Source of the DNA: Patescibacteria group bacterium
GTDB taxonomy: Bacteria; Patescibacteriota; Microgenomatia; Curtissbacterales; GWA2-41-24
Assembly: GCA_038063735.1 (NCBI GenBank)
Contig: JBBTUN010000004.1
Coordinates: 12,111 to 76,110, forward strand
Direction of reading: 5' to 3'
DNA length: 64,000 bases
Of the stretch, positions 1 through 64,000 are shown in pieces. The notes beneath the pieces were generated by a model. The model searched no databases and was not told where the DNA came from. It saw only the letters and a list, made by a program, of their open reading frames with translations. The position numbers and the translations under genes were made by a program. Positions within the stretch are counted from its first letter, which is position 1, and each line of letters opens with the position of its first letter.

Positions 1-253
1 ATCAGACCCCGCCGATATCTTGCGGGCAATTCGACTTTCTAAGGCAACCGTTACCAAGATGAAACAGAATCTTTTTTGGGCATCAATTTACAATCTTTTA
101 GCAATACCAATAGCAGCAGGAGTTCTTTATCCGAAATTTGGAATTTCTCTGCGCCCGGAATGGGCAGCACTTTTGATGAGTCTATCCTCGATAATTGTTG
201 CCACAAATGCCGTTTTGCTAAACAGGGCTGAAAAAAGTCTTATTGAAGTTTAA
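1..253 (+). CDS. copA: C-terminal fragment of a copper-translocating P1B-type ATPase (5' end lies outside the window)
   Basis: The open frame runs in from position 1. The last two TM helices and tail (NLFWASIYNLLAIPIAAGVLYP...) match the conserved CopA C-terminus. Compare the tail of the full-length CopA at 6226-8454 ([25 protein letters not shown]). Confidence 0.8.
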   Translation, partial: SDPADILRAIRLSKATVTKMKQNLFWASIYNLLAIPIAAGVLYPKFGISLRPEWAALLMSLSSIIVATNAVLLNRAEKSLIEV

Positions 254-288
254 CAAAAGATTAAATATGAAAGGGGGTGAGATAAAAA

Positions 289-552
289 ATGTTAAAACCG
301 CAAGCGTTTGCAAATGCGTTTACGATAGTAGGTATAGGACTTTATATTGGCTGTAGGGTGCTAACCTTGATTGTGCCGGATTTACTCTTTGCCGTTGGCC
401 AGAGCTGGTTTCATACGTTTAATCTGGAGGCTGTCAGAGGCGCAGCTCCCATGGACATAGGCGCATTTTTATTGGGGGGAATTACCACTGGGGTTTTGGT
501 TTGGGTTACTGCTTATGCAGGAGCATCTTTGTATAACAAATTTGCAAAATAA
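289..552 (+). CDS. small 2-TM membrane protein of unknown family; paralog of 2056-2256
   Basis: Strong RBS (aagggggtga) upstream. It shares the PDLLFAVGQSWFHTFNLE block with ORF 2056-2256. Confidence 0.55.
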   Translation: MLKPQAFANAFTIVGIGLYIGCRVLTLIVPDLLFAVGQSWFHTFNLEAVRGAAPMDIGAFLLGGITTGVLVWVTAYAGASLYNKFAK

Positions 553-626
553 AGCCCTGAGATTGTAAGCCATAGTAATGACTTACAATTCCTAGACTTT
601 ATATAAAATATAAGTTAAGAAATGTT

Positions 627-830
627 ATGAATAATCAAACAAAAATAATCTTAATCATCTCTCTTGCCGTTATTAGCTTTTATTTGTTTTTTGAACACAG
701 AGCGCACATTTTTGGCAACTCCCAATATCTTTTACTAGGCCTGTTTATTTTTATGCATGTTTTTATGCATAAAGGACACGGAGACCACGGTGGGCCTAGC
801 ATAAAGGGGAAAAGAGGACATCATGGATAA
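627..830 (+). CDS. DUF2933-like small membrane protein with a His-rich C-terminal tail
   Basis: 67 aa with two hydrophobic helices and a C-terminus FMHVFMHKGHGDHGGPSIKGKRGHHG. This architecture is typical of metal-island DUF2933 proteins. Confidence 0.5.
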   Translation: MNNQTKIILIISLAVISFYLFFEHRAHIFGNSQYLLLGLFIFMHVFMHKGHGDHGGPSIKGKRGHHG

Positions 831-1476
831 CGCACCGGCATATGGGCTGTGGCCTTTGGTAATTATAAATACAGCCATTTTTATCATTTTTGCCTTCAGC
901 TTCACAAAGCCAAAAACGCCCCGCGATTGGCGCTCTTTTGGCATGTTTTCAGCCTTCATCGTTGCCCTATTTACGGAAATGTATGGGTTCCCCCTGTCAA
1001 TTTATTTATTATCCGGCTGGTTAAGTTCCCAGTTTCCAGGTTTAAATTTATATTCACATAACGCAGGACATCTTCCGGAAACACTGCTCGGATGGAAAGG
1101 AGATCCACACTTAAGTCCTTTGCATATTCTAAGTTACATTTTTATAGGCGGAGGCTTTATTATGCTCTCATCAGCATGGGAGAAGTTATATAGAGCACAG
1201 AAAAAACATACTTTGGCAACTTCTGGAATATACGCTCGCTTGCGTCATCCTCAATATGTAGGGTTTGTTGCAATTATGTTCGGATTCCTGCTTCAATGGC
1301 CAACAATTATTACCATTGTTATGTTTCCTATTCTTGTTGTGATGTATGCAAAACTTGCAGGCACTGAGGAAAAAGAGATGATAAAGAAATTTGGTGACAA
1401 ATATAAGCAATATTCTAAGACTACACCTGCGCACATTCCGCATTTTAAAAGTTTTAAATTAACATTTAGCGGTTAA
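823..1476 (+). CDS. isoprenylcysteine carboxyl methyltransferase (ICMT)/PEMT-family membrane methyltransferase
   Basis: Multi-TM protein with the family signature RLRHPQYVGFV...E...FG..Y..Y. It overlaps the DUF2933-like gene by 8 nt. Confidence 0.65.
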   Translation: MDNAPAYGLWPLVIINTAIFIIFAFSFTKPKTPRDWRSFGMFSAFIVALFTEMYGFPLSIYLLSGWLSSQFPGLNLYSHNAGHLPETLLGWKGDPHLSPLHILSYIFIGGGFIMLSSAWEKLYRAQKKHTLATSGIYARLRHPQYVGFVAIMFGFLLQWPTIITIVMFPILVVMYAKLAGTEEKEMIKKFGDKYKQYSKTTPAHIPHFKSFKLTFSG

Positions 1477-1477
1477 A

Positions 1478-1972
1478 ATGGCAAAGCAAACGCATGGGAT
1501 TGAACCCATTAGAGGCAGCCCATTTATTTTAGGATTTAAAATAATCTTTCTACTCGCACTGTTCGAACTGGCATACCTCGTGATCTATTATTTTTTGAAT
1601 GTGCAGTTTGAAATACCGTATAGCGTGCATCATCATCTTTCAATTGGATTCTTGATTCTTGCTTCTGCCAAAATTTTTCTGGAGATGTACCTTATATTGC
1701 TATTGGTTCTCTCATGGGCCAACAACGTCTACTACCTTACCGATAAGCATATAATAAAAAGGACGGGGGTGTTGAGTTCGAAAGAAAAAGTTTACGATTT
1801 TGACCTCATCCGTTCCATTACCGTGCAACAATCCTTTTTTGGCAAACTGTTTAACTTTGGCACAATTATGCTTTCAACAAGTGCCTCGGGTGGTTATCAA
1901 GCCGAGATTACTCTTGACAACATCTCTGACCCTCAAAAATATGAACAAAGAATAAAGGAGTGTTGCTCATGA
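1478..1972 (+). CDS. membrane protein with a bacterial PH domain (bPH_2/YdbS-like)
   Basis: Two N-terminal TM helices followed by a PH-like region (DKHIIKRTGVLSSKEKVYDFDLIRSITVQQSFFGKLFNFGTIML). Confidence 0.5.
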   Translation: MAKQTHGIEPIRGSPFILGFKIIFLLALFELAYLVIYYFLNVQFEIPYSVHHHLSIGFLILASAKIFLEMYLILLLVLSWANNVYYLTDKHIIKRTGVLSSKEKVYDFDLIRSITVQQSFFGKLFNFGTIMLSTSASGGYQAEITLDNISDPQKYEQRIKECCS

Positions 1973-2055
1973 TAAGAACTTTAAACATTGTAATAATATT
2001 TGCCATAATTTTGTAAACACTACTGCAACAGTGATAGCCGTATTGGTCGCATCTT

Positions 2056-2256
2056 GTGCCCAGTTGTCGTATGATACCCGATTTGCTTTTTGCTGTCGCC
2101 CAATCCTGGATGCATACCATAAATCTTGATTTAGTCAAAGCGACTTTCAGTCCAAATTTAGGGTCTGTAATTTTAGGCCTGGTAAGCGCAGTAGCTCTTG
2201 CTTGGGTGACAACCTATGGCACTATCGAGATCTACAACCGATTGGCTAAAAAATAA
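2056..2256 (+). CDS. small membrane protein, N-terminally shorter paralog of 289-552
   Basis: MIPDLLFAVAQSWMHTINLD aligns with VPDLLFAVGQSWFHTFNLE of the 289-552 ORF. Only GTG (2056) or ATG (2071) are available as starts. Confidence 0.45.
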   Translation: MPSCRMIPDLLFAVAQSWMHTINLDLVKATFSPNLGSVILGLVSAVALAWVTTYGTIEIYNRLAKK

Positions 2257-2275
2257 AATAGGCTTGCTTGTCTAA

Positions 2276-2494
2276 TCATTCCTGGGCCAAATATCCAGTC
2301 TTTCTAATTTGATCTAAAATTTTTGGCAAATCTACAATTTCTTCGTCGTATACTACGTCAGTCTCTTGCTTTGCAAAACTAGTCCTGGCCTCCTGTAAGC
2401 CATCTAAATCTTCTAAATCCATATCAATACTCATTGCACAAGAACTGCAATGCATTCCGGTTATCTTTAATTTTTTCGCAACTATTTTGCTCAT
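2276..2494 (-). CDS. copZ: copper chaperone CopZ (single HMA domain)
   Basis: 72 aa with the GMHCSSCA metal-binding motif (MxCxxC) and a ferredoxin-like HMA fold pattern. Confidence 0.8.
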   Translation of the reverse strand: MSKIVAKKLKITGMHCSSCAMSIDMDLEDLDGLQEARTSFAKQETDVVYDEEIVDLPKILDQIRKTGYLAQE

Positions 2495-3894
2495 ATAACC
2501 TCAATCACCCCCCGATACATGCCCATAGAACAGACAAAAGTTATCCTGCCTTCCTTTACCGGTGTAAATTTAACCGTCTGGACATCATTGGCTTTCAAAT
2601 TAAGGCTTATGCCCAAACTTGGAATCCTAAAAGCCGAAGCGCAACTATAGGCATCTTTGCTTTTGAGAGTCAGTATTACTTCCTGCCCCTTATTAACTTT
2701 TAGATAATTGGGAGTATAACCTCGGGACGTAACTTCAATCTCCGGATTTTGGGAAAGCAATTGACTACTTGAGGCAGTGTCACTACTATTCCCAAGCTTA
2801 ACCAATTTGGGAAAATTATCAGCCACTGCCTGTAATGTAACAGGGGAACCAAGTGCCGTAAGCGAGCCATTAATAGAAGTAACACCTAGATAAATGACCG
2901 CAACCGCAGCCAGCTTTAAAAACTTGGATTTAAATGTTTCCCCCATGACCGAAGTTATGGCTCCGATTCCAAAAAAAAGTGGCATTGTTCCAAGAATAAA
3001 AACGGCCATAATCGATGCCCCGACAAAAGCATTCGCGCTGCTTATAGCCAGTGCTTCCATTGCAATTGTTGTCCCACAGGGGATAAAGACTGTCATTCCG
3101 CCCAGTAGTGCAGGCGCAAATAAATCTTTGGATTTCGATTGATTCCTGACCATTCTGGTTAAAAATCTGGGTGGTTGAATAATTGCGTACCTAAAAATTG
3201 GGTGAATGTTCAATAAGTTAAACGCAACAGCCACCATATACAGACCTGCTACCAGCTGCATTATTGTTTGTACCCTACCGCTGATATTTAACGCTCCTCC
3301 AAATGCCCCCAAAATAAATCCTAAAAGTACATAAGCTATATACTTAGTGACTAAAAAAACGCCTGTTGCATACATTGCGTGTTTTGCAGTTCCACGTCCT
3401 AGCGCACTTTCTTCTTCCCTGGCCGCAATAACAGAAGTCAACAGACCTCCTTGAACAGCAAGGCATGTTAATCCACCAACTGTTAATCCCGTAATAAAAA
3501 TTATCCAAAGATTGACACTTTCTGTATTTTGAATCTGAGAGGCAAAGTCAAACCTTTTAAAAACTAAATAGACTCCAGCAATAAGAAGAAAAATCGGCAA
3601 GATTTTTAAAAAATCTTTTGTTGAAGTTTGGGCTCTTGATGTTTTTGGCCTTTTTTTCTCTCTATCTCCCCATAGCACAACCTTAAAATTATATTCAGCC
3701 AATACTTCTTGCAGGTAAGATATTGTTGGCTCTTGTGAACAATAAATTTCGGCTTTACCTTCCTCATAATGGGCATAAGCTTTTTCAATACCGGCAATTT
3801 GTCTAAATTTTTGCAGTATTAAAACCTCGCAACTTGTGCAAGTCATACCATAGATTTTAAGTTCTATTTTTTTCAAACCTTGATCGTCACTCAT
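2491..3894 (-). CDS. three-domain membrane protein: N-terminal HMA domain, UreH/DsbD_2-like transmembrane domain with conserved Cys, C-terminal cupredoxin-like domain
   Basis: N-terminal GMTCTSCE HMA motif. The TM core carries Cys in LTCLAVQGG and FIPCGTT. The C-terminal beta-rich domain contains SCASAF...FVCSMGMYRG and is paralogous to the standalone cupredoxin at 8456-8842. Confidence 0.6.
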   Translation of the reverse strand: MSDDQGLKKIELKIYGMTCTSCEVLILQKFRQIAGIEKAYAHYEEGKAEIYCSQEPTISYLQEVLAEYNFKVVLWGDREKKRPKTSRAQTSTKDFLKILPIFLLIAGVYLVFKRFDFASQIQNTESVNLWIIFITGLTVGGLTCLAVQGGLLTSVIAAREEESALGRGTAKHAMYATGVFLVTKYIAYVLLGFILGAFGGALNISGRVQTIMQLVAGLYMVAVAFNLLNIHPIFRYAIIQPPRFLTRMVRNQSKSKDLFAPALLGGMTVFIPCGTTIAMEALAISSANAFVGASIMAVFILGTMPLFFGIGAITSVMGETFKSKFLKLAAVAVIYLGVTSINGSLTALGSPVTLQAVADNFPKLVKLGNSSDTASSSQLLSQNPEIEVTSRGYTPNYLKVNKGQEVILTLKSKDAYSCASAFRIPSLGISLNLKANDVQTVKFTPVKEGRITFVCSMGMYRGVIEVI

Positions 3895-3898
3895 CAGA

Positions 3899-4165
3899 TT
3901 AGACCTTTTTTTCTATCGTCTCCTTTTTATGTTTGTGCTCACACTCAGAGCAAGAACTCTCTTTTTTGTCACTCATTCCTTTCATATAAAAAAGCATCAC
4001 CAAAGGACATATTGCAAATAAAGCAAATGGCGCAAGACCGATAATAACCGCTCGAAGTGACGGGAAGAAAACAAAACCCAAAACAAATGGAACAGCAATT
4101 ACCGCACCAAATTTTATCATTGTTTTAAGATCACACATAAAAGCACCTCCTCTCCGAACAACCAT
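3899..4165 (-). CDS. DUF2933-like small membrane protein with Cys/His-rich tail
   Basis: It has two TM helices, a CPLVMLFYM motif and a C-terminus SSCSECEHKHKK. The start is uncertain; an internal Met (MCDLKTMIKFG) is possible. Confidence 0.45.
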   Translation of the reverse strand: MVVRRGGAFMCDLKTMIKFGAVIAVPFVLGFVFFPSLRAVIIGLAPFALFAICPLVMLFYMKGMSDKKESSCSECEHKHKKETIEKKV

Positions 4166-4168
4166 ACA

Positions 4169-5047
4169 TCAACGTCCACCCTTTCCGTCCTTTATACCTA
4201 AATATATAAAATAAATGAAAATACAAAGTAACAAAAAAGCAAACAAAGTTTCACTATAAGGGATATTTTTAATGGGCATCGTAACGGTGTCAACCCAGGC
4301 CTTAAGCTCTATAGCAAAGTTAACAGCCGCCTCATTCATTTGGAGTCGGTCTGTAAGGGCCAAAACAAGAAAGACAATTCCTGTCATTGTAAAAATCAAA
4401 AAAGAAATAAAATTTGAAAGGGGAGTTTGATAACTTCCTAATTTTAGAGTTTTTGTCCGCAGGCTCATCATTCTTTTTTGTATTCCTTTTTCAAATAAAA
4501 GCGATAATAAAAAAAGCGGGAAAACTATGCCAAAAGTATATGCAAGGCCCACACCTGCCGCCATAACCATAGTCGGGGATAGGGCAGCCAGAGACAGGGC
4601 ACCAAAAAGAACTGGCGCACAACAAGTACTAGAAATACCGGAAACAACCCCCAATAAATAAGTTGTGCCAACGTTCGTTACTTTAGGCGCCTGGATTTTT
4701 GAAATAAATGGAAGCTCAACGGTTTTATTAAAAAATGACATTATACCAATGGCAATCATAAACATACTGCCACCCGCAAAAACAAAGATGTGATAATCGT
4801 TAAAAAAAGAAGCCAGAAAACGGGCACCAAGAACAAGCGGAAGCATAATTGTTGCAACCCCAGTGGCAAATACCAAAGTCATAAGCATAACTTTTGATTT
4901 GGATTTGAAGACCGTACCCAAATATGCCGGTAACATCAAAGTTATACAGCATGGCGCAAAAAGCATTACCATCCCTCCGAAAAAAGCAACAATCAGCGAT
5001 GCGCTTGTAAATAAAGAAGTAAATGTTAAATTTGCAATTGGCATCAT
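4169..5047 (-). CDS. ccdA: CcdA/DsbD-family thiol:disulfide interchange membrane protein (cytochrome c biogenesis protein transmembrane region)
   Basis: Multi-TM protein with paired Cys in TM1 (FAPCC) and TM4 (SSTCCAPVL), the hallmark of CcdA/DsbD electron-transfer cores. Its thioredoxin partner lies directly upstream. Confidence 0.65.
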   Translation of the reverse strand: MMPIANLTFTSLFTSASLIVAFFGGMVMLFAPCCITLMLPAYLGTVFKSKSKVMLMTLVFATGVATIMLPLVLGARFLASFFNDYHIFVFAGGSMFMIAIGIMSFFNKTVELPFISKIQAPKVTNVGTTYLLGVVSGISSTCCAPVLFGALSLAALSPTMVMAAGVGLAYTFGIVFPLFLLSLLFEKGIQKRMMSLRTKTLKLGSYQTPLSNFISFLIFTMTGIVFLVLALTDRLQMNEAAVNFAIELKAWVDTVTMPIKNIPYSETLFAFLLLCIFIYFIYLGIKDGKGGR

Positions 5048-5661
5048 GGTTTATCAAGATATTTTTTTACTTCGTCAACGATTTCATTTGATTTAACAAA
5101 CATAGTTCCTCCGGTAACCATATGTCCCAGACCCGGCCAATAATCCTTTCGCCATATTATCTGGCCATTTAAGTCAACCAGTACAAATGTGTGGCCTGCT
5201 CTCCTACCCATATCCATTGAATAATTTGTAAGGTCATAATCCACCTCTGTCTTGGCCAAGTTATAAGAAAGGATAGGTTTTTTTATACCAAAACGAGCTT
5301 TTGCCTCTTTCGACTGGTCAACAGGGTCAAAAGTCACATAAAGAACCTCAACATTCATTTTTTCAAATTCTTCAGTTACTTTTTCCAACTCAGGCATTTG
5401 TTGCATACAGGGATCACAAGATAAACCTTCATGAAAAAAGATTAAAACATTCCTTGTACCTCTAAATGACGAAAGCGTAACAGTTTGGTTTTCTGTCGAT
5501 GGCAACGCAAAATCTGGAGCGGGATTCCCGGCTGTAGCTTTTTTGTTTGAAGCGGAGGATCCAGTGGATGTTTTTGAAAATAACAAAACCCCCAAAACAA
5601 CAATCGCAACAGTTGCCACTATCATTATTACTACTGGGTTAAAGAAAATTTTTCTATTCAT
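5044..5661 (-). CDS. membrane-anchored thioredoxin-like protein (TlpA/ResA/AhpC-TSA family)
   Basis: N-terminal TM anchor and a thioredoxin fold with active site CDPC. It overlaps the ccdA start by 4 nt. Confidence 0.7.
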   Translation of the reverse strand: MNRKIFFNPVVIMIVATVAIVVLGVLLFSKTSTGSSASNKKATAGNPAPDFALPSTENQTVTLSSFRGTRNVLIFFHEGLSCDPCMQQMPELEKVTEEFEKMNVEVLYVTFDPVDQSKEAKARFGIKKPILSYNLAKTEVDYDLTNYSMDMGRRAGHTFVLVDLNGQIIWRKDYWPGLGHMVTGGTMFVKSNEIVDEVKKYLDKP

Positions 5662-5743
5662 TTTTTAAGTTTTTTTCATCAATTTCATAAAATTCTGTAA
5701 ACTAAAAGGTTTACTCAACAAGCGGGAAATGGGTTATTGGTAT

Positions 5744-6145
5744 TTAGGCGTAAATTTCAGGGTGAACCAAGCCTTTTGATAAGGCCCGCAGAAGATAATT
5801 AAAAATATTTAACCTATGGTTTTCGACTTCGTATTTTTTAAGAAATCGCAAAGGGGGATCGGTCCCCATATGCTTTATATAAGAAACTAATAGTAAAACC
5901 GATAAGAAACTAATAACAAAAATAAAATTAGAATTAATGCTAGCTATAAATGTTTCTTGCCACACTAAAAGATGTTCGCCTACACTCATTTGACATGTAG
6001 TTGAGCCTGTAGCCATAAAGAGGCAACTGGACATTTTCTCATTATGCTCGTCTCCCGTATTGTGATTTAACGACAAAAAAGAAGAAAATGACAAACCGAA
6101 AATAGCAAAAATTATAAAAAATTTGAGTATTTTCTTAAAATTCAT
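5744..6145 (-). CDS. hypothetical small membrane protein (signal peptide plus a second TM, with a Cys pair SSC...TTCQMS)
   Basis: The ORF has a GGGAG RBS and a putative promoter with a TTGACA box upstream. No family was recognised. Confidence 0.4.
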   Translation of the reverse strand: MNFKKILKFFIIFAIFGLSFSSFLSLNHNTGDEHNEKMSSCLFMATGSTTCQMSVGEHLLVWQETFIASINSNFIFVISFLSVLLLVSYIKHMGTDPPLRFLKKYEVENHRLNIFNYLLRALSKGLVHPEIYA

Positions 6146-6225
6146 TTTTCACACTCCCATTTTAAAGGTTTGTCAAAAACATTGTCAAATTCAGTATGAT
6201 CGTTTTTTTAAATTCATAAACTTGA

Positions 6226-8454
6226 TTATAATCTGTACCTTTTTAATAAAAGTGAGTTTGAAACAACTGAAATTGAACTGCTTGCCATAGCAACGGATGC
6301 AAAAATTGGATTTAAGAGTATATGAAAAAACGGATAAAGAGCGCCCATGGCAACAGGAATCAAGAGAATATTGTATCCAAAGGCCCAGAATAAATTCATT
6401 TTGATAGTTCTCATGGTTTTCCTGGAAAGTTCTATGGCAGACGCAACGGTTCTTAAGTCGCGATTTACAAGGGTAATATCTGCAGCTTCAATCGCAACAT
6501 CCGTTCCGCTCCCCATAGCAATCCCTACGTTCGCTTGAGCCAGTGCCGGAGCATCATTGATACCATCCCCAACCATTGCAACTACTTTTCCTTCTGCTTG
6601 AATTTTTCTAACTTCGGCTTCCTTTTGGTCCGGTAACACCTCGGCAAGCACCCTATCAATTCCAAGTTTTTTAGCGATAGCCTCTGCAGTCCGTTTATTG
6701 TCACCAGTAATCATCACGACCTCGATCCCTTTTCGCCTTAGCGCTTCGACACCTGCTTTCGCACTTTCTTTTACTGTATCGGCAACAGCTATCAAACCAA
6801 CCAAATTTTTATCAACCGAAAGCAACATCACTGTTTTACCTTCAGTTTCTAATTTTTCAATTTGGGCAATGTGCGACCGGAAATCTACTTTTTCTCTCTC
6901 CATCAACTTTCTGTTTCCAAAAAAAAGTTGCTTTCCGGATGCAATCCCTTCCACCCCAAAACCGGATACCGCTTTAAATTTACCAGTTTTTTCAAGTTTG
7001 ATTTTTTTATTCTCAGCACTTTTAACAATTGCTTCAGCCAGCGAATGCTCTGACCCTTTTTCCAGAGATGCTGCTAATTTCAAAATCTCATTTACGGAAT
7101 GTTTGCCAATTGGGACAATATCTGTGACCTCTGGCTTGCCACGCGTCAAAGTTCCGGTTTTATCAAAAATAATCGTGTTGACTTTATGAGCAATTTCCAG
7201 ACTCTCTGCGTCTTTTATTAAAATTCCCTGCTCGGCACCCTTTCCCGTTCCCACCATAATGGCCGTCGGTGTCGCCAGTCCCATTGCGCAAGGGCAGGCA
7301 ATAATGAGAACCGCCACCATGTTAAGCATGGCAAATGCTAAACTTGGAGCCGGACCCACCACATACCAAACGGCAAAGGTAGCGATTGCAAGCATAATAA
7401 CAACTGGCACGAAATACGAAGAAATCAAGTCTACGATTCGCTGAATGGGAGCTTTACTGCCCTGGGCGTCCTGAACCAATTTTATGATCTGGGCAAGCAT
7501 TGTATCCGAACCAACCTTAGTTGCTTTGTAAGTAAATGTACCTGTTTTATTAAGAGTTGCTCCGACGACCGTGTCACCTTTTATTTTATCAACGGGGAGA
7601 CTTTCACCAGTTATCATTGATTCATCTATTGATGATTCTCCATCTTGTAGAATTCCATCAACGGGAATTTTTTCTCCAGGCCTGACCCTGATTATAGAAC
7701 CAATAACCACCTGCTCAATTGGAACATCAATTTCTTTACCGTTTACCAAAACCCTAGCTGTCTTGGCCTGCATTCCTATCAATTTTTTAATTGCTTCTGA
7801 CGTTTGCCCTTTGGCTCTTGCTTCAAAATAACGGCCGAGCAATATAAGCCCAATCACAATAGTCGCCACATCAAAGTACGGCATAGCCTCAATACCTAAA
7901 TTCATTACGATACTGGGAAATACCGTCACAAAAACTGAATATAAAAAAGCAACAGTTGTACCAATTGCCACCAAGGTATCCATATTTGCTGTCCTATGTT
8001 TTAGTGCAGGAATTGTTGCCCTGTAAAATATCCAACCTGCCCAAAACTGAACAGGAGTAGCAAGTAAAAGTTGGATCCAAAAGTTTTTCAGAAGGACAGG
8101 AGCGGTAGTTGAAAGAACGGGGAAACTTCCCCATAAAATTAATGCTCCTAAAAACAAACTTACAGCAACTTTATTTCTCAAGACCTTAAGTTCTTTTGCT
8201 TTTTGTTCTTTTTCCAGATCAGGGGAGATAACATCATCTTTAGTGATTATTTTGTAACCGACATTAGATACAGCAGATTCAAGTTGATCCTCTGTGCAAA
8301 TATCTGGGTCAAACATGACCGTTGCTTTTTCAGTCGCCAGGTTAACATTTGCAACTTTGACACCGGGAGTCCTGGTAAGAGATTTTTCAATGACACCCAC
8401 ACAAGACGCACAGTGCATTCCGACAACTGAATAAGTTTTCTTGATTTCTACCAT
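6226..8454 (-). CDS. copA: copper-translocating P1B-type ATPase
   Basis: N-terminal HMA domain with GMHCASCV, a TM CPC motif ([11 protein letters not shown]), the DKTGTLT phosphorylation site and the [10 protein letters not shown] hinge. Confidence 0.95.
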
Positions 8455-8455
8455 A

Positions 8456-8842
8456 TTATTTCACCAGTATCTTTCCATGGAACATATTCATGCCACAGAC
8501 GATTTCATATTCCCCCGCTTTTTTGGGCGAAATAGAAATGTTCACTTTCTTATTCAAAGGAAGAAATTTGCGTATTTTAAAATCTGGAAGCACTACCTCT
8601 TCAAGGCAACTACTGGGGTCACGGCGCAAAAAAGTAAGGGTGGTTGTGCTGCCCAGAGCAATTGATATAGTTTCAGGTTGGTAACCACCATCAACAATAA
8701 TATTTATAGATTTGCCCGCAGCAACAACGTCTTTAGAATTTTTCATTAAAAAGAACCAGTAGACGAATCCGGTACTCATTAAGCTAAAAAGTATTACTAA
8801 AATTTTGTCAATTGCCATTAAATCACCCCTGTAACAGGTCAA
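8456..8842 (-). CDS. membrane-anchored cupredoxin-like domain protein
   Basis: N-terminal TM helix followed by a beta-sandwich-like domain containing SSCLEEV...[16 protein letters not shown]. It is paralogous to the C-terminal domain of 2491-3894 and is translationally coupled with csoR and copA. Confidence 0.6.
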
Positions 8843-9111
8843 GACATTTTTTTGAACACCTGCATTACTTCAGAAATAGCTTCATTTTTTTCACCGCGTG
8901 AAATTGCATCTGCAGCACAAGTTTTTAAATGGTTTTCCAGCATCAAATTATCAGTCTCTTTTAGGGCTTTTTGAACGGCGTGAGATTGGTGAAGTATATC
9001 TATACAATATTCATCACACTCAACCATTTTTACCACTTTTTTTAAGTGGCCTTGAGCGATCTTTAATCTATGAAGAATTCTTTCCTGAGTGTCTTTTGGT
9101 CTGTACGCCAC
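8839..9111 (-). CDS. csoR: CsoR/RcnR-family metal-sensing transcriptional repressor
   Basis: 90 aa, all-helical, with Cys/His ligand residues (VECDEYC, H..H..C-like pattern) characteristic of DUF156/CsoR. It is the first gene of the csoR-cupredoxin-copA operon. The start is GTG. Confidence 0.8.
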   Translation of the reverse strand: MAYRPKDTQERILHRLKIAQGHLKKVVKMVECDEYCIDILHQSHAVQKALKETDNLMLENHLKTCAADAISRGEKNEAISEVMQVFKKMS

Positions 9112-9113
9112 GA

Positions 9114-9130
9114 ATCCCCCTATAGGGGAT
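9114..9130. promoter_or_regulatory. near-perfect palindrome ATCCCCCTATAGGGGAT overlapping the csoR RBS; candidate CsoR operator
   Basis: The 12-bp core CCCCTATAGGGG is a perfect palindrome lying 3-15 nt upstream of the csoR GTG start. Known CsoR operators are GC-run pseudo-palindromes of this type. Confidence 0.4.
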
Positions 9131-9221
9131 ATACTACAGCCTGGATCAAATTAAATCAAGTCAGGATGTGATTTTTACTCTGCTAATAAAAAAAGTTATA
9201 CAATTAAAATAATATTTTATA

Positions 9222-9854
9222 ATGAAAATTTCTCAATATCTACTAATAATATTTTTGCCAATTACGATAATTTTGTGCAATTTATTGCCTCTTGTATATA
9301 GCAATAGCTTCTACACAACTATATATAAAAAAGAAAATATTTATCAAAACTTCCGATCAACAATAGAAGTAGATAACGCCACAAAAGAATTAGTTAGTTA
9401 CTTTAGAGGACAAAATAACCTCGATGGCAATTTTTACTCAACACAGTCCATTTTGCACTTAACAGACGTTAAAAATATATTTGATGCTCTAATAATTATT
9501 AATGCCCTATCAATATTATCGGCTTTTGCAGCCTTTTTGTACCTTAATCTAAAAAAGAAAAGATCTGTGATTAGAAAATCCCTTATACTCGGATGTATAG
9601 TTGCGACGTGCTTTGTGCTTATTGCATTTATTTTGTCTTTGCTAAATTTTGACGCATTCTTTGTGTACTTTCACAAAGTCCTTTTTAGAAATGATCTTTG
9701 GTTATTCAACCAAAACGACAATCTAATTAAACTTTTTCCGATTGAATTTTTTATCGCTTTTACCAAACAACTAACTATCAACATATTAATTTCGGTTTTA
9801 CTTATACTATCAGTAGCTCATTTGCTACCGAAACATGATTCAACCACAATTTAA
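9222..9854 (+). CDS. DUF1461/TIGR01906-like integral membrane protein (possible lipoprotein intramolecular transacylase Lit-like)
   Basis: 210 aa with an N-terminal TM, an extracytoplasmic segment and a multi-TM C-terminal half, overlapping lgt by 20 nt. The family call comes from overall architecture and an HL.DVK-like motif only. Confidence 0.35.
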   Translation: MKISQYLLIIFLPITIILCNLLPLVYSNSFYTTIYKKENIYQNFRSTIEVDNATKELVSYFRGQNNLDGNFYSTQSILHLTDVKNIFDALIIINALSILSAFAAFLYLNLKKKRSVIRKSLILGCIVATCFVLIAFILSLLNFDAFFVYFHKVLFRNDLWLFNQNDNLIKLFPIEFFIAFTKQLTINILISVLLILSVAHLLPKHDSTTI

Positions 9855-10608
9855 TATAGGCCCGATCACCTTTCACCTCTACGGCTTCATAATTGCACTT
9901 GGAGCAGTAACAGGTTGGGTTATTGCTAAAAAAAGGGCAAAGTATTATAAAATTCCGGAAAAAATATTTGATGATTATTTTTTGCTTATACCTCTGATTT
10001 TGGCAGTGGTTGGAGCAAGAATTTATCATGTCTTGGACTACTGGGATTTTTATAAAACAAATTTTTTACAAGTGTTCTATATTCAAAACGGTGGCTTGGG
10101 CCTTTGGGGGGCAATTGCCGGAGGTATTTTAGGGTTGTTTTTGCTTTGCACTGTCAAAAAAATAAATTTTCTTGCAAGTCTTGACTTAATTGCTCCTTCG
10201 TTTGCACTTGCCCAGGCAATCGGCAGAATTGGTAATTATATTAACCAGGAGGGATTTGGTCCGCCTACAAATTTACCATGGAAAATTTTCATCGAGCCTC
10301 AAAACCGGCCATTAAGCTTTATTACCAGCAGTTATTTCCATCCAACATTTTTTTATGAGGCGTCACTGGACTTAATAATATTTGCTTCCCTGCTTTACTT
10401 TTCAAAAAAGGTAAAAGGAAACGGAAGAATTTTTGGTACCTATTTAATCCTTTATTCTACAATCAGGTTTTTTATTGAATTATTAAGAATTGATACTTGG
10501 GTTTTGGGGGGAGTAAAAGTAGCGCAAGTAATATCAATTTTTGGCATAATCGCGGGAATTTATCTTCTCATTGCAAAAAGTAAAACCAAGCCAAGCCGCT
10601 TAACGTAA
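9835..10608 (+). CDS. lgt: prolipoprotein diacylglyceryl transferase
   Basis: Carries the Lgt signature GRIGNYINQE(G/L)FG, the GARIYHV motif and a multi-TM topology. Confidence 0.9.
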   Translation: MIQPQFNIGPITFHLYGFIIALGAVTGWVIAKKRAKYYKIPEKIFDDYFLLIPLILAVVGARIYHVLDYWDFYKTNFLQVFYIQNGGLGLWGAIAGGILGLFLLCTVKKINFLASLDLIAPSFALAQAIGRIGNYINQEGFGPPTNLPWKIFIEPQNRPLSFITSSYFHPTFFYEASLDLIIFASLLYFSKKVKGNGRIFGTYLILYSTIRFFIELLRIDTWVLGGVKVAQVISIFGIIAGIYLLIAKSKTKPSRLT

Positions 10609-10625
10609 GCTAAAACACACGGCGC

Positions 10626-10654
10626 TTGACACAAATTAGCACTCATGGTATGCT
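10626..10654 (+). promoter_or_regulatory. sigma70-type promoter upstream of lon (-35 TTGACA, 17-nt spacer, -10 TATGCT)
   Basis: TTGACA at 10626-10631 and TATGCT at 10649-10654. It overlaps the CIRCE-like element at 10636-10663. Confidence 0.5.
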
Positions 10655-10663
10655 CTCTGCTAA
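10636..10663. promoter_or_regulatory. CIRCE-like inverted repeat (HrcA operator-like): TTAGCACTC-N9/10-(CTC)TGCTAA
   Basis: The left arm is a perfect 9/9 match to the CIRCE half-site TTAGCACTC. The right arm matches 6/9 (TGCTAA) at roughly the canonical spacing. It sits inside the lon promoter. Confidence 0.35.
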
Positions 10664-10745
10664 CAGGGGGTGCATAGATATCACAGGTTAGTGTTAGAAT
10701 ACAAGTGAACCTCGATACCATTGTGCTTACAGCTATTTAAAAAGT

Positions 10746-13166
10746 ATGGCAACTTTTATAGATCAACAAAAACCCAGGTTAAAAAGTGAGATACCAATTG
10801 TCCCCCTTAGGGATACAGTAGTTTTCCCGTCGTCCATGGTTCCTATAACTGTCGGCAGGCCAAAGGTTAAATTAGGCCTCGATTCGGCGTGGGCAAGCGA
10901 CCGGCTGGCAATATTTGTCGCTCAAAAAAATCCACGCATTGAAAATCCGGCTCCAAACGATATTTATTCTGTCGGCACAGTTGGTCTTATACGACGCCTT
11001 TGGAAAGTAGATAACGAATATAACCTGGCAGTAGAAGGTTTATCTCGGGTATATCTAAAAGAATTCAGCCAGATAGATCCCTATCTCGCTGTAAAAGTTG
11101 AAGAAATCCCGGAACTTTCCCAAAAAACAGAAGAAATTGAGGCACTCTTCAGAAACACCCTGGCAAAAATAAAGAAATATGGTGAGCTGGGCGGTGTTTT
11201 AACACTCGAGTCGTCAATCCACATATTTTCAACAGACGACCCAAATCAACTTGTAAATATTATTGCTGCCTCAATTGACCTTAAGACCACAGACAAACAG
11301 CAAATCCTGGAAATGACGGACACCAAGACCAGGCTTAACCGTCTGTCGGAGCTTTTAACACGCGAAATAAGAATTTTAGAAATCTCTTCAAAAATTGATA
11401 CCGAAACACAAGAAAGAGTAGGTAAAGTTACAAAAGAAGCAATACTTCGCGAAAAGATGAAATCTATAGAAAAAGAGCTCGGTGAAGATGACGACTCTAA
11501 AGAAATCGTAGAATTTAAAAAGAAAATTAAAGAAGCCACAATGCCCCAGGAAGTTAGACTCAAAGCAGAAAGAGAGTTAGCAAGGCTTGCAAAAATGTCC
11601 TCGTACAACCCGGAATCATCCTATATACGCACATATTTGGAGTGGCTTGTCGACCTACCATGGAAAGTAACTGATAAAAGACACGCCGATGTCGATCTGG
11701 CTGCAAAGGTTCTCGACGAAGATCACTACGGTTTGCCAAAAGTAAAAGAAAGAATCCTCGAATACCTCGCGGTGCATAAGTTAGTTGGCAAAATAAGAGG
11801 CCCAATTTTGTGTTTTTACGGTCCACCTGGCGTTGGGAAAACCTCAATAGGTAAATCGATCGCCCGGGCGCTCGGTAGAAAATTCATAAGAGTATCTTTG
11901 GGAGGTGTCCATGATGAAGCGGAGATTAGAGGCCACAGAAGAACGTATGTTGGTGCTCTTCCCGGAAGGATCATACAAGGTATTAAGAATTCCGGAGCAA
12001 AAAACCCGGTCTTTATGCTGGACGAAATCGATAAAATCGGAACAGACTTTAGAGGTGATCCTTCGTCTGCACTTCTTGAAGCTCTGGACCCGGAGCAAAA
12101 CAACTCTTTCTCGGATCATTATTTGGAAGTTGCTTACGACCTTTCGGATGTCATGTTTATAACAACTGCAAATGTTCTTGACACAATTCCACCGGCGCTT
12201 CGTGACCGGTTAGAAATCATTAACTTCCCGGGCTACACAGAGGAAGAGAAATTTCAAATCGCTAAAAAGTTCTTAGCGGGCAAACAACTGGAAGCACATG
12301 GTCTTAAAAGTAGTCAACTGGAAATTACAGACGCAGCTCTTAAAGAAATAATTTCCAAATACACCAGAGAAGCAGGAGTAAGGGAACTTGAGCGAGAAAT
12401 TGCGGCAGTACTTAGAAAAGTTGCCAAAAAACTCGCGTCCAACAAGTATCAGGGAAACAAAATTATTAAAATTGGACCAAGACAACTTAAAACCTACCTT
12501 GGCGCGCATAAATATTCAAAAACCATTGCCGAAAAACAAGACGAGGTGGGTATGTCGACAGGATTGTCCGTAACATCGGCAGGTGGAGAGATACTCTTCG
12601 TGGAGGTTACGCCAATGCCAGGGAAAGGCGCACTAATCCTAACGGGTCAACTGGGTAATGTTATGAAAGAATCAGCCCAAGCTGCCCTGTCCTATGTAAA
12701 GTCCAGAGCCAAGGTTCTGGGAATATCAGAAAGCAAGGTATTTAAAACGGACATTCACATTCATGTCCCCGAAGGCGCCGTTCCTAAAGAAGGCCCATCT
12801 GCAGGTATTGCAATAACTACGGCGCTAGTTAGTGCTCTAACCAAAATTCCCATAAGACGCGAAGTTGGTATGACCGGTGAAGTAACGCTAAGGGGTAGAG
12901 TACTGGAAATTGGCGGAGTGAAGGAAAAAATTCTTGCTGCCCACAGGGCAGGCTTAACAACAATAATTTTGCCAAAAGCAAACGCCAAGGATTTGGAAGA
13001 TATCCCCAAAAATGTCAAGCGAGACCTGCAATTCATTTTGGCAGAACATATGGACGAGGTACTTAAAGTTGCCCTAAAAAAAGCCTTACTGCAAGACAAA
13101 ACCTCTGTAAAAGTAGCAGACACAAAAGAAGAGGCCGAGATATTTCCAGCTCCAAGCACGAACTAA
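10746..13166 (+). CDS. lon: ATP-dependent Lon protease (LonA type)
   Basis: Lon N-terminal domain, an AAA+ module with Walker A GPPGVGKTS, and a C-terminal S16 protease domain with the catalytic PKEGPSAGIAITTALVS motif. Confidence 0.95.
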   Translation: MATFIDQQKPRLKSEIPIVPLRDTVVFPSSMVPITVGRPKVKLGLDSAWASDRLAIFVAQKNPRIENPAPNDIYSVGTVGLIRRLWKVDNEYNLAVEGLSRVYLKEFSQIDPYLAVKVEEIPELSQKTEEIEALFRNTLAKIKKYGELGGVLTLESSIHIFSTDDPNQLVNIIAASIDLKTTDKQQILEMTDTKTRLNRLSELLTREIRILEISSKIDTETQERVGKVTKEAILREKMKSIEKELGEDDDSKEIVEFKKKIKEATMPQEVRLKAERELARLAKMSSYNPESSYIRTYLEWLVDLPWKVTDKRHADVDLAAKVLDEDHYGLPKVKERILEYLAVHKLVGKIRGPILCFYGPPGVGKTSIGKSIARALGRKFIRVSLGGVHDEAEIRGHRRTYVGALPGRIIQGIKNSGAKNPVFMLDEIDKIGTDFRGDPSSALLEALDPEQNNSFSDHYLEVAYDLSDVMFITTANVLDTIPPALRDRLEIINFPGYTEEEKFQIAKKFLAGKQLEAHGLKSSQLEITDAALKEIISKYTREAGVRELEREIAAVLRKVAKKLASNKYQGNKIIKIGPRQLKTYLGAHKYSKTIAEKQDEVGMSTGLSVTSAGGEILFVEVTPMPGKGALILTGQLGNVMKESAQAALSYVKSRAKVLGISESKVFKTDIHIHVPEGAVPKEGPSAGIAITTALVSALTKIPIRREVGMTGEVTLRGRVLEIGGVKEKILAAHRAGLTTIILPKANAKDLEDIPKNVKRDLQFILAEHMDEVLKVALKKALLQDKTSVKVADTKEEAEIFPAPSTN

Positions 13167-13219
13167 AAAGCTTGCATACTTTCTAACAATTTTGTTATGA
13201 TTCCTGACAAAATCCGTCC

Positions 13220-15238
13220 ATGAACTTTTTTCACTTAAGTCCTGAACTGGCTCTGCCTTTTGCCTTGGCTGCAGCAACTGCAGCTATTTTGTATGGAGTT
13301 ATCACATCTTTTAGGATCATTTCAATGGATGCAGGCAACGCAAAAATGCGTCAAATTGCAGACGCCATTTCCGAAGGGGCTTCTGCATATCTCACTCGTC
13401 AATATTCGGTAATTGCAATTGTTGCGGCAGTAATATTTATTGCATTAACCTTCCTACTTTCTCTTCAAACCGCAATTGGATTTTTAATTGGAGCCATAGC
13501 GTCATCAGCATCCGGTTTTATCGGAATGAACATTTCGGTAAGAGCAAACGTAAGAACAACCCAGGCGGCAAGACAGGGCATAGCGAAGGCACTTTCTGTC
13601 GCTTTTGCAGGTGGCTCTGTTACCGGCTTTTTAGTGGTCGGACTTGCACTGCTCTCTGTTGCTGGTTATTACGGTGCAACGGGAGATATTCAGGGATTAA
13701 TAGGGCTGGGTTTTGGAGGTTCATTAATCTCAATTTTTGCTCGTCTTGGAGGAGGAATTTTTACAAAAGGTGCTGATGTTGGAGCAGATTTGGTTGGAAA
13801 AATGGAAGCCGGTATCCCAGAAGACGACCCAAGAAACCCGGCAGTAATTGCAGACAATGTCGGTGACAATGTGGGAGATTGTGCAGGTATGGCCGCAGAC
13901 CTTTTTGAAACATACACAGTTACACTTGTTGCCGCAATGCTATTGGGTTCAATATTATTTCCAAATTCCCTTAACGCTATTTTGTACCCTTTGGCACTTG
14001 GTGGGGTTGCAATTATCGCCTCAATTATCGCGACTTTCTTCACAAAACTGCCAAAGAATAAAAGTATAATGGGTGCCCTTTACGCCGGTTTGATTGTTGC
14101 AGCAGCACTTTCTGTACTAGGATTTTACCCAATAACTATCATTATGATGAATGCGAACGGTTTAATAGATCCCGTGAACATTTACTTTTCCAGCGTAGTT
14201 GGAATTGTAGTAACTATGTTAATTGTGCTAATTACAGAATATTACACGGCAACTAAATTTAATCCGGTTAAATCCATTGCCCTTGCGTCAACAACCGGTC
14301 ACGCAACAAACATAATGGCAGGCCTTGCGGTTTCCTTAAGATCTACATTTTTGCCAATTGTTGTTATTAGTTTGGGCATTCTTTGCGCTTTTTCTTTAGC
14401 TGGTCTTTACGGAATTGCAGTTGCTGCAATGGCCCTTCTTTCTCTAGCCGGAATAATCATCGCAATCGACGCTTATGGCCCAATCACAGATAATGCAGGT
14501 GGCATTGCAGAAATGGCCCAGCTTCCAAAAGAAGTTCGTGATGTAACAGATCCACTGGACGCTGTTGGCAACACAACCAAAGCAATCACAAAAGGTTATG
14601 CAATTGCGTCAGCTGCCTTGGCTGCGCTGGTTTTATTTGCCGCTTATGCGCAGGATTTGGCCAAAGCAGGGTTCAGTGTAGAATTTTCAATAACAGATCC
14701 TTACGTTGTTATTGGTCTTTTCCTTGGTGCGTCACTACCTTTTCTGTTTGCCTCCTATGCCATGGAAGCCGTTCAGAAAGCAGGAGGAGCGGTTGTTGAG
14801 GAAGTTCGGCGCCAATTTAAAGAAATACCTGGAATACTCTCTGGAAAAGGCAAGCCGGAGTATGATAAAGCTGTGGATATCGTCACCAAAAAAGCCATTC
14901 AGCTAATGATTGTCCCCGCGCTTATTCCAGTTCTTGCCCCAATTGTCGTTGGTCTAACTTTAGGGCCAAAGGCTCTTGGCGGCTTACTAATGGGGTCAAT
15001 TATTTCAGGAATCTTTGTTGCTGTTTCCATGACAACGGGCGGAGCCGCATGGGATAACGCCAAAAAATATATAGAAGCGGGAAATTACGGCGGAAAGGGG
15101 TCAAATGCCCACAAAGCAGCTGTTACCGGGGATACAGTTGGAGACCCCTACAAAGACACTGCAGGACCGGCAATTAATCCTATGATAAAGATTATTAATA
15201 TAATTGCCCTTCTTTTAATACCCTTTTTAACTCAATAA
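13220..15238 (+). CDS. hppA: membrane-bound proton-translocating pyrophosphatase (K+-independent type)
   Basis: Roughly 16 TM helices and the [21 protein letters not shown] signature. A GNTTKA motif (Lys rather than Ala) predicts K+ independence. Confidence 0.9.
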
Positions 15239-15912
15239 ATAATTCTTCTAGGTTTGGTGGAAGAACTTGACTCAATAACCAGAGATGGTTGCGGAGAAGG
15301 ATTAGGAGATACTATTGGGTCACTATCAAAATCAGTTAAAACTTTATACCTTCCCTTAAGTCCTGGCTTCATTTCGTCAAGACCGCTTACGAATTTGCTA
15401 AATGAGGCGATACCTCTATCCAGCGCACCATTTTTGACACCATTTTGTTCGCCATCGTTTTCAAGAGCAACTAGAATTGTTTCTTGATATCCTAAATTAG
15501 CTGCAATTTTTTCAACAATTGGTAATATCTCTTGATTTTGAGACCTTGCTTTGAACAATTGGTCTTCCGTTCTAACTAACGCCTTACCGTATGCGCTCAT
15601 CGCATTGCCCATGCCTTTATAATCCCCACTTCTTGCAAGCAAGTACGCCTCCTTCAACCTTTTTGAAGAAAGCACATAATCAAATTGTGCCCGATCACGG
15701 CTTGAAGCTTTAAAAAACCTTGAAAATAACTCTTTTGTGCGAACAAGATAATAAAAAAAGCTTGTCGGTAAAAATCTAACGTGTGTGGTATTGTCAAGAG
15801 CCTCATTTACTTGCCCGCCAGTTACCTGGTCGTATTTAATGTCCTGGGCAAAGACGAAAGACGAGTTTAAAAGAAGTGCAGCAGCTATAACACAGACAAT
15901 AAAATACCTCAT
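15232..15912 (-). CDS. hypothetical secreted protein (signal peptide [23 protein letters not shown])
   Basis: Long ORF with a clear signal peptide and a Ser/Pro-rich C-terminus. It is convergent with hppA. No family was recognised. Confidence 0.45.
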
Positions 15913-15940
15913 TTAAAATATCTTTTTACTAACAAGAAAA

Positions 15941-16016
15941 TGGTAGCTCCAACGGGAATCGAACCCGTGTTGCCAGATTGAGAATCTGGAGTCCTAGGCC
16001 ACTAGACGATGGAGCC
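15941..16016 (-). tRNA. tRNA-Glu (anticodon CTC), 76 nt with encoded CCA
   Basis: The reverse complement folds as a cloverleaf and aligns position-by-position with E. coli tRNA-Glu. The anticodon loop is TTCTCAA. Confidence 0.85.
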
Positions 16017-16030
16017 CTAAGCAAAAACCA

Positions 16031-16060
16031 ATTATATAAAAAACCGGTTGCTCTAAGCAA
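16031..16060 (-). promoter_or_regulatory. promoter for tRNA-Glu (minus strand: -35 TTGCTT, 18-nt spacer, -10 TATAAT)
   Basis: On the minus strand it reads TTGCTT-N18-TATAAT, ending about 13 nt upstream of the mature tRNA 5' end. Confidence 0.45.
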
Positions 16061-16116
16061 TAAATTGGCGCTAGAAATAGTTGACCTGTTGTGATAACAT
16101 AGCCACTCCTTAACCA

Positions 16117-16941
16117 ATGGGTACGCCAATGTCAGAACCCACTTTCAGAGCAATTTTCAACCAAAACCAGCTTCGTACAATCAGGCAAGTTGCAAGACAA
16201 GCTAACTGGCCGATGACGTTTGATTTGGGAAATCCCCGAGGAGATATGCCTGAAGGTGAAGAACTTTATCGAGGGAGAATAGTAGGTTCATCTGAAGGTG
16301 AAATAATTGCCCTTAGATCGCAAGACATGATTGATAATATTGCAGAAGGCAGGTTTGATTTTGCTGCCATTGGTAGCGATGTAGTCGAAGAATTTTTTAA
16401 CCACAGATTTATAGAACTGGGACGCATACCTGTCGGGCGCAAACTACCCCCAATAAGGCCTAGACTAGAACTTGCTGCCCTGGCAACATCGAAGGTTAGT
16501 AATCCTGAAGAGATTCCTGATGGTTCTATAGTGATGTCGGAAAGAGAAAGAATAACAAAGAAGTATTTTGAAGATAGAGGTAGAAGGGTTCTAGTGAAAT
16601 CACCTCATGAAGACATGCTGGAATTCAGAGAAAAAGTAATGCAGCCAAATACCATTGGTATCAGATTAATCCTGGGAACAGGCCCGGTTCAGCTCGAACC
16701 TTACGCTCCGGATTCATACTTTTTGATCATGGTCAACGAAGAAGGTAGTACGATAAACGATTACCACCTCAAAGTTATTGATAAAATTCGTGATATTGAC
16801 ACAGTATTTCTAACAACAGAAAGGTCAATGACCAGTGATCAAACAAGAGGGTCAGTATTACAGCTTGCTCGAGAGCTTGAACAAACGTTTTTTAGAATAA
16901 AAGGAGAATATGAAGCCAGCGGACAAAAAGAGAGACAATGA
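16117..16941 (+). CDS. ATP phosphoribosyltransferase (HisG)-like protein
   Basis: The N-terminal half aligns with HisG (RIVGSSEGEIIALRSQDMIDNIAEGRFDFAAIGSDVVEE vs E. coli [42 protein letters not shown]). No other his genes are present in the window. Confidence 0.4.
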   Translation: MGTPMSEPTFRAIFNQNQLRTIRQVARQANWPMTFDLGNPRGDMPEGEELYRGRIVGSSEGEIIALRSQDMIDNIAEGRFDFAAIGSDVVEEFFNHRFIELGRIPVGRKLPPIRPRLELAALATSKVSNPEEIPDGSIVMSERERITKKYFEDRGRRVLVKSPHEDMLEFREKVMQPNTIGIRLILGTGPVQLEPYAPDSYFLIMVNEEGSTINDYHLKVIDKIRDIDTVFLTTERSMTSDQTRGSVLQLARELEQTFFRIKGEYEASGQKERQ

Positions 16942-16974
16942 TTATTCTTGACAAACACTTAAGTTAGCAATAAA

Positions 16975-17463
16975 ATGCGTTTCCCTGCTTACATGCAAAG
17001 CGTAAATAAGAAATTTATATTAACTAAAGAAGGCCTTAATAACTTACGGGAAGAGTACCACGAATTAATCTCCATACAAAGACCGGCAATCACCAGACGA
17101 ATCCAAAACGCCAGAGAATTCGGTGATCTGGCGGAAAACTCAGAATACGACGCAGCCAAAGAAGAGCAATCTCTAATTGAAGCGCGTATTGCTCAACTAG
17201 AGGCCGTCTTACCAAAAGCTCAAATTATTTCTCAGCCGCAAATAACAGATTTTGTGGTAATTGGATCCACGGTAGTTGTTGAAATGAATGACGAGATACA
17301 TGAATTTCAAATAGTGGGTTCAATGGAAGCAGACCCTACAGCCAAAAAAATATCCAACGAATCTCCGGTAGGAAAAGCACTTTTAGGTTTAAGAGCCCAA
17401 GAAGCCATACGGGTTGCCTTCGGACCTGTACAAAGCAAGATTAAAGTCCTCGAGATCAGATGA
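16975..17463 (+). CDS. greA: transcription elongation factor GreA
   Basis: Coiled-coil N-terminus with GDLAENSEYDAAKEEQ and a C-terminal FKBP-like domain (ISNESPVGKALLG). Confidence 0.9.
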   Translation: MRFPAYMQSVNKKFILTKEGLNNLREEYHELISIQRPAITRRIQNAREFGDLAENSEYDAAKEEQSLIEARIAQLEAVLPKAQIISQPQITDFVVIGSTVVVEMNDEIHEFQIVGSMEADPTAKKISNESPVGKALLGLRAQEAIRVAFGPVQSKIKVLEIR

Positions 17464-18821
17464 GCCTTTCCCCTCCGATTGTTAACTTTCCAGTTAAAGA
17501 CCTGGATTTAAATTCTAACGAAAAACAAGTTCTGGATTTACTTGTTGAGGCGGCAAGGTTAGTAGCACCAATTTACCAGGAGCAAGAAAACATAAAGCAA
17601 CTTGGCGCAAATTTCTATCCACACGACGCAACCAAAGAAGAAATTTTAAAAGCGGCTAAGGTTGATCCCCAAATCTTTTCTCCATACACTATGGTGGAAA
17701 GAGATTCAAAAGGCAAATTAATAGCCCTCCCTTATCACATTAAATTTAAAGCTTACCTTAATAAGATTTCAAAACTTATAGACAAAGCCGCATCTATAAC
17801 CGAAAACCATGCTTTTGCACATAGGTTATCACATTTGGCTCACTCGCTACTGGACGGCAATTACGAACTAAGTGACATTTACTGGACAACAATGAAACCT
17901 TATAAAATCGACATCGCACTTGGTCCAATAGACAGGCTCGACGATAGAATGTTTTTTAAAAAGGCATCTTATGAAGCTTGGGTGGGAATCATTGACGAGC
18001 CAAAAACCGAGCGTGCTAAGTTCCTGCAAAAGTCGATTTACGAAGTAAGAAGAAAAACCTTCACGCCATCAGAAAAAGCTAACTTTTTGGACAAAACAAA
18101 ACTACGGGTAGACAGAACGCTACTTTTCTCAGGCCTTTTTGCCAGGGGAATGTATACATCAAATAGTTTGCCTGTAGACCCGATTTTAATGGAAAAATAT
18201 GGCATAATAATAACTTTTTTTGACACCAGCCTCAGCGTAAAATTCAAAAACCAACACTTACCAATCTTCGAAAAAATTTTTGAGAAAGAATTTCAATCGG
18301 ACTACTCCCCAGACCTTTTAAAAGAAGGCTCTTTTCGCAATGTACTACTTCACGAAATTGGCCACTCGCTCTTAAGGTACAAGGACGCAGAAGAAAGGCT
18401 CAAGGAGCTATTTCCGATTATCGACGAGCTTTCGGCAACCATTTATGGCATAAAATGCTGCGGGTCTCTTGTCCTCAAAGGAATAATGTCTGAAAAAGAA
18501 CTAGAGGCCATTATGATTATGTTCGTCTGCCGTGCATTCACTTGGTGGATAGATTCAAAAACCCACCCATCCTCAGAGGCTTTTGCCATTGGCCACGCTG
18601 TAGCGCTCAACCATTTCATACAAAGCGGTGCATTGCGAGAAGCAGATGGGATTTCTTGGCCAAACTTTAACAAAATGTTCTTAGCCATCGAAGAACTATC
18701 GGATGACCTTGAAAGGCTGATTTCTACCGGTAACTATCACGATTCAAAGGCATATATTGATAAATATGGGTCATTTATGGTATATTCTCGCTTCACATCA
18801 CGCCTAAAAGGCTTAGTTTAA
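17460..18821 (+). CDS. hypothetical protein with an HEXXH zinc-metallopeptidase-like motif (LLHEIGHSLL)
   Basis: 453-aa soluble protein with the motif HEIGH about 300 residues in. It is start/stop-coupled to the next ORF. No family could be assigned by eye; an M32/M49-like fold is possible. Confidence 0.4.
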   Translation: MSLSPPIVNFPVKDLDLNSNEKQVLDLLVEAARLVAPIYQEQENIKQLGANFYPHDATKEEILKAAKVDPQIFSPYTMVERDSKGKLIALPYHIKFKAYLNKISKLIDKAASITENHAFAHRLSHLAHSLLDGNYELSDIYWTTMKPYKIDIALGPIDRLDDRMFFKKASYEAWVGIIDEPKTERAKFLQKSIYEVRRKTFTPSEKANFLDKTKLRVDRTLLFSGLFARGMYTSNSLPVDPILMEKYGIIITFFDTSLSVKFKNQHLPIFEKIFEKEFQSDYSPDLLKEGSFRNVLLHEIGHSLLRYKDAEERLKELFPIIDELSATIYGIKCCGSLVLKGIMSEKELEAIMIMFVCRAFTWWIDSKTHPSSEAFAIGHAVALNHFIQSGALREADGISWPNFNKMFLAIEELSDDLERLISTGNYHDSKAYIDKYGSFMVYSRFTSRLKGLV

Positions 18822-18822
18822 A

Positions 18823-20238
18823 ATGAGTTCTGAAGGTCTTGGAACAATTAGCGGCCGAGAAGGCCCAAATTTTTTGACAGAAGGTACCAATATACAAAGT
18901 AACCTTCCGACACGTCCTATAGAGGAGATTGAGGCGGAAAAGCGCTCTCTAGAGAGAATTTCCAAAGCTGATAGAGAAAATGTCATTGGTCTCGATTTAT
19001 GGCTAAGGGAACAAGCAAAGGAACGTGCACAAAAACCCCAACCTAATGGTGCAATAGATCACACCCCAAAATTCGTTGTCGATGGTTATATTTATCGGCC
19101 TCGCAGGCCAGATTTAATACCGCACGTTTCATTGGAAGAGGCAATAGTTAATCTCGATAAAACTGTTAAAAGCATTAATGATTTAAAGATTCCCGAGCTT
19201 ACGGATGATTGGACTGTGATTCGAGACAGCAGGGCAGGTCTCTCTGTTTATCTTCAAGAAACCATTAGAGCAAACAAAGGGGAAGAGTTATCACCGTATG
19301 ATTCTTTTGTTAGCCAGGTCGCCGGATATGATACAAGATTAATTCCAAATCCAACCCTAGATAACGGTTTACTGAAAATTGCAGATATACTTGGAAGAAT
19401 GGGTGAAGTTGCATCCGAGGGTCCGCACTCTACCGACACATTAAGAAGAGCAGCTGCACGCAGAAGCGATAGAACAAGATTGTCAAATAAAGATTTCAAA
19501 AACGCATTTAGAAGAGCAGAATTTAGAAATCGTGCACGGCTTTCTGAAATATTAGGTCACGATCTAAGTAAAGTTAATTTTGATTTTACTTGGGAACAAG
19601 ATGATGCATTTTGGATGTTCTGGGAAGAAATCGGCTTAGAGGGCGATCGTTTGAGAGTTAATGAACACGAAAGGCACGATCCAAAGCGCGATATAGGGTA
19701 TGCCGGAATGTATGGTGGTCACGAGCCCGCTCATTTTTACCAAGCACACGAAGTAAGAACCGCTATTAAAGATAAGAAACTAGATCCTTCTGTTGGTTTA
19801 CTGTTAATTCCAGGGCCGGCATGTTATCAGCTAGAAGGTCTTGCACAAACTGTTGGTGATCTAGCAGGCTTTGAAACAACTCTCGACGAAAAACTGGCTG
19901 TAGAGTTGTATCGATTGGAGAAAAGAGCTTTATCAAACGCGCTGATCTATGTGCATCGAGGAAACAGTATTGAAGAAGTTGCAAAATGGCTTCAAAAATA
20001 TGCCCTAAAAAATAGACTAGCCGTAAGCAAAAAACTTCTAGAAGAAGGAACTACAAAACCTTTCGAGCGGGCTTATTTAGGGCTATATGGTCGAGTAGAT
20101 TACGACTTGATGCAACTAAATGACGCATTCGGCGACATTTCACCCCTCATTCCAATTTGGTTTAGAACCCCACAAACGCCTGATAGGATGATACCGCAGC
20201 CTATGAGGCAAGTAATCAAGTACGCAGATGCTGCATAA
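18823..20238 (+). CDS. hypothetical protein with an HEXXH-like motif (GHEPAHFYQAHE)
   Basis: 471-aa soluble protein adjacent to the previous HEXXH protein. HEPAH is followed by a downstream Glu. Confidence 0.35.
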   Translation: MSSEGLGTISGREGPNFLTEGTNIQSNLPTRPIEEIEAEKRSLERISKADRENVIGLDLWLREQAKERAQKPQPNGAIDHTPKFVVDGYIYRPRRPDLIPHVSLEEAIVNLDKTVKSINDLKIPELTDDWTVIRDSRAGLSVYLQETIRANKGEELSPYDSFVSQVAGYDTRLIPNPTLDNGLLKIADILGRMGEVASEGPHSTDTLRRAAARRSDRTRLSNKDFKNAFRRAEFRNRARLSEILGHDLSKVNFDFTWEQDDAFWMFWEEIGLEGDRLRVNEHERHDPKRDIGYAGMYGGHEPAHFYQAHEVRTAIKDKKLDPSVGLLLIPGPACYQLEGLAQTVGDLAGFETTLDEKLAVELYRLEKRALSNALIYVHRGNSIEEVAKWLQKYALKNRLAVSKKLLEEGTTKPFERAYLGLYGRVDYDLMQLNDAFGDISPLIPIWFRTPQTPDRMIPQPMRQVIKYADAA

Positions 20239-20243
20239 CTTCG

Positions 20244-20272
20244 TTGCGAAAAAGTAACCCATCTCGTATACT
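20244..20272 (+). promoter_or_regulatory. promoter upstream of lysS (-35 TTGCGA, 17-nt spacer, -10 TATACT)
   Basis: TTGCGA at 20244-20249 and TATACT at 20267-20272, 8 nt before the lysS ATG region. Confidence 0.45.
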
Positions 20273-20279
20273 TTAGGCC

Positions 20280-21758
20280 ATGGAGCCTATAGATAATCTA
20301 AAGAAAATTCGCCTGGAAAAACTCGGTAAAATCCGCAGTCTCAAATTAAATCCGTTTCCCGCTAAATCAAATAAAAGAAACACAGTAGAGGAGTGTCAAA
20401 ACTCTACCGGAAAGGCCGTGCAAACTGCAGGTCGCCTTATGGCTCTACGTGGTCACGGCGGTTCATCTTTTGCCGATCTGGTAGACGAATCCGGCAAAAT
20501 CCAGCTTTTCTTCTCCAAAGACAAACTGTCAATCATTAACAATGAGCTATTAACTCTTCTCGACATCGGTGACTTTATAGAAGTTATCGGCAAGGTCGAT
20601 AAAACAAAAGCTGGCGAAACTACCATTTTTGTCGAGTCTTTTAATTTGCTGGCTAAATCCACCCGCCCCCTTCCATCAACTTGGTACGGATTAAAGGATG
20701 TTGAAGAAAGAAATAGAAAACGATATCTGGATTTAATAATGAATCAAGGTGTCAAAAATACTTTCGAGTTAAGGTCCAAAATAATTTATGCACTGCGCAA
20801 ATTTTTAATTGAGGTTAAGGGTTATATAGAAGTTGAAAACCCAGTCCTTCAATCCCTCTACGGTGGAACAAGAGCAAGGCCGTTTAAGACGCATCACAAT
20901 ACGCTAAATATGGACATGTATCTAAGAATCTCCAACGAGCTATACCTCAAAAGGTTAATAGCAGGGGGATTCGAAAAAGTTTTTGAAATGGGACATACAT
21001 TTAGAAACGAAGGCATGGATAAAAATCATAACCCGGAATTTACCATGCTGGAAACAATGGAGGCTTACGCAGATTACTTTAACAACATGAATCTAGTTGA
21101 GGAAATGTTTGAGTATGTAGCCAAAAGTGTTTTCGGAAAAACTAAACTCGCGTACCAGGGCTTCGAAATAGAATATAAAAGACCCTGGAAAAGGATAAAA
21201 CTTGCCGACCTCTTTAAACAGTACACCAATGTTGATTTCCACCAAATCGACTCACTGGAAAAAGCAACCAACCTGGCAAAAAAACTTGGCGTATTTATCC
21301 AGGATTATATGACCGACGGGGAAATTCTTCTGGAAATTTTTGAGAAAAAATGCACGACAGAGCTCATCCAACCAACATTTGTCTACGACTACCCTGCCGA
21401 TTTTTATCCTCTTGCCAAAAGAAAAGAAGACAACCCGCGTTTTGTAGAAAGCTTCGACATTTATGTGGGCGGGCTTGAAATGGGCACAAACTATAGCGAA
21501 CAAAACGACCCCCAAGAACTTAGACGCGCTTGGGAAGCGGAAAAAGAGAAAGCAAGAGCAGGTAATCCTGAAGCCCAAATTCTTGATGAGGATTTTCTGG
21601 AATCGCTAGAATATGGTATGCCTCCAACATCCGGTATTGGACCCGGCGTAGACAGGTGGATAATGGTAATGACAGATTCTGCAACAATTTCTGATGTAAT
21701 TCTCTTCCCCACGCTTCGCCCGAAAAAAGATAGTAGGAACAAAGATAAGAGTGATTAG
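20280..21758 (+). CDS. lysS: lysine--tRNA ligase (class II)
   Basis: N-terminal OB anticodon-binding domain and class II motifs (FRNEGMD..HNPEFTMLE, GGLEMGTNYSEQNDP, GMPPTSGIGPGVDRWIMV). Confidence 0.95.
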   Translation: MEPIDNLKKIRLEKLGKIRSLKLNPFPAKSNKRNTVEECQNSTGKAVQTAGRLMALRGHGGSSFADLVDESGKIQLFFSKDKLSIINNELLTLLDIGDFIEVIGKVDKTKAGETTIFVESFNLLAKSTRPLPSTWYGLKDVEERNRKRYLDLIMNQGVKNTFELRSKIIYALRKFLIEVKGYIEVENPVLQSLYGGTRARPFKTHHNTLNMDMYLRISNELYLKRLIAGGFEKVFEMGHTFRNEGMDKNHNPEFTMLETMEAYADYFNNMNLVEEMFEYVAKSVFGKTKLAYQGFEIEYKRPWKRIKLADLFKQYTNVDFHQIDSLEKATNLAKKLGVFIQDYMTDGEILLEIFEKKCTTELIQPTFVYDYPADFYPLAKRKEDNPRFVESFDIYVGGLEMGTNYSEQNDPQELRRAWEAEKEKARAGNPEAQILDEDFLESLEYGMPPTSGIGPGVDRWIMVMTDSATISDVILFPTLRPKKDSRNKDKSD

Positions 21759-21774
21759 TCAAAAAATTAGTACA

Positions 21775-22126
21775 TACAAAGACCTAAAATTTTGGCAAAC
21801 TGCAAAAGAAGCAAGTTTATTAGTCGTAAGGCTAGTCAACAAATTTCCTTAATCAAAAGGTGTACTGGATAATTGCTGACCAATTATTGCGATCGAGCTT
21901 TTCTGTAGGAGCAAACATCGCCGAAGGTTTTGGGAAATACAAAGGAAAAGAATACCCTCGATTTATTCAGATTGCACTGGGATCAGCAAGAGAAACAGAG
22001 TATTGGTTAGAGCTTTTGGTAGATATTAATCCCAAATTAAAAAAAGAGGTTCAAAAAATTATAGATTTAAATACACAAACAGTAAAAATGTTAATATCAA
22101 CACTATATACATTAAAGAATAAGTAG
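21775..22126 (+). pseudogene. four-helix-bundle protein (TIGR02436, 23S rRNA-IVS-type protein) interrupted by a frameshift near 21850
   Basis: Frame 1 encodes the typical N-terminus YKDLKFWQTAKEASLLVVRLVNKFP and then a stop at 21850-21852. Frame 2 continues with YWIIADQLLRSSFSVGANIAEGFGKYKGKEYPRFIQIALGSARETEYWLELL, the typical core. The two pieces sum to the usual length of about 115 aa. Confidence 0.6.
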
Positions 22127-22158
22127 GACTAATCACTAGTTCCTAGTAACTTGCTCCT

Positions 22159-22761
22159 ATGAATAAGCTTACACTTAAAAAAATCCTGAAATTATTTTTA
22201 ACTTTGCAATGGGCCAAAGAACTGCCTCGTCAGGGTTTTATTGCCATGGGATTTAAAAGGGCAGAAACAGATTCCGTTGCAGCCCACTCATGGACAACAG
22301 CAATACTGGCCTATTTACTCGCAATAGAATTGAAAAAAGAGGGTCAAAAAATAGATGTTGACAAAACTTTAAAAATGGCTCTGTTCCACGACATGGCAGA
22401 AACGATTGTCGGAGATGTAGGTACATTTGTAAAAGGTATGGCAAAAGGTGCCTTTGCTCCAATCGAAGAAGAGGGTTTAAAGTGGTTAGTCGCAAATATT
22501 CCCAATCGAGACGAGATAGTTGATCTTGTTAATGAATATATGCAGCGCAAAACCCTGGAAGCCCGTGTTTGTAAAGTCGCCGATAATCTCGATGCCCTCG
22601 CCCAAGCAAAAGGTGTTCCTGCAGCTCTGCCTGCGTTAAAATACTTTAAAGAGGTTTATCACATTACAAAATTCAGCTGGCACAAAGAGGCAGTTGAGAT
22701 GATCTTAAAAGACCAGGTCGAACCTGAAAGGTCATGGCAAACATCTCATAAAAAACCATGA
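22159..22761 (+). CDS. HD-domain phosphohydrolase (YfbR-like 5'-deoxynucleotidase family)
   Basis: HD motifs AHSW...H, FHDMAETIVGD and KVADNLDAL. Confidence 0.7.
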   Translation: MNKLTLKKILKLFLTLQWAKELPRQGFIAMGFKRAETDSVAAHSWTTAILAYLLAIELKKEGQKIDVDKTLKMALFHDMAETIVGDVGTFVKGMAKGAFAPIEEEGLKWLVANIPNRDEIVDLVNEYMQRKTLEARVCKVADNLDALAQAKGVPAALPALKYFKEVYHITKFSWHKEAVEMILKDQVEPERSWQTSHKKP

Positions 22762-22789
22762 ACCATCAACAATTAACTATGAACCAATT

Positions 22790-24010
22790 ATGCTAGACAT
22801 AAAATTCATTCGCGAAAATCCCCAGCTTGTTAAAGAAAAAAGCAAGCAAAAAGGCTACAAAGTTGACGTCGACAAGTTATTAGAAGTTGACAAAAACCGT
22901 CGTAAATTAATTGAAGAAGTCGACAAACTGCGCTCCGACCGCAAAAAAGCCGCAGAAGGCAGAAACCAGGCTCAAGGCCAGGCCTTGAAGGCTAAATTAA
23001 AGGACTTAGAAAACACGCTCGAAAAGCTACAGGAAGAATACTATAAATTAATTCGGACAATCCCAAACATGCCAAAAGATGATGTAAAAGTTGGAAAGGA
23101 TGAAAGTGAAAACGAAATCATAAAAAACATTGGAAAAATTCCCAAATTCGATTTCAAGCCCAAAGGTCATCTTGATTTGGCTCAAATGTCTGACCTTTTA
23201 GACGTAGAAAGGGCCTCCAAAGTATCGGGTGCACGTTTTAATTACATCAAAAACGAGTTGGCTCTTTTGGAGCTTGCTCTCATAAATTTCGCCTTCGATA
23301 TTCTAATAAAAGAAGACTTTATACCCATAATTCCTCCCGTAATAATTAACAAAAAAAGTGCCGAGGGGCTGGGATATCCCGAATACGAAACCGGCGAAGG
23401 ATACGAGGTTGACAACCAATACTTAGTTGGTACTGCCGAACATTCAATAGTACCGATGCATATGGACGAAACGTTTAAAAGTTCCGACCTTCCTAAAAGA
23501 TATGTTGGATTTTCGACTGCTTTTCGACGTGAGGCGGGTTCTTATGGCAAAGATACAAGAGGAATGTTTAGAGTTCATCAGTTCGACAAGGTTGAAATGG
23601 TCTCATTTGTTCTCCCTGAAGATGAGGACAAAGAGCTTGAGTATCTCTTATCCTTGGAAGAAAAATTTGTTCAGGAGTTGCAACTTCCCTATCAAGTTAT
23701 AAAACAATGTACGGGAGATTTAGGGTTTCCGACAGCAAGGAAGTACGATATCGAAGTATGGATTCCTTCTGAAGGAAGATATCGCGAAACTCATTCTGCA
23801 TCCCTGAACACAGATTTTCAATCAAGACGCCTAAATATCAAGCTTGAACATAAAGGGCGCAGGGAATACGTATCAATTCTTAATGCAACTGCAATTGCAA
23901 TGTCCAGAATGCCAATTGCCATTATGGAAAATTATCAGCAGAAAGACGGGTCGATACTCGTTCCTAAAATCCTTCAAAAGTACGTAGGCTTTAACAAAAT
24001 CCCCGCCTGA
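22790..24010 (+). CDS. serS: serine--tRNA ligase
   Basis: N-terminal coiled-coil arm and class II core (FRREAGSYGKDTRGMFRVHQFDKVEM). Confidence 0.95.
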   Translation: MLDIKFIRENPQLVKEKSKQKGYKVDVDKLLEVDKNRRKLIEEVDKLRSDRKKAAEGRNQAQGQALKAKLKDLENTLEKLQEEYYKLIRTIPNMPKDDVKVGKDESENEIIKNIGKIPKFDFKPKGHLDLAQMSDLLDVERASKVSGARFNYIKNELALLELALINFAFDILIKEDFIPIIPPVIINKKSAEGLGYPEYETGEGYEVDNQYLVGTAEHSIVPMHMDETFKSSDLPKRYVGFSTAFRREAGSYGKDTRGMFRVHQFDKVEMVSFVLPEDEDKELEYLLSLEEKFVQELQLPYQVIKQCTGDLGFPTARKYDIEVWIPSEGRYRETHSASLNTDFQSRRLNIKLEHKGRREYVSILNATAIAMSRMPIAIMENYQQKDGSILVPKILQKYVGFNKIPA

Positions 24011-24026
24011 GGTAAAATATCCTACT

Positions 24027-24185
24027 ATGAATTCCCTGCCCGAAACAAAAACCCTGCCCACAAGAAAGCGCAACAGAATACGAAAATTAGCGCCCAAAAA
24101 ACATCAAATTTCTCACGAATTTGGAAGATCAACAAAAACACTATGGAGGCAAATTATAACAAGAAGCGCGAAAGCTAAGGATTAA
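24027..24185 (+). CDS. possible small basic protein (52 aa, K/R-rich), ending 2 nt before the secA start
   Basis: The ORF MNSLPETKTLPTRKRNRIRKLAPKKHQISHEFGRSTKTLWRQIITRSAKAKD is too short for the ORF track and has no obvious SD. It could equally be the noncoding secA leader. Confidence 0.2.
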   Translation: MNSLPETKTLPTRKRNRIRKLAPKKHQISHEFGRSTKTLWRQIITRSAKAKD

Positions 24186-24187
24186 AA

Positions 24188-27031
24188 ATGTTAGGAATAT
24201 TTAATAAATTTTTGGACACAAACGAAAAACAGGTTAATAAACTTCAACCTTTAGTGGATGATATTAATGCCCTTGAAAAAAAGTTTGAAAAGTTAACAGA
24301 CGCACAGTTAAAAGCCAAAACCGCCGAGTTTAAATTAAGACACGAGAGAGGTGAAACCCTCGACGATTTACTACCGGAAGCCTTCGCAGCAGTCCGTGAA
24401 GCTGGTATAAGGACACTAAATCAAAGGCATTACGATGTTCAGCTAACCGGTGGCATAGTGCTTCATCAGGGGAAGATCGCCGAGCAAAAAACCGGTGAAG
24501 GAAAAACCTTAACCGCGTCTCTCCCTCTCTATCTCAACTCACTCGGTGGCAAAGGTGTCCACCTGGCAACAGTCAACGATTATCTTGCCCGTGTTGGTCT
24601 TGGATGGATGGGGCCAATTTATACAGCTCTCGGTGTAACGGCAGGCTGTATTATGCAAGAAAAAGCATTTTTATATGATCCGCTCTACGAAGATAAAACC
24701 CAAACAGACTGGAGACTCAGACATCTTAAACCGGTCGAAAAGAAAGAAGCATACGCGGCGGACATAACTTACGGAACGAACAACGAGTATGGTTTTGACT
24801 ATCTCAGGGATAATATGGTTTGGGATCTTAAAGACGCTTCCCAAAGAGGACATTTTTATGCAATCGTCGATGAAGCCGACTCAATTTTAATAGATGAAGC
24901 AAGAACTCCATTAATAATATCCGCTCCCTCCGGTGAGGCGACAGATAAATATTATCAATTCTCAAAACTGGTTCAAGAACTCTCTGCCGCGACTGATTAT
25001 GTAATAGACGAAAAATTAAAAACAGCTAATTTAACAGAACACGGGATTTCAAAAGTTGAAAAAAGGCTCGGGGTTGTCAATTTATACGAAAAAGATTTTG
25101 GAACAATTCACCACATACAACAGGCGCTTAAAGCTAAAACTCTCTATCACAAAAACAAAGATTACATTGTAAAAGAGGGCGAGATTATTATTGTTGACGA
25201 ATTTACAGGTCGCCTAATGCAGGGCCGAAGATGGTCGGAAGGTTTGCATCAGGCAATTGAAGCTAAAGAAGGCGTTGCCATTCAGAAGGAGTCACAAACC
25301 ATGGCAACCATTTCCTTCCAAAACTATTTTAGACTTTACGAAAAATTAGCAGGCATGACAGGAACGGCAGCGACAGAAGCCGAGGAATTCTTCAAAATTT
25401 ATAAACTTGATGTAGTTACAATTCCGACCAACAAACCAACGATAAGAAAAGATAGCTCTGACGTTGTATACAAAACTACAAAAGCCAAATTCACCGCAGT
25501 AGCAAACGACGTTGCCCAAAAAAACCAGAAAGGTCAACCGGTGTTAATTGGTACAACATCAATAGAAAAAAATGAATTCCTATCCACCCTTCTTAAGAAA
25601 AAAGGTATACCGCACCTAACCCTGAACGCTAAAAACCACCAAAAAGAAGCAGAAATTATTGCCGCTGCTGGTATTAAAGGAAAAGTTACTTTAGCAACAA
25701 ATATTGCTGGTCGTGGTGTAGACATAATACTCGGTGGCGACCCTCCTACCGACAAACTTGGAAGACCGGTAACAAAAGGAAAAGAATATGACGCCTGGAA
25801 GAAAAAACACGAAGAAGTCATAAGACTCGGTGGTTTGCACGTTGTCGGAACCGAAAGGCATGAAGCAAGAAGAATAGATAACCAGTTGCGAGGTAGGGCG
25901 GGACGACAAGGAGACCCAGGTTCGAGCAGATTCTATGTCTCACTAGAAGACGAAATTATGCGTTTGTTTGGTGGAGACCAAATAGCAAAAATTATGACTG
26001 CCTTTAAACTTCCCGAGGACACCCCTATCGAACACGGCATGGTAAGTAAAGCTATAGAAAATGCTCAAGTAAAAGTAGAAACACATAACTTCGATATCAG
26101 AAAACATCTTGTTGAATATGACGATGTTGCTAACCGCCAAAGAGAAATCATCTACGGAATGAGAAAAAATACCCTACTCGCAACAGAAGACGAAGAAAAA
26201 GGTGACAAGTTGAAAGATGATATTAAATTTAAAGTTGAACAGGAAATCAATAACATGGTCCTTGCTAATTTCCCCGAAAACTCTCATGCCAATTACGACC
26301 AGATAATTAAGGAACTAACAACAATAGTGCCTTTTGATGAAAACTCCGCAAAAAACATTCTAACAGACGCAAAAAAAACGACAAATCCCGAAAACCTAAC
26401 AAAATTCTTGGTCGAAGTTGCAAACAACGTATATGAGCAAAAAGAAAAATCATTAGGAGTAAAATCATCAAGAGATATAGAAAAATTTACATCTCTTTCT
26501 GTAATCGATACTTTGTGGATTCAGCACCTGGACACACTTGACGACTTAAGAGAGGGCATAGGCTTAAGAGCTGCCGGTCAAAGAGATCCACTAGTCGAAT
26601 ACAAGCAAGAGGCATTCTCCCTGTTTGAAAAGCTCGTAGCAACGATAGATTATGAGATTGTCCACAGAATATTTAAGGTTCAAATTAATCAAGAGCCGGC
26701 GGTGGAAAGTATTGAGAAGCAAGGCGTAGAGGTTCACGCGCAACCAACACTTACGGACGCAGAAACCGTTTCTGAACCTCAAACGACTCCACAAATTGTT
26801 GAAAAAGATCCCAATGAAATGTCCGACGAAGAGTTGGAGCAAGAAATTGCGAGATTGGAAGCACTTAAAAAGTCTGGAGCAAGTGACCAAATGCCTAATA
26901 ATCCATTCTCCACAACTACAAATAAACCATTAAGGGTCGAAAAGATAGGCAGAAATGACCCATGCCCTTGTGGCTCTGGCCTCAAATGGAAGAAATGCGG
27001 CCTCATTAATGCTCCTGGGCATAAATCTTAA
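24188..27031 (+). CDS. secA: preprotein translocase ATPase SecA
   Basis: DEAD-like motor (TGEGKTL, DEADSILIDEARTPLIIS) and a C-terminal zinc-binding tail CPCGSGLKWKKCG. Confidence 0.95.
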   Translation: MLGIFNKFLDTNEKQVNKLQPLVDDINALEKKFEKLTDAQLKAKTAEFKLRHERGETLDDLLPEAFAAVREAGIRTLNQRHYDVQLTGGIVLHQGKIAEQKTGEGKTLTASLPLYLNSLGGKGVHLATVNDYLARVGLGWMGPIYTALGVTAGCIMQEKAFLYDPLYEDKTQTDWRLRHLKPVEKKEAYAADITYGTNNEYGFDYLRDNMVWDLKDASQRGHFYAIVDEADSILIDEARTPLIISAPSGEATDKYYQFSKLVQELSAATDYVIDEKLKTANLTEHGISKVEKRLGVVNLYEKDFGTIHHIQQALKAKTLYHKNKDYIVKEGEIIIVDEFTGRLMQGRRWSEGLHQAIEAKEGVAIQKESQTMATISFQNYFRLYEKLAGMTGTAATEAEEFFKIYKLDVVTIPTNKPTIRKDSSDVVYKTTKAKFTAVANDVAQKNQKGQPVLIGTTSIEKNEFLSTLLKKKGIPHLTLNAKNHQKEAEIIAAAGIKGKVTLATNIAGRGVDIILGGDPPTDKLGRPVTKGKEYDAWKKKHEEVIRLGGLHVVGTERHEARRIDNQLRGRAGRQGDPGSSRFYVSLEDEIMRLFGGDQIAKIMTAFKLPEDTPIEHGMVSKAIENAQVKVETHNFDIRKHLVEYDDVANRQREIIYGMRKNTLLATEDEEKGDKLKDDIKFKVEQEINNMVLANFPENSHANYDQIIKELTTIVPFDENSAKNILTDAKKTTNPENLTKFLVEVANNVYEQKEKSLGVKSSRDIEKFTSLSVIDTLWIQHLDTLDDLREGIGLRAAGQRDPLVEYKQEAFSLFEKLVATIDYEIVHRIFKVQINQEPAVESIEKQGVEVHAQPTLTDAETVSEPQTTPQIVEKDPNEMSDEELEQEIARLEALKKSGASDQMPNNPFSTTTNKPLRVEKIGRNDPCPCGSGLKWKKCGLINAPGHKS

Positions 27032-27049
27032 TTGTAATTTTGATAGAAT

Positions 27050-28582
27050 TTGTTAATGAAAGAAAGGTTGATACTCTTTTCCCTTATTGTAGCGGCCTTT
27101 TTCCTTAGGGTATTTCTTATACAGAAGTATTCCTTTGTATTTGCCTACGACATGGGTCGTGACCTACTTTGGTCAAAGGATATTGCCTTTTACCACATAC
27201 CAACTCTTATCGGCCCGGCCGCTAGTATTTGGGGAATATACTTCGGCCCGGCCTGGTACTACTTTTTATCAATACCCCTCCTTTTATCGCGCGGAAATCC
27301 GGTGTCCGCTGTATATACAACCGCACTCGTGCAGGTATTAACGCCGCTCGTAGCTTACTTATTATTTAGAAATATCTTAAATAAAAAGTTTTTAATTATC
27401 TTTACTATTCTTCTACTGTTTAACGCCACATCTATAAGCATTTCAACATTTGCCTTCCACGCAAATATGCTGCCTTTACTAACTCTTCTTGTGACGTATT
27501 TTTGTTATCAGGCTATTGTTAAAAACCCGCTCTATATAGCGCTTACTTTTTTTACAACAAGTTTAATGTTTCATGCGGACCCGGCTCCTGCAGTTGCATT
27601 TACTTTCGTACCATTATTTTTCTTTTTTCGATATCGCCTTTACAAGACTAAGCCGATAGGCACAATCACACTTTCGGTTATTTTTTATCTACTGCCTTTC
27701 ACACCACAAATAATTTTTGAATTAAGAAATAATTTTGTTGAAGTGCGATCGTTAGTCTCATATTTTTCCGGAAACAATCCTTCTTTATCCGGACAACTTC
27801 CTTTAGTACCCAGAATAATCAATAGAATTATTATTTTTTACAACTTTTTTAAATTTTCTTTTTCACCGCAGAGTAACCCGATTGCCCTGTTTCTTCTAGG
27901 CGCAACTTTCTACGGTACTATCAATTTTTTAAAAAATGCCAAAGATAAAACAGCTAAATTAGTTCTTGCAATTAATATTTACAGTCTAATCATCATTTTT
28001 TGTGTTTACACAATTTTTGTAACTGTTGAGGTAAAAGTATGGTATCTCTATGGGTTAACAACTACATTAACTTTTCTGTTAGCATTTACGCTCTACTCAG
28101 TTCATAAATATAAAATATTACAAATATTTATCATTTCCGCTATTACTTTTTTGTGTACGTACAATTTTCTTAGCGCTAAAGTTAGTGTGTCTAAAAAAGA
28201 CCCGGGACTTTTTTCCAATCAACAAGAAGCAATAGACAAAATTTACGAAGACGCCGGTCGGAATACTTTTTCTGTATATGTGTTCACCCCGACAATTTAT
28301 GATTACAGCTACCAATATCTATTTTGGTGGCAAGCAGTCAAACTAAATAAAGGCCTGCCGCAAGAATTTTCTTATCTGCCGCGAGTGCCAAGCTATGTCA
28401 GAAATAAGCAGGTTTATGAAACTCGACCCGCCAGCGAGTCAAAAATCACCTATTTAATAATGGAAAACAGTCAAGAAAATGAGTTCTACAAAAAATCTGA
28501 TTGGACTCAAAATTTTAACGATAAAAAAGCTATTTGGACAAAAAATATAAATGATGCAATTACAATTAAAAAGTTAGAATAA
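27050..28582 (+). CDS. GT-C fold membrane glycosyltransferase (GT39/GT83/ArnT-PMT-like), paralog of 50250-51755
   Basis: About 11 TM helices with an N-terminal loop motif YDMGRD...GPAASIWGIYFGPAWYY, shared with the ORF at 50250 (GDEGRD...GPSASVGGFYLGPIYYW), plus a C-terminal soluble domain. It is followed by a GT2 gene. Confidence 0.55.
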   Translation: MLMKERLILFSLIVAAFFLRVFLIQKYSFVFAYDMGRDLLWSKDIAFYHIPTLIGPAASIWGIYFGPAWYYFLSIPLLLSRGNPVSAVYTTALVQVLTPLVAYLLFRNILNKKFLIIFTILLLFNATSISISTFAFHANMLPLLTLLVTYFCYQAIVKNPLYIALTFFTTSLMFHADPAPAVAFTFVPLFFFFRYRLYKTKPIGTITLSVIFYLLPFTPQIIFELRNNFVEVRSLVSYFSGNNPSLSGQLPLVPRIINRIIIFYNFFKFSFSPQSNPIALFLLGATFYGTINFLKNAKDKTAKLVLAINIYSLIIIFCVYTIFVTVEVKVWYLYGLTTTLTFLLAFTLYSVHKYKILQIFIISAITFLCTYNFLSAKVSVSKKDPGLFSNQQEAIDKIYEDAGRNTFSVYVFTPTIYDYSYQYLFWWQAVKLNKGLPQEFSYLPRVPSYVRNKQVYETRPASESKITYLIMENSQENEFYKKSDWTQNFNDKKAIWTKNINDAITIKKLE

Positions 28583-29265
28583 TGAAAGTTTCTGTAATTA
28601 TTCCCAGTTTTAACGAGGCTCAAACCCTACCGATAATTCTTAAAAAATTAACAAATTTAAAAATGAGTCACACACTTGAAATAATTGTAGTCGATGATGG
28701 CTCTACCGATAACACACATCAAATAATAAAAAAACTTTTAAAAAATCGGAAAATACTGCTTATTACTAATAAAATCAATATTGGCAAAGGCGATGCCATA
28801 AAAAAAGCGCTTAAAAAAGCATCCGGAGAAGTAACCCTAATACAGGATGCGGACCTCGAGTATGATCCTGGCGAGATTCCAAAACTAATTGCGCCTTTTG
28901 CCAACAAAAAGACCTTAGTTGTGTACGGTTCCAGAATCTTAAAGAAAAATCCTGTTTCGCATTGGACTTTTGACTTAGGAGGTAAACTTTTAACTTTTAT
29001 TACTAATTTGCTCTACCAAACAAATATTACTGATGAAGCAACTGGATATAAAGCATTCAGAACAGACGTAATAAGAGCGATTAGCCTGAATGCGAAGGGT
29101 TTTGAATTTTGTCCCGAAGTGACAGCCAAAATTGCTAAAAAGAAAATTAAAATACAAGAAGTTTCAATCGGTTACAATCCCCGTCCGCCAAAAGACAAAA
29201 AAATAAAATGGCACGACGGATTGGCTGCCATATATTATTTGATTAAATACCGCTTTGTAAATTAA
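28582..29265 (+). CDS. GT2 family glycosyltransferase (polyprenol-phosphate sugar synthase, Dpm1-like)
   Basis: SVIIPSFNE...VVDDGSTDNT...DADLEYDP motifs. Start/stop-coupled to the upstream GT-C gene. Confidence 0.75.
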   Translation: MKVSVIIPSFNEAQTLPIILKKLTNLKMSHTLEIIVVDDGSTDNTHQIIKKLLKNRKILLITNKINIGKGDAIKKALKKASGEVTLIQDADLEYDPGEIPKLIAPFANKKTLVVYGSRILKKNPVSHWTFDLGGKLLTFITNLLYQTNITDEATGYKAFRTDVIRAISLNAKGFEFCPEVTAKIAKKKIKIQEVSIGYNPRPPKDKKIKWHDGLAAIYYLIKYRFVN

Positions 29266-29940
29266 TTGACTTTTAGTGTCAAAAATAAAATACTTAAGGG
29301 TGATATGAAGAAATTCGCTGTAGCTCTTTTTTTAATTATTTTAATACTCGCACTCTTTTTGCAAAGAAAATACCTATATCAATTTCTAGCGGCGAAAGAC
29401 TTTATCCAAAACGATATTGCTACCGAAGAGTACGTTAAATCAATAACTTCCCAAAACGGAAATTATGCATCAAGCTCAACGGCTATTTTTTTAAATAAAA
29501 AATTTGCACCTCCCGCAGACGAAACCTTAGCACAAAACACGACTGTTTTAGGTAATTCAACCCCTTCTGACGATAGCAGGTGGATAGAGGTTGATATATC
29601 CGAACAGCAATTATATATGATGGAAAACGGCAGAATAATAAAAAATTTTTCGGTTTCTACTGGAAAATGGTACCCAACGCCCCCTGGCCAGTGGCGAATT
29701 TGGACAAAGTTACGCTTTACCAGAATGAAAGGTGGATCAAAGGCTCTTGGTACATACTATGATTTACCAAACGTCCCTTACACTATGTATTACAATCAGG
29801 GCTATGGAATACATGGGGCATACTGGCATAACAACTTCGGCCATCCAATGAGTCATGGTTGTGTAAATATGAGACCTGACGAAGCTGGAATCGTATTTAA
29901 CTGGGCAAGCATTGGAACAAGGGTAATAGTGCGCTCATAG
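29266..29940 (+). CDS. L,D-transpeptidase (YkuD domain)
   Basis: N-terminal TM anchor and a catalytic domain with the YGIHGAYWHNNFGHPMSHGCVNM active-site motif (H...SHGC). Confidence 0.85.
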   Translation: MTFSVKNKILKGDMKKFAVALFLIILILALFLQRKYLYQFLAAKDFIQNDIATEEYVKSITSQNGNYASSSTAIFLNKKFAPPADETLAQNTTVLGNSTPSDDSRWIEVDISEQQLYMMENGRIIKNFSVSTGKWYPTPPGQWRIWTKLRFTRMKGGSKALGTYYDLPNVPYTMYYNQGYGIHGAYWHNNFGHPMSHGCVNMRPDEAGIVFNWASIGTRVIVRS

Positions 29941-29990
29941 CTTCACGAATATCCCAAGAAATTTAAAAATACCCAAGCTATAATTAGTAG

Positions 29991-30770
29991 ATGAATTATT
30001 TGCTAGCGATAATAGCCGGTGCAATTCAGGGCCTAACGGAATTCTTACCAATCTCCTCAACCGCACATCTTATAATTTTTCAAAAGCTTTTTAACCTTCC
30101 CGAAAACCAATTTGGACTCGCCTTCGACGCATCATTGCATCTTGGAACGCTACTGGCGATCTTAATTTTTTTCTTTAAAGATTACCTTTCCGTTTTTAAC
30201 ATTAAAAACAAACTCATCTTAAAGTTAATAATAGGAACAATCCCGGCCGCTATTTTAGGCATACTGCTCGAAAAGCGTATAGAAAGTGATTTCAGGAGCA
30301 TCCAGTTAATTGGTATAACACTCATCGTCTTCAGCTTTGTCATGATAATTGCAGAAAAATTTGCGAGGAGTAACGTAAAGAATAATCAAGTATCAAATTT
30401 TAAATCGCTAGTAATAGGTGTGTCTCAATCCTTGGCACTGGTCCCCGGCGTTTCAAGGTCTGGGGCCACTATATCGGCTGGCTTATTTTTAGGTTTAACA
30501 AGAGAAAAGGCAGCCCGCTTTGCTTTTATGCTTTCTGGTCCAATAATAGCGGGAGCAGGGGCCAAAAAATTTTTGGAAACCCTAACAAGCAAACCATCTG
30601 GATCTGATCTAGCATTATTTACGCTTGGAATTATTTCTTCTTTTGTCTTTGGATATCTAACTATTAAATACTTCTTAAGATTTCTAGCAACTAACAATCT
30701 GTCACCATTTATTATTTATAGAATACTTTTAGGTTTTGCTCTCCTGCTTATTCCATTATTGGTTAAATAA
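29991..30770 (+). CDS. uppP: undecaprenyl-diphosphate phosphatase
   Basis: BacA/UppP signatures: EFLPISSTAHLII, the SRSGATI motif and 8 TM helices. Confidence 0.9.
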   Translation: MNYLLAIIAGAIQGLTEFLPISSTAHLIIFQKLFNLPENQFGLAFDASLHLGTLLAILIFFFKDYLSVFNIKNKLILKLIIGTIPAAILGILLEKRIESDFRSIQLIGITLIVFSFVMIIAEKFARSNVKNNQVSNFKSLVIGVSQSLALVPGVSRSGATISAGLFLGLTREKAARFAFMLSGPIIAGAGAKKFLETLTSKPSGSDLALFTLGIISSFVFGYLTIKYFLRFLATNNLSPFIIYRILLGFALLLIPLLVK

Positions 30771-30798
30771 AAACCTAGTTATATAATTCACAAAAGCC

Positions 30799-31878
30799 AT
30801 GGAAAACCAACAAAATATTAACGATCTATTAGAAAGGTACGAAATTATTAAAAAGAGTTTCGATCCATTACAAAGTCAAAAAGAACTAAGAGAGCTTGAG
30901 GCCAAAAGTAATATGCCTATCTTTTGGCATGATACGCAAAACGCCAAAAAAATTATGAAAAAGATTGCAAATATCCAAAGAGAAATAGAAACTTTTGAGA
31001 ATTTAAATAAGGATATCAACGACCTAAAAGGGATGCTAGATCTTGGGGAGAACGATCTAAATATGGAACAGGAACTAACGAAGGAACTTAAAAGAGTGGA
31101 AAAGAACCTTGAAGACTTTGAAGTTAAAATGTTTTTGTCCGGCCCATACGATAAAAATTATGCGATTATTTCTATCCATGCCGGCCAGGGGGGAACAGAA
31201 GCTATGGATTGGGTGGGTATGTTGTCGCGTATGTATCAAAAATTCTTCACAAAATCCGATTGGAATTTTGAAGTTCTTGACGAAATACCGGGAGAAGAAG
31301 CTGGTTTTAAAACCGTCACCACGATAGTAAACGAAGATTACGCTTACGGACTCCTGAGAGGTGAGGCAGGCGTACACAGGCTTGTCAGACAGTCCCCTTT
31401 TAATGCAGACGGCTTAAGGCAGACATCGTTTGCACTTGTCGAAATTATGCCGGAAATTGAAGAGGGTGAAGCAGATGTTGAGATACGTGACGAGGATATA
31501 GAATTTGAAGCATACAGGTCCGGAGGTCACGGAGGCCAAAATGTTAACAAAGTCTCAACAGCAGTTCGACTTAAGCATATTCCAACGGGTATTGTAGTAA
31601 CATGCCAAACTCAAAGATATCAGGCACAAAATAGAGAAAATGCCCTCAAATTACTTAAGGCAAAACTCTGGATTTTAAGGCAAGCTGCAGACAAAAAAGA
31701 AAAAGACGCCCTAAAAGGTGGTCATGTTACACCAGGATGGGGCAATCAAATTCGCTCGTATGTTCTTCATCCGTACAAAATGGTCAAGGACCTAAGAACA
31801 AATTACGAAACACAAGACGCTCAAGCTGTACTGGACGGAGATCTCCAAAACTTTATAAAAGCAGAAATATCGATATAG
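30799..31878 (+). CDS. prfB: peptide chain release factor 2 (no programmed frameshift)
   Basis: SPF tripeptide (QSPFNADG), GGQ motif ([16 protein letters not shown]) and a continuous 359-aa ORF from Met1. Confidence 0.9.
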
Positions 31879-31975
31879 GTCAGTTTCTTGCCCAAGAACA
31901 AAAAATACTGATATAATTTAACAAATTATTATGCTAATTGGCCTTTTAAGGCCTCTGGTATATAATTAGACTTCA

Positions 31976-32449
31976 ATGGAAGATACTGCCACACAAAAAA
32001 TACCCGAGACAACACCACTGCGGTCTGTTCCTGCTAAAAACCCGCTGGGAGCATTAACTAAGGTTTTGCCGCTTTTTATTATCGCACTTATTGTTGGCCT
32101 CGGATTATTTACTGGCCTCATCCTGTCATCAAGAGCAAAAAGTGCTTCCATGGCCCCCGTTGCACAAAAAGAGGAAGACCTGACCCCAGAGGTAAAAGAA
32201 TCTTTTGCCCAAACTTTTAAAGATGAGGCAGAAGGCGTAATTGAGAAAAATGACAAACTGGACAAATATGCCCAGGGAACACATAAGCTGGTACGAACCG
32301 GCGGTGAATCACAAACAGCTTATTTAACGTCATCTATGCTGGATTTAGATGATTTTACGGGTAAAAAAATAAAAGTTTTTGGCGAGACCTTTGGATCCTC
32401 GCAGGTTGGCTGGCTTATGGACGTTGGGAAAGTAGAAGAATTAAAATAA
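31976..32449 (+). CDS. hypothetical membrane-anchored protein
   Basis: Single TM helix near the N-terminus and a charged soluble domain. Located upstream of ftsE. No family was recognised. Confidence 0.4.
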   Translation: MEDTATQKIPETTPLRSVPAKNPLGALTKVLPLFIIALIVGLGLFTGLILSSRAKSASMAPVAQKEEDLTPEVKESFAQTFKDEAEGVIEKNDKLDKYAQGTHKLVRTGGESQTAYLTSSMLDLDDFTGKKIKVFGETFGSSQVGWLMDVGKVEELK

Positions 32450-32470
32450 CTCCCCAACTAGCTTCATCCC

Positions 32471-33157
32471 ATGATTAAATTTGAATCAGTCAATAAAAAA
32501 TATCATTCTGGCGAAACAGCACTTGAGGATATAAGTGTCACAATAGAGAATGGCGATTTCGTTTTTGTAGTTGGTACATCTGGCGCCGGTAAATCCACAC
32601 TCTTAAAACTTATAACCCGTGAAATATTGCCAACAAGCGGGCATATATATTTTAACGATCAGGATATTTTAAAGATCCCAAGAAGCAAAGTGCCAATTTT
32701 AAGAAGACGAATTGGAACAGTCTTTCAGGACTTTAAACTTCTTTTAACAAAAACAGTTTTTGAAAACGTAGCCGTACCTCTTGAGGTCTTGTCGCAGAAA
32801 GAATCGACAATAGAAAGGGAAGTATCAACAGTTTTGGAGAAAGTTGGTCTTTTAGAAAAAGCAAACAGTTTCCCCCTGCAGCTTTCTGGTGGAGAAATAC
32901 AAAGAACCGCGATAGCAAGAGCGATAGTTTCCAAGCCGGAGATATTGCTTGCGGATGAACCAACAGGCGACCTGGACCCTAAAAACTCACTGGATATAGT
33001 AAGACTACTGGAAAAAATTAACCAGGACGACAAAACGATAGTTATTATGGCTACCCACAACGCTCAGGTTGTTAACCATTTTAAAAAAAGAGTCATAGTG
33101 CTAGATAAAGGTAAAATAGTAAAAGACGAAAAAGAAGGAAAATATGAGACAAGCTAA
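32471..33157 (+). CDS. ftsE: cell division ABC transporter ATP-binding protein FtsE
   Basis: Walker A GTSGAGKST, ABC signature LSGGEIQR and Walker B ILLADEPTG. Gene order is ftsE-ftsX. Confidence 0.9.
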   Translation: MIKFESVNKKYHSGETALEDISVTIENGDFVFVVGTSGAGKSTLLKLITREILPTSGHIYFNDQDILKIPRSKVPILRRRIGTVFQDFKLLLTKTVFENVAVPLEVLSQKESTIEREVSTVLEKVGLLEKANSFPLQLSGGEIQRTAIARAIVSKPEILLADEPTGDLDPKNSLDIVRLLEKINQDDKTIVIMATHNAQVVNHFKKRVIVLDKGKIVKDEKEGKYETS

Positions 33158-34016
33158 ACAAGCGATAAAGATTATAAGAAGAAGCCCGTATCAAGCCCTT
33201 GCTGCCACTCTTGCAATGTCTCTTACATTTTTCATTACCTCCATATTCGTCATATTAATTATTGGGGGACAAATAGTCCTCAATTATATTGAACAAAGAC
33301 CCCAGGTAATTGCTTTTTTTAAGGACGATGCCAAAGAATCCCAAATTAACGAAGTGATGGAAAAAGTAAAAAGTACAAACCTTATTAAAGATGTGAAATA
33401 TGTTTCCAAAGAAGAAGCCTTAGCAATTTACAGAGAAAGAAATAAAGATGAACCACTGCTATTAGAATCTGTAACCGCTGATTTCTTGCCGGCATCAATT
33501 GATATTTCTGTAAAAAAGGCCCAAGACATAAACGAAGTAACAAAACTTATTAAAGAAAACCCACTAGTAGAAAGAGTAATAACGCCGGAAAATCTGGTGG
33601 AGCAATTAGTTAAATGGACTAAAACTATAAGAACAGGCGGTATTGTTTTTGTCTCCACACTGCTTGCGGTTTCCTTCCTTATTATAATAATGGTAATAGG
33701 TATGAGAATAGCCTTAAGACGTGACGAAATCAGCATTATGAGTCTGGTAGGCGCTACAAAGTGGTACATTTCTAAACCATTTTTTATAGAGGGAGCTTTT
33801 TATGGGGTTGTTGGTGCATCTATTGCCGTGTTTTTAACCTACGTATTAATATTATTCTACTCTCCAAATATCCAGCAATTTTTAGGTCCAATTCAAGTAT
33901 TTCCAATAGACCCCCTCTTTTTCATCTATCTGTGGCTTGGGGAAATGTTATGCGCCGTATCAATTGGGATAGTTGGCGCAAGCATCGCCCTCTACAGATA
34001 TTTGAAGATTAAATGA
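33144..34016 (+). CDS. ftsX: cell division permease FtsX
   Basis: Four TM helices with a large extracytoplasmic loop after TM1. It overlaps ftsE by 14 nt. Confidence 0.85.
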   Translation: MRQAKQAIKIIRRSPYQALAATLAMSLTFFITSIFVILIIGGQIVLNYIEQRPQVIAFFKDDAKESQINEVMEKVKSTNLIKDVKYVSKEEALAIYRERNKDEPLLLESVTADFLPASIDISVKKAQDINEVTKLIKENPLVERVITPENLVEQLVKWTKTIRTGGIVFVSTLLAVSFLIIIMVIGMRIALRRDEISIMSLVGATKWYISKPFFIEGAFYGVVGASIAVFLTYVLILFYSPNIQQFLGPIQVFPIDPLFFIYLWLGEMLCAVSIGIVGASIALYRYLKIK

Positions 34017-35191
34017 GAAAAATATTAGTATTTTTTTCTACACTTTTTATAACCTCAGTTTTTTGCATATCGATTATCCGTGCGGTATCCCTAGAAGATT
34101 GTGAAAAAAATCCGGATAGCAATCTAGGCGATTGTATAAACCTGTTAACCTCAAAAGTAAGCGATTTAACTAGTCAGAAAAAAACCCTCTCTTCCCAAAT
34201 AAGCCAATTCGATACACAACTCAAAATAACACAGTTAAAAATAGCGGATTCCGAAAAAACTATTGCTCTGTTAGAAAAAGAAATAGGAATTTTGGGCTTC
34301 AGAATTGGTTATGTAACAGACTCAATTGATAAGCTTGAGGGGTTGGTAAAGCAAAGAATAGTTGCAACCTATCAACAAAGTTTTGTTTCCGATCTAGAAC
34401 TGGTTGCCGCTTCAAATGATTTCTCAGACCTGATTCTCAGGCTTCAATATATTAAACAAGTTCAGGAAAATGACAAAAAAATCTTGGCAAGTCTCCAAGC
34501 AACAAAAACAAATTATGCAAACCAAAAAGACGAAAGAGAAACAAAGCAAGCCGCAATCGAAGAACAAAAAACTAAACTGGAAGCCTTAAAAATAAACTTG
34601 GATAAACAAAAGACAGAGAAGCAGGCATTTTTAGAGATTACCAAAAACGATGAATCCAGATATCAAAAATTGCTGGCTGAAGCACAAGCAGAGCGGGCAA
34701 TTGTTTTTGGAGGGGGAACGGACATATTTATGCGTGATGTAAAACAAGGCGACACAATTGGATCAGTCGCATCCCACGGCGCAAGCCCGGGCTGTTCAAG
34801 CGGCGCCCATCTTCACTTCGAAGTACACAAAAACGGTAACCTGGAAGACCCAAACAATTATTTAAGATCGGGCGGTTTTAGTTATTCTTATCCCGATTCC
34901 CAATACTCTACTTATGGCACAATTAACCCTCGTGGTGACTTACCATGGCCGCTAAATGAGCCGATAACCATAAATCAGGGTTACGGGTCACACAGCTTTG
35001 CAAAATCATTTTATTACAATGGAATTCATGCAGGTATAGACATGGATTCATCATCAAGTTCTGTTAAAGCGGTAAAAGATGGAAAATTATATGGAGGCTC
35101 TTACAATTGTTCGAAGGGGAAATTATACTACGCAAAAGTCGAGCACAGTGATGGGCTTACAACTTGGTACTTACACATCATCCCCAACTAG
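34013..35191 (+). CDS. M23 family peptidoglycan metalloendopeptidase with N-terminal coiled coil (EnvC/PcsB-like FtsEX partner)
   Basis: Signal/TM sequence, a long coiled coil, then M23 motifs (HLHFEVHKNG, GIHAGIDMD). Overlaps ftsX by 4 nt. Confidence 0.8.
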   Translation: MRKILVFFSTLFITSVFCISIIRAVSLEDCEKNPDSNLGDCINLLTSKVSDLTSQKKTLSSQISQFDTQLKITQLKIADSEKTIALLEKEIGILGFRIGYVTDSIDKLEGLVKQRIVATYQQSFVSDLELVAASNDFSDLILRLQYIKQVQENDKKILASLQATKTNYANQKDERETKQAAIEEQKTKLEALKINLDKQKTEKQAFLEITKNDESRYQKLLAEAQAERAIVFGGGTDIFMRDVKQGDTIGSVASHGASPGCSSGAHLHFEVHKNGNLEDPNNYLRSGGFSYSYPDSQYSTYGTINPRGDLPWPLNEPITINQGYGSHSFAKSFYYNGIHAGIDMDSSSSSVKAVKDGKLYGGSYNCSKGKLYYAKVEHSDGLTTWYLHIIPN

Positions 35192-35226
35192 TTGACAAAA
35201 CTACTACAAATAATTATGGTCATTCT

Positions 35227-36078
35227 ATGCCCAAACAAGTACTAGTTGTACTCGCGTTTTTGTTTTTCTTATTTTTTGCTCCGAAAAATCTCCTTGCAGC
35301 AAACATTACAATAAATGAGTTTTTAGCAGAGCCTGCAGGAGACGAGAAAGAATGGATCGAGATAAAAAGTGATGAATCTGTAGATCTCTCAAATTATTAT
35401 CTTAAAGACAAAGTCGGAACTAAGAAAGATTTAGGCACCATACAGAACTGCGGCAGTTACTATTTGTGGGAGCTATCTGGCGGAGCAGGTTATTTAAATA
35501 ATTCTGGAGAAGAATCAATTTTTCTCTACGACCCACAAGATGCACTTGTTGACTCATACGAAAACTGGACCAACCCTGGTGAAAGCAAAACCTTGAGTAG
35601 GATCCCAGATGGAAATGGAGATTTTCAGGAAGCAGACGTCACGAAATGTGCGCAAAATACTGCTCCGGCAGATCCAACGCCGTCTCCGGACCCAAGCCCT
35701 ACCAGCGCACCTTCGTCAACGACGTCCACCAAGTCTCCAAGTCCAACACCAAAAAGCTCGCCTAAAAGCACTGCAAAATCCCCATCACCTACCCCTAAAC
35801 CATCAACCCAACCCAAAGAATCACCTCAAGTGCTTGGTAAAAATGATATTGCAGATTCAATATCGGCGCTTTCCGGCGATCAATTTTTAAATAGCCCGTC
35901 CCCAAATCCAAACCTATATCAAGCAGCCATAAGCAGTAATCTTGCCATAGTATTTATAGGTGTTGGTGCTGTACTAATTGGACTTTCGTTCGGCATGTAT
36001 TTATGGTACAAAAAAAGTTCAGAAAGACCGGAAATTAGTAAGGAAAAGGACAGATTTGAAGAAAACAAAGAAGAATAA
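35227..36078 (+). CDS. lamin-tail-domain (LTD) surface protein with Pro/Ser/Thr-rich linker and C-terminal TM anchor
   Basis: Signal peptide followed by an LTD core (NITINEFLAEPAGDEKEWIEI...NYYLKDKVG), a low-complexity PTS linker and a C-terminal hydrophobic helix plus basic tail. The start was chosen at ATG 35227. Confidence 0.6.
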   Translation: MPKQVLVVLAFLFFLFFAPKNLLAANITINEFLAEPAGDEKEWIEIKSDESVDLSNYYLKDKVGTKKDLGTIQNCGSYYLWELSGGAGYLNNSGEESIFLYDPQDALVDSYENWTNPGESKTLSRIPDGNGDFQEADVTKCAQNTAPADPTPSPDPSPTSAPSSTTSTKSPSPTPKSSPKSTAKSPSPTPKPSTQPKESPQVLGKNDIADSISALSGDQFLNSPSPNPNLYQAAISSNLAIVFIGVGAVLIGLSFGMYLWYKKSSERPEISKEKDRFEENKEE

Positions 36079-36091
36079 CAACTACAATTTT

Positions 36092-36445
36092 TTGAAAAAC
36101 TGGCTGCCCGTTTTTTTATGGGCGGCTATAATTTTCTATTTTTCTGCGTTTAAACAACCAAAAGTAAGCGAATTTTTTATCTGGGATTATGTCGTAAAAA
36201 AAATCGCGCATATAACAGAATATGCAATACTATATACACTAATTTATAGAGCTACGAAGCGAAACTTAATCCTCGCCTACATTATTACAATTTCATACGC
36301 AGCGACAGACGAATTTCATCAAAGCTTCGTTCTAGGTAGAACTGCAACGCCCCTGGACTTGGGATTTGATGCCTCTGGTGCTAATATAGCTACATATTTA
36401 TTATGGAAGTTAAAACAAATTCGCCGAAAGAAAGCCAGAAAGTAG
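36092..36445 (+). CDS. VanZ-family membrane protein
   Basis: Carries the VanZ-like motif TDEFHQSFVLGRTATPLDLGFDASG. A TTG start at 36092 was chosen because the track ORF start overlaps the LTD gene. Confidence 0.55.
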   Translation: MKNWLPVFLWAAIIFYFSAFKQPKVSEFFIWDYVVKKIAHITEYAILYTLIYRATKRNLILAYIITISYAATDEFHQSFVLGRTATPLDLGFDASGANIATYLLWKLKQIRRKKARK

Positions 36446-36834
36446 CCGAAAAACTCGCCAAAACTCTCGTGGGTGGCGACGTTGTTGCCCTTTACGGAGA
36501 GCTTGGAGCAGGGAAGACTATTTTTGTACAGGGGCTGGCAAAAGGCCTAAATATTAAACGAAAACTAACGTCTCCCACATTTGTATTTATGAGAAGCTAC
36601 CCGTTTGTGCAAAAGAAAAAAGCACTCACTTTCTATCACTTAGACTTATATCGGGGTCAAGAAAAAGCAGATTTTAAAAATCTGGGTCTGGATGAAATTT
36701 TCTCCCCGGATTCTATAGTCGTTTTAGAATGGGCGGACAGAATAATGGAGAGCTTGCCAAAAAATAGGATAGATGTAGTCATAGAAACCGTCAATGAAAA
36801 AAAAAGAAAGATTAAAATCCGCCGAAATAAATAA
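36403..36834 (+). CDS. tsaE: tRNA threonylcarbamoyladenosine biosynthesis protein TsaE
   Basis: P-loop GELGAGKT, SPTFVFMRSYP and YHLDLYR motifs characteristic of YjeE/TsaE. Confidence 0.85.
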   Translation: MEVKTNSPKESQKVAEKLAKTLVGGDVVALYGELGAGKTIFVQGLAKGLNIKRKLTSPTFVFMRSYPFVQKKKALTFYHLDLYRGQEKADFKNLGLDEIFSPDSIVVLEWADRIMESLPKNRIDVVIETVNEKKRKIKIRRNK

Positions 36835-37363
36835 GGCTTCGGCAATACTTAAAAAAGGTGGGGTAATTATTTTCCCGACAGATACGGTTTATGGAATAGG
36901 TTGTATTTTCAACAATGTCAAAGCAATCAGTCGAATAAGAAAGATAAAAAACAGCGATCAATACTTCCCAATTCTTATATCCAGTGCTAAACAGGTAAAG
37001 AAAATCGCATATATTAACCCAAAGGCGGCAAGTCTTATGAAAAAATATTGGCCCGGTGCGCTTACTCTAATCCTTGCGGCAAAAGATGGAAGCAAAATCG
37101 GATTTAGAATGCCAGACTCGCCGCTCGTTTTAAAACTAATAGAAAAAGTTGGTTGCCCTATCGTTGGAACGTCTGCAAATTTTCATGGCACAAAACCACC
37201 TAAAGAATATGAAGATCTGGACGCTTATTCTTTAAAAGCAGTCGACTACGCCCTTAAAGGGGATTGCCTTCAAAAACAGGAATCAACCGTAGTTGATACA
37301 ACGACTGGCCCGGTCACCGTGCTAAGACAAGGAGCAATTAAATTAAATGAAACTGATTATTGA
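36794..37363 (+). CDS. tsaC: L-threonylcarbamoyladenylate synthase (YrdC/TsaC type)
   Basis: YrdC fold signature GGVIIFPTDTVYGIGC and a single-domain length of about 190 aa. Confidence 0.85.
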   Translation: MKKKERLKSAEINKASAILKKGGVIIFPTDTVYGIGCIFNNVKAISRIRKIKNSDQYFPILISSAKQVKKIAYINPKAASLMKKYWPGALTLILAAKDGSKIGFRMPDSPLVLKLIEKVGCPIVGTSANFHGTKPPKEYEDLDAYSLKAVDYALKGDCLQKQESTVVDTTTGPVTVLRQGAIKLNETDY

Positions 37364-37673
37364 TTCAACAGACAGCAAAAACATAACTGTCAAAATCGAA
37401 GATAAAAAATCTGGTACTAGCGACTCGCTATTTGAGGAGCAAAAAACCGGCTCACAGGTTTTACTTCCCATGATAGACACTTTACTTAAAAAAAATAAAA
37501 TAACGTTGGCTCAAATAAAAGAAATCGAAGTTAATTCCGGCCCTGGCTCCTTTACCGGAACGCGTGTGGGCGTATCTATTGCAAATGCGCTGGGTTTTGC
37601 GCTAAATATTCCTGTCAATGGGAAAAAGGGTAAAATAGTAGTGCCGGTTTATGAAAAAAGTAAATTTGATTGA
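37347..37673 (+). CDS. tsaB: minimal TsaB (YeaZ) homolog, 108 aa
   Basis: It carries the SGPGSFTGTRVG motif of the TsaB/TsaD N-terminal ASKHA lobe only, and lies in a tsaE-tsaC-tsaB arrangement. Confidence 0.65.
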   Translation: MKLIIDSTDSKNITVKIEDKKSGTSDSLFEEQKTGSQVLLPMIDTLLKKNKITLAQIKEIEVNSGPGSFTGTRVGVSIANALGFALNIPVNGKKGKIVVPVYEKSKFD

Positions 37674-37705
37674 GTTATTATCCTATTAACTATGAACCAT
37701 CAACT

Positions 37706-38623
37706 ATGAACATTCTTGTAACAGGCGGAGCCGGATTTATAGGTTCGCATGTTGTAAAAATACTCCTCGACGCCGGCCACCAAGTTTCGGTTTTGGATAA
37801 TTTGTCTCTTGGCAGACGAGAGTCGGTAGACCTAAGAGCAAAACTTGTTGTAGGGGATATAAGCGACGCCCAAAAAGCAAAGGAGGCGCTCATGGGCACT
37901 GAAGCTGTCATTCACATGGCAGGGCTAATTGTCGTTCCGGATTCCGTTAAAGACCCAATAAAATATTGCACCACAAACGTTTTGGGCACGATCAAACTTT
38001 TGGAGGTTATGCGCGCGCTAAACGTCAAAAAGATAATTTTCTCATCTTCCGCATGTGTTTACGGAACACCGGAGAGTCTTCCCCTAAAAGAAAATGCAGC
38101 GGTTCATCCGGATAACCCGTACGGAGCATCCAAAGCTGCAATAGAATCCTATTTGCAAACATACAACGCAGTATATGGTTTTGATTCCATAATTCTGCGC
38201 TACTTTAATCCGTATGGCCCGGGTGAAATGCACGAGCCCGAAACGCACGCTATTCCGTGCTTTGTTAAATCGATCTTAGCCAAAAAACCAATACCTCTTT
38301 ACTGGAACGGTGAGCAAATTCGGGATTTTATCTATATAGACGACCTGGCAAAGGCGCACACCGGTGTCCTGGACTTAAAGGGGCACCAAATTTTCAATAT
38401 TGGCACAGAAAAAGGCGTAAAAGTAAGAGAAGTTATAGATTTATTATTTAAAATAGTTGGCTACGAGGTACCAATTGACGATTTGGGGCAAAGGCCGGGA
38501 GATGTGCCGGCAAATTATGCATCAAGCGCAAAGCTAATAAAAGCCATAGGATGGAAGGCAAATACTAGCTTAGAGGAAGGCCTAACTAAAACCGTAGAAT
38601 TTTTCAAAACCTTGACTAACTAG
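37706..38623 (+). CDS. galE: UDP-glucose 4-epimerase-like NAD-dependent epimerase
   Basis: Rossmann GGAGFIGSH, a YGASK catalytic triad region and a length of about 305 aa. The start was moved to MNILVTGG. Confidence 0.75.
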   Translation: MNILVTGGAGFIGSHVVKILLDAGHQVSVLDNLSLGRRESVDLRAKLVVGDISDAQKAKEALMGTEAVIHMAGLIVVPDSVKDPIKYCTTNVLGTIKLLEVMRALNVKKIIFSSSACVYGTPESLPLKENAAVHPDNPYGASKAAIESYLQTYNAVYGFDSIILRYFNPYGPGEMHEPETHAIPCFVKSILAKKPIPLYWNGEQIRDFIYIDDLAKAHTGVLDLKGHQIFNIGTEKGVKVREVIDLLFKIVGYEVPIDDLGQRPGDVPANYASSAKLIKAIGWKANTSLEEGLTKTVEFFKTLTN

Positions 38624-38727
38624 CTTCAAAACAATTATAATTACACACTAATAGCTGCGCCGGATGTGCAGTTTTTTATTATGCATTTGCGCGAATTAGC
38701 AGGTGCATATTTTTTTGAGGTGAAAAA

Positions 38728-39192
38728 ATGGCAGTAGAGGTTAAACACATTTGTACCATATCCAAGCACGAATTCAGGCCTAAAATCGTGCCGCCTGGCC
38801 ATCTAAGCATAAAAACATACGAAGATGAACATGGAAACGATTTGGCTGCGTTACACATTCGCTGTAAGCCTTCCGGTGTTGGTGTTGTCACTCCTTTTGA
38901 AAAATTTGGTGAAAGCAATGTCTCCGTCCATATTAAGGATTGGACAAAACCAGACGAACGTCCACTCATCCAGATCACAAGAGAACCGGTTTTAATAAGC
39001 GGCACCCAATACGTTGAGTTGGTTTCTAGAAGAACTACAAGAAGGCTAAGGGCAATGCATGTAGCCGAAAAAGAAACACCCGATAAAACAAAAGAAGCGT
39101 CAGCCGAAGAAAAAGTTGCAGAATTTGTAACAACCCCAAGAGATAGGAAAATCGCAAGTGCTACAAGTTCCCTTCGCGCAAGTTCGCACTGA
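38728..39192 (+). CDS. hypothetical protein (154 aa) with basic disordered C-terminus
   Basis: Strong RBS GAGGTGA 7 nt upstream and a rho-independent terminator downstream. A longer antisense ORF (38679-39218) overlaps it, so the strand choice rests on the RBS and terminator. Confidence 0.45.
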   Translation: MAVEVKHICTISKHEFRPKIVPPGHLSIKTYEDEHGNDLAALHIRCKPSGVGVVTPFEKFGESNVSVHIKDWTKPDERPLIQITREPVLISGTQYVELVSRRTTRRLRAMHVAEKETPDKTKEASAEEKVAEFVTTPRDRKIASATSSLRASSH

Positions 39193-39343
39193 TCCACTTT
39201 CTTACTAATTCGTCCCAATTGACTTAAACTCGGTAAAAAACTTTAATTGCTTTGCGAAGATTTTTGGCCTGCTCAATCGACTCTGCCCAGTCAAAAATCT
39301 AAATGCACTGCCCAAATACTGTATTAATTAAAAAATTAGGACG

Positions 39344-39368
39344 AACCGCATTTGGCGGTTTTTTTTAT
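39344..39368 (+). terminator. rho-independent terminator (AACCGC-attt g-GCGGTT followed by a T9 run)
   Basis: 6-bp GC-rich stem, 5-nt loop and a run of 9 T. It lies between ORF 38728-39192 and the strong RBS of the 39408 gene. Confidence 0.6.
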
Positions 39369-39407
39369 GTTGTTTTCTTAAATTCTAATAAAAAGGAGGT
39401 GACATAA

Positions 39408-39974
39408 ATGATAATTAATTCAAGAATTGCTCTTTCTCTGGCATCGATAGCCGCGGCAGGTTCATTGGTTGCAGGTGCAACCTTTGCCTTCTTTAGTGAT
39501 TCAGGAACAAGCAGCTCTAACTTGTTTAGCGCTGGCACGGTCGATCTTCTTCTCAGCGATGATGACCAAACAAATCTTGAGAATGTGACGGCAACCTTTG
39601 GTTCTGCAAATATGGCACCAGGTGATTGTACGACAGGGACTTTGAACATAAAAAACAACGGTACTATCGCAGCAAACCATGTGGATATTAGCATCACAAA
39701 TTCAAACGATGCTATGGATGATTATCTTAGAATCGACACACTTACCTATGATGCTGTTAATCAACTGCCATCACTTACAGACGGTCAGCCAAACACGCTT
39801 AAGGACTTAGATGACTTAGAAAATGATCCAGCAGCCAACCTAGCCTTAACGGATTTAGGGGTGAATCACCCGCTTGTTATGGGAGTATGTCTAGATGAAT
39901 CAGCACCAGATTCATTGCAGGGCGCAAGTAACGACATGACAATGACGGTTCTTTTAGATCAAGGACCCCATTAA
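39408..39974 (+). CDS. camelysin/TasA-family (peptidase M73-like) secreted protein with SipW-cognate signal peptide
   Basis: Strong RBS AAAGGAGGTGA. The N-terminus AGATFAFFSDSGTSSSNLFSAGTVDLLLS matches the SipW-dependent signal / TasA N-terminal consensus (G.TxAyFSDte...NtFtaGtLdL). An NMAPGD motif lies downstream. Confidence 0.65.
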   Translation: MIINSRIALSLASIAAAGSLVAGATFAFFSDSGTSSSNLFSAGTVDLLLSDDDQTNLENVTATFGSANMAPGDCTTGTLNIKNNGTIAANHVDISITNSNDAMDDYLRIDTLTYDAVNQLPSLTDGQPNTLKDLDDLENDPAANLALTDLGVNHPLVMGVCLDESAPDSLQGASNDMTMTVLLDQGPH

Positions 39975-40073
39975 CTGAATAGAGAGGACAGGCTCTTTAA
40001 AATTTAGTTTAGAAAATTTGCAGACTGGGCGGGAGGTCCTGTCCTAATTCACTCTCGCCCACCTGCTCTTATA

Positions 40074-41435
40074 ATGGAAAAAACGTTTAAGTACTTTAAC
40101 TATTTTTTTGCGCTAATTTTGATTTGCGCCGCAATATTTTTGGCGTATATTGCCGTGCCCTATTTTGGCAACAAAGCACTAATTGTCAAAACCGGTAGTA
40201 TGTCGCCAAAAATTAAAGCCGGCGATCTGGTTATCATCAACGCACAAAAAATACTGCTTACCCCTGCACCCATACCGCTTGCGACATACCACACAGGAGA
40301 CGTCATTGCATTCAAAGACCTAAATAATCCAAATGTACTCATTACTCACAGGATAATAAAAAGCGAGGTAAAAAATAGTGAAGTGTATTTCCAAACAAAG
40401 GGAGATGCCAACAACTCTCCGGATACGGCGCTTGTACCCCAGAAAAATATTATCGGGAAATCTACCTTTACAATTCCGCAATTAGGAAAACTTTTTGCAT
40501 TTGCCAAGACAAAGCAAGGGTTTGCGCTTTTGGTACTTATACCGGCAGTATTGGTAATTCTTATAGAGGTCACAACCCTTATAAAAGAATCAATAAAGAT
40601 ACAGCGTGCCAGAAGAATGCTACAGCAAGACCCTGATGAAAATGTTGAAAAAAGAGAATTACTTGGCCCCATTGGCCTGAGGATATTAATGCCCTTTGTT
40701 GTCGGTTTAATGTTTTTCCACAACACCTACGCATTTTTCTCAGATTCAGCATCTTCTATCAACAATACCTTTACAGCAGCCTCCACCTTTCCATCCCCAA
40801 GCCCAAGTGGCGAAGCAACTCCATCTGCAACCCCAGGTACATCACCTACCCCAACACCATCACCCACAAACATAGCAAATCACTTATTAATCAGCGAGGT
40901 TCAAATTACAGGCGGTCCAGAACACACGACAGAAGACTTCATTGAACTTTACAATCCGACATCGTCAAACATTAGTTTAAACGGATTTAAGCTGGTAAAC
41001 AGAACAACAGCAAGTTTAACTGATAACTCAATCAGAGTATTTACGACGCAAACTATTCCGGCTCATGGATATTTTCTATGGTGTAGTTCAACGAAAGCAA
41101 CCCTAATAACTTGCGATGATTCAACCACTGACACCCTAGCCAATGATGGAAGCGTAGCCATACGACAAGGAGAGCTGAATACTGGGACAATAATAGATGC
41201 TTTGAGTTGGGATTCTTCTGTAAGTTCACTAAAAGAAGGAACAGAATTCTTTCCTAATCCTGGTGCAAATCAGAGCTTGGAAAGAAAAGCCTTCTTGACA
41301 TCAGATGCCGCTTCTATGGCTGGAGCAGACCTCACGAAGGGAAATGGATTTGATACAGACAATAACTCAACCGACTTTATTCTCAAGATCTCATCCGAAC
41401 CACAAAATTCAACAAGTTCAACAGAAACGCCGTGA
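40074..41435 (+). CDS. in-frame fusion of a SipW-type (archaeal-like, S26B) signal peptidase to a SipW-cognate signal peptide, PT-linker and lamin-tail domain
   Basis: Residues 1-175 carry an N-terminal TM, the catalytic-Ser motif KTGSMSP, a conserved ITHRI and a C-terminal TM. This is followed by a basic loop, a hydrophobic stretch and TYAFFSDSASSINNTFTAAST (SipW-cognate motif), then a PSPSPS linker and the LTD core (LLISEVQITGGPEHTTEDFIELYNP...FKLVN). No stop codon separates the parts. Confidence 0.6.
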   Translation: MEKTFKYFNYFFALILICAAIFLAYIAVPYFGNKALIVKTGSMSPKIKAGDLVIINAQKILLTPAPIPLATYHTGDVIAFKDLNNPNVLITHRIIKSEVKNSEVYFQTKGDANNSPDTALVPQKNIIGKSTFTIPQLGKLFAFAKTKQGFALLVLIPAVLVILIEVTTLIKESIKIQRARRMLQQDPDENVEKRELLGPIGLRILMPFVVGLMFFHNTYAFFSDSASSINNTFTAASTFPSPSPSGEATPSATPGTSPTPTPSPTNIANHLLISEVQITGGPEHTTEDFIELYNPTSSNISLNGFKLVNRTTASLTDNSIRVFTTQTIPAHGYFLWCSSTKATLITCDDSTTDTLANDGSVAIRQGELNTGTIIDALSWDSSVSSLKEGTEFFPNPGANQSLERKAFLTSDAASMAGADLTKGNGFDTDNNSTDFILKISSEPQNSTSSTETP

Positions 41436-42481
41436 AACACATAAAATCTAAATTATTTAAAATACTTGCCATAAACCTCTCACTTATTTTGGCAATCAGC
41501 TTTATCGCACCAAAAGCTTTCGATTCGTCAACTGTTCTGGCAATTGGAGATCTTGCAGTCGACTGGGGCGTGCCGGAAGGCAACCCGATATTTACGATCA
41601 CTAATATGGCTCCCGGTCAAACAGAAACAAGAACGGTAAGCGTTACCAACACAGGTTCCGGTATTCGTCCGGTCGGTATCCGTGGAGTCAAAACTTCCGA
41701 AGCAGGCAACATTTCTACTGTTCTTAATATAACCATCAGCCTGGGCGCCACAGACCTTTACGGTGGTACAAGTCCAACCGGCCCCAAAACTCTAGCAAAC
41801 TTCTTCACAGAATCTGCGGGCATTAACGGCATATTTTTATCCAACATCAACTCCGGGCAAACTGTAAATTATATTGTCAAAGTAAATTTCCAAAATTCCG
41901 CAGGCAACGAATTCCAAAATTCACAAGTGATTTTTGATCTTATTATTGGCATTAGCATAGACCTGCCGCAAGAATGCGAAGCAATGCAATTTTCTGGTAG
42001 TCCAATATTTGGCACGTCACAAGGTGACAGCTTAAAGGGCACACCGAATAACGATCTAATAATTGGTTTTGAGGGTGGCGACTCAATCGACGGCAAAGGG
42101 GGAGACGATTGTATCCTTGGAGGCATTGGTGGTGACTCCTTGAAAGGTGGAGAAGGAAATGATTTTGTATTTGGCAACGAGGATCACGACAGCCTCAAAG
42201 GCGGAAGCGGGGTCGATTTATTAGTAGGCGGAGCCGGTCATGATTCTATATACGGAGAAGGCGGTAGTGATAAATTAGTTGGAGAAGACGGCGATGATTC
42301 TCTTCACGGTGGTGGCGGGGACGACGAACTACAAGGAGGGGACGGAAAAGATAGCCTCAAGGGTGGGGGACAAAACGACACATTAATTGGTGGTGCCGGC
42401 TCCTTTGATAGTGCAAACGGTGAAGGCGGTACGGACGTATGCGTTGCTGAATCCGAAAAAAACTGTGAGCTTGACCCCTAA
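41432..42481 (+). CDS. secreted TasA/camelysin-like protein with C-terminal RTX-type Ca-binding GGxGxD repeats
   Basis: Signal peptide with an AFDSST segment and an N-domain motif FTITNMAPGQTETRTVSVTNTGS resembling the camelysin/TasA core. The C-terminal roughly 130 aa hold tandem nonapeptide repeats (GGDSIDGKGGDDCILGGIGGDSLKGGEGNDFVFG...). Confidence 0.55.
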   Translation: MKHIKSKLFKILAINLSLILAISFIAPKAFDSSTVLAIGDLAVDWGVPEGNPIFTITNMAPGQTETRTVSVTNTGSGIRPVGIRGVKTSEAGNISTVLNITISLGATDLYGGTSPTGPKTLANFFTESAGINGIFLSNINSGQTVNYIVKVNFQNSAGNEFQNSQVIFDLIIGISIDLPQECEAMQFSGSPIFGTSQGDSLKGTPNNDLIIGFEGGDSIDGKGGDDCILGGIGGDSLKGGEGNDFVFGNEDHDSLKGGSGVDLLVGGAGHDSIYGEGGSDKLVGEDGDDSLHGGGGDDELQGGDGKDSLKGGGQNDTLIGGAGSFDSANGEGGTDVCVAESEKNCELDP

Positions 42482-42498
42482 AAACTACACCCGCAAAA

Positions 42499-42528
42499 AT
42501 GACACTTGTACGCTGCGTATACTATAAT
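42499..42528 (+). promoter_or_regulatory. putative promoter of the dTDP-rhamnose operon (-35 ATGACA, 18-nt spacer, -10 TATAAT)
   Basis: ATGACA at 42499-42504 and TATAAT at 42523-42528, followed by an AAGG RBS before the ATG at 42537. Confidence 0.4.
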
Positions 42529-42536
42529 TACAAGGT

Positions 42537-43289
42537 ATGAAGGGTGTTATTCTCGCCGGTGGTCTAGGTACTAGATTATATCCTCTCACGCACGCAACCA
42601 ATAAGCACTTACTCCCCGTTTTTGATCAGCCTATGATCTATTATCCAATTCAAACATTAACGCAAGCCGGAATCCAAGATATCCTAATTGTTGTTGGGGG
42701 ACCGCACGCCGGCGATTTTATTAGAGTACTTCAAAATGGCAAGGAATTTGGTATCAAGCATCTAGAGTATGCCTACCAAAATTCCGGAGACGGAGGTATT
42801 GCAGACGCTTTAAAATTGGCAGAAAGTTTTGCGGACAAAGACGCAATAGCAGTTATTTTAGGTGACAATTGCACAGACACAGATATTTCCATCGAAGTTA
42901 AAAACTTTAAAGAGGGCGCAGTAATTTTTCTCAAAGAAGTAGACGATCCTGCAAGATTTGGCATAGCACAGCTAGATAAAAACGATAACACAAAAGTAAT
43001 TGGTATAGAAGAAAAACCTCAGCAGCCCAAAAGCAATTTAGCCGTAACAGGAGTCTATATTTACGATAATAAAGTTTTTGACTACTGCAACCAAATAAAA
43101 CCGTCATCTCGTGGCCAGCTTGAGATAACCGATGTTAATAACATTTACATCCAAAAGGGAAAGCTGAGATGGGCTTCGCTTTCTGGTTTTTGGTCAGATG
43201 CCGGAACATTCGAAAGTCTTTACAGAAGCAACGTGTTCTGGGCGCGCAAAATCTTAAAAGACAAAGAAAAGGAATTAACCACTTTTTAA
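42537..43289 (+). CDS. sugar-1-phosphate nucleotidyltransferase (glucose-1-phosphate thymidylyltransferase RmlA-like, short form)
   Basis: GVILAGGLGTRLYPLT...K..LPV N-terminal nucleotidyltransferase signature. Located upstream of rfbB/C/D. Confidence 0.7.
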   Translation: MKGVILAGGLGTRLYPLTHATNKHLLPVFDQPMIYYPIQTLTQAGIQDILIVVGGPHAGDFIRVLQNGKEFGIKHLEYAYQNSGDGGIADALKLAESFADKDAIAVILGDNCTDTDISIEVKNFKEGAVIFLKEVDDPARFGIAQLDKNDNTKVIGIEEKPQQPKSNLAVTGVYIYDNKVFDYCNQIKPSSRGQLEITDVNNIYIQKGKLRWASLSGFWSDAGTFESLYRSNVFWARKILKDKEKELTTF

Positions 43290-43304
43290 CACAATTAATT
43301 AATT

Positions 43305-44318
43305 ATGACCAAAGTTTTAGTAACAGGTGGCGCCGGATTTATCGGCTCAAATTTCATCCGTTATTACATTAAAAAACATCCAAACCACGAAGTAATCAAT
43401 TTCGATAAGTTAACATACGCTGGGAATTTAGAAAACTTAAAAGATATCGATGGATTGCCAAATTATAAATTCACTAGAGGTGATATTGCCAATATTCACG
43501 ACGTCAAAGAAGCAATGCGCCAAGTAGACATTGTAGTAAATTTTGCGGCCGAATCTCATGTTGATAGATCGATTCTTGACCCGGCACCCTTTGTTATAAC
43601 AAATATTTTAGGCACTCAAGTTTTACTGGATGCGGCAAGGCACGTTGGCGTAAAAAGATTCCACCATGTCTCCACTGACGAAGTTTTTGGAGCATTAAAA
43701 TTATCTTCAAAAGAAAAATTTAAAGAAGATTCAAACTATCAACCGAACAGTCCCTACGCAGCATCAAAAGCATCATCTGACCATTTAGTTAGAGCCTACT
43801 GGGAAACATACAAGCTGCCGATAACAATAAGTAACTGTTCAAATAACTTTGGCCCATTTCAACACCCGGAAAAATTAATTTCGCTGGCAATAACTAACCT
43901 GCTGGAGGGAGAAAAGGTCCCTGTTTATGGGGATGGTCAATATGTAAGAGACTGGTTATATGTAGAAGACCATGTTGCAGCAATTGATCTAATCCTGCAA
44001 AAAGGAATAAGTGGCGAAACTTACTGCATTGGTGCAAACAATGACATACCAAATATCAAAATTATTAAAAAAATTCTTAAGATTTTAGGATTGAAAGAGG
44101 ACAGGATCGAATATGTCACTGACAGACCTGGTCATGATAGAAGGTATGCAATAAATGCTGCTAAGATTAAAAGAGAGCTCAAATGGAAGTCTCTATTTCC
44201 TTTTGACGAGGCATTAAAGCTTACCATTATGTGGTATCAAGACCATCTAGCATGGTGGAAAAGTCAAAAAGGAAAAGAATTTCAAGACTATTATCAGCTC
44301 CAGTATGTAAAAAGATGA
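43305..44318 (+). CDS. rfbB: dTDP-glucose 4,6-dehydratase
   Basis: VLVTGGAGFIGSNF Rossmann motif, a YAASK active site and the RmlB-typical length and motifs. Confidence 0.85.
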   Translation: MTKVLVTGGAGFIGSNFIRYYIKKHPNHEVINFDKLTYAGNLENLKDIDGLPNYKFTRGDIANIHDVKEAMRQVDIVVNFAAESHVDRSILDPAPFVITNILGTQVLLDAARHVGVKRFHHVSTDEVFGALKLSSKEKFKEDSNYQPNSPYAASKASSDHLVRAYWETYKLPITISNCSNNFGPFQHPEKLISLAITNLLEGEKVPVYGDGQYVRDWLYVEDHVAAIDLILQKGISGETYCIGANNDIPNIKIIKKILKILGLKEDRIEYVTDRPGHDRRYAINAAKIKRELKWKSLFPFDEALKLTIMWYQDHLAWWKSQKGKEFQDYYQLQYVKR

Positions 44319-44833
44319 ATTACAGTTATTTAAATCTAGAGTCAACTCAGGGAAAAATTGATGGAGTTATCCTGAGAAAACTTGTTGTGCACAAAGACCC
44401 AACCGGCTCACTTGTAGAAACTTTAAGAGAGGATTGGCAGGACGTTTTCAACCCGACTAGCCCATTTAAAATGCAATACATGTCCATTACACCCTCAAAA
44501 GTTGCCAGAGATGAAGATAAATGGCACGTCCACAAGCATCAAAAAGACAGGTTTATATGTGCCTCAGGTAAAATAGTTACGGCTGTTTTCGATCCTCGGG
44601 AAAACTCTCCAACCAATGGTAAGTTAAATTTATTTACAATGGGTCCAAATAATGAGGAGGAAATGTATATGATTGTAATCCCCCAAGAGACATATCATGG
44701 CTTTATGGTTGTTTCTACTGAGCCCGGTTATCTCTTAAATTTTCCGACTCAGCTATACAACTCTAGCGATGAAGGCCGAATAGAAAATAAAGGTGAGTTA
44801 AATTGGCAGAAAGTTAGGGAAGATTTTGGGTAA
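44315..44833 (+). CDS. rfbC: dTDP-4-dehydrorhamnose 3,5-epimerase-like cupin (RmlC family)
   Basis: Cupin fold with a WHVHKHQKDRFICASGK-like RmlC core. The start is an ATG overlapping the rfbB stop (ATGA). Confidence 0.55.
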   Translation: MNYSYLNLESTQGKIDGVILRKLVVHKDPTGSLVETLREDWQDVFNPTSPFKMQYMSITPSKVARDEDKWHVHKHQKDRFICASGKIVTAVFDPRENSPTNGKLNLFTMGPNNEEEMYMIVIPQETYHGFMVVSTEPGYLLNFPTQLYNSSDEGRIENKGELNWQKVREDFG

Positions 44834-45737
44834 TAGTTCAACTAAACTGGCAGTAATTGGTGCAAGCTCCATGGTAGGCTCGCGGTTTTGTGAGCAGCAG
44901 AATAAATTTCCACTTGTTAAAGCTGATTTAAATGGGGAGATTAGCGTCGACTTAACAAAACCGGATTCGCTGGAAGATTTTTTTAAGAAATATGAGTTTG
45001 GGGCGATAATTCTGTTTTCCGCATTTACAGATGTAGACGCGGCAGAAAAAGAAAGAAACAATAAAAATGGTATTGCCTGGAAAATAAACGTAAAAGGGGT
45101 TGAGGAAATTACCCGTCTTTGTAAAGAATACTCGAGAAAACTCATTTTTATTTCTACAGATTTTGTATTTGATGGCGAAAGCGGACCATACGCCGAAGAT
45201 GACGGGATTGGCAAGAATTTAGAAAAAATATCATGGTATGGAATAACAAAGATAAACGCCGAGCAAAAAATTAAAGAATTGACGACTAACTATTTAATAG
45301 TAAGGATAGCCTATCCGTACCGGTCCAGATTTCTCGAAAAAGACGATTTTGCAAAACAAATATTAAAAAAATTTAACGAAGGCACACTCTACCCCATGTT
45401 TACGGATCAAATAATTACACCCACATACATCGACGATATTGAACCGGCAATAAATTTGCTTCTTGAAAAAAACTCTCAGGGAATCTTTCATGTCGCAAGC
45501 CCCACCCCAACAACGCCATTCGCATTTGCCGAAAATCTGCTTACAAAGTTCGGTAAGGACAGTAAGCTCTTAAAAGAAGGGTCGCTCGTTGATCTTTTAA
45601 AAAACAATACTGTTACTCCAAGGCCGGTAAGCGGAGGACTACTGGTTGATAAAATATCCAACTTGGGTATAACACTTGCATCTTGGCAAGATGGGATTAC
45701 TAAAATTTTCGAAGATAGCCAAGGCCAATTGATTTGA
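44826..45737 (+). CDS. rfbD: dTDP-4-dehydrorhamnose reductase (RmlD family)
   Basis: SDR fold (VIGASSMVGS) and the STDFVFDG motif typical of RmlD. Confidence 0.7.
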   Translation: MGNSSTKLAVIGASSMVGSRFCEQQNKFPLVKADLNGEISVDLTKPDSLEDFFKKYEFGAIILFSAFTDVDAAEKERNNKNGIAWKINVKGVEEITRLCKEYSRKLIFISTDFVFDGESGPYAEDDGIGKNLEKISWYGITKINAEQKIKELTTNYLIVRIAYPYRSRFLEKDDFAKQILKKFNEGTLYPMFTDQIITPTYIDDIEPAINLLLEKNSQGIFHVASPTPTTPFAFAENLLTKFGKDSKLLKEGSLVDLLKNNTVTPRPVSGGLLVDKISNLGITLASWQDGITKIFEDSQGQLI

Positions 45738-45775
45738 AAGTATTTTTTTAGCTAAAATAAAACACCACATTTAAT

Positions 45776-47076
45776 ATGACCATAACAATAATAGGAGCAG
45801 GATATGTAGGCTTAGTAACCGCGATACTGTTTGCCGAACTTGGTAACGAGGTGTTTTGCGTTGATATTTCCAAGGAAAGGATCTCGGGACTAAAAAAGGG
45901 TGAAATACCTTTTTTTGAACCCGGACTATCCGAATACATAATTCGAAATAATAAAGAAGGACGTCTTAAATTTACGACAAGTTACAATGAATGTGTCCCA
46001 AAGTCCGATGTTGTTTTTATCTGCGTAGGTACTCCTCCCGGAAAAAATGGTGAAGCTGATTTAACCTATCTTTTCTCGGCGATAGAGGAAACTGCCAGGA
46101 ACCTAAAAGGATACACGCTCATTGTTATTAAAAGTACATTTCCGATTGGCTTTGAGAATGATTTTGAAGAGACAGTCAAAAAGCATGCAAAGGACAAATT
46201 CGAATTCGCAGCATCCCCCGAGTTTCTAAAAGAAGGCACAGCCCTAGAAGATGCATTTCATCCGGACAGAATAGTCATAGGGACAAACAGTCAAAGAGCA
46301 CAAAAATTACTGCTGGAGCTTCACGGTGCCCTGCCAGGTGAAAGAATAATTTGCGATATGCGCTCTGCACAGCTAATTAAATATGCTTCAAATTCATTTC
46401 TTGCAACTAAAATATCTTTCGCCAACGCCCTATCTGTCATTTGCGAAAAAACAGGTGCCGATGTAGAAAAGGTACTTCAGGGTGTTGGGGCAGATAAACG
46501 CATTAATCACGCCTTTTTAAAACCCGGTATTGGTTATGGCGGGTCTTGCTTGCCCAAGGACGTACTGGCATTTATCCACCAGGCAAGCACTTTCGATTAC
46601 AGTTTTGACCTTTTGAGGTCTGTCGATTCAATAAACACAACGCAAATTGATAGATTCATACAAAAAATAAGAGCGGCTCTCAGTGCCCAGGAAGATAAAA
46701 AAGCAAATCTGCAAAATTTCAAAATTGCGATTTTAGGCCTTGCGTTTAAACCAAATACCGATGACATGCGGGATGCCCCGTCAATTAAAATTATTAACGC
46801 ACTTCTTGAATTAAAAGCGGATATAGTCGTATATGATCCGCAAGCAATGGAAAATGCTAAAAAAATTATTAATAATGTCACTTTTGCAAAAAGTATGGAA
46901 GAAGCCATAACTGGTTGTGATGCCATGGTGATAGTTACCGATTGGCCGCAATTTTCCGAACTTGACCTAAGCGAAGTAAAAAAATTACTCAGGAAACCAA
47001 TAATTGTTGATGGACGAAATATTTACAGTAAATTCAAACTGGAAGAAATGGGATTTACCTATTTTAGTATTGGTAG

Positions 47077-47080
<4 letters not shown>
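45776..47080 (+). CDS. ugd: UDP-glucose 6-dehydrogenase family nucleotide-sugar dehydrogenase
   Basis: N-terminal Rossmann IIGAGYVGL, the catalytic-Cys motif GGSCLPKD and a C-terminal UDP-binding domain. Confidence 0.8.
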
Positions 47081-50230
<3,150 letters not shown>

Positions 50231-50249
50231 CCTTTTAGGCCATTTAAAA

Positions 50250-51755
50250 ATGTTTCTCACTACAAAAAGGTTTCAGCAAACGTTAATTATTATTTTAATT
50301 ATTACTGCGGTTTTTTTCCGTTTTTACAAAATTAGGGATCATGTTGTTTTTTTGGGAGACGAGGGACGTGACATGATAGTTCTTAGGAACATTTTTTTAG
50401 AGAAGCGATTACCTTTTTTAGGGCCGTCAGCGTCTGTGGGGGGATTTTATCTAGGACCAATTTATTACTGGATGGCGGCGCCATTTTTGCTCCTATCAAA
50501 ATTTGACCCTATAGGACCTTCGTATATGGTCGCATTGTTTGGTGTAGGTACAGTTCTATTACTTTATAAATTTTTAAAAGAAGCGGTTGGTTTTTGGCCA
50601 GCGGCTTTAGCAAGCCTACTTTACGCAACCGCTCCTTTAATTGTTCGATATTCACGCTCATCTTGGAACCCCAACCCACTGCCGTTTTTTTCTCTGCTTC
50701 TCATATATTTTATTTATAAGGGTATTAAAAGCCAGAAATATTTATTTTTCGTAGGAGCTGGTGCCTGCCTTGGTGTGGCTATTCAGCTTCATTATCTAGC
50801 TTTAGTATTGGCACCACTAGCATTTTTTATAATTCTTTTGAATGAAAAATTTAGAAGAATTCCAGCCATTGCCGCATTGGCATTTCTTGGTTTTTTAATA
50901 ACATTTTCCCCCTTTTTAATATTTGAGATCCGTCATAATTTTCCGAATTTTAGATCAATTTTAGAATTTGTAACAAGAGGTAACACTGTTGGGTACAGCA
51001 AACCAAATTTTATTTGGACGCTTACCGATAACGGGAATATTTTTTTCGAATGGATATCTCAAATAACTGGCACGGTATATACCAGAATTTTATTTTCCAT
51101 TTTAACAGTATCGCTGGCACTGGGAACAATTATTGCCTGGAAAAATAAGGATCATAAATTAATCTTTACCATTGGGGTAATTTACTTTATAGGGGGCATA
51201 TTTTTATTAAGGTCGTACGCTGGCCAGTTGTACGATTATTATTTAGGAAGCATTTTCCCTGCCCCATTTTTTGTTTTCGGGCTTACGGCATTTCTATTTT
51301 GGAAAAACTTGCCATTAAAAATAATAGTTACATCAGCTAGCATTTTAATATTGGGGGCATTTTTAAGTCAGGGGTTTTACACAAAAAAACCAAACATGTT
51401 AATTCTGCAGACCGAATCCATTGCAAATTTTATTATCGATAAAACTGATAATGCGTCTTACAATTTCGCCCTAATCTCAAACAGCAATTCGGATTATGCG
51501 TATAGGTACTTTTTAGATATAAAACATAAAAGCCCCAAAAAATTAGAAGAACTGGTTACGGATCAGTTGATAGTAATTTGTGAGTCGAAAGAGTGTTCAC
51601 CCCTGGGAAATCCCTTGTGGGAAATCGCAGGTTTTGGGCGGGCAGAGATAGATAGTGAGTGGGATCTAGATAAATATGGATTTAAGCTATACAAACTGGT
51701 CCACTTGCCAGGAGAACCAAGCCCTGCCGGGAAGCCAGTAGTAAAAGGTATTTAA
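50250..51755 (+). CDS. GT-C fold membrane glycosyltransferase, paralog of 27050-28582
   Basis: It shares the GDEGRD / GPSASVGGFYLGPIYYW / FEIRHNFPNF blocks with the 27050 ORF and has 11 or more TM helices. Confidence 0.55.
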   Translation: MFLTTKRFQQTLIIILIITAVFFRFYKIRDHVVFLGDEGRDMIVLRNIFLEKRLPFLGPSASVGGFYLGPIYYWMAAPFLLLSKFDPIGPSYMVALFGVGTVLLLYKFLKEAVGFWPAALASLLYATAPLIVRYSRSSWNPNPLPFFSLLLIYFIYKGIKSQKYLFFVGAGACLGVAIQLHYLALVLAPLAFFIILLNEKFRRIPAIAALAFLGFLITFSPFLIFEIRHNFPNFRSILEFVTRGNTVGYSKPNFIWTLTDNGNIFFEWISQITGTVYTRILFSILTVSLALGTIIAWKNKDHKLIFTIGVIYFIGGIFLLRSYAGQLYDYYLGSIFPAPFFVFGLTAFLFWKNLPLKIIVTSASILILGAFLSQGFYTKKPNMLILQTESIANFIIDKTDNASYNFALISNSNSDYAYRYFLDIKHKSPKKLEELVTDQLIVICESKECSPLGNPLWEIAGFGRAEIDSEWDLDKYGFKLYKLVHLPGEPSPAGKPVVKGI

Positions 51756-51896
51756 AATAAAATTGTGCCGAAAAATGACATAAAGAATGAAAAAAAGTTC
51801 TAAAATATTAAAAAAATTTCCAAGACGAGAGCTAAATCGAGAATAGCTTTAGAAAAACTTATTACTCCAAATAATCTTTTTATTACTGCAATTTTT

Positions 51897-53142
51897 TTGG
51901 TGGTTTCAGTCCTATTCTGGTATCTCAGGTTGGCAAACTTCGAAAATAATATGAATTTCATTTTAGACCAGCCAAGTCATATGTTCGCTGCAAAAGAAAT
52001 GGTAGATACGAGAAAAATACCATTAATAGGACCAGTGGACGGAACTAGAGTAGTGAATGGAAAATCTTATTTTATTGGATCACAGTATTATTATATTCTT
52101 GGTGTTTTAGGGTTAGCTCTGAAGTGGGACGTAGTTTCAATTACAAAATTTATTTTATTTTACTGGTCGATAACAGGACTAATAATGTTTTTTTGGATAG
52201 CCAAAAAATTGGATTTATGATCCGCGCTTTTTGCATACACGATATTTTCGTTAACGCATTACATGATCGTGTTTAACAAAATGATAATAAATCCAAATTT
52301 TTTACCGTTAATTTCAATACCGCTCTTGTATTTTTTTTTGGAAAGCAATTACAAAAAACAGGCAAATTTTCTGGCTTGCAACCGGAGTTTTCGCAGGCCT
52401 AATATTTAGCTTCCACTTTTCAGGGATACTGTGGTTTCTGTTAATAGCTTTGATTTGGGTTGTTAAGTTTATAAAGAAGAAAACAAAATTAATGTCAATA
52501 ATATTGTTTGCACTGGGTGTCATATTAGGAAATTTTCCCTATGTAATATTTGAGCTAAGACATAATTTTTATAACCTAAAAACTTTCCTGGAAAACGGTG
52601 CAAATCCCCACAATCTAACTTTTGCAACACCGTTTTATTACTACGGTTTTATGTCCATTTACCTCTGGGCTATTGCAATAATTTATTTCCAAGTCGGTAA
52701 GAAAATTTGTTACCAAAATAAAGTAATTATTTTGCTGGTCTCATTGTTACTAGTGGTTAAGGGTAATTTTCCCATCCCAGATCATGCTTTTGGCATGCCA
52801 TCTGGGTGGACTGTGGGTAAAGAAAAATTCGTGGCCGCCAAAATTTGCGAAGATAATAATAAGAAAAATTTTGAAGTTGCAAGCCTTATTTCGGGAGACT
52901 ACCGAGCAGAGGAGTTAAGATGGTGGACTCAGCTTTGCGGCTCAAAATCGTTGCCTTACGATGGGTATCCTATTGCTGACACCCTGTTTTTGATAGATCG
53001 CGGAGAAACTGCACGGGACATTCACCTACCTGCTTGGGAAATTGCCACAATGTATCCAAGAAAAGTTGAATATGCTATAAACTTGGACGATGACGTATGG
53101 TTTTACAAATTAACTCGAACAAGAGAGAATATAACTAACTAA
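51897..53142 (+). pseudogene. decayed third paralog of the GT-C glycosyltransferase (frameshifted; core motif degenerate)
   Basis: The 51897-52220 piece has IPLIGPVDGTRVVNGKSYFIGSQYYY (cf. GPSASVGGFYLGPIYYW). The 52450-53142 piece has FPYVIFELRHNFYNLKTFLENGANP (cf. SPFLIFEIRHNFPNFRSILEF). They are separated by about 230 nt readable only in other frames. The DxGRD motif is replaced by DQPSHM. Confidence 0.55.
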
Positions 53143-53150
53143 AATTTAAA

Positions 53151-54095
53151 ATGATAAATAGTTTAACAACCGCCAAACAACTTGATAAAAAAACAATAAG
53201 TAAGATTTTTACAAGTGCAGACAAAGTAAAATCTAAAAGATTTAATAAAAATTTGCTTCAGGGTAAACTAATGGCCACCTTATTTTACGAACCATCGACC
53301 AGGACACGACTATCCTTTGAATCGGCCATGCAAAAACTTGGAGGCAATGTAATCACTACAGAAAATGCTGCTGAATTTTCATCAGCCATAAAAGGTGAGA
53401 CGCTAGAAGACACTATACGGGTAGTTCAGTCGTTTGCAGATGTAATTGTACTCAGGCATTTTGCAGAAGGAGCATCAGAAATCGCTGCAGAATATTCCAA
53501 AGTACCAATCATTAATGCTGGAGACGGTAGGGGCGAACACCCCACACAAGCCTTGCTCGACCTTTACACGATATTTTCCAAGTTTCCTAGTGTTGGCACA
53601 AAAAAAATACGGATTGCAATGGTTGGTGATCTAGCTAACGGCAGAACAGTCCACTCTTTAAGCTATTTACTTACACTCTTCAACCAGATTGAACTGATTT
53701 ACATTTCTCCAAAAGCTTTGTCCATTCCAGAATCATTGAGGGAATTTCTAAAAGACAAAAAAATGCAATTTACCCAGTCGGAAAAATTAGATGACGCATT
53801 AAAAATAGCAGATGTTATCTATCAGACCAGAATACAAAAGGAAAGATTTGTTTCCTCGGGTGACGGTGCATATAGTGAAAGCGAGTATCTTCATTATTTT
53901 GGTAAATATGTGATAGATAAAAAAACTTTGGTAAAAATAAAAAAAAGTGCTGTCATAATGCACCCGTTACCACGTGTTAACGAAATTTCACCGGAAATTG
54001 ACTCAGACCCGAGAGCCATCTATTTTGAGCAGGTACAAAACGGACTTTACATAAGAATGGCCCTTCTTATTTACCTCTTTGACAAAAAGAGTTAA
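53151..54095 (+). CDS. pyrB: aspartate carbamoyltransferase catalytic subunit
   Basis: STRTRLSFE carbamoyl-phosphate site, HPTQ and HPLP motifs (the ATCase rather than OTCase pattern). No pyrI or other pyr genes are nearby. Confidence 0.75.
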   Translation: MINSLTTAKQLDKKTISKIFTSADKVKSKRFNKNLLQGKLMATLFYEPSTRTRLSFESAMQKLGGNVITTENAAEFSSAIKGETLEDTIRVVQSFADVIVLRHFAEGASEIAAEYSKVPIINAGDGRGEHPTQALLDLYTIFSKFPSVGTKKIRIAMVGDLANGRTVHSLSYLLTLFNQIELIYISPKALSIPESLREFLKDKKMQFTQSEKLDDALKIADVIYQTRIQKERFVSSGDGAYSESEYLHYFGKYVIDKKTLVKIKKSAVIMHPLPRVNEISPEIDSDPRAIYFEQVQNGLYIRMALLIYLFDKKS

Positions 54096-54131
54096 AAAAT
54101 TCAATAATTTTATATAGCACATCTAAACCAC

Positions 54132-54887
54132 ATGTTTGATAAACCACATTTATCCGTAATAATCCCTGCTTACAACGAGGAGCCCAATTTTGAAAAGGGT
54201 GCCATAGATGAAGTCCCAAAATACTTAGAAAAACAGGATTATACACACGAAATACTAATAGTAGATGACGGATCAAGTGACAATACTGCAAAACTAGCTC
54301 TGGAATTTGCTAAAAAAAATAAAAATGTAAGAGTCATCAAAAACCCGCACGAAGGAAAAGCAGAGACAGTAAAAAGAGGCGTACAAGAAGCAAAAGGTGA
54401 GTATATACTCTTTACGGATTTCGACCAAGCGACACCTATTCACGAGGTAGAAAAACTCCTCGCTTATTTCCCGGAGTACGACATAGTTATTGGATCAAGA
54501 CAATTGCCTGGTGCAAAACGGGAGAAAGAACCATTTCATAGGCATTTGATGGGTCTTGTATTTAATATTCTGGTTCAAATCATTGCAATACGCGGAATAT
54601 GGGACACACAAGCCGGGTTTAAATGCTTTAAAAGTGATACAGCAAAGGACTTATTTGAAAAGTTAAAAGTTTATGGTAAAGGTAAAAAAGTTCAAGGCGC
54701 GCTCGTAACAGCTTTTGACGTTGAGCTTTTGTTTATAGCCAAAAAACATAAATTCAAAATCAAAGAGGTGCCAATAATATGGCATCACGTATCAACGACT
54801 CGCGTAAACCCAATTAAGGATTCCTTAAGGATGCTAAGAGATGTAATTAAAATTCGCCTTAATGACTTCCGTGGCGTCTATAAATAA
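54132..54887 (+). CDS. GT2 family glycosyltransferase (Dpm1/polyprenol-phosphate glycosyltransferase-like)
   Basis: LSVIIPAYNE...VDDGSSDNT...DFDQATP motifs. Overlaps the next membrane GT. Confidence 0.75.
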   Translation: MFDKPHLSVIIPAYNEEPNFEKGAIDEVPKYLEKQDYTHEILIVDDGSSDNTAKLALEFAKKNKNVRVIKNPHEGKAETVKRGVQEAKGEYILFTDFDQATPIHEVEKLLAYFPEYDIVIGSRQLPGAKREKEPFHRHLMGLVFNILVQIIAIRGIWDTQAGFKCFKSDTAKDLFEKLKVYGKGKKVQGALVTAFDVELLFIAKKHKFKIKEVPIIWHHVSTTRVNPIKDSLRMLRDVIKIRLNDFRGVYK

Positions 54888-56256
54888 TTTCCTAAAGAGA
54901 AACATTCTATATATCCTGCTCATAATTATTGCTCTTGCGTTCAGAATTTGGGATATTACCGAATCTTTCCCGTTCGACTACGACCAGGCAATCTCGGCGC
55001 AAATTGCATACGATTTTTTCGTGAATCACAAATTGTCTCTTATTGGTCAAGAGTTGTCCTTTCAGGGTTTTTACCTTGGGCCTTTACATAATTGGGTTCA
55101 ATTCACCCCGTATTATTTTTGTAATCTTCAACCTGATTGTGTTCCGCATTTTTACCTGATTATTTCAATAATAACGATAGTTATAACCTATTTTTTATTA
55201 AAAAGAATATTTTCAACAGCCATCGCATTTATTGTTGCTCTAATTTACTCCATATCGTATACAGCTATTTCATTCGAAAGGGGTGTAAACAGTAATTATT
55301 TTTTATTTTTTACCACCGTTGTTGTTATTTACTGCTTACATGAATACTATTTGAATAAAAACAAATTTCTAATAATTGGCGCATTTTTTACAGGTATCGC
55401 TGTCGTAAATTTTAACCCTGTTTTTATTTTCTCAACCGCATTTTTTTACATATCGACAATCTTAAGAGGCCGGATCAATATAAAATATTACGTGCTCTCG
55501 CTGGTTGCTTTTTTTATTAACTATTTACCACTGGCAGTTTTTGATTATCGACATGACCATATCCTTCTTAATAATTTGGCAAACTTCTTTAATCAAAACA
55601 CGGCAAACGAAGATTTTTTTTATAGACTGCATTTTTTGATAGGTAAAATTTTTGTACCTTTTAACACATATTATTTATTCCATTCAACAAAAATTTGGTA
55701 CGTAATTATATTTCTTACTACATTAATTCCAGGTGTGATAGTTATCCTAAAAAGCAAAAGTAAATTATACATATCTCTCCTGATTTGGCCACCGCTCGTA
55801 ATTTTGGGATTTCTCTTTTATAAGGGTCATATACCTGATTATTATTTTCAACAATTTGTAGTTGTGATTCTAATAATTTTAGCATTTGCCCTCGCAAAAA
55901 AACCTATAATCGCGATCGCGTTTATTGCCTTGCTAACATATGTAAATGTAAATCTCCTCGTGCATTCAAAGTACCCGATAAATTACCAGCTTAAAAAGAA
56001 AGTAGTAAATTCTATTCTAGAAAGTACAAAGGAAGATTCTTTTAATGTTTACTACAGTATGCCACCAGGGCTAAATACGGGTTATTCGACTATTTTTAAG
56101 CTATATCAAAGATACCCTCAAGAAAATCAGAAAAATCTTTATATTATCGACTATTCTGATGCCAAGTCTTTCGATATGAAAAAGTACGCTCAACTTGGCA
56201 AAGTAACTCAAGTTCAGTCATTTGATAGTTTTCTTAGAGTTGTTTCAGTAAAATGA
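54862..56256 (+). CDS. GT-C-like polytopic membrane glycosyltransferase (divergent relative of the 27050/50250 paralogs)
   Basis: Multi-TM protein with an N-terminal loop FDYDQAISAQIAYDF...GQELSFQGFYLGPLHNW, comparable to the D.GRD/GP.AS..G.YLGP block of the other paralogs. Confidence 0.45.
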   Translation: MTSVASINNFLKRNILYILLIIIALAFRIWDITESFPFDYDQAISAQIAYDFFVNHKLSLIGQELSFQGFYLGPLHNWVQFTPYYFCNLQPDCVPHFYLIISIITIVITYFLLKRIFSTAIAFIVALIYSISYTAISFERGVNSNYFLFFTTVVVIYCLHEYYLNKNKFLIIGAFFTGIAVVNFNPVFIFSTAFFYISTILRGRINIKYYVLSLVAFFINYLPLAVFDYRHDHILLNNLANFFNQNTANEDFFYRLHFLIGKIFVPFNTYYLFHSTKIWYVIIFLTTLIPGVIVILKSKSKLYISLLIWPPLVILGFLFYKGHIPDYYFQQFVVVILIILAFALAKKPIIAIAFIALLTYVNVNLLVHSKYPINYQLKKKVVNSILESTKEDSFNVYYSMPPGLNTGYSTIFKLYQRYPQENQKNLYIIDYSDAKSFDMKKYAQLGKVTQVQSFDSFLRVVSVK

Positions 56257-56263
56257 GATACCT

Positions 56264-57463
56264 ATGACCAAACAAGAAAAAGTGCTAATGACACTTGGCA
56301 TTTTAATTTACTCGTTACTTACGATATTTTCCTATGCCTACGTTGATTTAAATCTTACGTTAAGCCAAAACTCAACAGCGCTAGCCTTCGTCTCCTTTAT
56401 GCAAATTCTAGGTTATTTTCAAAGAAGTCTTAGCACCAAACTATATATATTGATTGTTTCGGTATTATTTTCTTATCTCCTATACCATCTCTATTTGGCA
56501 GCAAAGGGTTCCTTGTCCATTAAATACGTCTTTAAAATTGTGATCGTTTTATCAGTCCTTAGCGCCCTTGCGTATCCATTCTTATCTTCTGACGTGTTCA
56601 ATTATCTTTTTGACGCCAAAATAGTCTTAAAATACCACTTAAACCCTTACACCCACCGAGCTATGGATTTTCCAAACGACGATTGGGTACGATTTATGCG
56701 CTGGATACATAGATATTCACCATACGGACCCATGTGGCTAATTTTATCAATCTTTCCTGCATTTTTTAGTTTTGGAAAATTTACGCTTAACCTGCTCTTA
56801 TTCAAAATACTAATGGCGGCCTTTCATATTTTGAATACATATTTGATTTACTCAATTCTTAGAAAGATCAATCCATCAAAGGTGATTTTTGGGGTCTCCC
56901 TTTACGGTTTAAACCCGCTTTTTATTATAGAAGGCATCATCAATGCTCATAACGACGTCGTTATTGCCTCCTTTATGTTGCTGTCAATATATTTAGTTAT
57001 TAATAAAAATCATATCGCAAGTTTTGTGTCACTAATAATAGGGTTTTTAATGAAATATTTCCCTATCCTTAATTTGCCGTGGCTGATTTTGTTCGCGATA
57101 AGAAATAAGTTAAGTATTAAAACTTTTATACTTCTCAATATATTGACAATGATTTTTTTCACCTTTATTTACTCAACTTTTAAAGTTTCCGTGCCATTTG
57201 TGTCCAGTGGCGCAACCCAGACCCAATTTCAACCGTGGTATCTATTTTGGACAGTTCCGTTGCTAGTCCTCACTTTAAGAAAAGACTTTATTGCAGTAGC
57301 CCTTGCGTTGTCTATTGGGGCCCTGATGCGCTATTTACCTTATTTATACTGGGGAGACTGGTCTCACAACAACACAATCATTTTTATGCAAGCGACGACC
57401 ATAGCACCTGCAATTGCTGTCGCTTTTTTCTTTTTAGTTAAAGAACACTTGCTCAAGAAATGA
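56264..57463 (+). CDS. polytopic membrane protein, possible GT-C/DUF2029-like glycosyltransferase
   Basis: About 10 TM helices and 399 aa, embedded between glycosyltransferases. The assignment is by context. Confidence 0.3.
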   Translation: MTKQEKVLMTLGILIYSLLTIFSYAYVDLNLTLSQNSTALAFVSFMQILGYFQRSLSTKLYILIVSVLFSYLLYHLYLAAKGSLSIKYVFKIVIVLSVLSALAYPFLSSDVFNYLFDAKIVLKYHLNPYTHRAMDFPNDDWVRFMRWIHRYSPYGPMWLILSIFPAFFSFGKFTLNLLLFKILMAAFHILNTYLIYSILRKINPSKVIFGVSLYGLNPLFIIEGIINAHNDVVIASFMLLSIYLVINKNHIASFVSLIIGFLMKYFPILNLPWLILFAIRNKLSIKTFILLNILTMIFFTFIYSTFKVSVPFVSSGATQTQFQPWYLFWTVPLLVLTLRKDFIAVALALSIGALMRYLPYLYWGDWSHNNTIIFMQATTIAPAIAVAFFFLVKEHLLKK

Positions 57464-57464
57464 C

Positions 57465-59846
57465 ATGATTAAAAAAATTGCGCCACTAATTTTAATAATT
57501 GTAATAACTCTCCTCGTTTTTTTTAAGATATTTTTTCAGGGATTATACCCATTTCCCGGAGATGCACTGGTGTCTCAAAACTTCCCTTGGTATGCAGGGG
57601 GTTGGACGGGATACGACCCCTGGACAACCTATAAACACGCTGGAGCAGTTGACGCAAACAGAGAACACATACCATGGCATCACTTAACAATCACAAATAT
57701 AAAACAATACGCGACGTTACCCTTATGGAACCCGCATAATTACTCTGGGACGCCTCATCTTGCCAACATCCAAACATTCATTTTCAATCCGATTAACGTA
57801 TTATTTTTATTTCTACCATTTTTCTCTGCTTGGGTTGTCTTCATAATTCTGCAGATGCCTCTAACCATGTTCTTTACTTATTTATTTTCAAGAAGCCTAG
57901 GATTAACAAAAAGGTCAAGTTTCTTTGCAGGATTTGCGTACGTTTTCTCTAGCTATTTTATATTTTGGTATGAGATTGGAATTATTGGAAATACAATTAT
58001 GTGGCTACCTCTAATCTTGTATTCTATCCAAAATCTCCTAACAACTCTAAAAAATAGATACTTATTTTTATTAATAATTGCGTCAACAGCATCCATCTTC
58101 GCAGGCCATATCCAGACGAGCTCATTCATCTTCCTTGTCGCAGTAGCATTCTTTGTATTTCAAGCCTTTTCAATATCCAGTGAGAAGAAAAAATCTGTGC
58201 TACTTCTATGCGCTTGGCTTGTTTCGACCATTTTACTAACCGCAATTCAAACGGTTCCAACAATCGAACTATATATAAATTCCCCTTTGGTCAAACCCTT
58301 TTCTAAAGAAATATTTAATACAGACACCATGCCACTCATAAACCTAATGAGTCTTTTTGCCCCAGATTTTTTCGGAAGCTTTGCTACTAATAACACGTGG
58401 GTCAAGGGTTACGGTGATAGCACTCCAAATATAGGTACGTTGCCACTCCTATTTTCCATTTTCGCAGTATTTAGTGTAAGAAAAAGAGAAGTCAAATTTT
58501 TTTTAATCCTAGCGATAGCATTTCTTCTATTCGCAACAAAAAGCCCCTTATACTTATTAATTAAGAACTTGGGAGTGCCAATTTTGACAGGCACATCTCC
58601 CACACGCACGATATTCGTTTTTTGTTTTAGCTTGTCAATTCTAGCTGCCTGTGGCCTAGAGCAGTTTATAAAATCTAAAAAGCTGAGTAAAAGTTTATAT
58701 TTACTAATATCGATATTTTTTGTGACCTACGGGGCTATCATAGCTTCAACTTTTTTTTTACCGATACTATTAAAAGATCAGAGCATTGGGACTAATTTAT
58801 TAGTAACTAGGAGAAACCTAATAATTCCCTTAACGAGTCTGTTAATTTTGATTTTCGTAATCGTGGTAGGGAAAGTTTTTTCAAAAGCAAAATTTAGAGT
58901 TCGACAAGCACAAATTTATATTATTCTGGTAGTAACACTGCTTGCGGGTATTTACCAATTTAATAAAATGTCACCTTTCTCAAAAGCAAAAGACTTTTTT
59001 CCGGAACACTCTTTAATCAGCTGGCTGCAAGACAATGCCTCAATAAATAGGTTTTATGGAGAGGGAACATCCAGGTTTGATAATAACCTGGCCACCTACT
59101 ATCACATTTACTCGGCAGAGGGTTATAGCGTTTTTAGACTAACCAGATATGCAGAGTTAATGGTATCGCAAGATTCAGGGAAAGTCCCATTAAAATATAA
59201 CCGAGCCGACGCGGAATTTAGTACAGTAAACAGTCACAACAAAAAAAGGCTCTTTAACCTATTAGGTATAAAATATTTGGTCCTTAAAGACGATTTTGCA
59301 AGAGATGCCACAGTAGATGATGTAGGCAAGCCGGAAGACGACGTAAAACTAGCTTGGCAAGAGGGGAAATTTAAAATTTATGAAAGAAACCAGGTATTAC
59401 CCAGGTTCTTTTTATCCTCGGACTTTGTGGTTGCTAAAGATGACCAAGAAATACTAGACAAAATTTATGATGATAACTTTAATCTCCACACAATAATACT
59501 CGAAAAAAGCCCTATTGCCGCATTAAACACATCACCCACTGACCAAGTGGAATTAATAGACTATAAACCTAATACTGTTTCGTTTAAAACAAAAACCGAA
59601 GGTAACACATTATTATTTTTATCAGACACTTTCTATCCCGGATGGGAAGCCAAAGTCGATAATTCCAAAACGGATATTTACAGGGCAGATTATGCTCTGC
59701 GAGCAATCGAAATTCCAAAAGGTGACCATCTAATCACCTTTAGATACAAACCAGTCTCATATTTGTTGGGTCTATACATTACCTTAACTACATTATTAAT
59801 AATGGTTGTATCACTACTATGGTTAATAAAATACAAAAAATTTTGA
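57465..59846 (+). CDS. YfhO-family membrane protein (GT-C-type glycosyl transferase for cell-envelope polymers)
   Basis: 793 aa, many TM helices and a large C-terminal extracytoplasmic domain. The N-terminal FPGDALVSQNFPWY...LPLWNP...GTPHLANIQ blocks are typical of YfhO. Confidence 0.55.
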   Translation: MIKKIAPLILIIVITLLVFFKIFFQGLYPFPGDALVSQNFPWYAGGWTGYDPWTTYKHAGAVDANREHIPWHHLTITNIKQYATLPLWNPHNYSGTPHLANIQTFIFNPINVLFLFLPFFSAWVVFIILQMPLTMFFTYLFSRSLGLTKRSSFFAGFAYVFSSYFIFWYEIGIIGNTIMWLPLILYSIQNLLTTLKNRYLFLLIIASTASIFAGHIQTSSFIFLVAVAFFVFQAFSISSEKKKSVLLLCAWLVSTILLTAIQTVPTIELYINSPLVKPFSKEIFNTDTMPLINLMSLFAPDFFGSFATNNTWVKGYGDSTPNIGTLPLLFSIFAVFSVRKREVKFFLILAIAFLLFATKSPLYLLIKNLGVPILTGTSPTRTIFVFCFSLSILAACGLEQFIKSKKLSKSLYLLISIFFVTYGAIIASTFFLPILLKDQSIGTNLLVTRRNLIIPLTSLLILIFVIVVGKVFSKAKFRVRQAQIYIILVVTLLAGIYQFNKMSPFSKAKDFFPEHSLISWLQDNASINRFYGEGTSRFDNNLATYYHIYSAEGYSVFRLTRYAELMVSQDSGKVPLKYNRADAEFSTVNSHNKKRLFNLLGIKYLVLKDDFARDATVDDVGKPEDDVKLAWQEGKFKIYERNQVLPRFFLSSDFVVAKDDQEILDKIYDDNFNLHTIILEKSPIAALNTSPTDQVELIDYKPNTVSFKTKTEGNTLLFLSDTFYPGWEAKVDNSKTDIYRADYALRAIEIPKGDHLITFRYKPVSYLLGLYITLTTLLIMVVSLLWLIKYKKF

Positions 59847-61423
59847 AAAATAAATACACCATCCTATTAATCGTTTTCACATTAGTTGCCCTCTGGCCAT
59901 TTTTCAAACACAGCTTTTTTGAGAGTCATGACGGAGAGTGGATGATTATCAGGTTTTCTGCTTTTCACCAGGCATTAGTTTCCGGCCAATTTCCGGTAAG
60001 GTATGTAGATAGGCTTAACAATAATTACGGATACCCGGTTTTAAACTTTTTGTACCCGCTGCCTTTTTATCTAGCCGAAATTCCAAAACTGCTTGGCTTC
60101 AACTTCACAAACAGTATAAAAATAATCTTCGCAGTTTCCACACTCGTCTCAACACTCGCAATGTTTGCAGCGCTATCGCAAAGGTTCTCAAGGGGCGCGA
60201 GTTTTGTGGGGAGTTTCGTGTATCTTTTTATTCCTTACAGGTTTGTAGACCTCTATGTGAGAGGCTCACTTGGTGAGAACCTCTCCTTTGCAATAATTCC
60301 ACTAGCTCTTTTATCAATTTTTAAAATTGCTAAAAATAGCCATATTTTTTATCCATTTTTATCTATTTCAGTAGCTTTACTAATCTTATCCCACAATGTA
60401 ATTGCATTTTTGTTTTTACCTGTGTTAACTGCTATTTCTTTGATTGAAATCAAAAAGGATAAAATCAAAGCTCTTTTTGCAATAATACTCGGTGTTTTAA
60501 TGTCCACCTTCTTCTGGTTTCCGGCACTTTACGATCTGCAATATGTGCGGCTGTCACAAATGAGGGTAGCAAACCCCATCGAACACCTTATTCCGCTTAC
60601 TAAAATTATTTACTCACAATGGAATTTTGGCTCGGTACCAGGACAATTAAATGGTTTTTCTGCACAGCTAGGTGTTATTACAGCTTTAATGATATGCATA
60701 TCGATTTTCATAAAAATTAGAAAAAAAGATTATTCTAAATTAGAAACTTTTGCAATTGTAGTAATAATCGTCTCTGCTTTTCTGATTTCAGATGTGTCAA
60801 GCGTGGTCTGGAAGAAAATACCCTTAATAGACATAATTCAATTCCCATGGAGATTGCTATCTTTAGTGGTGTTCTCAACTGCAATACTGTCTGCTTACTG
60901 CATCGAAAAAATAAATAAACCTATTCTAACTGTTGGTATTGTCTTTTTAGTATTTGCCCTTGTAATTTCTTACACAAAACCAAAAGGATTCTTAAATTAT
61001 CCAGACAGTTACTATTCAACCAACGAGGCATCAACAACCGTCCTTGATGAATACATGCCGCTTTGGGTGAAAGGCAATCCACAGAGAGTCTATTCAAAAA
61101 TTATACCAGGCTTATTTTCAATTTCCGGTTCTATAATTAAATCTGCAGATTACTCAGTGAGAATCAACGTCTGGGAGGACACAAAACTAAAGATTGCCAC
61201 AATATACTTTCCAGGGTTTATTGCGACAATTGATGGTAAGCCAACTCCGATTAGTTATGACTCAGACGGACTAATTAATATTCAATTGCCAAAGGGTGAT
61301 CACGAAGTTATAATCAAATACGGTAAATCACCAATTCATTTAGCGTCAGAATTAATTTCACTCACAGCTTCATTTATTGTTGGTATATTATTTTTTAGAT
61401 TATGGCAAAAACAAAATTCTTAG
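59819..61423 (+). CDS. YfhO-like/GT-C polytopic membrane protein (second, shorter copy)
   Basis: 534 aa with an N-terminal SHDGEWMIIRFSAFHQALVSGQFPVRY block and many TM helices. Overlaps the previous gene by 28 nt. Confidence 0.4.
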   Translation: MVNKIQKILKNKYTILLIVFTLVALWPFFKHSFFESHDGEWMIIRFSAFHQALVSGQFPVRYVDRLNNNYGYPVLNFLYPLPFYLAEIPKLLGFNFTNSIKIIFAVSTLVSTLAMFAALSQRFSRGASFVGSFVYLFIPYRFVDLYVRGSLGENLSFAIIPLALLSIFKIAKNSHIFYPFLSISVALLILSHNVIAFLFLPVLTAISLIEIKKDKIKALFAIILGVLMSTFFWFPALYDLQYVRLSQMRVANPIEHLIPLTKIIYSQWNFGSVPGQLNGFSAQLGVITALMICISIFIKIRKKDYSKLETFAIVVIIVSAFLISDVSSVVWKKIPLIDIIQFPWRLLSLVVFSTAILSAYCIEKINKPILTVGIVFLVFALVISYTKPKGFLNYPDSYYSTNEASTTVLDEYMPLWVKGNPQRVYSKIIPGLFSISGSIIKSADYSVRINVWEDTKLKIATIYFPGFIATIDGKPTPISYDSDGLINIQLPKGDHEVIIKYGKSPIHLASELISLTASFIVGILFFRLWQKQNS

Positions 61424-62376
61424 TAACTGGAGGCGCCGGATTTATAGGATCCGAAATTGTCAGGCAACTTCTGTTAGTGGGATATGATGTAACTGTAGCT
61501 GACAATCTTTCCAAAAAGGACGCACAAATCGACCCCAAAGCGAAATTTCTCAAAATAGATCTTACAGACAAGCTAGAAACAAAAAAAGCTTTCAAAAATA
61601 TAGATATATGTATAAACGCTGCAGCAAAAATTGGAGGCATTGGTTACTTTCATAAGTATCCCGCAACAATTCTTTCGGAAAATAATAAAATTTATTCTTC
61701 CACATTCGAAGCGGCAGCAGAAGCGGCGGTAAAAAGAATTGTATACATTTCATCGTCGATGGTATTCGAGTCTGCAACAAAATTTCCATCAAAGGAAGAA
61801 GATGTAGAAAAAATTCCACCGCCTGTTTCCTCTTATGGCTTTTCGAAACTAACCGGAGAATGGTATTGTCACTCGTTTTATGATCAGTATAAATTACATT
61901 ACTCCATTTGCAGACCCTTTAATGCATACGGCGTTAATGAGTTTCCGGAAAGGGAAGTGGGCTACGCCCATGTTATACCGGATTTAGTCAGAAAAATATT
62001 ATCCGGCCAGTATCCTTTAGAAATGCTGGGAAATGGAAAGCAAACTCGTTGCTTTACTCATGTTTCAGATGTTGCTGGAGGCATCATCGCAGTAGCCTTA
62101 CACCCAAAGGGTCAGAATCAAGATTTTAATATAGGATCTGATAAAGAGATAAATATGGAAGAATTGGCTCGAAAAATTTGGCAGGTCATGAAAGTTAAGA
62201 AACCTTTTAAAGTTAAATACGTAAAAGGGTTTAAATTTGATATTAAAAAACGTGTCCCAAATGTTTCAAAAGTAAAAAGGCTCATAAATTGGGAACCACA
62301 GGTAAAATTTGAAGATGGATTAAAGGAGGTTGCAGCTTGGCTAGAAAGTCAAAAGCAGCAGGGAAAGCTCAAGTAG
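61402..62376 (+). CDS. NAD-dependent nucleotide-sugar epimerase/dehydratase (SDR family)
   Basis: FLVTGGAGFIGSEIV Rossmann motif and a YGFSK catalytic motif. Confidence 0.7.
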   Translation: MAKTKFLVTGGAGFIGSEIVRQLLLVGYDVTVADNLSKKDAQIDPKAKFLKIDLTDKLETKKAFKNIDICINAAAKIGGIGYFHKYPATILSENNKIYSSTFEAAAEAAVKRIVYISSSMVFESATKFPSKEEDVEKIPPPVSSYGFSKLTGEWYCHSFYDQYKLHYSICRPFNAYGVNEFPEREVGYAHVIPDLVRKILSGQYPLEMLGNGKQTRCFTHVSDVAGGIIAVALHPKGQNQDFNIGSDKEINMEELARKIWQVMKVKKPFKVKYVKGFKFDIKKRVPNVSKVKRLINWEPQVKFEDGLKEVAAWLESQKQQGKLK

Positions 62377-63668
62377 TATCTATTGTAGGAATTGGTAGAG
62401 TGGGTCTTCCACTTGCATTGTTTCTTGCAGAAGGCGGATGCAAAGTTTATGGTCTTGATGTCGATTCCCGGAAAGTAAATGTAATCAGTAAAGGCGCTAT
62501 GCCATTTAGAGAGGACGGGGCAGAAGAACTGCTTAAAAAACATATCGGCAAATCTTTTATTCCCACAACGGACTTTAGCAATATCTCGAAAAGCAAAATA
62601 ATTATTTTAACCCTGGGGACACCGGTGGATGACAATATGAACCCGTCATTGGTGCAAATAGATAGGGCTCTCGAGTCGATAAAACCCTTTTTTAGGCCGG
62701 GACAGCTGCTTGTGCTAAGATCAACAGTTTCACCAGGAACAACAAATTATGTCAGATCCTCTATAAACGAAGTAGGAAAAGTTAAAGTGGGAGTGAATTT
62801 TTACCTAGCCTTTTGTCCCGAAAGAATAGCAGAAGGCAAGTCATTAAAAGAACTTAGCCAAATACCACAAATTGTTGGTGGTGTTGACAGGGCAAGCACA
62901 ATAAAAGCAGCTCAATTTTTCCAAAGCCTTGGAATAGAGGTTAATAAGTCTGATGATGTTTCCGCGGAACTATCCAAATTATTCACAAATATGTATAGAT
63001 ACATAAACTTTGCAATAGCAAATGAATTTATGATTCTGGCTGGGAATTATAACCGTGATATCTATAAAATTACAGACCTTGTCAACAAAAATTATAAAAG
63101 AGGCGGCCTGTCTCTTCCTGGCTTGACGGGTGGTCCATGTTTATTTAAAGACGGATTTTTTTTAATCAGCGATGTACCCTTTGCCGATCTTATTTCCACT
63201 AGTTGGAAAATTAATGAATCTATCCCGTTATATCTTATAAACAAAATAAGACAACGCAGAAAACTGGAAGGCAAAAAAGCTGTAATACTGGGTCTTGCGT
63301 TTAAAGCAGACATTGATGATACAAGAGAGTCACTCGCCTTTAAGGTTAACAAGGCATTGGAACGAGAAAGAGCGAAAGTATTTTTACATGATCCCTATAT
63401 CGCCGAATATCAAACAAATTTAAAGGAAACATTAAAAGACGCAGATTTTGTCTTTATTGCAACCAATCACTCATACTACAAAAAATTGGATATCGCCGAA
63501 ATAAAAAAACTAGTCTCAAAAAATTGCGTTATTTGTGATGTTTGGAATGTATTTAAGACAAACAGAATCATATTTACAATTAATTCACTAGATACTCAAA
63601 AAAACGGTAATACACCTACCTTGGAAGAATTTGAAAACAATCAAGGAATCTTCGAAAGTCTGCTCTGA
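62337..63668 (+). CDS. UDP-N-acetyl-D-mannosamine/glucosamine dehydrogenase-like nucleotide-sugar dehydrogenase
   Basis: N-terminal Rossmann IVGIGRVGLPLA, the UDP-glucose/GDP-mannose dehydrogenase family architecture and a catalytic-Cys region GGPCLFKD. The start is uncertain, with a 40-nt overlap with the upstream gene. Confidence 0.65.
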   Translation: MARKSKAAGKAQVVSIVGIGRVGLPLALFLAEGGCKVYGLDVDSRKVNVISKGAMPFREDGAEELLKKHIGKSFIPTTDFSNISKSKIIILTLGTPVDDNMNPSLVQIDRALESIKPFFRPGQLLVLRSTVSPGTTNYVRSSINEVGKVKVGVNFYLAFCPERIAEGKSLKELSQIPQIVGGVDRASTIKAAQFFQSLGIEVNKSDDVSAELSKLFTNMYRYINFAIANEFMILAGNYNRDIYKITDLVNKNYKRGGLSLPGLTGGPCLFKDGFFLISDVPFADLISTSWKINESIPLYLINKIRQRRKLEGKKAVILGLAFKADIDDTRESLAFKVNKALERERAKVFLHDPYIAEYQTNLKETLKDADFVFIATNHSYYKKLDIAEIKKLVSKNCVICDVWNVFKTNRIIFTINSLDTQKNGNTPTLEEFENNQGIFESLL

Positions 63669-63676
63669 AATTTAGA

Positions 63677-64000
63677 ATGAAATTATCAATAATAATACCT
63701 GTATACAATGAAGGCGCAGTTATCACCAAAACAATCAATCAGGTAGAAAAAGCCGTAAAAACCCCACACGAGCTACTGATAATTTACGACATGGACAAAG
63801 ACACAACTGTAGTACCAGTTAAAAAAATTCAAAAAAAATATACAAACGTAAAGCTTGTTAAGAATATATATGGTAAGGGGGCATTGAATGCCTTAAAAAC
63901 AGGCTTAGTCAAGGCAAGCGGTGCTGCGGTATGCGTAATGATGGCAGACTTAACTGATGACGCAAAAGTGGTTAACACAATGATGGACAAATTTAATAAA
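63677..64000 (+). CDS. GT2 family glycosyltransferase (Dpm1-like), 3' end outside the window
   Basis: LSIIIPVYNEGAVI...IYDMDKDTT...DLTDD GT2 N-terminal motifs. The ORF runs off the window end. Confidence 0.7.
   Translation, partial: MKLSIIIPVYNEGAVITKTINQVEKAVKTPHELLIIYDMDKDTTVVPVKKIQKKYTNVKLVKNIYGKGALNALKTGLVKASGAAVCVMMADLTDDAKVVNTMMDKFNK

Follow-up and report, generated by a model that had tools for sequence, protein, structure and literature searches.

A compact three-gene operon for a probable TasA-like surface fibre in Patescibacteria, with a signal peptidase fused to one of its own predicted substrates

In Bacillus subtilis, the tapA-sipW-tasA operon gives rise to TasA fibres, in which TapA supplies the first strand and residues 28-38 of TasA form the donor strand (PMC9674648, PMC10151520), next to the cleavage site TWA/AF (PMC9674648, PMC10269814). 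An initiator/shaft/terminator logic has already been proposed for archaeal Tafi pili, with TafC as tip and initiator and TafF as terminator and anchor, subunit roles that were only modelled there (PMC11821415). Homologs of PF12389 have already been noted in Patescibacteria (PMC9245690), and NCBI already gives generic names to the three proteins described here. These precedents limit the original prediction of a fibre or adhesin system of undescribed composition, since the homologs, the names and the Tafi logic were all known. What stands of it are a fusion of the gene 2 type and a third subunit lacking a donor strand, for neither of which a description was found in the searchable literature. 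The three-gene module thus varies an established fibre system and does not amount to a novel type of machine.

The locus and its predicted major subunit

The window, that is, the whole stretch of 64,000 nucleotides that was analysed, comes from an ultra-small groundwater Patescibacteria bacterium of Microgenomates type, in which the operon is chromosomal. Three consecutive plus-strand open reading frames were confirmed as originally placed, and two non-coding elements accompany them:

39408-39974, + strand: gene 1, 188 aa
40074-41435, + strand: gene 2, 453 aa
41432-42481, + strand: gene 3, 349 aa, GTG start
39343..39401, + strand: terminator-like hairpin and T-run, then the gene 1 Shine-Dalgarno sequence (consensus matches only)
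39973..40066, + strand: spacer between genes 1 and 2, folding into two stable RNA hairpins (folding against shuffles)

The GTG start of gene 3 overlaps the gene 2 stop as GTGA. Upstream of gene 1, a hairpin at 39343-39361 with its T-run and a consensus Shine-Dalgarno match, AGGAGGTG at 39394-39401, would mark the start of the module's transcription unit, as read from a scan whose promoter set omits this phylum. The spacer folds with a minimum free energy of -34.7 kcal/mol (z = -3.93), a value equalled by none of 200 shuffles, and its hairpins might adjust how much major subunit is made relative to minor subunit, by attenuation or by stabilising the mRNA.

The order TasA-like protein, peptidase, LTD (lamin-tail domain) protein and gene-3-type protein is kept across Microgenomates lineages and recurs in many Patescibacteria. 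In three lineages the TasA-like gene is followed by a peptidase of 180-190 aa, an LTD gene and a gene-3-type gene; where the two are unfused, the LTD gene comes directly after the peptidase gene and overlaps its stop as ATGA.

Gene 1 is divided as follows:

39408..39488, + strand: signal peptide, aa 1-27, with a predicted SipW-type cleavage site TFA/FF, after TFA (TIGR04088)
39489..39530, + strand: predicted N-terminal donor strand, aa 28-41, FFSDSGTSSSNLFS (position equal to that of the TasA donor strand)
39531..39974, + strand: TasA-superfamily jelly-roll, aa 42-188, and stop codon (PF12389, AF2, Foldseek)

Family matches were judged against curated cut-offs, and all the families predicted for the three proteins scored above theirs. 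A SipW-cognate signal and a TasA/camelysin-like body had been read from gene 1, and both are borne out by TIGR04088 (25.4 bits, cut-off 19) and by PF12389 Peptidase_M73 (48.8 bits, cut-off 22.5), of which only the N-terminal half of the model is spanned; the TasA equivalog gives 30.9 bits, far under its cut-off of 450. The TFA/FF site aligns with that of TasA, and its T at -3 and A at -1 are nearly invariant among 44 homologs. In the AF2 monomer, aa 28-41 form an extension without structure, at low to medium confidence (block-mean pLDDT 56-71), in which F29, N38 and F40 hardly vary, if at all, in the homolog alignment. The whole model (mean pLDDT 85.3) has the TasA fibre 8AUR as its best Foldseek match in the PDB (E = 3.7e-6) and the AbpA pilus 7UEG as its second. 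Gene 1 therefore encodes a subunit of TasA fold that carries a SipW-type signal and, where TasA has its donor strand, an N-terminal extension; it is predicted to be the major fibre subunit.

A signal peptidase fused to a predicted substrate

Gene 2 comprises six parts:

40074..40583, + strand: ER/archaeal-type (SipW-like, S26B) signal peptidase, aa 1-170 (TIGR02228, profile comparison)
40584..40670, + strand: basic loop, aa 171-199, predicted cytoplasmic (hydropathy and charge)
40671..40733, + strand: third hydrophobic segment, aa 200-220, ending TYA (hydropathy)
40734..40778, + strand: donor-strand-type block, aa 221-235, FFSDSASSINNTFTA (HMM of gene 1 homologs)
40779..40865, + strand: Pro/Ser/Thr-rich linker, aa 236-264 (read from the sequence)
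40866..41435, + strand: lamin-tail domain, aa 265-453, and stop codon (PF00932)

The N-terminal half is an ER/archaeal-type signal peptidase, matching TIGR02228 (archaeal-type signal peptidase I) at 99.2 bits (cut-off 51.85) and PF10502 at 25.0 bits (cut-off 22.9), while the Bacillus SipW equivalog reaches 104.8 bits, under its cut-off of 190. An extracytoplasmic catalytic domain lies between TM1 (aa 10-28) and TM2 (aa 152-170), as placed by hydropathy. The catalytic Ser42, His92 and Asp111 are intact and align with the SipW triad S47/H87/D106 (PMC8767453); the homolog alignment shows no variation at S42 or H92 and at least 90% conservation of D111. The family profile finds SEC11C at 9e-13 (SEC11C/A range 1e-11 to 1e-13) and LepB only weakly, at 2e-3, and SEC11A/C are the best solved relatives. 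Family searches detected no sortase domain in the three genes, so the label 'sortase-like' that the module had been given falls away. The identification of gene 2 as the SipW-type peptidase holds for this half, but it left out what follows.

Behind the peptidase come the basic loop, with eight K/R across aa 171-203, the third hydrophobic segment and then TYA/FFSDSASSINNTF, a cleavage site plus donor-strand block as in gene 1 that is invariant in fused homologs. The three hydrophobic segments and the K/R-rich loop fit an out-in-out topology. Unfused peptidases end at the position of the loop, free LTD proteins begin MK or MKK, and the C-terminus of SipW is cytoplasmic (PMC8767453); the loop corresponds to a former SipW C-tail joined to the signal-peptide n-region of the fused substrate. 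From the sequence, aa 200-220 are predicted to be the h-region of an internal signal peptide with an internal cleavage site, TYA/FF. Among 51 fused homologs, position -3 is S, T, A or G in all and -1 is A or S in 50, as in free LTD proteins, and 44 have an aromatic P2'. When an HMM is trained solely on homologs of gene 1, it matches gene 2 at aa 218-235 (E = 2e-6), the next ORF of the window standing at E = 0.46, and D224, S228 and N231 are invariant in 26 fusions of 33-63% identity. This conservation in the fused proteins could also reflect a need other than cleavage.

The linker differs in length among homologs, and the domain behind it matches PF00932 LTD at 40.1 bits (cut-off 34.3) and keeps a conserved extreme C-terminus, SEPQNSTSSTETP. 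No solved homolog of the LTD was found by sequence search; it is predicted to be a cargo, adhesive or tip module. Free LTD proteins of 250 aa with an N-terminal SipW-type signal are 50-59% identical to the C-terminal half of gene 2, and they show the signal peptide first and then the same motif, at aa 19-27. This half is therefore a complete SipW-type substrate, with hydrophobic segment, small -3/-1 residues, FFSD..S..N.F block, linker and LTD. The LTD had been described as a decoration of the module; it is present, but as part of that substrate. In gene 2, in other words, a signal peptidase and a protein that it is predicted to cleave share one reading frame. The combination of peptidase and internal motif is found in 51 of the 120 best matches and in at least 45 of 150 distinct 50%-identity representatives, and the cargo after the motif varies among fusions while the motif is retained.

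A predicted third subunit with a TasA fold and an RTX domain

Gene 3 has three parts:

41432..41542, + strand: N-terminal hydrophobic helix, aa 1-37, with a VxA/VGDL-type site, after VxA (homolog alignment, AF2)
41543..41965, + strand: TasA-superfamily jelly-roll without donor-strand block, aa 38-178 (hhalign, Foldseek)
41966..42481, + strand: Cys-containing linker, RTX nonapeptide beta-roll and Cys-bracketed C-terminus, aa 179-349, and stop codon (PF00353, AF2, Foldseek)

At the N-terminal site, all 44 homologs carry A at -1 and 43 carry V or A at -3; there is no aromatic residue at P2 or P2'. The AF2 model shows a helix over residues 2-29 and, at 27-35, a linker of low confidence; the helix may be a signal peptide that is cleaved off or may stay as a signal anchor. 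The resemblance of the following domain to gene 1, which had been proposed at the outset, was recovered by hhalign between the two families (probability 98.3%, E = 1.4e-14, 154 columns) and by a Foldseek match of the gene 3 model (pLDDT 90.7) to 8AUR at E = 1.9e-4. Neither the window nor the related loci that were fetched held a gene-3-class protein matched by the donor HMM. The jelly-roll is predicted to be a strand-accepting terminal subunit, though gene 3 could donate its own short VGDL N-terminus.

The predicted RTX repeats are confirmed, with PF00353 HemolysinCabind at 86.8 bits (cut-off 23), three-residue strands regularly every nine residues of the AF2 model at pLDDT above 90, and a Foldseek match to the CyaA RTX domain 7RAH (E = 1.2e-4); C182, C227, C337 and C345 are invariant. 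Gene 3 thus joins a TasA fold without strand block to a Ca-binding beta-roll. The C-terminal domains of its class are interchangeable, being RTX, LTD or FN3, the FN3 form with a membrane anchor. In three related loci (L047, L052 and L069) the protein ends in a hydrophobic segment, followed in L052 and L069 by a basic tail; the window's gene 3 has no C-terminal anchor.

Proposed fibre assembly, alternative explanations and related systems

Taken together, the HMM matches, fold comparisons and gene order support the originally predicted dedicated SipW and TasA-type surface module with LTD and RTX parts. As a whole, the locus is best explained, with a probability of roughly 0.6, as a compact operon whose three genes supply four functional modules for a TasA-like surface fibre built by donor-strand exchange, a model drawn by analogy with described fibres. 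The peptidase would process gene 1 behind TFA27 and, acting in cis or in trans, would also cut its own tail behind TYA220. The freed LTD module, now beginning with a free donor strand, would, like TapA in Bacillus or TafC/AbpB in archaea, insert into the first gene 1 subunit and nucleate polymerisation, to end at the distal fibre tip, while gene 1 subunits would form the shaft, chaining strand into groove. Because gene 3 has a groove and no strand to pass on, it would take the last strand and end the fibre, which it may cap or anchor, TafF-like if the N-terminal helix is kept, or via the RTX domain. The fusion would couple one initiator to each peptidase molecule where subunits are processed.

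It is also conceivable, if unlikely, that the module makes a plain TasA/SipW matrix fibre and that the LTD stays on the peptidase as an extracellular accessory, for instance in cell-wall or substrate binding, the FFSD motif being the uncleaved relic of a fusion. The fusion is indeed one continuous ORF in many lineages, the C-terminal region of SipW-family enzymes can hold extra functions (PMC8767453), dedicated peptidases with added TM or domain content are known (TafD and the AbpX-linked peptidase), and the isolated internal segment has TIGR04088 as its sole family match, at 15.1 bits, under the cut-off of 19. A relic should nevertheless decay, yet small -3/-1 residues persist in 50 of 51 fused proteins and an aromatic P2' in 44, the D/S/N of the strand block stay unchanged even in fusions of 33% identity and match free substrates, and the motif outlasts changes of cargo. 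That the fusion itself is an assembly or frameshift artefact is extremely improbable: the separate genes overlap by 4 nt in several lineages and a 1-nt error could join them, but the identical 453-aa protein occurs on seven contigs, the three places displayed being three separate sequencing/assembly accessions of the same groundwater site; the 51 fused homologs (33-63% identity) occur in different candidate phyla; and fused forms carry an extra basic loop instead of an abrupt junction.

For gene 3, a role outside the fibre, as a secreted Ca-binding protein of the surface (S-layer-like or adhesin) that shares the operon and possibly the peptidase and uses its TasA-like domain as a monomeric scaffold, appears improbable. 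This role would suit the missing donor strand, an ordinary VxA/VG signal site usable by any type I peptidase, and a very large family (1662 matches) with variable C-terminal domains. Against it stand the TasA fold seen by hhalign and Foldseek, the TafF-like C-terminal anchor of some lineages, and the placing of the gene, which in all loci examined follows immediately on the peptidase/LTD genes, commonly with start/stop overlap. The Pfam name and PF12389 match might likewise suggest that genes 1 and 3 are camelysin-type (Peptidase_M73) metalloproteases, secreted enzymes and not structural subunits. This is very improbable, as neither gene 1 nor the gene 3 N-domain holds an HExxH or other metal-binding motif, the closest structural matches are fibre subunits, and TasA-like proteins (camelysins) are now treated in the literature as donor-strand fibre subunits.

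Among described systems, the RTX proteins of type I secretion (CyaA, HlyA, serralysins) share with gene 3 the GGxGxD nonapeptide beta-roll. Gene 3 as a type I substrate was considered and rejected because it has an N-terminal Sec-type signal, unlike those proteins, and no T1SS ABC transporter, MFP or TolC genes are annotated around the module; its RTX part belongs to a set of C-terminal modules that replace one another. AbpX-type Ca-responsive matrix proteins resemble the module in superfamily, in a dedicated co-located signal peptidase and in calcium, but they bind Ca where strand and groove of the major subunit meet, whereas here a separate RTX beta-roll on a minor, strand-less subunit is the Ca element, and their peptidase has ten TM helices, unlike that of the module. 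The Pyrobaculum bundling pili (AbpA/AbpB; 7UEG) are likewise TasA-superfamily donor-strand pili, in which AbpB is the proposed first-strand giver and adhesin; they differ in having no dedicated peptidase in the operon, other accessory proteins and no fusion.

The Bacillus operon (8AUR, 5OF1) is alike in that an accessory gene is translationally coupled to sipW by stop/start overlap. Here, by comparison, the operon opens with the major subunit gene, and the role of strand-bearing accessory falls to an LTD protein that has no relation to TapA and continues the peptidase reading frame; the strand-less TasA-fold subunit with its RTX beta-roll has no Bacillus counterpart. The haloarchaeal Tafi system (TafA/E pilins, TafC tip, TafD peptidase, TafF anchor) follows the same four-role logic, with a dedicated signal peptidase, a donor-strand shaft, a first-strand tip or initiator and a pilin-like, membrane-anchored terminator that accepts the last strand. 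It is archaeal and Tat-secreted, its components are separate genes, and TafF has a C-terminal TM where the window's gene 3 has RTX, although the TafF layout is shared by the gene-3-class proteins of L047, L052 and L069. The likeness is one of roles, any sequence relatedness being only at superfamily level.

Layout and genomic setting of the module

Three consecutive forward-strand genes had been singled out as a secretion and fibre module, and the three open reading frames are present precisely where they had been placed.

39394-39401, + strand: strong Shine-Dalgarno sequence of gene 1, AGGAGGTG
39408-39974, + strand: gene 1, TasA-like subunit, 188 aa
39973-40066: two stable hairpins in the spacer that separates genes 1 and 2 (MFE -34.7 kcal/mol, z = -3.93, none of 200 shuffles equally stable)
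40074-41435, + strand: gene 2, peptidase with a C-terminal lamin tail domain (LTD), 453 aa
41432-42481, + strand: gene 3, N-domain of predicted TasA fold followed by RTX repeats, 349 aa, GTG start

Because a strong Shine-Dalgarno sequence and a terminator-like hairpin precede gene 1, the module probably begins its own transcript. The GTG start of gene 3 overlaps the stop codon of gene 2 (GTGA), and the hairpins of the spacer may serve as attenuator or stabiliser and so adjust the ratio between major and minor subunits, a structure that could lower the expression of the minor components. Identical proteins in the databases, labelled 'MAG: Patescibacteria group bacterium', are annotated as TasA family protein, signal peptidase I and calcium-binding protein, and the contigs bearing them are from Hainich groundwater metagenomes.

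The surroundings are those of an ordinary chromosome (SecA, Lon, H+-pyrophosphatase, copper ATPase), with t6A genes upstream of the module. A long series of envelope sugar genes lies 3' of it (window 42537-51755 and 57465-61423), including rmlABCD, UDP-glucose dehydrogenase, a PMT_2-type transferase, YfhO and a PTPS-related membrane protein; that the Pro/Ser/Thr linkers of LTD proteins are targets of glycosylation is speculation. A second LTD protein is encoded 3 kb upstream (35164-36078, + strand; PF00932, 41.9 bits), with an ordinary rather than SipW-type signal peptide, a long Pro/Ser/Thr-rich linker and a C-terminal transmembrane segment with basic tail, from which it is predicted to be membrane-anchored. 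Immediately 5' of the module, a 154-aa reading frame (38728-39192, + strand) is overlapped by an antisense frame of 179 aa (38679-39218, - strand); it was dropped as a fourth component because it has no Pfam or NCBIfam match and was not found in the fetched related loci of other genomes.

The word 'sortase' in the original prediction has to be given up, as none of the three genes matches PF04203 and their sequences contain no LPXTG motif with transmembrane tail. No sortase gene lies near the module in the window; among the fetched loci, one occurs near the module only in Roizmanbacteria, where in L087 and L088 a PF04203 sortase (3101-3649, - strand) lies on the strand opposite to the TasA-like gene, about 1.1 kb away. 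In a Levybacteria module (L001, 4964-6457, + strand), a von Willebrand factor A domain (PF00092, 70.7 bits) is joined in one protein to a TasA-like part that has a SipW-type motif; the domain is, by its family, a predicted further adhesive add-on. Complete Microgenomates-type modules are also present in L002 (CAYMOF010000003.1, labelled 'uncultured Candidatus Saccharibacteria') and L003 (CAZBEF010000001.1, labelled 'uncultured Gammaproteobacteria'), and the taxonomic labels of the TPA assemblies behind these two look doubtful.

The TasA-like subunit and the signal peptidase

A SipW-cognate signal and a TasA/camelysin relationship had been proposed for gene 1, and both are borne out by family models above cut-off: TIGR04088, the SipW-dependent-type signal, matches aa 11-45 with 25.4 bits (cut-off 19), and PF12389 scores 48.8 bits (gathering threshold 22.5), although the alignment spans only positions 3-86 of the 196 in the profile. 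The signal peptide ends in TFA↓FFSDSGTSSSNLFSA. An AF2 model (pLDDT 85.3) consists of a beta-sandwich with an unstructured N-terminal extension, and the comparison with TasA that had been suggested returned the TasA fibre 8AUR as the best solved match in Foldseek (E = 3.7e-6, probability 1.0, TMq 0.56), followed by the Pyrobaculum bundling pilus 7UEG. The model thus points to a TasA-like jelly-roll, and the extension, in a single chain, is compatible with a donor strand, the N-terminal strand that is inserted into the groove of a neighbouring fibre subunit. The name 'Peptidase_M73' might suggest a metalloprotease; since the sequence lacks any metal-binding motif and the solved structures it resembles are fibre subunits, this reading was rejected. 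The occurrence of PF12389 homologs among Patescibacteria was already noted in earlier work (PMC9245690).

The N-half of gene 2 had been taken for the SipW-type signal peptidase itself. The type is confirmed by TIGR02228 (sigpep_I_arch, 99.2 bits, cut-off 51.85) and PF10502 (25.0 bits, cut-off 22.9), whereas the Bacillus SipW equivalog NF046067 is missed (104.8 bits, cut-off 190), so that the enzyme is predicted to be SipW-like but no SipW equivalog. Gene 1 likewise stays below the B. subtilis TasA equivalog NF046066 (30.9 bits, cut-off 450), and both proteins are therefore considered members of the respective superfamilies rather than orthologs. The peptidase family profile finds SEC11C at 9e-13 and SEC11A at 1.4e-11 and bacterial LepB only at 2e-3 (about 1e-3), which places the peptidase, at the profile level, in the ER/archaeal type (S26B), nearer SEC11 than LepB. 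Ser42 and His92 do not vary among 26 homologs, at least 90% of which also retain Asp111, and in the NF046067 alignment these residues align, with a constant +5 offset, with the published catalytic triad of SipW, Ser47/His87/Asp106 (PMC8767453). In the window the peptidase adjoins a TasA-like gene, and the same holds for every fetched locus that includes the region 5' of the peptidase.

A predicted substrate fused to the peptidase

Behind the peptidase, gene 2 continues with a Lys/Arg-rich loop, a third hydrophobic segment, a site reading TYA↓FFSDSASSINNTFTA, a Pro/Ser/Thr linker and the LTD.

Gene 2 aa 10-28: TM1
Gene 2 aa 152-170: TM2
Gene 2 aa 171-203: Lys/Arg-rich loop (8 K/R)
Gene 2 about aa 200-216: third hydrophobic segment
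Gene 2 aa 268-379: LTD (PF00932, 40.1 bits)

The LTD had been recognized in the original prediction, rightly so given the gathering threshold of 34.3. What had been overlooked is that the peptidase of gene 2 is apparently fused to a substrate of the kind it would itself process. The predicted topology is consistent with this: the C-terminus of SipW is cytoplasmic (PMC8767453), so the next hydrophobic segment would run from inside to outside, like a signal peptide. Among all six-frame reading frames of the window, a regular expression for the strand block matches only the sites of genes 1 and 2. A donor HMM built from gene 1 homologs alone, with the window's own gene 1 omitted, finds gene 2 aa 218-235 (TYA↓FFSDSASSINNTF) at E = 2e-6, the next reading frame of the window following at E = 0.46; it was used in place of TIGR04088, which is the sole family match of the isolated internal segment and scores 15.1 bits there, below its cut-off of 19. 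The features that render TasA refractory to LepB-type peptidases, an aromatic P2 and an aromatic P2' (PMC10269814), are shared by the site of gene 1 (TFA↓FF) and the internal one of gene 2 (TYA↓FF).

The same C-half also exists as separate genes. These free LTD proteins of about 250 aa are 50-59% identical to the C-half of gene 2 and begin with a signal peptide, after which the same block follows at aa 19-27. Conservation of gene order had been proposed as a check, and an unfused series of TasA-like gene, SipW-type peptidase of 180-190 aa, LTD gene and gene-3-type gene was indeed found in Woykebacteria, Roizmanbacteria and a third lineage; in these loci the stop codon of the peptidase overlaps the start of the LTD gene (ATGA). 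The fusion itself is common: peptidase and internal motif occur together in 51 of the 120 best gene 2 matches and in at least 45 of the best 150 representatives, each from a distinct 50%-identity cluster, another 21 of which combine peptidase and LTD with a more divergent motif. A frameshift or assembly artefact joining two genes was rejected as the origin of the fusion, since it recurs in 51 homologs. Position -3 is Ser, Thr, Ala or Gly in all 51, position -1 Ala or Ser in 50 and P2' Phe or Tyr in 44, the residue pattern that free substrates have at these positions as well. Asp224, Ser228 and Asn231 are invariant in 26 fusions that are just 33-63% identical to gene 2. The cargo behind the motif changes (LTD, divergent LTD, RTX-like and others) and the motif is kept. 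In several library representatives (P0411, P0084, P0335, P0383 and others), the internal donor-type motif precedes non-LTD cargo, including a gene-3-like region with ECSHINF and RTX repeats, which indicates that the design is general and not specific to the LTD.

The evolutionary evidence for a fused substrate is therefore strong at the sequence level. If the LTD stayed on the peptidase, the internal motif would be a relic of a former separate protein, and a signal-peptidase site and strand block would not be expected to be kept so well; from this we infer that the peptidase domain removes the tail, acting either in cis or in trans. The C-half thus reads as a SipW-type site and a donor-strand mimic on a non-TasA domain.

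Some further observations concern the LTD module. Its extreme C-terminus (window 41394-41432, gene 2 aa 441-453) has the consensus SQPQNSSSxxExP, strikingly conserved in the fused and free forms among the aligned homologs of the module. The two donor-strand blocks seem to co-vary within genomes, being of an SDSxxS type in the window and of an SDTETS type in both partners in L001 and L007; this was kept out of the evidence because both partners are available in only about four loci. As the search of genome contigs with the gene 2 alignment was seeded on LTD patterns, about 70 of its 80 loci encode LTD proteins of myxobacteria, Bacteroidota and archaea that are unrelated to the module, and only loci with a peptidase were informative. 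Searching the module against PDB sequences gave nothing useful, and a literature search on bacterial LTD function gave nothing specific.

The predicted strand-less third subunit, a proposed fibre model and known systems

An N-domain similar to that of gene 1, followed by RTX GGxGxD nonapeptide repeats, had been described for gene 3, and both parts of this description proved correct. There is no direct match to Pfam M73; aligning the gene 3 family with that of gene 1 in hhalign (probability 98.3%, E = 1.4e-14, 154 columns) indicates true homology, and the gene 3 model (pLDDT 90.7), in which a helix at the N-terminus is followed by a beta-sandwich (aa 41-174) and a regular beta-roll (pLDDT >90), matches 8AUR at E = 1.9e-4 and also the CyaA RTX domain 7RAH. 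The repeats score 86.8 bits against PF00353 (cut-off 23). Type I secretion is not indicated for gene 3, which carries an N-terminal signal peptide and has rml and t6A genes as neighbours. Four cysteines that flank the beta-roll, Cys182, Cys227, Cys337 and Cys345 (window 41975-42466), are invariant across 44 homologs, which suggests two disulfides.

The strand block is absent from gene 3. TIGR04088 does not match it, the donor HMM matched none of the gene-3-class proteins in the window and the fetched loci, and its site, VLA↓IG, lacks the aromatic P2 and P2'. In the profile alignment, the strand block of gene 1 lies opposite the non-conserved signal region of gene 3, and the conserved part begins at the invariant Ala37 followed by VGDLxVDW, whose counterpart in gene 1 is AGTVDL. 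Gene 3 is thus predicted to be a groove without a strand. In the window and the loci examined, gene-3-class genes are always found 3' of the peptidase/LTD genes, and their C-terminal half is interchangeable; with an FN3-type domain it ends in a hydrophobic segment, followed in L052 and L069 by a basic tail.

C-terminal half of gene-3-class proteins in the window and the fetched loci
RTX: window, L002, L084, L085
LTD: L007, L008, L087
FN3-type domain: L047, L052, L069
None: L001, L003

The families, folds, motifs, fusion, synteny and absence of the strand block from gene 3 are the observations from which a fibre can be modelled. The peptidase would process its own tail as well as gene 1; the strand-LTD set free in this way would prime the first gene 1 subunit and end up at the distal end; gene 1 would build the shaft by chaining strand into groove; and gene 3 would take the last strand and terminate the fibre. 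In the window, gene 3 would be either an anchor, through an uncleaved N-terminal helix or RTX binding to the surface, or a released cap. Gene 3 might instead be an independent Ca-binding surface protein. This reading, like those of a relic motif, a camelysin protease or an assembly artefact, fits the pattern of conservation and synteny less well than the fibre model does; of the four, the independent protein and the relic motif are the more plausible. In its full form, the model holds that the Microgenomates peptidase carries its own substrate in cis, so that one self-cleavage per molecule frees a donor-strand-primed adhesin (LTD or other cargo) which seeds a TasA-like pilus where the shaft subunits are processed; with a strand-less terminator at its other end, the result would be an attachment fibre of defined polarity, requiring neither chaperone nor usher, between episymbiotic ultra-small bacteria and hosts or surfaces. 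This full reading is tentative, with a probability of roughly 0.3.

An attached life on other cells is assumed for Patescibacteria, and to our knowledge little has been reported on their attachment structures besides type IV pili. The module, widespread in Microgenomates, would provide a second, TasA-type fibre with exchangeable adhesive ends (LTD, RTX, FN3, VWA), a candidate for the attachment of these episymbionts. As far as we know, the tapA-sipW overlap of Bacillus has so far done no more than raise the suspicion of a partnership between peptidase and initiator; the in-frame fusion is natural 'Rosetta-stone' evidence that SipW-type peptidases work together with a fibre initiator. In addition, end subunits with only a strand or only a groove offer a testable polarity model for bacterial TasA-superfamily fibres.

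For Bacillota and Archaea, donor-strand fibres of the TasA superfamily that have a dedicated signal peptidase are established. A search of the accessible literature found no description of a peptidase-substrate fusion, a strand-only LTD module or a strand-less third subunit. In B. subtilis, SipW cleaves TasA at TWA↓AF, and residues 28-38 of mature TasA, the deletion of which abolishes fibres, are the donor strand for the next subunit (PMC9674648). TapA, whose fold is unrelated to TasA and whose N-terminal strand, located behind a SipW site of its own, is similar, nucleates TasA assembly by strand donation (PMC9674648, PMC10151520). The tail of gene 2 likewise bears a TasA-type site and strand on a foreign domain and is TapA-like by this logic; it differs in being no TapA homolog, as no TapA family of Pfam or NCBIfam matches the C-half and its domain is the PF00932 LTD, so that it may work like TapA without being a family member. 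In the Tafi model, where the roles of TafC and TafF are themselves only modelled, TafC at the tip gives the first strand, and TafF takes the last pilin strand and anchors the fibre (PMC11821415, PMC12337348); the layout of haloarchaeal TafF is that of the gene-3-class proteins with FN3-type domain in L047, L052 and L069.

What the first reader, a model, noticed from the sequence alone, without database searches (positions are those of the whole stretch)
40074..41435. Signal peptidase fused in-frame to its own substrate: SipW domain, then SipW-cognate signal peptide, then lamin-tail domain
The ORF is continuous. Residues 1-175 form a SipW-like peptidase (TM, KTGSMSP catalytic-Ser motif, C-terminal TM). 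Then comes a basic loop (KESIKIQRARRMLQQDPDENVEKRELLGPIGLR) that looks like a signal-peptide n-region, a hydrophobic stretch (ILMPFVVGLMFF) and TYAFFSDSASSINNTFTAAST, which matches the SipW-dependent cleavage-region consensus. A PTS linker and a classic LTD (TTEDFIELYNP) follow. This implies cis self-processing that would release an LTD-bearing surface protein. Alternatively there is a cryptic internal start or a sequencing frameshift. In either case the arrangement is undescribed as far as I know.
Basis: partly seen in the sequence, partly recalled or inferred. Interest (0 to 1): 0.7.

Follow-up and report, generated by a model that had tools for sequence, protein, structure and literature searches.

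The report
Signal peptidase fused to its substrate
In this ultrasmall (Patescibacteria) bacterium, the enzyme that clips export signals off fibre proteins is made as one chain with one of its own likely targets, a conserved and apparently undescribed arrangement that probably couples the enzyme 1:1 to release of a fibre-priming or adhesin protein.

Summary
Window 40074-41435 (+) is one uninterrupted 453-aa ORF. It contains a catalytically intact ER/archaeal-type (SipW-like) signal peptidase, a positively charged loop, a 12-residue hydrophobic segment, a TYA|FFSD..S..N.F.A motif, a Pro/Thr/Ser linker and a lamin-tail domain.

It is not an artefact. The identical ORF occurs on at least 7 contigs from several runs. 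About 50 divergent homologs (33-63% identity) keep the architecture. In an exhaustive search, about 80% of the 150 closest peptidase clusters carry the internal motif.

The signal-peptidase -3/-1 rule is conserved at the internal site (P1 Ala or Ser in 109/109). Orthologous operons exist in which the peptidase and the signal-peptide-LTD protein are separate, overlapping genes in the same gene order. The cargo behind the internal signal peptide is modular, and in one case includes a TasA-like domain.

Most likely mechanism (inferred): the internal signal peptide is cleaved by the SipW domain. This releases a TapA-like protein whose new N-terminus mimics the donor strand of the neighbouring TasA-like fibre subunit. 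Cleavage itself, and whether it occurs in cis or trans, remain untested.

No publication describing this was found. I rate it a new variant of a known kind.

The parts
39408..39974 (+). Upstream gene: 188-aa camelysin/TasA-like fibre subunit with an N-terminal SipW-type signal peptide (…GATFA|FFSDSGTSSSNLFSAGTVDL)
   Evidence: Pfam PF12389 E 9.5e-13; TIGR04088 25.4 bits (29.6 on the N-terminal peptide alone), above the cut-off of 19; strong SD AAGGAGG
39975..40073 (+). Structured intergenic spacer before the fusion gene; no obvious SD
   Evidence: RNA MFE -35.2 kcal/mol, z = -3.53, 0/200 shuffles as good
40074..40583 (+). SipW-like ER/archaeal-type signal peptidase I domain (residues 1-170): TM1 about 9-29, catalytic Ser42 (nt 40197-40199), His92 (nt 40347-40349), Asp111/Asp117, TM2 about 149-170
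   Evidence: TIGR02228 99.2 bits; aligns to SEC11A/C through the GSMxP, HR and GDxN motifs; S42, H92, D117 invariant in 53 homologs; AF2 pLDDT about 90; Foldseek 7p2q
40584..40682 (+). Cytoplasmic basic loop (residues 171-203), serving as the n-region of the internal signal peptide
   Evidence: 8 K/R vs 6 D/E here; net positive in 49/51 fused homologs (median +4); length 14-91 aa and sequence not conserved
40683..40733 (+). Internal signal peptide h-region ILMPFVVGLMFF (204-215) and c-region HNTYA (216-220); predicted cleavage between Ala220 and Phe221 (nt 40733|40734)
   Evidence: 12-residue hydrophobic core plus 5-residue polar c-region; P1 = A/S in 109/109 and P3 = T/S/G/A in 108/109 fused cluster representatives; homologous to N-terminal signal peptides of stand-alone LTD proteins
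40734..40787 (+). Post-cleavage conserved motif FFSDSASSINNTFTAAST (221-238): putative donor-strand mimic (TapA-like primer)
   Evidence: D224, S228, N231 invariant or at least 90% conserved; 60% identical over 15 residues to the mature N-terminus of the adjacent TasA-like protein; in B. subtilis the equivalent TasA residues 28-38 are the donor strand and TapA mimics them (PMC9674648, PMC10151520)
40788..40868 (+). Pro/Thr/Ser-rich flexible linker (239-265)
   Evidence: Sequence; pLDDT <50
40869..41435 (+). Extended lamin-tail (Ig-like) domain, residues 266-453, ending in the conserved …QPQNSxSxxExP; stop at 41433-41435
   Evidence: Pfam LTD 40.1 bits; AF2 pLDDT about 90; Foldseek to lamin A/C and B1 Ig-folds, TM(target) 0.6-0.74
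41432..42481 (+). Downstream gene overlapping the fusion's stop codon by 4 nt: secreted protein with a weakly TasA-like N-terminal part and RTX Ca-binding repeats
   Evidence: Pfam HemolysinCabind E 8.5e-25; NMAPGxxxTxTxxxxNxG match to the TasA-like gene, E 0.01; same position in L001, L004

Best explanation
The gene encodes a three-pass membrane precursor. An active SipW-type (Ser-His-Asp, ER/archaeal-type) signal peptidase has TM1 running in-to-out, its catalytic domain outside the cell, and TM2 running out-to-in. It continues through a basic cytoplasmic loop into a genuine internal signal peptide (12-residue h-region, c-region …T-Y-A). That signal peptide re-exports the rest of the chain. 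The peptidase domain, of the same molecule or of a neighbouring copy, cuts after Ala220. This releases a roughly 24-kDa secreted protein with three parts: an N-terminus FFSDSASSINNTF… that mimics the donor strand of the TasA-like fibre subunit encoded just upstream, a flexible P/T/S linker, and a complete Ig-like lamin-tail domain. By analogy with B. subtilis TapA, this product would prime or cap the TasA-like fibre by donor-strand complementation and present the LTD as an adhesin or tip. The peptidase, now carrying its spent signal peptide as a tethered third helix, goes on to process the TasA-like subunits. The fusion hard-wires 1:1 production and co-localisation of peptidase and primer. Shown here: the architecture, its conservation, the topology signals, intact catalytic residues, conservation of the cleavage-site rule, split orthologs and modular cargo. 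Inferred: that cleavage happens, whether it is cis or trans, the donor-strand or primer role, and the LTD function.
For: - The ORF is continuous and was assembled independently.
- The peptidase is intact. S42, H92 and D117 are invariant and D111 is at least 90% conserved. It aligns to the SEC11A/C catalytic motifs.
- The topology is right for cleavage on the outer face. There are three hydrophobic segments, the TM2-TM3 loop is net positive in 49/51 homologs, and the third segment is only about 12 residues with a 5-residue polar c-region.
- The -3/-1 rule is conserved at the internal site. P1 is A (81) or S (28). P3 is T, S, G or A in 108/109. P2' is aromatic in 93/109.
- Split orthologs keep an identical gene order: TasA-like, SipW, SP-LTD, RTX. 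In them the LTD protein has the homologous sequence as an ordinary N-terminal signal peptide, and the sipW stop overlaps the LTD start as ATGA.
- Split and fused forms are interleaved in a peptidase NJ tree.
- The cargo behind the internal signal peptide is interchangeable and always of an extracellular type: LTD, RTX, fn3/PAP-N, pectate lyase, Ig-like, unknown domains, and in P0183 a camelysin/TasA-like domain, the canonical SipW substrate class.
- About 80% of the 150 closest peptidase cluster representatives are fused.
- The motif is conserved out to P16', further than a peptidase cleft needs. It resembles the mature N-terminus of the same-operon TasA-like protein (same-operon identity 0.55 vs cross-operon 0.46, permutation p = 0.027, n = 8).
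- In B. subtilis, TasA residues 28-38 (directly after the SipW cut) are the donor strand. TapA's mature N-terminus mimics it and nucleates fibres. The tapA/sipW stop-start overlap was already read as hinting at a functional association (PMC9674648, PMC10151520).
Against: - There is no direct evidence of cleavage (no proteomics or N-terminal data).
- AF2 leaves residues 215-263 (full-length model) and 220-234 (truncated model) at pLDDT <50. No docking of the scissile bond into the active site is predicted.
- The internal segment is sub-threshold for TIGR04088 (14.5 vs 19 bits).
- After a cis cut the signal peptide would stay tethered to the enzyme and could in principle inhibit it.
- The co-variation test is small (n = 8). 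It cannot separate peptidase recognition from donor-strand function.
- The local TasA-like protein is too divergent to hit solved TasA structures by sequence. The donor-strand analogy therefore rests on Pfam/NCBIfam family membership and motif similarity.
- The LTD is not homologous to TapA.
Confidence: 0.65

Rival explanations
1. The fusion is real but is not cleaved. The third hydrophobic segment is a permanent membrane anchor. The LTD, and the donor-strand-like motif next to the membrane, are displayed on the cell surface tethered to SipW, forming a membrane-anchored base for the TasA-like fibre or a surface adhesin.
For: No cleavage data exist. AF2 places TM3 with moderate confidence next to the other helices (pLDDT about 77) but does not dock the motif in the active site. 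B. subtilis TapA is described as anchoring fibres and co-localising with the membrane (PMC10151520). Patescibacteria would need some way to hold a fibre on the cell.
Against: A 12-residue hydrophobic core followed by a polar c-region is signal-peptide geometry and is short for a stable span. Strict A/S at P1 and T/S/G/A at P3 are maintained across more than 100 divergent fused clusters, which is unexplained if the site is never cut. Split orthologs carry the same sequence as an ordinary N-terminal signal peptide. A donor strand starting directly at the membrane surface would be sterically hard to insert into a subunit.
Confidence: 0.2
2. The internal signal peptide is cleaved by a different, housekeeping signal peptidase encoded elsewhere in the genome. 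In that case the fusion is only a co-expression or membrane-insertion device and not an enzyme-substrate pairing.
For: Internal signal peptides that follow TM segments are cut by general signal peptidases in other systems (general knowledge, e.g. viral polyproteins in the ER). The P3/P1 rule is shared by all type I signal peptidases.
Against: The motif has an aromatic P2' (93/109). For TasA this is reported to be incompatible with LepB-type cleavage and to be the reason a dedicated SipW exists (PMC10269814 abstract). The same motif marks the adjacent TasA-like protein, and only these two ORFs in the 64-kb window carry it. No other S26 gene is in the window, though the rest of the genome was not seen.
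Confidence: 0.08
3. The two halves are made separately from an internal translation start (Met206, preceded by GAGGA at a 5-nt spacing), so the in-frame fusion has no functional consequence in this organism.
For: GAGGA-N5-ATG lies upstream of Met206. The annotated start of the fusion gene has no obvious SD.
Against: Met206 is replaced by L or I in most homologs. A product starting at Met206 would have no charged n-region and only a 9-residue h-region. This would not explain why the frame is kept open across the 14-91-residue variable loop in more than 100 clusters. In true split operons the two genes are in different frames with an ATGA overlap.
Confidence: 0.05
4. Assembly or sequencing artefact: a lost stop codon or a frameshift joined two adjacent genes.
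For: Split versions of the operon exist with a 4-nt overlap, so a 1-nt error could in principle fuse the frames.
Against: The identical ORF occurs on at least 7 contigs from several runs. The fused state is conserved in more than 100 clusters at 50% identity from many projects and assemblers. The loop in fused proteins is a proper positively charged linker and does not look like out-of-frame sequence.
Confidence: 0.01

Closest known systems
Bacillus subtilis tapA-sipW-tasA operon (SipW, TasA, TapA)
   Same: It has a dedicated ER/archaeal-type signal peptidase encoded beside camelysin/TasA-family fibre subunits. Substrates share a special signal peptide with a cleavage region of the form A|(A/F)FxD…N.F.A and an aromatic P2'. 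The residues right after the cut form the donor strand. An accessory protein (TapA) has a donor-strand-like N-terminus followed by a complete Ig-like domain and primes the fibre. tapA and sipW are translationally coupled, with a stop-start overlap (PMC9674648, PMC10151520).
   Different: Here the peptidase and the accessory protein are one polypeptide, so the signal peptide is internal (the third hydrophobic segment). The gene order is tasA-like, then sipW::accessory, then RTX protein. The accessory domain is an LTD and is not homologous to TapA. The peptidase scores below the Bacillus SipW equivalog cut-off (104.8 vs 190 bits). The host is a Patescibacteria (Microgenomates-type) MAG.
Eukaryotic signal peptidase complex catalytic subunits SEC11A/SEC11C, and archaeal signal peptidase I (TIGR02228)
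   Same: Same fold and the same Ser-His-Asp catalytic motifs, and a TIGR02228 score above the cut-off. ER signal peptidase is known to cut internal signal peptides that follow TM segments in polyproteins (general knowledge).
   Different: SEC11 works within a multi-subunit complex and is never fused to a substrate. This protein has a second TM helix like SipW, plus the fused cargo.
Streptococcus pyogenes SipA/LepA, a signal-peptidase homologue essential for pilus polymerisation (PDB 4n31)
   Same: It is a signal-peptidase-fold protein encoded within, and dedicated to, a surface-fibre operon. It is a structural hit for the model (E 7.9e-05).
   Different: SipA lacks the catalytic residues and acts as a chaperone in a sortase-dependent pilus (stated from background knowledge, not checked here). 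Here the catalytic Ser, His and Asp are invariant, and the fibre is of the TasA type (donor strand).
Stand-alone SipW-type-signal-peptide LTD proteins of Patescibacteria (e.g. P0039, P0060 from Roizmanbacteria, P0085 from Woykebacteria)
   Same: They are 43-55% identical to residues about 200-453 of the query, including the signal peptide, motif, P/T linker, LTD and the conserved C-terminal …QPQNSxSxxExP. They sit directly downstream of sipW in the same operon.
   Different: They are separate genes, and their signal peptide is N-terminal.

Membership tests
ER/archaeal-type signal peptidase I (TIGR02228 sigpep_I_arch; Pfam Peptidase_S26) | Profile score above the curated cut-off | tested here: met
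   TIGR02228 99.2 bits vs 51.85; PF10502 25.0 vs 22.9
ER/archaeal-type signal peptidase I (TIGR02228 sigpep_I_arch; Pfam Peptidase_S26) | Catalytic Ser and His (His replacing the Lys of LepB-type enzymes) plus conserved Asp | tested here: met
   Ser42 (GSMSP), His92 (THR) and Asp111/117 (GDANNSPD) align with the same motifs of SEC11A/C. S42, H92, D117 are invariant in 53 homologs.
ER/archaeal-type signal peptidase I (TIGR02228 sigpep_I_arch; Pfam Peptidase_S26) | Signal-peptidase beta-core fold with an N-terminal TM anchor | tested here: met
   AF2 pLDDT about 90. Top Foldseek PDB hit is 7p2q_A (SEC11C), E 1.2e-06, TM(target) 0.60.
ER/archaeal-type signal peptidase I (TIGR02228 sigpep_I_arch; Pfam Peptidase_S26) | Proteolytic activity on signal peptides | not testable with these tools
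   Needs biochemistry.
Bacillus SipW equivalog (NF046067) | Equivalog-level score (at least 190 bits) | tested here: not met
   104.8 bits over residues 30-189. It is SipW-like in architecture (two TMs) and in genomic role, but it is not an equivalog.
Bacillus SipW equivalog (NF046067) | Encoded next to camelysin/TasA-family substrates that carry the cognate signal peptide | tested here: met
   A PF12389 + TIGR04088 gene lies immediately upstream. The same context occurs in L001, L002, L004, L005, L006, L010.
SipW-dependent-type signal peptide (TIGR04088 cognate_SipW) | Profile score of at least 19 bits | tested here: not met
   The internal segment scores 14.5 bits, E 0.03, and only model positions 14-32 align. 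The neighbouring TasA-like protein scores 25.4-29.6.
SipW-dependent-type signal peptide (TIGR04088 cognate_SipW) | n-h-c organisation with small residues at P3/P1, followed by the (F/Y)(F/Y)xD…S..N.F.A region | tested here: met
   Basic loop, 12-aa h-region, then HNTYA|FFSDSASSINNTFTA. P1 = A/S in 109/109 and P3 small in 108/109. It is homologous to N-terminal signal peptides of stand-alone orthologs.
SipW-dependent-type signal peptide (TIGR04088 cognate_SipW) | N-terminal location | tested here: not met
   It begins at about residue 171-204 of the precursor, after two TM helices. This is the novel aspect.
SipW-dependent-type signal peptide (TIGR04088 cognate_SipW) | Actually cleaved by the cognate SipW | not testable with these tools
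   Inference only.
Lamin tail domain (Pfam PF00932) | Profile score above the gathering cut-off, and an Ig-like fold | tested here: met
   40.1 vs 34.3 bits. Foldseek to lamin A/C and B1 Ig-folds, TM(target) 0.6-0.74.
TapA (B. subtilis TasA assembly/anchoring protein) | Sequence or fold homology to TapA | not tested
   No TapA family appeared among the Pfam or NCBIfam hits. I make no claim of membership, only of functional analogy.
TapA (B. subtilis TasA assembly/anchoring protein) | Mature N-terminus resembling the donor strand of the cognate TasA, followed by a self-complete Ig-like domain | tested here: inconclusive
   9/15 residues after the cut are identical to the neighbouring TasA-like protein. 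Same-operon identity exceeds cross-operon identity (p = 0.027, n = 8). The LTD is a complete Ig-like fold. Binding was not tested.

The most novel reading that the evidence does not exclude
This is a self-contained enzyme-with-cargo secretion cassette. A SipW-type peptidase inserts, re-exports and then cuts off its own C-terminal passenger in cis, once per molecule. It keeps the spent signal peptide as a tethered third helix and then acts as the assembly site where TasA-like subunits are processed and polymerised onto the just-released donor-strand primer. Because the passenger is interchangeable (LTD, RTX, pectate lyase, fn3, TasA-like), this would be a general, previously unrecognised export and fibre-priming strategy of Patescibacteria. 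It would also be direct 'Rosetta-stone' evidence that SipW and the fibre primer (TapA in Bacillus) work as a physical unit.
Probability: 0.3. Interest if true: 0.75.

Novelty: new variant of a known kind. Interest (0 to 1): 0.6.

Why it matters
- A processing enzyme that is covalently joined to its own substrate through the very signal it recognises is rare. I found no published signal-peptidase example, although the library searched is incomplete.
- The fusion gives independent genomic support for an idea raised for B. subtilis from overlapping genes alone: that SipW and the fibre-priming protein act together.
- It defines a large gene family (more than 100 clusters at 50% identity) that is currently annotated only as 'signal peptidase I'.
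- It points to TasA-type donor-strand fibres tipped or primed by lamin-tail domains as a surface-attachment system in Patescibacteria. These are thought to be host-dependent episymbionts, and their adhesion mechanisms are poorly known.
- It offers a simple experimental handle, a single polypeptide with a S42A control, for studying the specificity of ER-type signal peptidase and cis versus trans cleavage.

Tried and rejected
1. Frameshift or assembly artefact: rejected.
2. Residues 176-260 as a normal part of SipW: rejected. The models end at about residue 168-189, the loop is hypervariable, and split SipWs stop about 30 aa after TM2.
3. AF2 docking of the scissile bond. The full-length model (28 sequences) and the 1-250 model (53 sequences) both leave the motif at pLDDT <50. 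TM3 confidence rose from about 59 to about 77. The tool gives no coordinates, so no Ser42-Ala220 distance could be measured. This is inconclusive.
4. TIGR04088 on the isolated internal segment: sub-threshold.
5. phmmer of the window's TasA-like protein against PDB to obtain a tool-made alignment with B. subtilis TasA: only spurious FEZ-1 hits. The TasA and TapA N-terminal strings printed are from memory. They are consistent with the residue numbers quoted in PMC9674648 and PMC10151520.
6. The genome-contig scan keyed on the LTD motif DFIELYNPT and mostly returned unrelated LTD proteins from Myxococcota, Bacteroidota and others. Only about 8 loci were informative.
7. Conserved internal start codon: rejected for the family and left open for this gene.
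8. Sortase involvement. Sortase genes lie near the operon in L002 and L004, but the window has no TLxTC hit and the LTD proteins have no LPXTG-like tail.
9. Literature searches for SipW with lamin tail domain, SipW/TasA with Patescibacteria, TIGR04088, LTD with signal peptidase, enzyme-substrate fusions among exo/archaeosortases, and internal signal peptide with self-cleavage found no description of this architecture.
Full report
**1. Observation**

Window 40074-41435 (+) is a single 453-aa ORF with no stop or frame break.
- An N-terminal TM helix (about residues 9-29).
- KTGSMSP with Ser42.
- A second TM helix (about 149-170).
- The basic loop, residues 171-203.
- The 12-residue hydrophobic stretch ILMPFVVGLMFF (204-215).
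- HNTYA followed by FFSDSASSINNTFTAAST (216-238).
- A Pro/Thr/Ser linker (239-265).
- A lamin-tail domain running to the C-terminus.

The profile searches agree. TIGR02228 (archaeal-type signal peptidase I) scores 99.2 bits against a cut-off of 51.85 over residues 11-168. Pfam Peptidase_S26 and LTD are both above their gathering cut-offs. The Bacillus SipW equivalog model aligns over residues 30-189 but scores below its cut-off (104.8 vs 190 bits). I therefore call the enzyme SipW-like and not SipW.

**2. The peptidase looks active**

phmmer against PDB aligns residues 10-160 with human SEC11C and SEC11A through the GSM(S/E)P serine, the (T/V)HR histidine and the GD(A/N)N aspartate motifs. In alignments of 28 and 53 homologs, S42, H92 and D117 are invariant and D111 is at least 90% conserved. 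The AF2 model has pLDDT about 90 over the peptidase core. Its best PDB match is SEC11C. The C-terminal domain matches the lamin A/C and B1 Ig-folds.

**3. It is not an artefact**

The identical 453-aa protein is encoded on at least 7 contigs from several independent runs (Logan SRR32696710, SRR32696680, ERR3858120; ENA ERZ1292625 'Hain_H41'), always with the same neighbours. NCBI lists it as 'MAG: signal peptidase I [Patescibacteria group bacterium]'.

About 50 of the 120 best homologs, at 33-63% identity (Curtissbacteria, Levybacteria, Chisholmbacteria and unnamed MAGs), share the same architecture.

I ran an exhaustive HMMER search of 1.84 billion cluster representatives using residues 1-245 only. 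Among the best 150 representatives:
- 24 are of stand-alone SipW size (235 aa or less).
- 109 carry the internal motif by regular expression, and about 10 more carry it by eye.

In this peptidase clade, fusion is therefore the majority state.

**4. The internal segment behaves like a signal peptide**

- Hydropathy shows three hydrophobic segments.
- The loop between TM2 and the third segment is 14-91 residues long and has no conserved sequence. It is net positive in 49 of 51 fused homologs (median +4), as expected for a cytoplasmic n-region.
- The third segment is only about 12 residues and is followed by a polar c-region of about 5 residues.
- At the predicted cut (…T-Y-A220 | F221-F-S-D…), P1 is Ala (81) or Ser (28) in all 109 fused cluster representatives. 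P3 is Thr, Ser, Gly or Ala in 108 of 109. P2' is Phe or Tyr in 93.
- An aromatic P2' is the feature reported to make the TasA site a poor LepB substrate and SipW-dependent (PMC10269814 abstract).
- With SipW's N-in, catalytic-domain-out, C-in topology, a third span running in-to-out places the scissile bond on the same side as the active site.

One qualification: on its own the segment scores 14.5 bits against TIGR04088, below the cut-off of 19, and only the cleavage-region half of the model aligns.

**5. Split orthologs exist**

- In L001 the order is camelysin/TasA-like (197 aa), SipW (206-aa ORF), LTD protein P0039 (259 aa), RTX protein. This matches the window exactly, except that sipW ends in a TGA that overlaps the ATG of the LTD gene.
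- L002/L003 (Roizmanbacteria P0060), L049, L055 and L072 are also split.
- The stand-alone LTD proteins are 43-55% identical to residues about 200-453 of the query. They start with an ordinary N-terminal signal peptide that is homologous to the internal segment, for example MKRILVHALFLSLVAGVTLRLTHS|FFLDTAQSTSNVFAA.
- In a rough, unsupported NJ tree of the peptidase domains, split SipWs are interleaved with fused ones. This suggests repeated fusion or fission.

**6. The cargo is modular**

Behind the same peptidase-loop-signal-peptide-motif unit, other proteins carry different domains:
- Unrelated domains with no Pfam match (P0084, 680 aa; P0088, P0093, P0096).
- RTX repeats.
- fn3 / purple-acid-phosphatase-N domains.
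- A pectate lyase (P0194).
- Ig-like domains.
- In P0183, a camelysin/TasA-like domain (PF12389, 22.7 bits; …ITNA|YVSDEESSSENTFSTETLDFSL…) followed by an LTD.

All are extracellular-type domains, and one belongs to the canonical SipW substrate class. This is what one expects if the internal segment is an export-and-cleavage signal. It is hard to reconcile with that segment being an integral part of the peptidase.

**7. What the released product may do**

The motif is conserved out to about P16' (D224, S228, N231, F233, A235), which is further than a peptidase cleft would require.

In B. subtilis:
- TasA residues 28-38, which begin exactly at the SipW cut, are the donor strand that polymerises the fibre.
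- TapA has a look-alike mature N-terminus followed by a self-complete Ig-like domain, and it nucleates the fibre.

In the window:
- The mature N-terminus of the LTD half (FFSDSASSINNTFTA) matches that of the adjacent TasA-like subunit (FFSDSGTSSSNLFSA) at 9 of 15 positions. It then diverges into a linker where the TasA-like protein continues into its jelly-roll domain (GTVDL…).
- Across 8 operons, same-operon pairs are more alike than cross-operon pairs (0.55 vs 0.46; permutation p = 0.027). This is suggestive only. It cannot separate peptidase recognition from donor-strand function.

I therefore propose that the LTD half is a TapA analogue: a donor-strand primer or cap carrying an Ig-like adhesin or tip domain. 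The fusion would enforce 1:1 stoichiometry and co-localisation of primer and peptidase. This step is inference.

**8. What remains open**

- Cleavage has not been observed.
- Two AF2 runs leave the motif disordered (pLDDT <50), although TM3 gains confidence in the truncated, deeper-alignment model. The tool gives no coordinates, so cis docking could not be assessed.
- Uncleaved display of the LTD remains possible; I give it about 0.2.
- In this particular gene, Met206 is preceded by GAGGA at a 5-nt spacing. That Met is not conserved, and the product would have a defective signal peptide.

**9. Novelty**

Nine literature searches gave no result:
- No paper combines SipW with the lamin tail domain.
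- No paper discusses TIGR04088-type signals in Patescibacteria.
- No paper describes a signal peptidase fused to its own substrate.
- The PNAS 2022 survey notes TasA homologs in Patescibacteria but says nothing about the peptidase.

The library searched is incomplete, and the domain combination is visible in databases under the name 'signal peptidase I'. The system is clearly of the SipW/TasA/TapA kind, so I rate it a new variant of a known kind. Interest is 0.6: it is surprising to secretion and biofilm specialists and easily testable, but the key mechanistic step is unproven.

Noticed in passing
window 39975-40073: The 99-nt spacer between the TasA-like gene (strong SD AAGGAGG) and the fusion gene (no obvious SD) folds unusually well (MFE -35.2 kcal/mol, z = -3.53, 0/200 shuffles). 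It might set the high-subunit to low-peptidase/primer ratio. A terminator-like hairpin with a T-run at 39343-39361 lies just upstream of the TasA-like gene.
   Followed up: partly
window 35164-36078 (+): A second LTD protein (304 aa) with an ordinary AxA-type signal peptide, a long P/S/T-rich linker and a C-terminal TM anchor. It is a membrane-tethered LTD, unlike the SipW-linked one.
   Followed up: partly
window 41432-42481 (+): The downstream gene overlaps the fusion's stop codon by 4 nt. It has an RTX Ca-binding C-terminus, an N-terminal part with a weak TasA-like signature (NMAPGQTETRTVSVTNTGS; BLAST E 0.01 vs the upstream TasA-like gene) and a degenerate APKA|FDSS signal region. It may be a Ca-binding fibre subunit. 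A protein with RTX-type repeats holds the same operon position in L001 and L004.
   Followed up: partly
window 38728-39192 (+): A 154-aa ORF with no Pfam hit and no signal peptide, called as a gene in four independent contigs immediately upstream of the TasA-like gene. A 179-aa ORF overlaps it on the minus strand.
   Followed up: no
P0010 / P0043 (Curtissbacteria homolog), loop between TM2 and TM3: P0010 carries an in-frame insertion '…RHPEPFDCHSERSEESQDKLREGSRFF…' inside the cytoplasmic loop that looks like a translated repeat element. P0043 is the same C-terminal half called from a start inside that insertion. This shows the loop tolerates arbitrary sequence.
   Followed up: no
C-terminus of the fusion (window about 41390-41432) and of nearly all homologs: The LTD proteins end in a strongly conserved …S(Q/E)PQNSxSxxE(T/I/S/A)P. 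In multi-LTD proteins (P0063, P0095) the same motif marks the end of a domain before a linker. Its function is unknown.
   Followed up: no
L002/L003 2101-2649 (-); L004 8525-9037 (-): Sortase genes lie within a few kb of the TasA-like/SipW/LTD operon in two related loci. No sortase-like TLxTC box was found in the window, and the LTD proteins have no LPXTG-type tail.
   Followed up: partly
window 40689-40691 (Met206): GAGGA lies 5 nt upstream of an in-frame ATG inside the internal signal peptide, so it is a possible internal start in this gene only. The Met is L or I in most homologs.
   Followed up: partly
L006, L007, L008 and other loci: Several loci with close LTD or fusion homologs are labelled 'uncultured Gammaproteobacteria', 'Pseudomonadales' or 'archaeon' in TPA MAG records. 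L006 carries the full Patescibacteria-type operon, so these labels look like mis-binned or mis-classified MAGs.
   Followed up: no

Follow-up and report, generated by a model that had tools for sequence, protein, structure and literature searches.

Gene content and extent of the locus

The DNA analysed here (the window, 64,000 nucleotides in its full length) comes from an uncultured ultra-small Curtissbacteria-like Patescibacterium (Microgenomates, CPR) from Hainich groundwater, and its region 42537-64000 is the first ~21 kb, or leading half, of an extensive gene cluster for a cell-surface sugar polymer (Table 1). With small corrections, Pfam, NCBIfam and PDB-sequence searches recovered every gene named in an earlier, sequence-only reading, in the order given there. 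The genes of the ~22-kb superlocus which that reading delimited at 42537-64000 are real, but the locus does not stop at 64000. On the same contig it extends over 10 kb or more and includes four further supported GT-C genes (PIG-V-like, d3, PMT_2 and PTPS-like), followed by a Wzx flippase and more GT2 genes. Its length is at least 31 kb here and greater in relatives, where a second YfhO, a methyltransferase, a GT4 and additional GT2s also belong to it.

From 16117 to the end of the window at 64000 every gene is on one strand, and since housekeeping genes (SecA, RF, FtsEX, Tsa genes, pyrB) are interspersed among them, co-orientation alone is weak evidence for a functional unit. Many start and stop codons overlap (47077/47080, 48995/48998, 54862/54887, 59819/59846, 61402/61423), joining nucleotide-sugar genes to a GT2 and GT2s to GT-Cs, which indicates coupling of the genes. 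Promoter-like and terminator-like sites did not stand out from chance; the three best promoter-like sites (42499, 54079, 61286) fall at module boundaries.

Table 1. Features of the glycan locus and its surroundings in the window
Feature	Position	Strand	Evidence
Outlying GT-C GTC_up, 510 aa	27050..28582	+	hhalign 100% to GTC_A and GTC_B
Outlying short Dpm1-like GT2, 227 aa, overlaps stop of 27050	28582..29265	+	Glycos_transf_2 119 bits
Undecaprenyl-diphosphatase UppP/BacA, lipid-carrier recycling (context only)	29991..30770	+	Pfam BacA 254.6 bits
UDP-glucose 4-epimerase GalE (context only)	37670..38623	+	TIGR01179 265.3 bits > 262.3
RmlA-like sugar-1-phosphate nucleotidyltransferase, short form, 250 aa	42537..43289	+	Pfam NTP_transferase 189 bits
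dTDP-glucose 4,6-dehydratase RfbB	43305..44318	+	TIGR01181 462.8 bits > cut-off 365.1
Divergent RmlC-like cupin, 172 aa	44315..44833	+	Pfam dTDP_sugar_isom 47.5 bits > 27
RmlD-like dTDP-4-dehydro-6-deoxyhexose reductase	44871..45737	+	Pfam RmlD_sub_bind 151 bits
UDP-glucose 6-dehydrogenase, Ugd/TuaD-like	45776..47080	+	all three UDPG_MGDP_dh domains
Rmd	47077..48018	+	top PDB sequence matches 2PK3 (8e-66), 6X3B (4e-51); next 4e-33
Gmd	48021..48998	+	TIGR01472 445.8 bits > cut-off 415
DPMS-like polyprenyl-phosphate glycosyl synthase, GT2 + GtrA/DPMS 4-helix membrane domain fusion	48995..50230	+	Pfam Glycos_transf_2, GtrA_DPMS_TM
GTC_A, GT-C, PMT_2/ArnT-like, C-terminal extracytoplasmic domain	50250..51755	+	PMT_2 52.8 bits > 26.1
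Pseudogene of GTC_A-type paralog	51787..53142	+	45-59% identity to intact 435-aa paralog, same position, Curtissbacteria locus L013
Aspartate carbamoyltransferase pyrB, housekeeping gene inside locus	53151..54095	+	TIGR00670 329.6 bits > 236.95
Short Dpm1-like GT2, putative polyprenyl-phosphate sugar synthase, 251 aa	54132..54887	+	top PDB match DPMS 5MLZ (2.7e-17)
GTC_B, GT-C, PMT_2 type	54862..56256	+	PMT_2 28.2 bits > 26.1
MptA/MptB-family GT-C, 399 aa, ~9-10 TM	56264..57463	+	precomputed Pfam PF26314 MptA_B_family
YfhO-family GT-C, 793 aa	57465..59846	+	Pfam YfhO 113.4 bits > 28.5
PTPS_related-family GT-C, 534 aa, homologous to YfhO	59819..61423	+	Pfam PTPS_related 36.2 bits > 26.4
Extended-SDR NDP-sugar epimerase/dehydratase/decarboxylase	61402..62376	+	Pfam Epimerase 186 bits
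NDP-sugar 6-dehydrogenase, UDP-ManNAc-dehydrogenase-like	62337..63668	+	TIGR03026 325.6 bits > 189.8
Dpm1-like GT2 N-terminus, gene of 232 aa cut by window end	63677..64000	+	translation

The three nucleotide-sugar routes proposed earlier are all present (dTDP-6-deoxyhexose, UDP-GlcA and GDP-D-rhamnose), together with a fourth SDR/dehydrogenase pair. In the first route, the RmlA-like protein scores 242.9 bits with NCBIfam rmlA, under the cut-off of 360.65, the RmlD-like protein (start from the ENA gene call) 166 bits with TIGR01214, under the cut-off of 224, and the RmlC-like cupin (length from the ENA gene call) 36 bits with TIGR01221 against a cut-off of 155.75, its closest PDB matches being dTDP-sugar isomerases/RmlC at 1.6e-5. 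Because these three proteins fall under the NCBIfam equivalog cut-offs and 15 of 53 related loci have no detectable RmlC, L-rhamnose is the probable rather than the proven product. Ugd exceeds the NDP-sugar dehydrogenase subfamily cut-off (450 versus 189.8 bits) and scores 472.6 bits with the TuaD model; no GDP-mannose pyrophosphorylase was seen. The SDR at 61402 has mixed top PDB matches (Pal, GalE, UDP-GlcA decarboxylase and GDP-Man 3,5-epimerase, 1e-34 to 1e-28), and UDP-ManNAc dehydrogenase models score the neighbouring dehydrogenase under their cut-offs. GalE adjoins RmlA in several Curtissbacteria loci, and a distant homolog of the GalE at 37670 (86-124 bits) lies between gmd and the DPMS-like GT2 in Levybacteria-type loci.

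The GT-C pseudogene suspected earlier is genuine. It carries a nonsense TGA at 52218-52220 and a 1-nt insertion in the T9 run 52331-52339, where T8 would bring back the frame; the A7 run 51810-51816, which follows the ATG at 51787, probably holds another shift. The sequence is identical in three assemblies. Of the Curtissbacteria-type loci L007-L026, most of those reaching beyond GTC_A have pyrB at this place (L018 is an exception); no other order does.

Lipid-carrier sugar synthases and membrane glycosyltransferases

The GT2 proteins had been read as lipid-carrier sugar synthases, in keeping with their closest relatives, the polyprenyl-phosphate sugar synthases (Pyrococcus DPMS 5MLZ, ArnC, GtrB). 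The GT2 at 48995 matches the Pyrococcus dolichol-phosphate mannose synthase 5MLZ over its full length, membrane domain included (7.6e-29), and its D96-x-D98 aligns to the DAD motif of 5MLZ, with the DxD kept in 72 orthologs. The family of the GT2 at 54132 is tied to that of 48995 by hhalign (99.8%) and keeps D96-x-D98-Q99 in 35 orthologs; ArnC and GtrB are also among its closest PDB matches, and its full-length NCBIfam alignments are to two models, AglJ and the dolichyl-phosphate hexose transferase. For the GT2 at 28582, NCBIfam ranks AglJ (5e-32, full length) and ArnC (5e-20) highest, and for that at 63677, whose full gene is found on the same contig (L004 11341-12039), PgfS and PpgS. All NCBIfam scores of these three proteins are under cut-off, and judged from such scores the short GT2s could be ordinary Leloir GT2s.

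Structure and profile comparisons place the polytopic proteins among glycosyltransferases, as had been proposed, and not among transporters. The AF2 model of GTC_A (pLDDT 86, pTM 0.87) has ArnT (5F15; E 3.6e-8, TM 0.61) as its top Foldseek PDB match, followed by ALG12, STT3/PglB, Pmt4 and EmbC. Its 41 best-ranked matches (E <= 0.03) are GT-C enzymes, transporters reach a probability of at most 0.2, and the GT-C-related GPI-transamidase subunit PIG-U appears only further down the ranking. Profile-profile homology (hhalign) links all in-window polytopic proteins, while GT2 and Wzx controls stay at or below 1%. GTC_B matches GTC_A at 100% over 405 columns, and the MptA/B-family protein matches it at 80%. 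GTC_up, for which a Pfam search gave no match, is also recovered with GTC_A by blastp (2.5e-19). In every GT-C family the first outer loop retains an acidic residue; examples are the GTC_A motif L35-G-D37-E38-G-R-D41 (at least 90% conserved, n=79 sequences) and D41 of GTC_B. D34/D38 of GTC_up are conserved as well. The motif S108-x-D110-x-F-N-Y of the protein at 56264 is kept in 31 orthologs.

Some identities needed revision. What had been called simply a polytopic protein does stand at its reported place and is an MptA/B-family GT-C; its NCBIfam match to alpha-(1->6)-mannopyranosyltransferase A has an E-value of 5e-12, yet reaches only 45 bits against a cut-off of 439. One of two proposed YfhO proteins belongs to that family (57465, with a weak PgfM2 match at its C-terminus); the other (59819) is not matched by Pfam YfhO and is a PTPS_related protein, related by hhalign to the YfhO (98.9%) and GTC_A (95.7%) families. 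GT2s and GT-Cs do occur together but not as strict pairs, their ratio in the region being 3:5 plus one pseudogene. The additional pair reported at 27050-29265 exists, and orthologs of GTC_up lie inside the main locus in other lineages.

Conservation in Microgenomates

A comparison of 80 related genomes shows that Curtiss-, Levy-, Chisholm-, Collier-, Gottesman- and Roizmanbacteria share one gene order, rml–ugd–rmd–gmd–(DPMS-like GT2)–(ArnT-like GT-C). The ten-gene order from rmlA to GTC_A persists at only 38-45% protein identity across these six candidate phyla of the Microgenomates group. Where 9 kb or more of upstream DNA was available (53 loci), we found ugd in 53, rmd and rmlD in 49 each, rfbB in 48, gmd in 47 and RmlA in 43. 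The earlier reading had suggested a search for conserved GT2-GT-C pairs. In 66 of 72 loci the gene immediately upstream of GTC_A is the DPMS-like GT2, and in all 72 the two are at most two genes apart. About half of the related loci continue with a second module (Dpm1-like GT2, MptA-like, YfhO and PTPS-like GT-C), which is absent from Levybacteria; these have the first module only. Variation is confined to a few slots, namely that of the pseudogene and the stretch from the downstream GT2 to the PTPS-like gene, which contains one to four GT-C genes.

The GT-Cs represent four or more distinct, ancient families, each with orthologs in other orders. Since the core order is also kept class-wide, we regard the region as a core envelope locus that is conserved apart from a small number of variable GT-C slots; multiple paralogous pairs had been taken as a sign of diversification, but by sequence comparison the locus is not mainly a set of recently iterated pairs.

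A model for the locus and its alternatives

We consider it fairly probable that this is a conserved cell-envelope glycan locus in which GT2s make lipid-linked sugars that GT-Cs use outside the membrane on a surface glycoconjugate. The scheme follows known multi-component transmembrane glycosylation, where a lipid carrier takes up a sugar that is then transferred to its target on the outer side of the membrane; what stands out is the richness in outside-acting enzymes and the class-wide core. Cytoplasmic enzymes would supply dTDP-6-deoxyhexose (probably L-rhamnose), UDP-glucuronate, GDP-D-rhamnose and one more UDP-sugar that has been oxidised or epimerised. At the inner face, the GT2s at 48995, 54132, 63677 and the outlying 28582 would each move one sugar from its nucleotide donor to polyprenyl phosphate. 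From the gene set we infer that the lipid-linked sugar is then flipped, the candidates being the GtrA/DPMS domain fused to 48995 or the downstream Wzx, and that the GT-Cs (PMT_2/ArnT-like, MptA/B-like, YfhO, PTPS-like) use these donors at the outer face to extend or decorate the glycoconjugate. The Leloir GT2/GT4 enzymes encoded shortly beyond the end of the window, together with the Wzx flippase found there, most probably build the backbone of this glycoconjugate. Speaking against the scheme, an initiating phosphoglycosyl transferase, a Wzy polymerase, an LCP ligase and a free-standing GtrA flippase were all absent from the window and the 10 kb downstream.

It is unlikely that the GT2/GT-C modules mainly O-glycosylate secreted proteins (S-layer, type IV pilins, TasA-like fibre, proteins with Pro/Ser/Thr-rich linkers) after the model of PMT/Ppm1 in Actinobacteria or Pgf in Streptococcus mutans. 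Three to four GT-Cs match the PMT_2 model, and loop 1 of GTC_A retains a D-E pair, but no in-window protein matches the genuine PMT model PF02366, Pfam found no MIR domain, and GTC_A is structurally closer to ArnT, which has a lipid acceptor, than to Pmt1/2/4 (TM 0.31-0.48). PgfS is the top NCBIfam match of three of the four GT2s (48995, 54132, 63677), and the YfhO C-terminus points to PgfM2; however, in known cases the substrates of MptA-like and YfhO enzymes are polymers, and the presence of ten or more GT-Cs alongside Wzx and Leloir GTs implies that the glycan is complex. Possible protein substrates are encoded directly upstream (a SipW-type peptidase with a PST-rich linker, a TasA-like protein and an RTX protein) and at 35164, where an LTD protein also bears a long PST linker. 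Aneurinibacillus thermoaerophilus, from which 2PK3 comes, uses GDP-D-rhamnose for an S-layer glycan. In Levybacteria, however, the pair is followed by SecD/SecF-like genes (by N-terminal motif) and other housekeeping genes, not by pilus or S-layer genes. Compared with protein glycosylation alone, a glycopolymer of the wall or membrane has a somewhat higher probability.

Distinctly improbable is a membrane-anchored lipoglycan built by the GT-C array wholly outside from lipid-linked monosaccharides, with the downstream Leloir enzymes serving another product. In mycobacterial lipomannan and lipoarabinomannan synthesis, Ppm1 gives polyprenyl-P-mannose and MptB/MptA/MptC polymerise. Here, too, there is a DPMS homolog (48995), 27 of 57 loci have an MptA/B-family GT-C as the next gene after a Dpm1-like GT2, the GT-Cs are many and diverse, and no Pfam search found a priming phosphoglycosyl transferase. 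However, the MptA match is far under its equivalog cut-off, neither a PimA/PimB-type GT4 nor genes for a phosphatidylinositol anchor turned up, Levybacteria retain the first module alone, and we know of no lipid-anchor chemistry in CPR bacteria.

That these are merely collinear, independent envelope genes with different targets in a streamlined genome, their adjacency reflecting general CPR synteny, is very improbable: the single-strand run with intermixed housekeeping genes, the lack of a second module in Levybacteria, the promoter-like sites at module boundaries and a GT-C/GT2 pair 20 kb off would fit, but the start/stop overlaps and the ten-gene order kept at such low protein identity argue against it.

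Gene content and extent of the locus

The gene order proposed in the sequence-only reading holds: all the ORFs that it had listed are present, on the plus strand and in the order stated. A first module consists of rml, ugd, rmd and gmd genes followed by the DPMS-like GT2 gene 48995 and the GT-C gene GTC_A (genes are named here by their start coordinate in the window), and a second one comprises the GT2 gene 54132, the MptA-like 56264, the YfhO gene 57465 and the PTPS-like 59819, with pyrB embedded between the two. A superlocus of 22 kb, as described by the same reading, does exist but its extent was put too short, since the same contig (L004) continues past position 64000. As both this contig and Curtissbacteria relatives carry more genes downstream, the stretch 42537-64000 is the front half of a larger locus. 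Three to four more GT2s are found over the following 10 kb in related Curtissbacteria, along with a cyclophilin, another PMT_2-like GT-C, genes for a methyltransferase and a GT4, and a second YfhO. Six intact GT-Cs lie in the window and at least ten on the contig, from at least four families. Coding density of the stretch is 91%, the pseudogene excluded. Totals of promoter- and terminator-like sites were not above those of the shuffled controls with which the scan was compared; the one suggestive aspect is where the three best promoter-like sites lie.

Among the nucleotide-sugar genes, RfbB (462.8 > 365.1), Gmd (445.8 > 415) and GalE (37670) exceed their NCBIfam equivalog cut-offs, as does pyrB. 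RmlA (242.9 < 360.65), RmlC (36 < 155.75) and RmlD (166 < 224) fall below theirs, and all four dTDP-branch proteins are above the Pfam gathering scores. The product of this branch is certainly a 6-deoxyhexose and, judged from the sequences, likely L-rhamnose. Gmd and Rmd together make up a GDP-D-rhamnose pathway, the top PDB matches of Rmd being solved GDP-4-keto-6-deoxy-D-mannose reductases (2PK3, 8e-66; 6X3B, 4e-51; next match 4e-33); no GDP-mannose pyrophosphorylase was found within the window. Subfamily-level assignment is clear for Ugd and for a second NDP-sugar dehydrogenase, and database matches indicate no single specificity for the SDR 61402. The idea that pyrB could be a disguised sugar carbamoyltransferase was rejected, the protein being a clear ATCase equivalog.

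Positions of features in and around the glycan locus (window coordinates unless a related locus is named; L004 is the contig that continues past position 64000)
Feature	Position	Assignment	Detail
Copper/redox cluster	2491-8842 (minus strand)		
Lit and Lgt	9222-10608		
Two HExxH proteins	17460-20238		
GTC_up	27050-28582	GT-C	first-loop D34/D38
Lamin-tail-domain proteins	35164-36078; 40074-41435		
108-aa ORF	37347-37673		
Fibre module	39408-42481		
Fibre module, gene 1		TasA/camelysin-like secreted protein	SipW-dependent signal peptide, TIGR04088 25.4 > 19
Fibre module, gene 2		archaeal/SipW-type signal peptidase with Pro/Ser/Thr-rich linker and lamin-tail domain	TIGR02228 99 > 51.85
Fibre module, gene 3		secreted RTX-repeat protein	
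GTC_A	50250-51755	GT-C	first-loop D37-E38...D41
Pseudogene	51787-53142		
Probable pseudogene lesion	51810-51816 (A7 run)	further frameshift	
Pseudogene lesion	52218-52220	nonsense	TTA to TGA
Pseudogene lesion	52331-52339 (T9 run)	one extra T	eight Ts would restore frame
pyrB	53151-54095	ATCase	
GTC_B	54862-56256	GT-C	first-loop D41
56264		MptA-like GT-C	first-loop D110
57465		YfhO GT-C	first-loop D63
59819		PTPS-like GT-C	first-loop D38
Downstream 1	gene starts 63677	remainder of 232-aa GT2	
Downstream 2		PIG-V-like GT-C	Mannosyl_trans2 26.7 > 22.4
Downstream 3		476-aa GT-C	hhalign 96.8% to GTC_A
Downstream 4	L004 14630-16339	569-aa polytopic protein	
Downstream 5		PMT_2 GT-C	53 bits
Downstream 6		second PTPS-like GT-C	
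Downstream 7		Wzx-type flippase	Polysacc_synt_3, 183 bits
Downstream 8		further GT2	
Variable GT-C slot	L088 4942-9900; same region in L089, L091, L092, L098, L107; L004 12060-18045		
ORF in RmlC position	L055 3242-3724; L062 2083-2625	NUDIX-hydrolase-like by motif reading	160-180 aa

Putative carrier-loading enzymes and GT-C transferases

The protein encoded by 48995 is a GT2 domain fused to a GtrA_DPMS_TM membrane domain (68.5 bits, Pfam). It aligns end to end with the dolichol-phosphate mannose synthase (DPMS) of Pyrococcus furiosus (5MLZ, 7.6e-29), over the catalytic domain, the interface helices and the four-helix membrane domain, with D96-G-D98 of the conserved DxD placed on the DAD motif; D96 and D98 are retained in 72 orthologs. 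Unlike 5MLZ, 48995 has a bacterial host, and its carrier is therefore presumably undecaprenyl phosphate. The closest solved relative of 54132 is again DPMS (2.7e-17), then ArnC and GtrB, and 54132 is homologous to 48995 across 230 columns (hhalign 99.8%). Full-length NCBIfam alignments of 28582 and 63677 to AglJ, dolichyl-phosphate hexose transferase, PpgS, PgfS and ArnC all remain below cut-off. Given these matches of DPMS, AglJ, PpgS, PgfS and ArnC type, 'Dpm1-like' is a fair label for these GT2s. Judged by sequence, 48995 and 54132 provide the polyprenyl-phosphate-sugar GT2 of a multi-component glycosylation system, and we infer that they would load the carrier by polyprenyl-phosphate monosaccharide synthesis. 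A free-standing GtrA is absent; candidates for the flippase are the GtrA_DPMS_TM domain of 48995 and a Wzx/MOP flippase 8 kb past the window end.

The polytopic proteins had been taken for GT-C membrane glycosyltransferases, with transporters as the alternative identity. Pfam gathering scores are passed by 50250 and 54862 (PMT_2), 57465 (YfhO PF09586, 113.4 > 28.5) and 59819 (PTPS_related, 36.2 > 26.4), the last of which fails PF09586, yet is homologous to YfhO. A precomputed MptA_B_family hit (PF26314) and the MptA model (5e-12) place 56264 at family level only, with 45.4 vs 439.4 bits for the MptA equivalog TIGR03459. PDB sequence searches with 50250 alone, with a 48-sequence profile of it, and with 57465 and 56264 returned no matches. 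An AlphaFold2 model of 50250 built from the 48-sequence alignment (pLDDT 86.3, pTM 0.87) and searched against the PDB with Foldseek retrieved ArnT at the top (E 3.6e-8, TM 0.61), then ALG12, STT3/PglB/AglB, Pmt4, EmbC, DPY19 and ALG3, and transporters only at probability <= 0.2, every significant hit being a GT-C. The families were also linked by pairwise hhalign comparison of alignments assembled from the related loci, with GT2 and Wzx as controls. The proteins 50250, 54862 and 27050 form one family (100%), to which the PTPS-like protein is connected at 95.7% (98.9% to YfhO) and the MptA-like protein at 80%, the controls reaching <= 1% for GT2 and <= 0.4% for Wzx. In every GT-C family the first of the predicted outer loops has a conserved acidic residue. 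Fold model, profile links and loop residues thus uphold the GT-C assignment, and a transporter identity is not borne out. For the downstream 569-aa polytopic protein, hhalign gave no link to these families (<= 4%, only three sequences in its alignment); it is left unassigned, although a GDEYD motif follows its first hydrophobic segment.

Conservation among Microgenomates and variable slots

One genome per GTDB species was scanned, ORFs being labelled by phmmer with the window proteins. GTC_A has 359 relatives, and the best 80 loci, which were analysed, bear Curtiss-, Levy-, Chisholm-, Collier-, Gottesman- and Roizmanbacteria labels at 38-69% identity. Several TPA MAG records with the locus (L008, L009, L012, L015 and others) are titled 'uncultured Gammaproteobacteria' or 'Pseudomonadales', evidently wrongly. 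In the comparative search for conserved GT2-GT-C pairs suggested earlier, the DPMS-like GT2 lies immediately 5′ of GTC_A in 66 of 72 loci, and the other six have one ORF in between, in five cases another short GT2. In the 53 loci with at least 9 kb of upstream sequence we found ugd in all 53, rmd and rmlD in 49 each, rfbB in 48, gmd in 47, rmlA in 43 and rmlC in 15. Since RmlC is this infrequent and Levybacteria-type loci have a NUDIX-like ORF in its position, the dTDP branch may in some lineages lead to a product other than L-rhamnose.

The second module (Dpm1-like GT2 and MptA-like GT-C, usually then YfhO and PTPS-like genes) is present in 27 of 57 loci with at least 4 kb downstream. Levybacteria-type loci stop after GTC_A and continue with SecD/SecF-like genes (N-terminal motif reading), an HTH regulator-like gene and housekeeping genes. 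A reading of these 3′ genes as pilus genes, which would have pointed to pilin glycosylation, is not supported. Most Curtissbacteria-type loci have pyrB between the modules (it is absent in L018), as does no other Microgenomates lineage examined, and orthologs of GTC_up, which in the window stands apart paired with the GT2 gene 28582, belong to the main locus itself in other lineages.

The locus varies in a few slots only, namely the pseudogene slot and the stretch flanked by the downstream 232-aa GT2 and the second PTPS-like gene. The latter holds one to four GT-C-like genes depending on the Curtissbacteria species, between flanking genes that are 65-72% identical; this GT-C slot is a variable stretch inside an otherwise conserved locus. 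At the former, an intact paralog of 435 aa and 8 TM lies in the Curtissbacteria locus L013, flanked by the GTC_A ortholog and pyrB; the window copy is 45-59% identical to it. The shift in the A7 run is probable because the only ATG (51787) stands in a different frame. The identical sequence in three assemblies shows that the lesions are no assembly error, and recoding of the in-frame TGA was rejected, as TGA is an ordinary stop codon here, terminating 22 of the 56 window genes, and two homopolymer frameshifts accompany it. Both frameshifts sit in homopolymers, which makes it conceivable, from the sequence, that a surface-glycan gene undergoes slipped-strand phase variation here, but the nonsense codon favours fixed decay.

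Predicted product, known systems and genomic setting

The logic of multi-component transmembrane glycosylation is established (PMC5836110, PMC8035078, PMC11127046; for mycobacterial Ppm1/Mpt, PMC3485146, PMC2157549), and the data on this locus fit it. Nucleotide sugars would be synthesized in the cytoplasm, a GT2 would put a single sugar on polyprenyl phosphate, and the lipid-linked sugar would be flipped and then transferred by a GT-C outside the membrane. All components are from known families and the class of mechanism is not new. Three points are particular here: the GT-Cs are many and come from diverse families, they are physically joined to four routes of sugar supply, and the core is conserved across the class.

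In teichoic acid glycosylation of Firmicutes by CsbB/GtlA (GT2), GtcA (flippase) and YfhO/GtlB (GT-C) (Rismondo et al. 2018, PMC5836110; review PMC8035078), a GT2, as predicted here, loads one sugar on undecaprenyl phosphate for outside transfer by a YfhO-type GT-C, here the YfhO-family 57465. However, our locus has its many GT-Cs and three to five GT2s, no free-standing GtcA/GtrA (the GtrA-like domain is fused to a GT2) and no teichoic acid genes were seen. With lipomannan-LAM synthesis by Ppm1 and MptB/MptA/MptC/PimE in mycobacteria and corynebacteria (PMC3485146, PMC2157549) it shares a polyprenyl-phosphate mannose synthase homolog, several GT-Cs including an MptA/B-family member and, presumably, extracytoplasmic glycan growth; it differs in that the MptA match is one of family level, PI-anchor genes are lacking and the genes stand in one locus with rhamnose, GlcA and D-rhamnose supply genes. 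The ArnC/ArnT system for lipid A aminoarabinose provides the best structural match (ArnT, 5F15/5EZM) and also has Ugd upstream, a GT2 for carrier loading (putative here) and an ArnT-fold GT-C with an acidic first periplasmic loop. In contrast, ArnA, ArnB and ArnD are absent here, this Gram-positive-like CPR lineage has no lipid A, the GT2 is far nearer to archaeal DPMS than to ArnC (7.6e-29 vs 1e-5) and identity to ArnT is 11%. Three-component O-antigen side-chain systems, GtrA/GtrB/Gtr-type and GT136 pentofuranose (Kelly et al. 2024, PMC11127046), similarly combine a lipid-linked donor synthase, a flippase (candidates here) and a GT-C acting after polymer export, but each of them adds a single side-chain residue and forms a small, mobile and variable unit, whereas this locus is large, with a class-wide conserved core and its own nucleotide-sugar supply.

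A Wzx/Wzy-dependent locus is represented by the downstream Wzx-type flippase only: no Bac_transf or Glycos_transf_4 priming enzyme, Wzy or Wzz was found in any scanned ORF of the window, the downstream sequence or the relatives. Nor do the in-window GT-Cs resemble a GT39 protein O-mannosyltransferase, as they match PMT_2 (PF13231) and not PF02366, Pfam detects no MIR domain in window proteins, and the 50250 model, with its loop-1 D-E pair, has a TM of 0.61 to ArnT vs 0.31-0.48 to Pmt chains. Protein O-glycosylation more generally is a live rival. Its best named matches are models of the Streptococcus mutans Pgf system (PgfS, PgfM1, PgfE, PgfM2): PgfS is the top NCBIfam match of three of the four GT2s (48995, 54132, 63677), the YfhO C-terminus resembles PgfM2 and an epimerase is present. 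These matches are weak, far under the equivalog cut-offs (53-70 vs 500 bits; 25 vs 1500 bits), and the target adhesin is absent here. The rival also draws on Pro/Ser/Thr-rich secreted proteins and on a TasA/SipW-like fibre system directly upstream. This fibre module immediately precedes rmlA, and its signal peptidase and RTX protein are also found 5′ of rmlA in L019 and L023. The lamin-tail-domain proteins contain long Pro/Ser/Thr-rich linkers (e.g. PTPSPDPSPTSAPSSTTSTKSPSPTPKSSPK); in other bacteria, linkers of this kind are typical targets of O-glycosylation, which makes these proteins possible targets of PMT_2-type GT-Cs. We nevertheless consider a glycopolymer anchored in the wall or membrane the more likely acceptor, because ArnT, the best fold match, acts on a lipid, polymers are the substrates in the known cases of MptA- and YfhO-type enzymes, genes for a Wzx flippase and Leloir GTs follow downstream (ordinary cytoplasmic glycosyltransferases are lacking in the window and present there), and the core locus is conserved, not hypervariable.

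For the conserved pair, the position beside gmd/rmd suggests GDP-Man or GDP-D-Rha as donor. A uronic acid is equally allowed by Ugd, by the GalE-like gene that many loci carry between gmd and the GT2, and by the ArnT-like fold; the Rhizobium Rgt system uses such a donor. It is possible, if rather unlikely, that the surface of Microgenomates bears a lineage-defining glycopolymer made for the most part outside the membrane, from lipid-linked monosaccharides and by at least ten GT-Cs as in arabinogalactan/LAM, that the class-wide pair of DPMS-like GT2 and ArnT-like GT-C, always beside gmd/rmd and ugd, uses an undescribed lipid-linked donor such as polyprenyl-phospho-D-rhamnose or polyprenyl-phospho-uronic acid, and that the product is a main determinant of host attachment by these ultra-small cells. 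We know of no arabinogalactan/LAM-like strategy outside Actinobacteria.

To our knowledge, how CPR/Patescibacteria coat their surface and recognize and hold their hosts is largely unknown. The locus takes up several percent of a ~1 Mb genome and keeps its core order across six Microgenomates candidate phyla. The conserved core thus offers a defined set of genes on which ideas about the main envelope glycan and surface chemistry of Microgenomates can be tested, with a DPMS-like putative carrier-loading enzyme, an ArnT-like transferase with a confident model and predicted sugars (L-/D-rhamnose, glucuronate) as handles. NCBI annotation of these proteins is generic. The searchable literature, where absence is no proof, remarks in general terms only on 'many glycosyltransferases' and rml genes of CPR genomes (PMC5220378, PMC7143001, PMC12911398) and describes neither this locus nor any GT-C array in CPR bacteria.

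The closest relatives of GTC_A are from Candidatus Curtissbacteria (57-68% identity), placed by NCBI in the Microgenomates group. Identical copies of this 501-aa protein occur on contigs of ENA assembly ERZ1292625 (record Hain_H41_01um) and of two Logan assemblies, and over 12-21 kb these contigs match the window at 100% identity; we read the record name as Hainich groundwater, well H41, 0.1 µm filter fraction. Diverging gene calls in an H51 assembly (563 vs 534 aa, 299 vs 324 aa) were rejected as a swapped GT-C/epimerase cassette, since alignment (99.8% identity) reveals only a scaffold gap of Ns and eight SNPs. GC content of the window is 34-44%, and its remaining genes (SecA, RF, FtsEX, a PcsB-like protein, TsaE, Sua5, Lon, H+-pyrophosphatase, aminoacyl-tRNA synthetases, Lgt and lamin-tail-domain proteins) are consistent with a streamlined CPR genome. 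The lipoprotein intramolecular transacylase Lit (103.8 bits) directly upstream of Lgt suggests lyso-form lipoproteins like those of some Firmicutes. A copper/redox cluster encodes a DsbD_2-cupredoxin fusion, a 7-TM protein without Pfam hit, an AhpC/redoxin, a P-type ATPase with HMA domain and a cupredoxin. Two soluble proteins encoded side by side (453 and 471 aa) lack Pfam matches and may be uncharacterised metallopeptidases, as each bears an HExxH motif (HEIGH, HEPAH). Finally, a 108-aa ORF between Sua5/TsaC and GalE, after TsaE, matches positions 30-84 only of the TsaD profile and may represent either a remnant or a TsaB-like protein of very small size.
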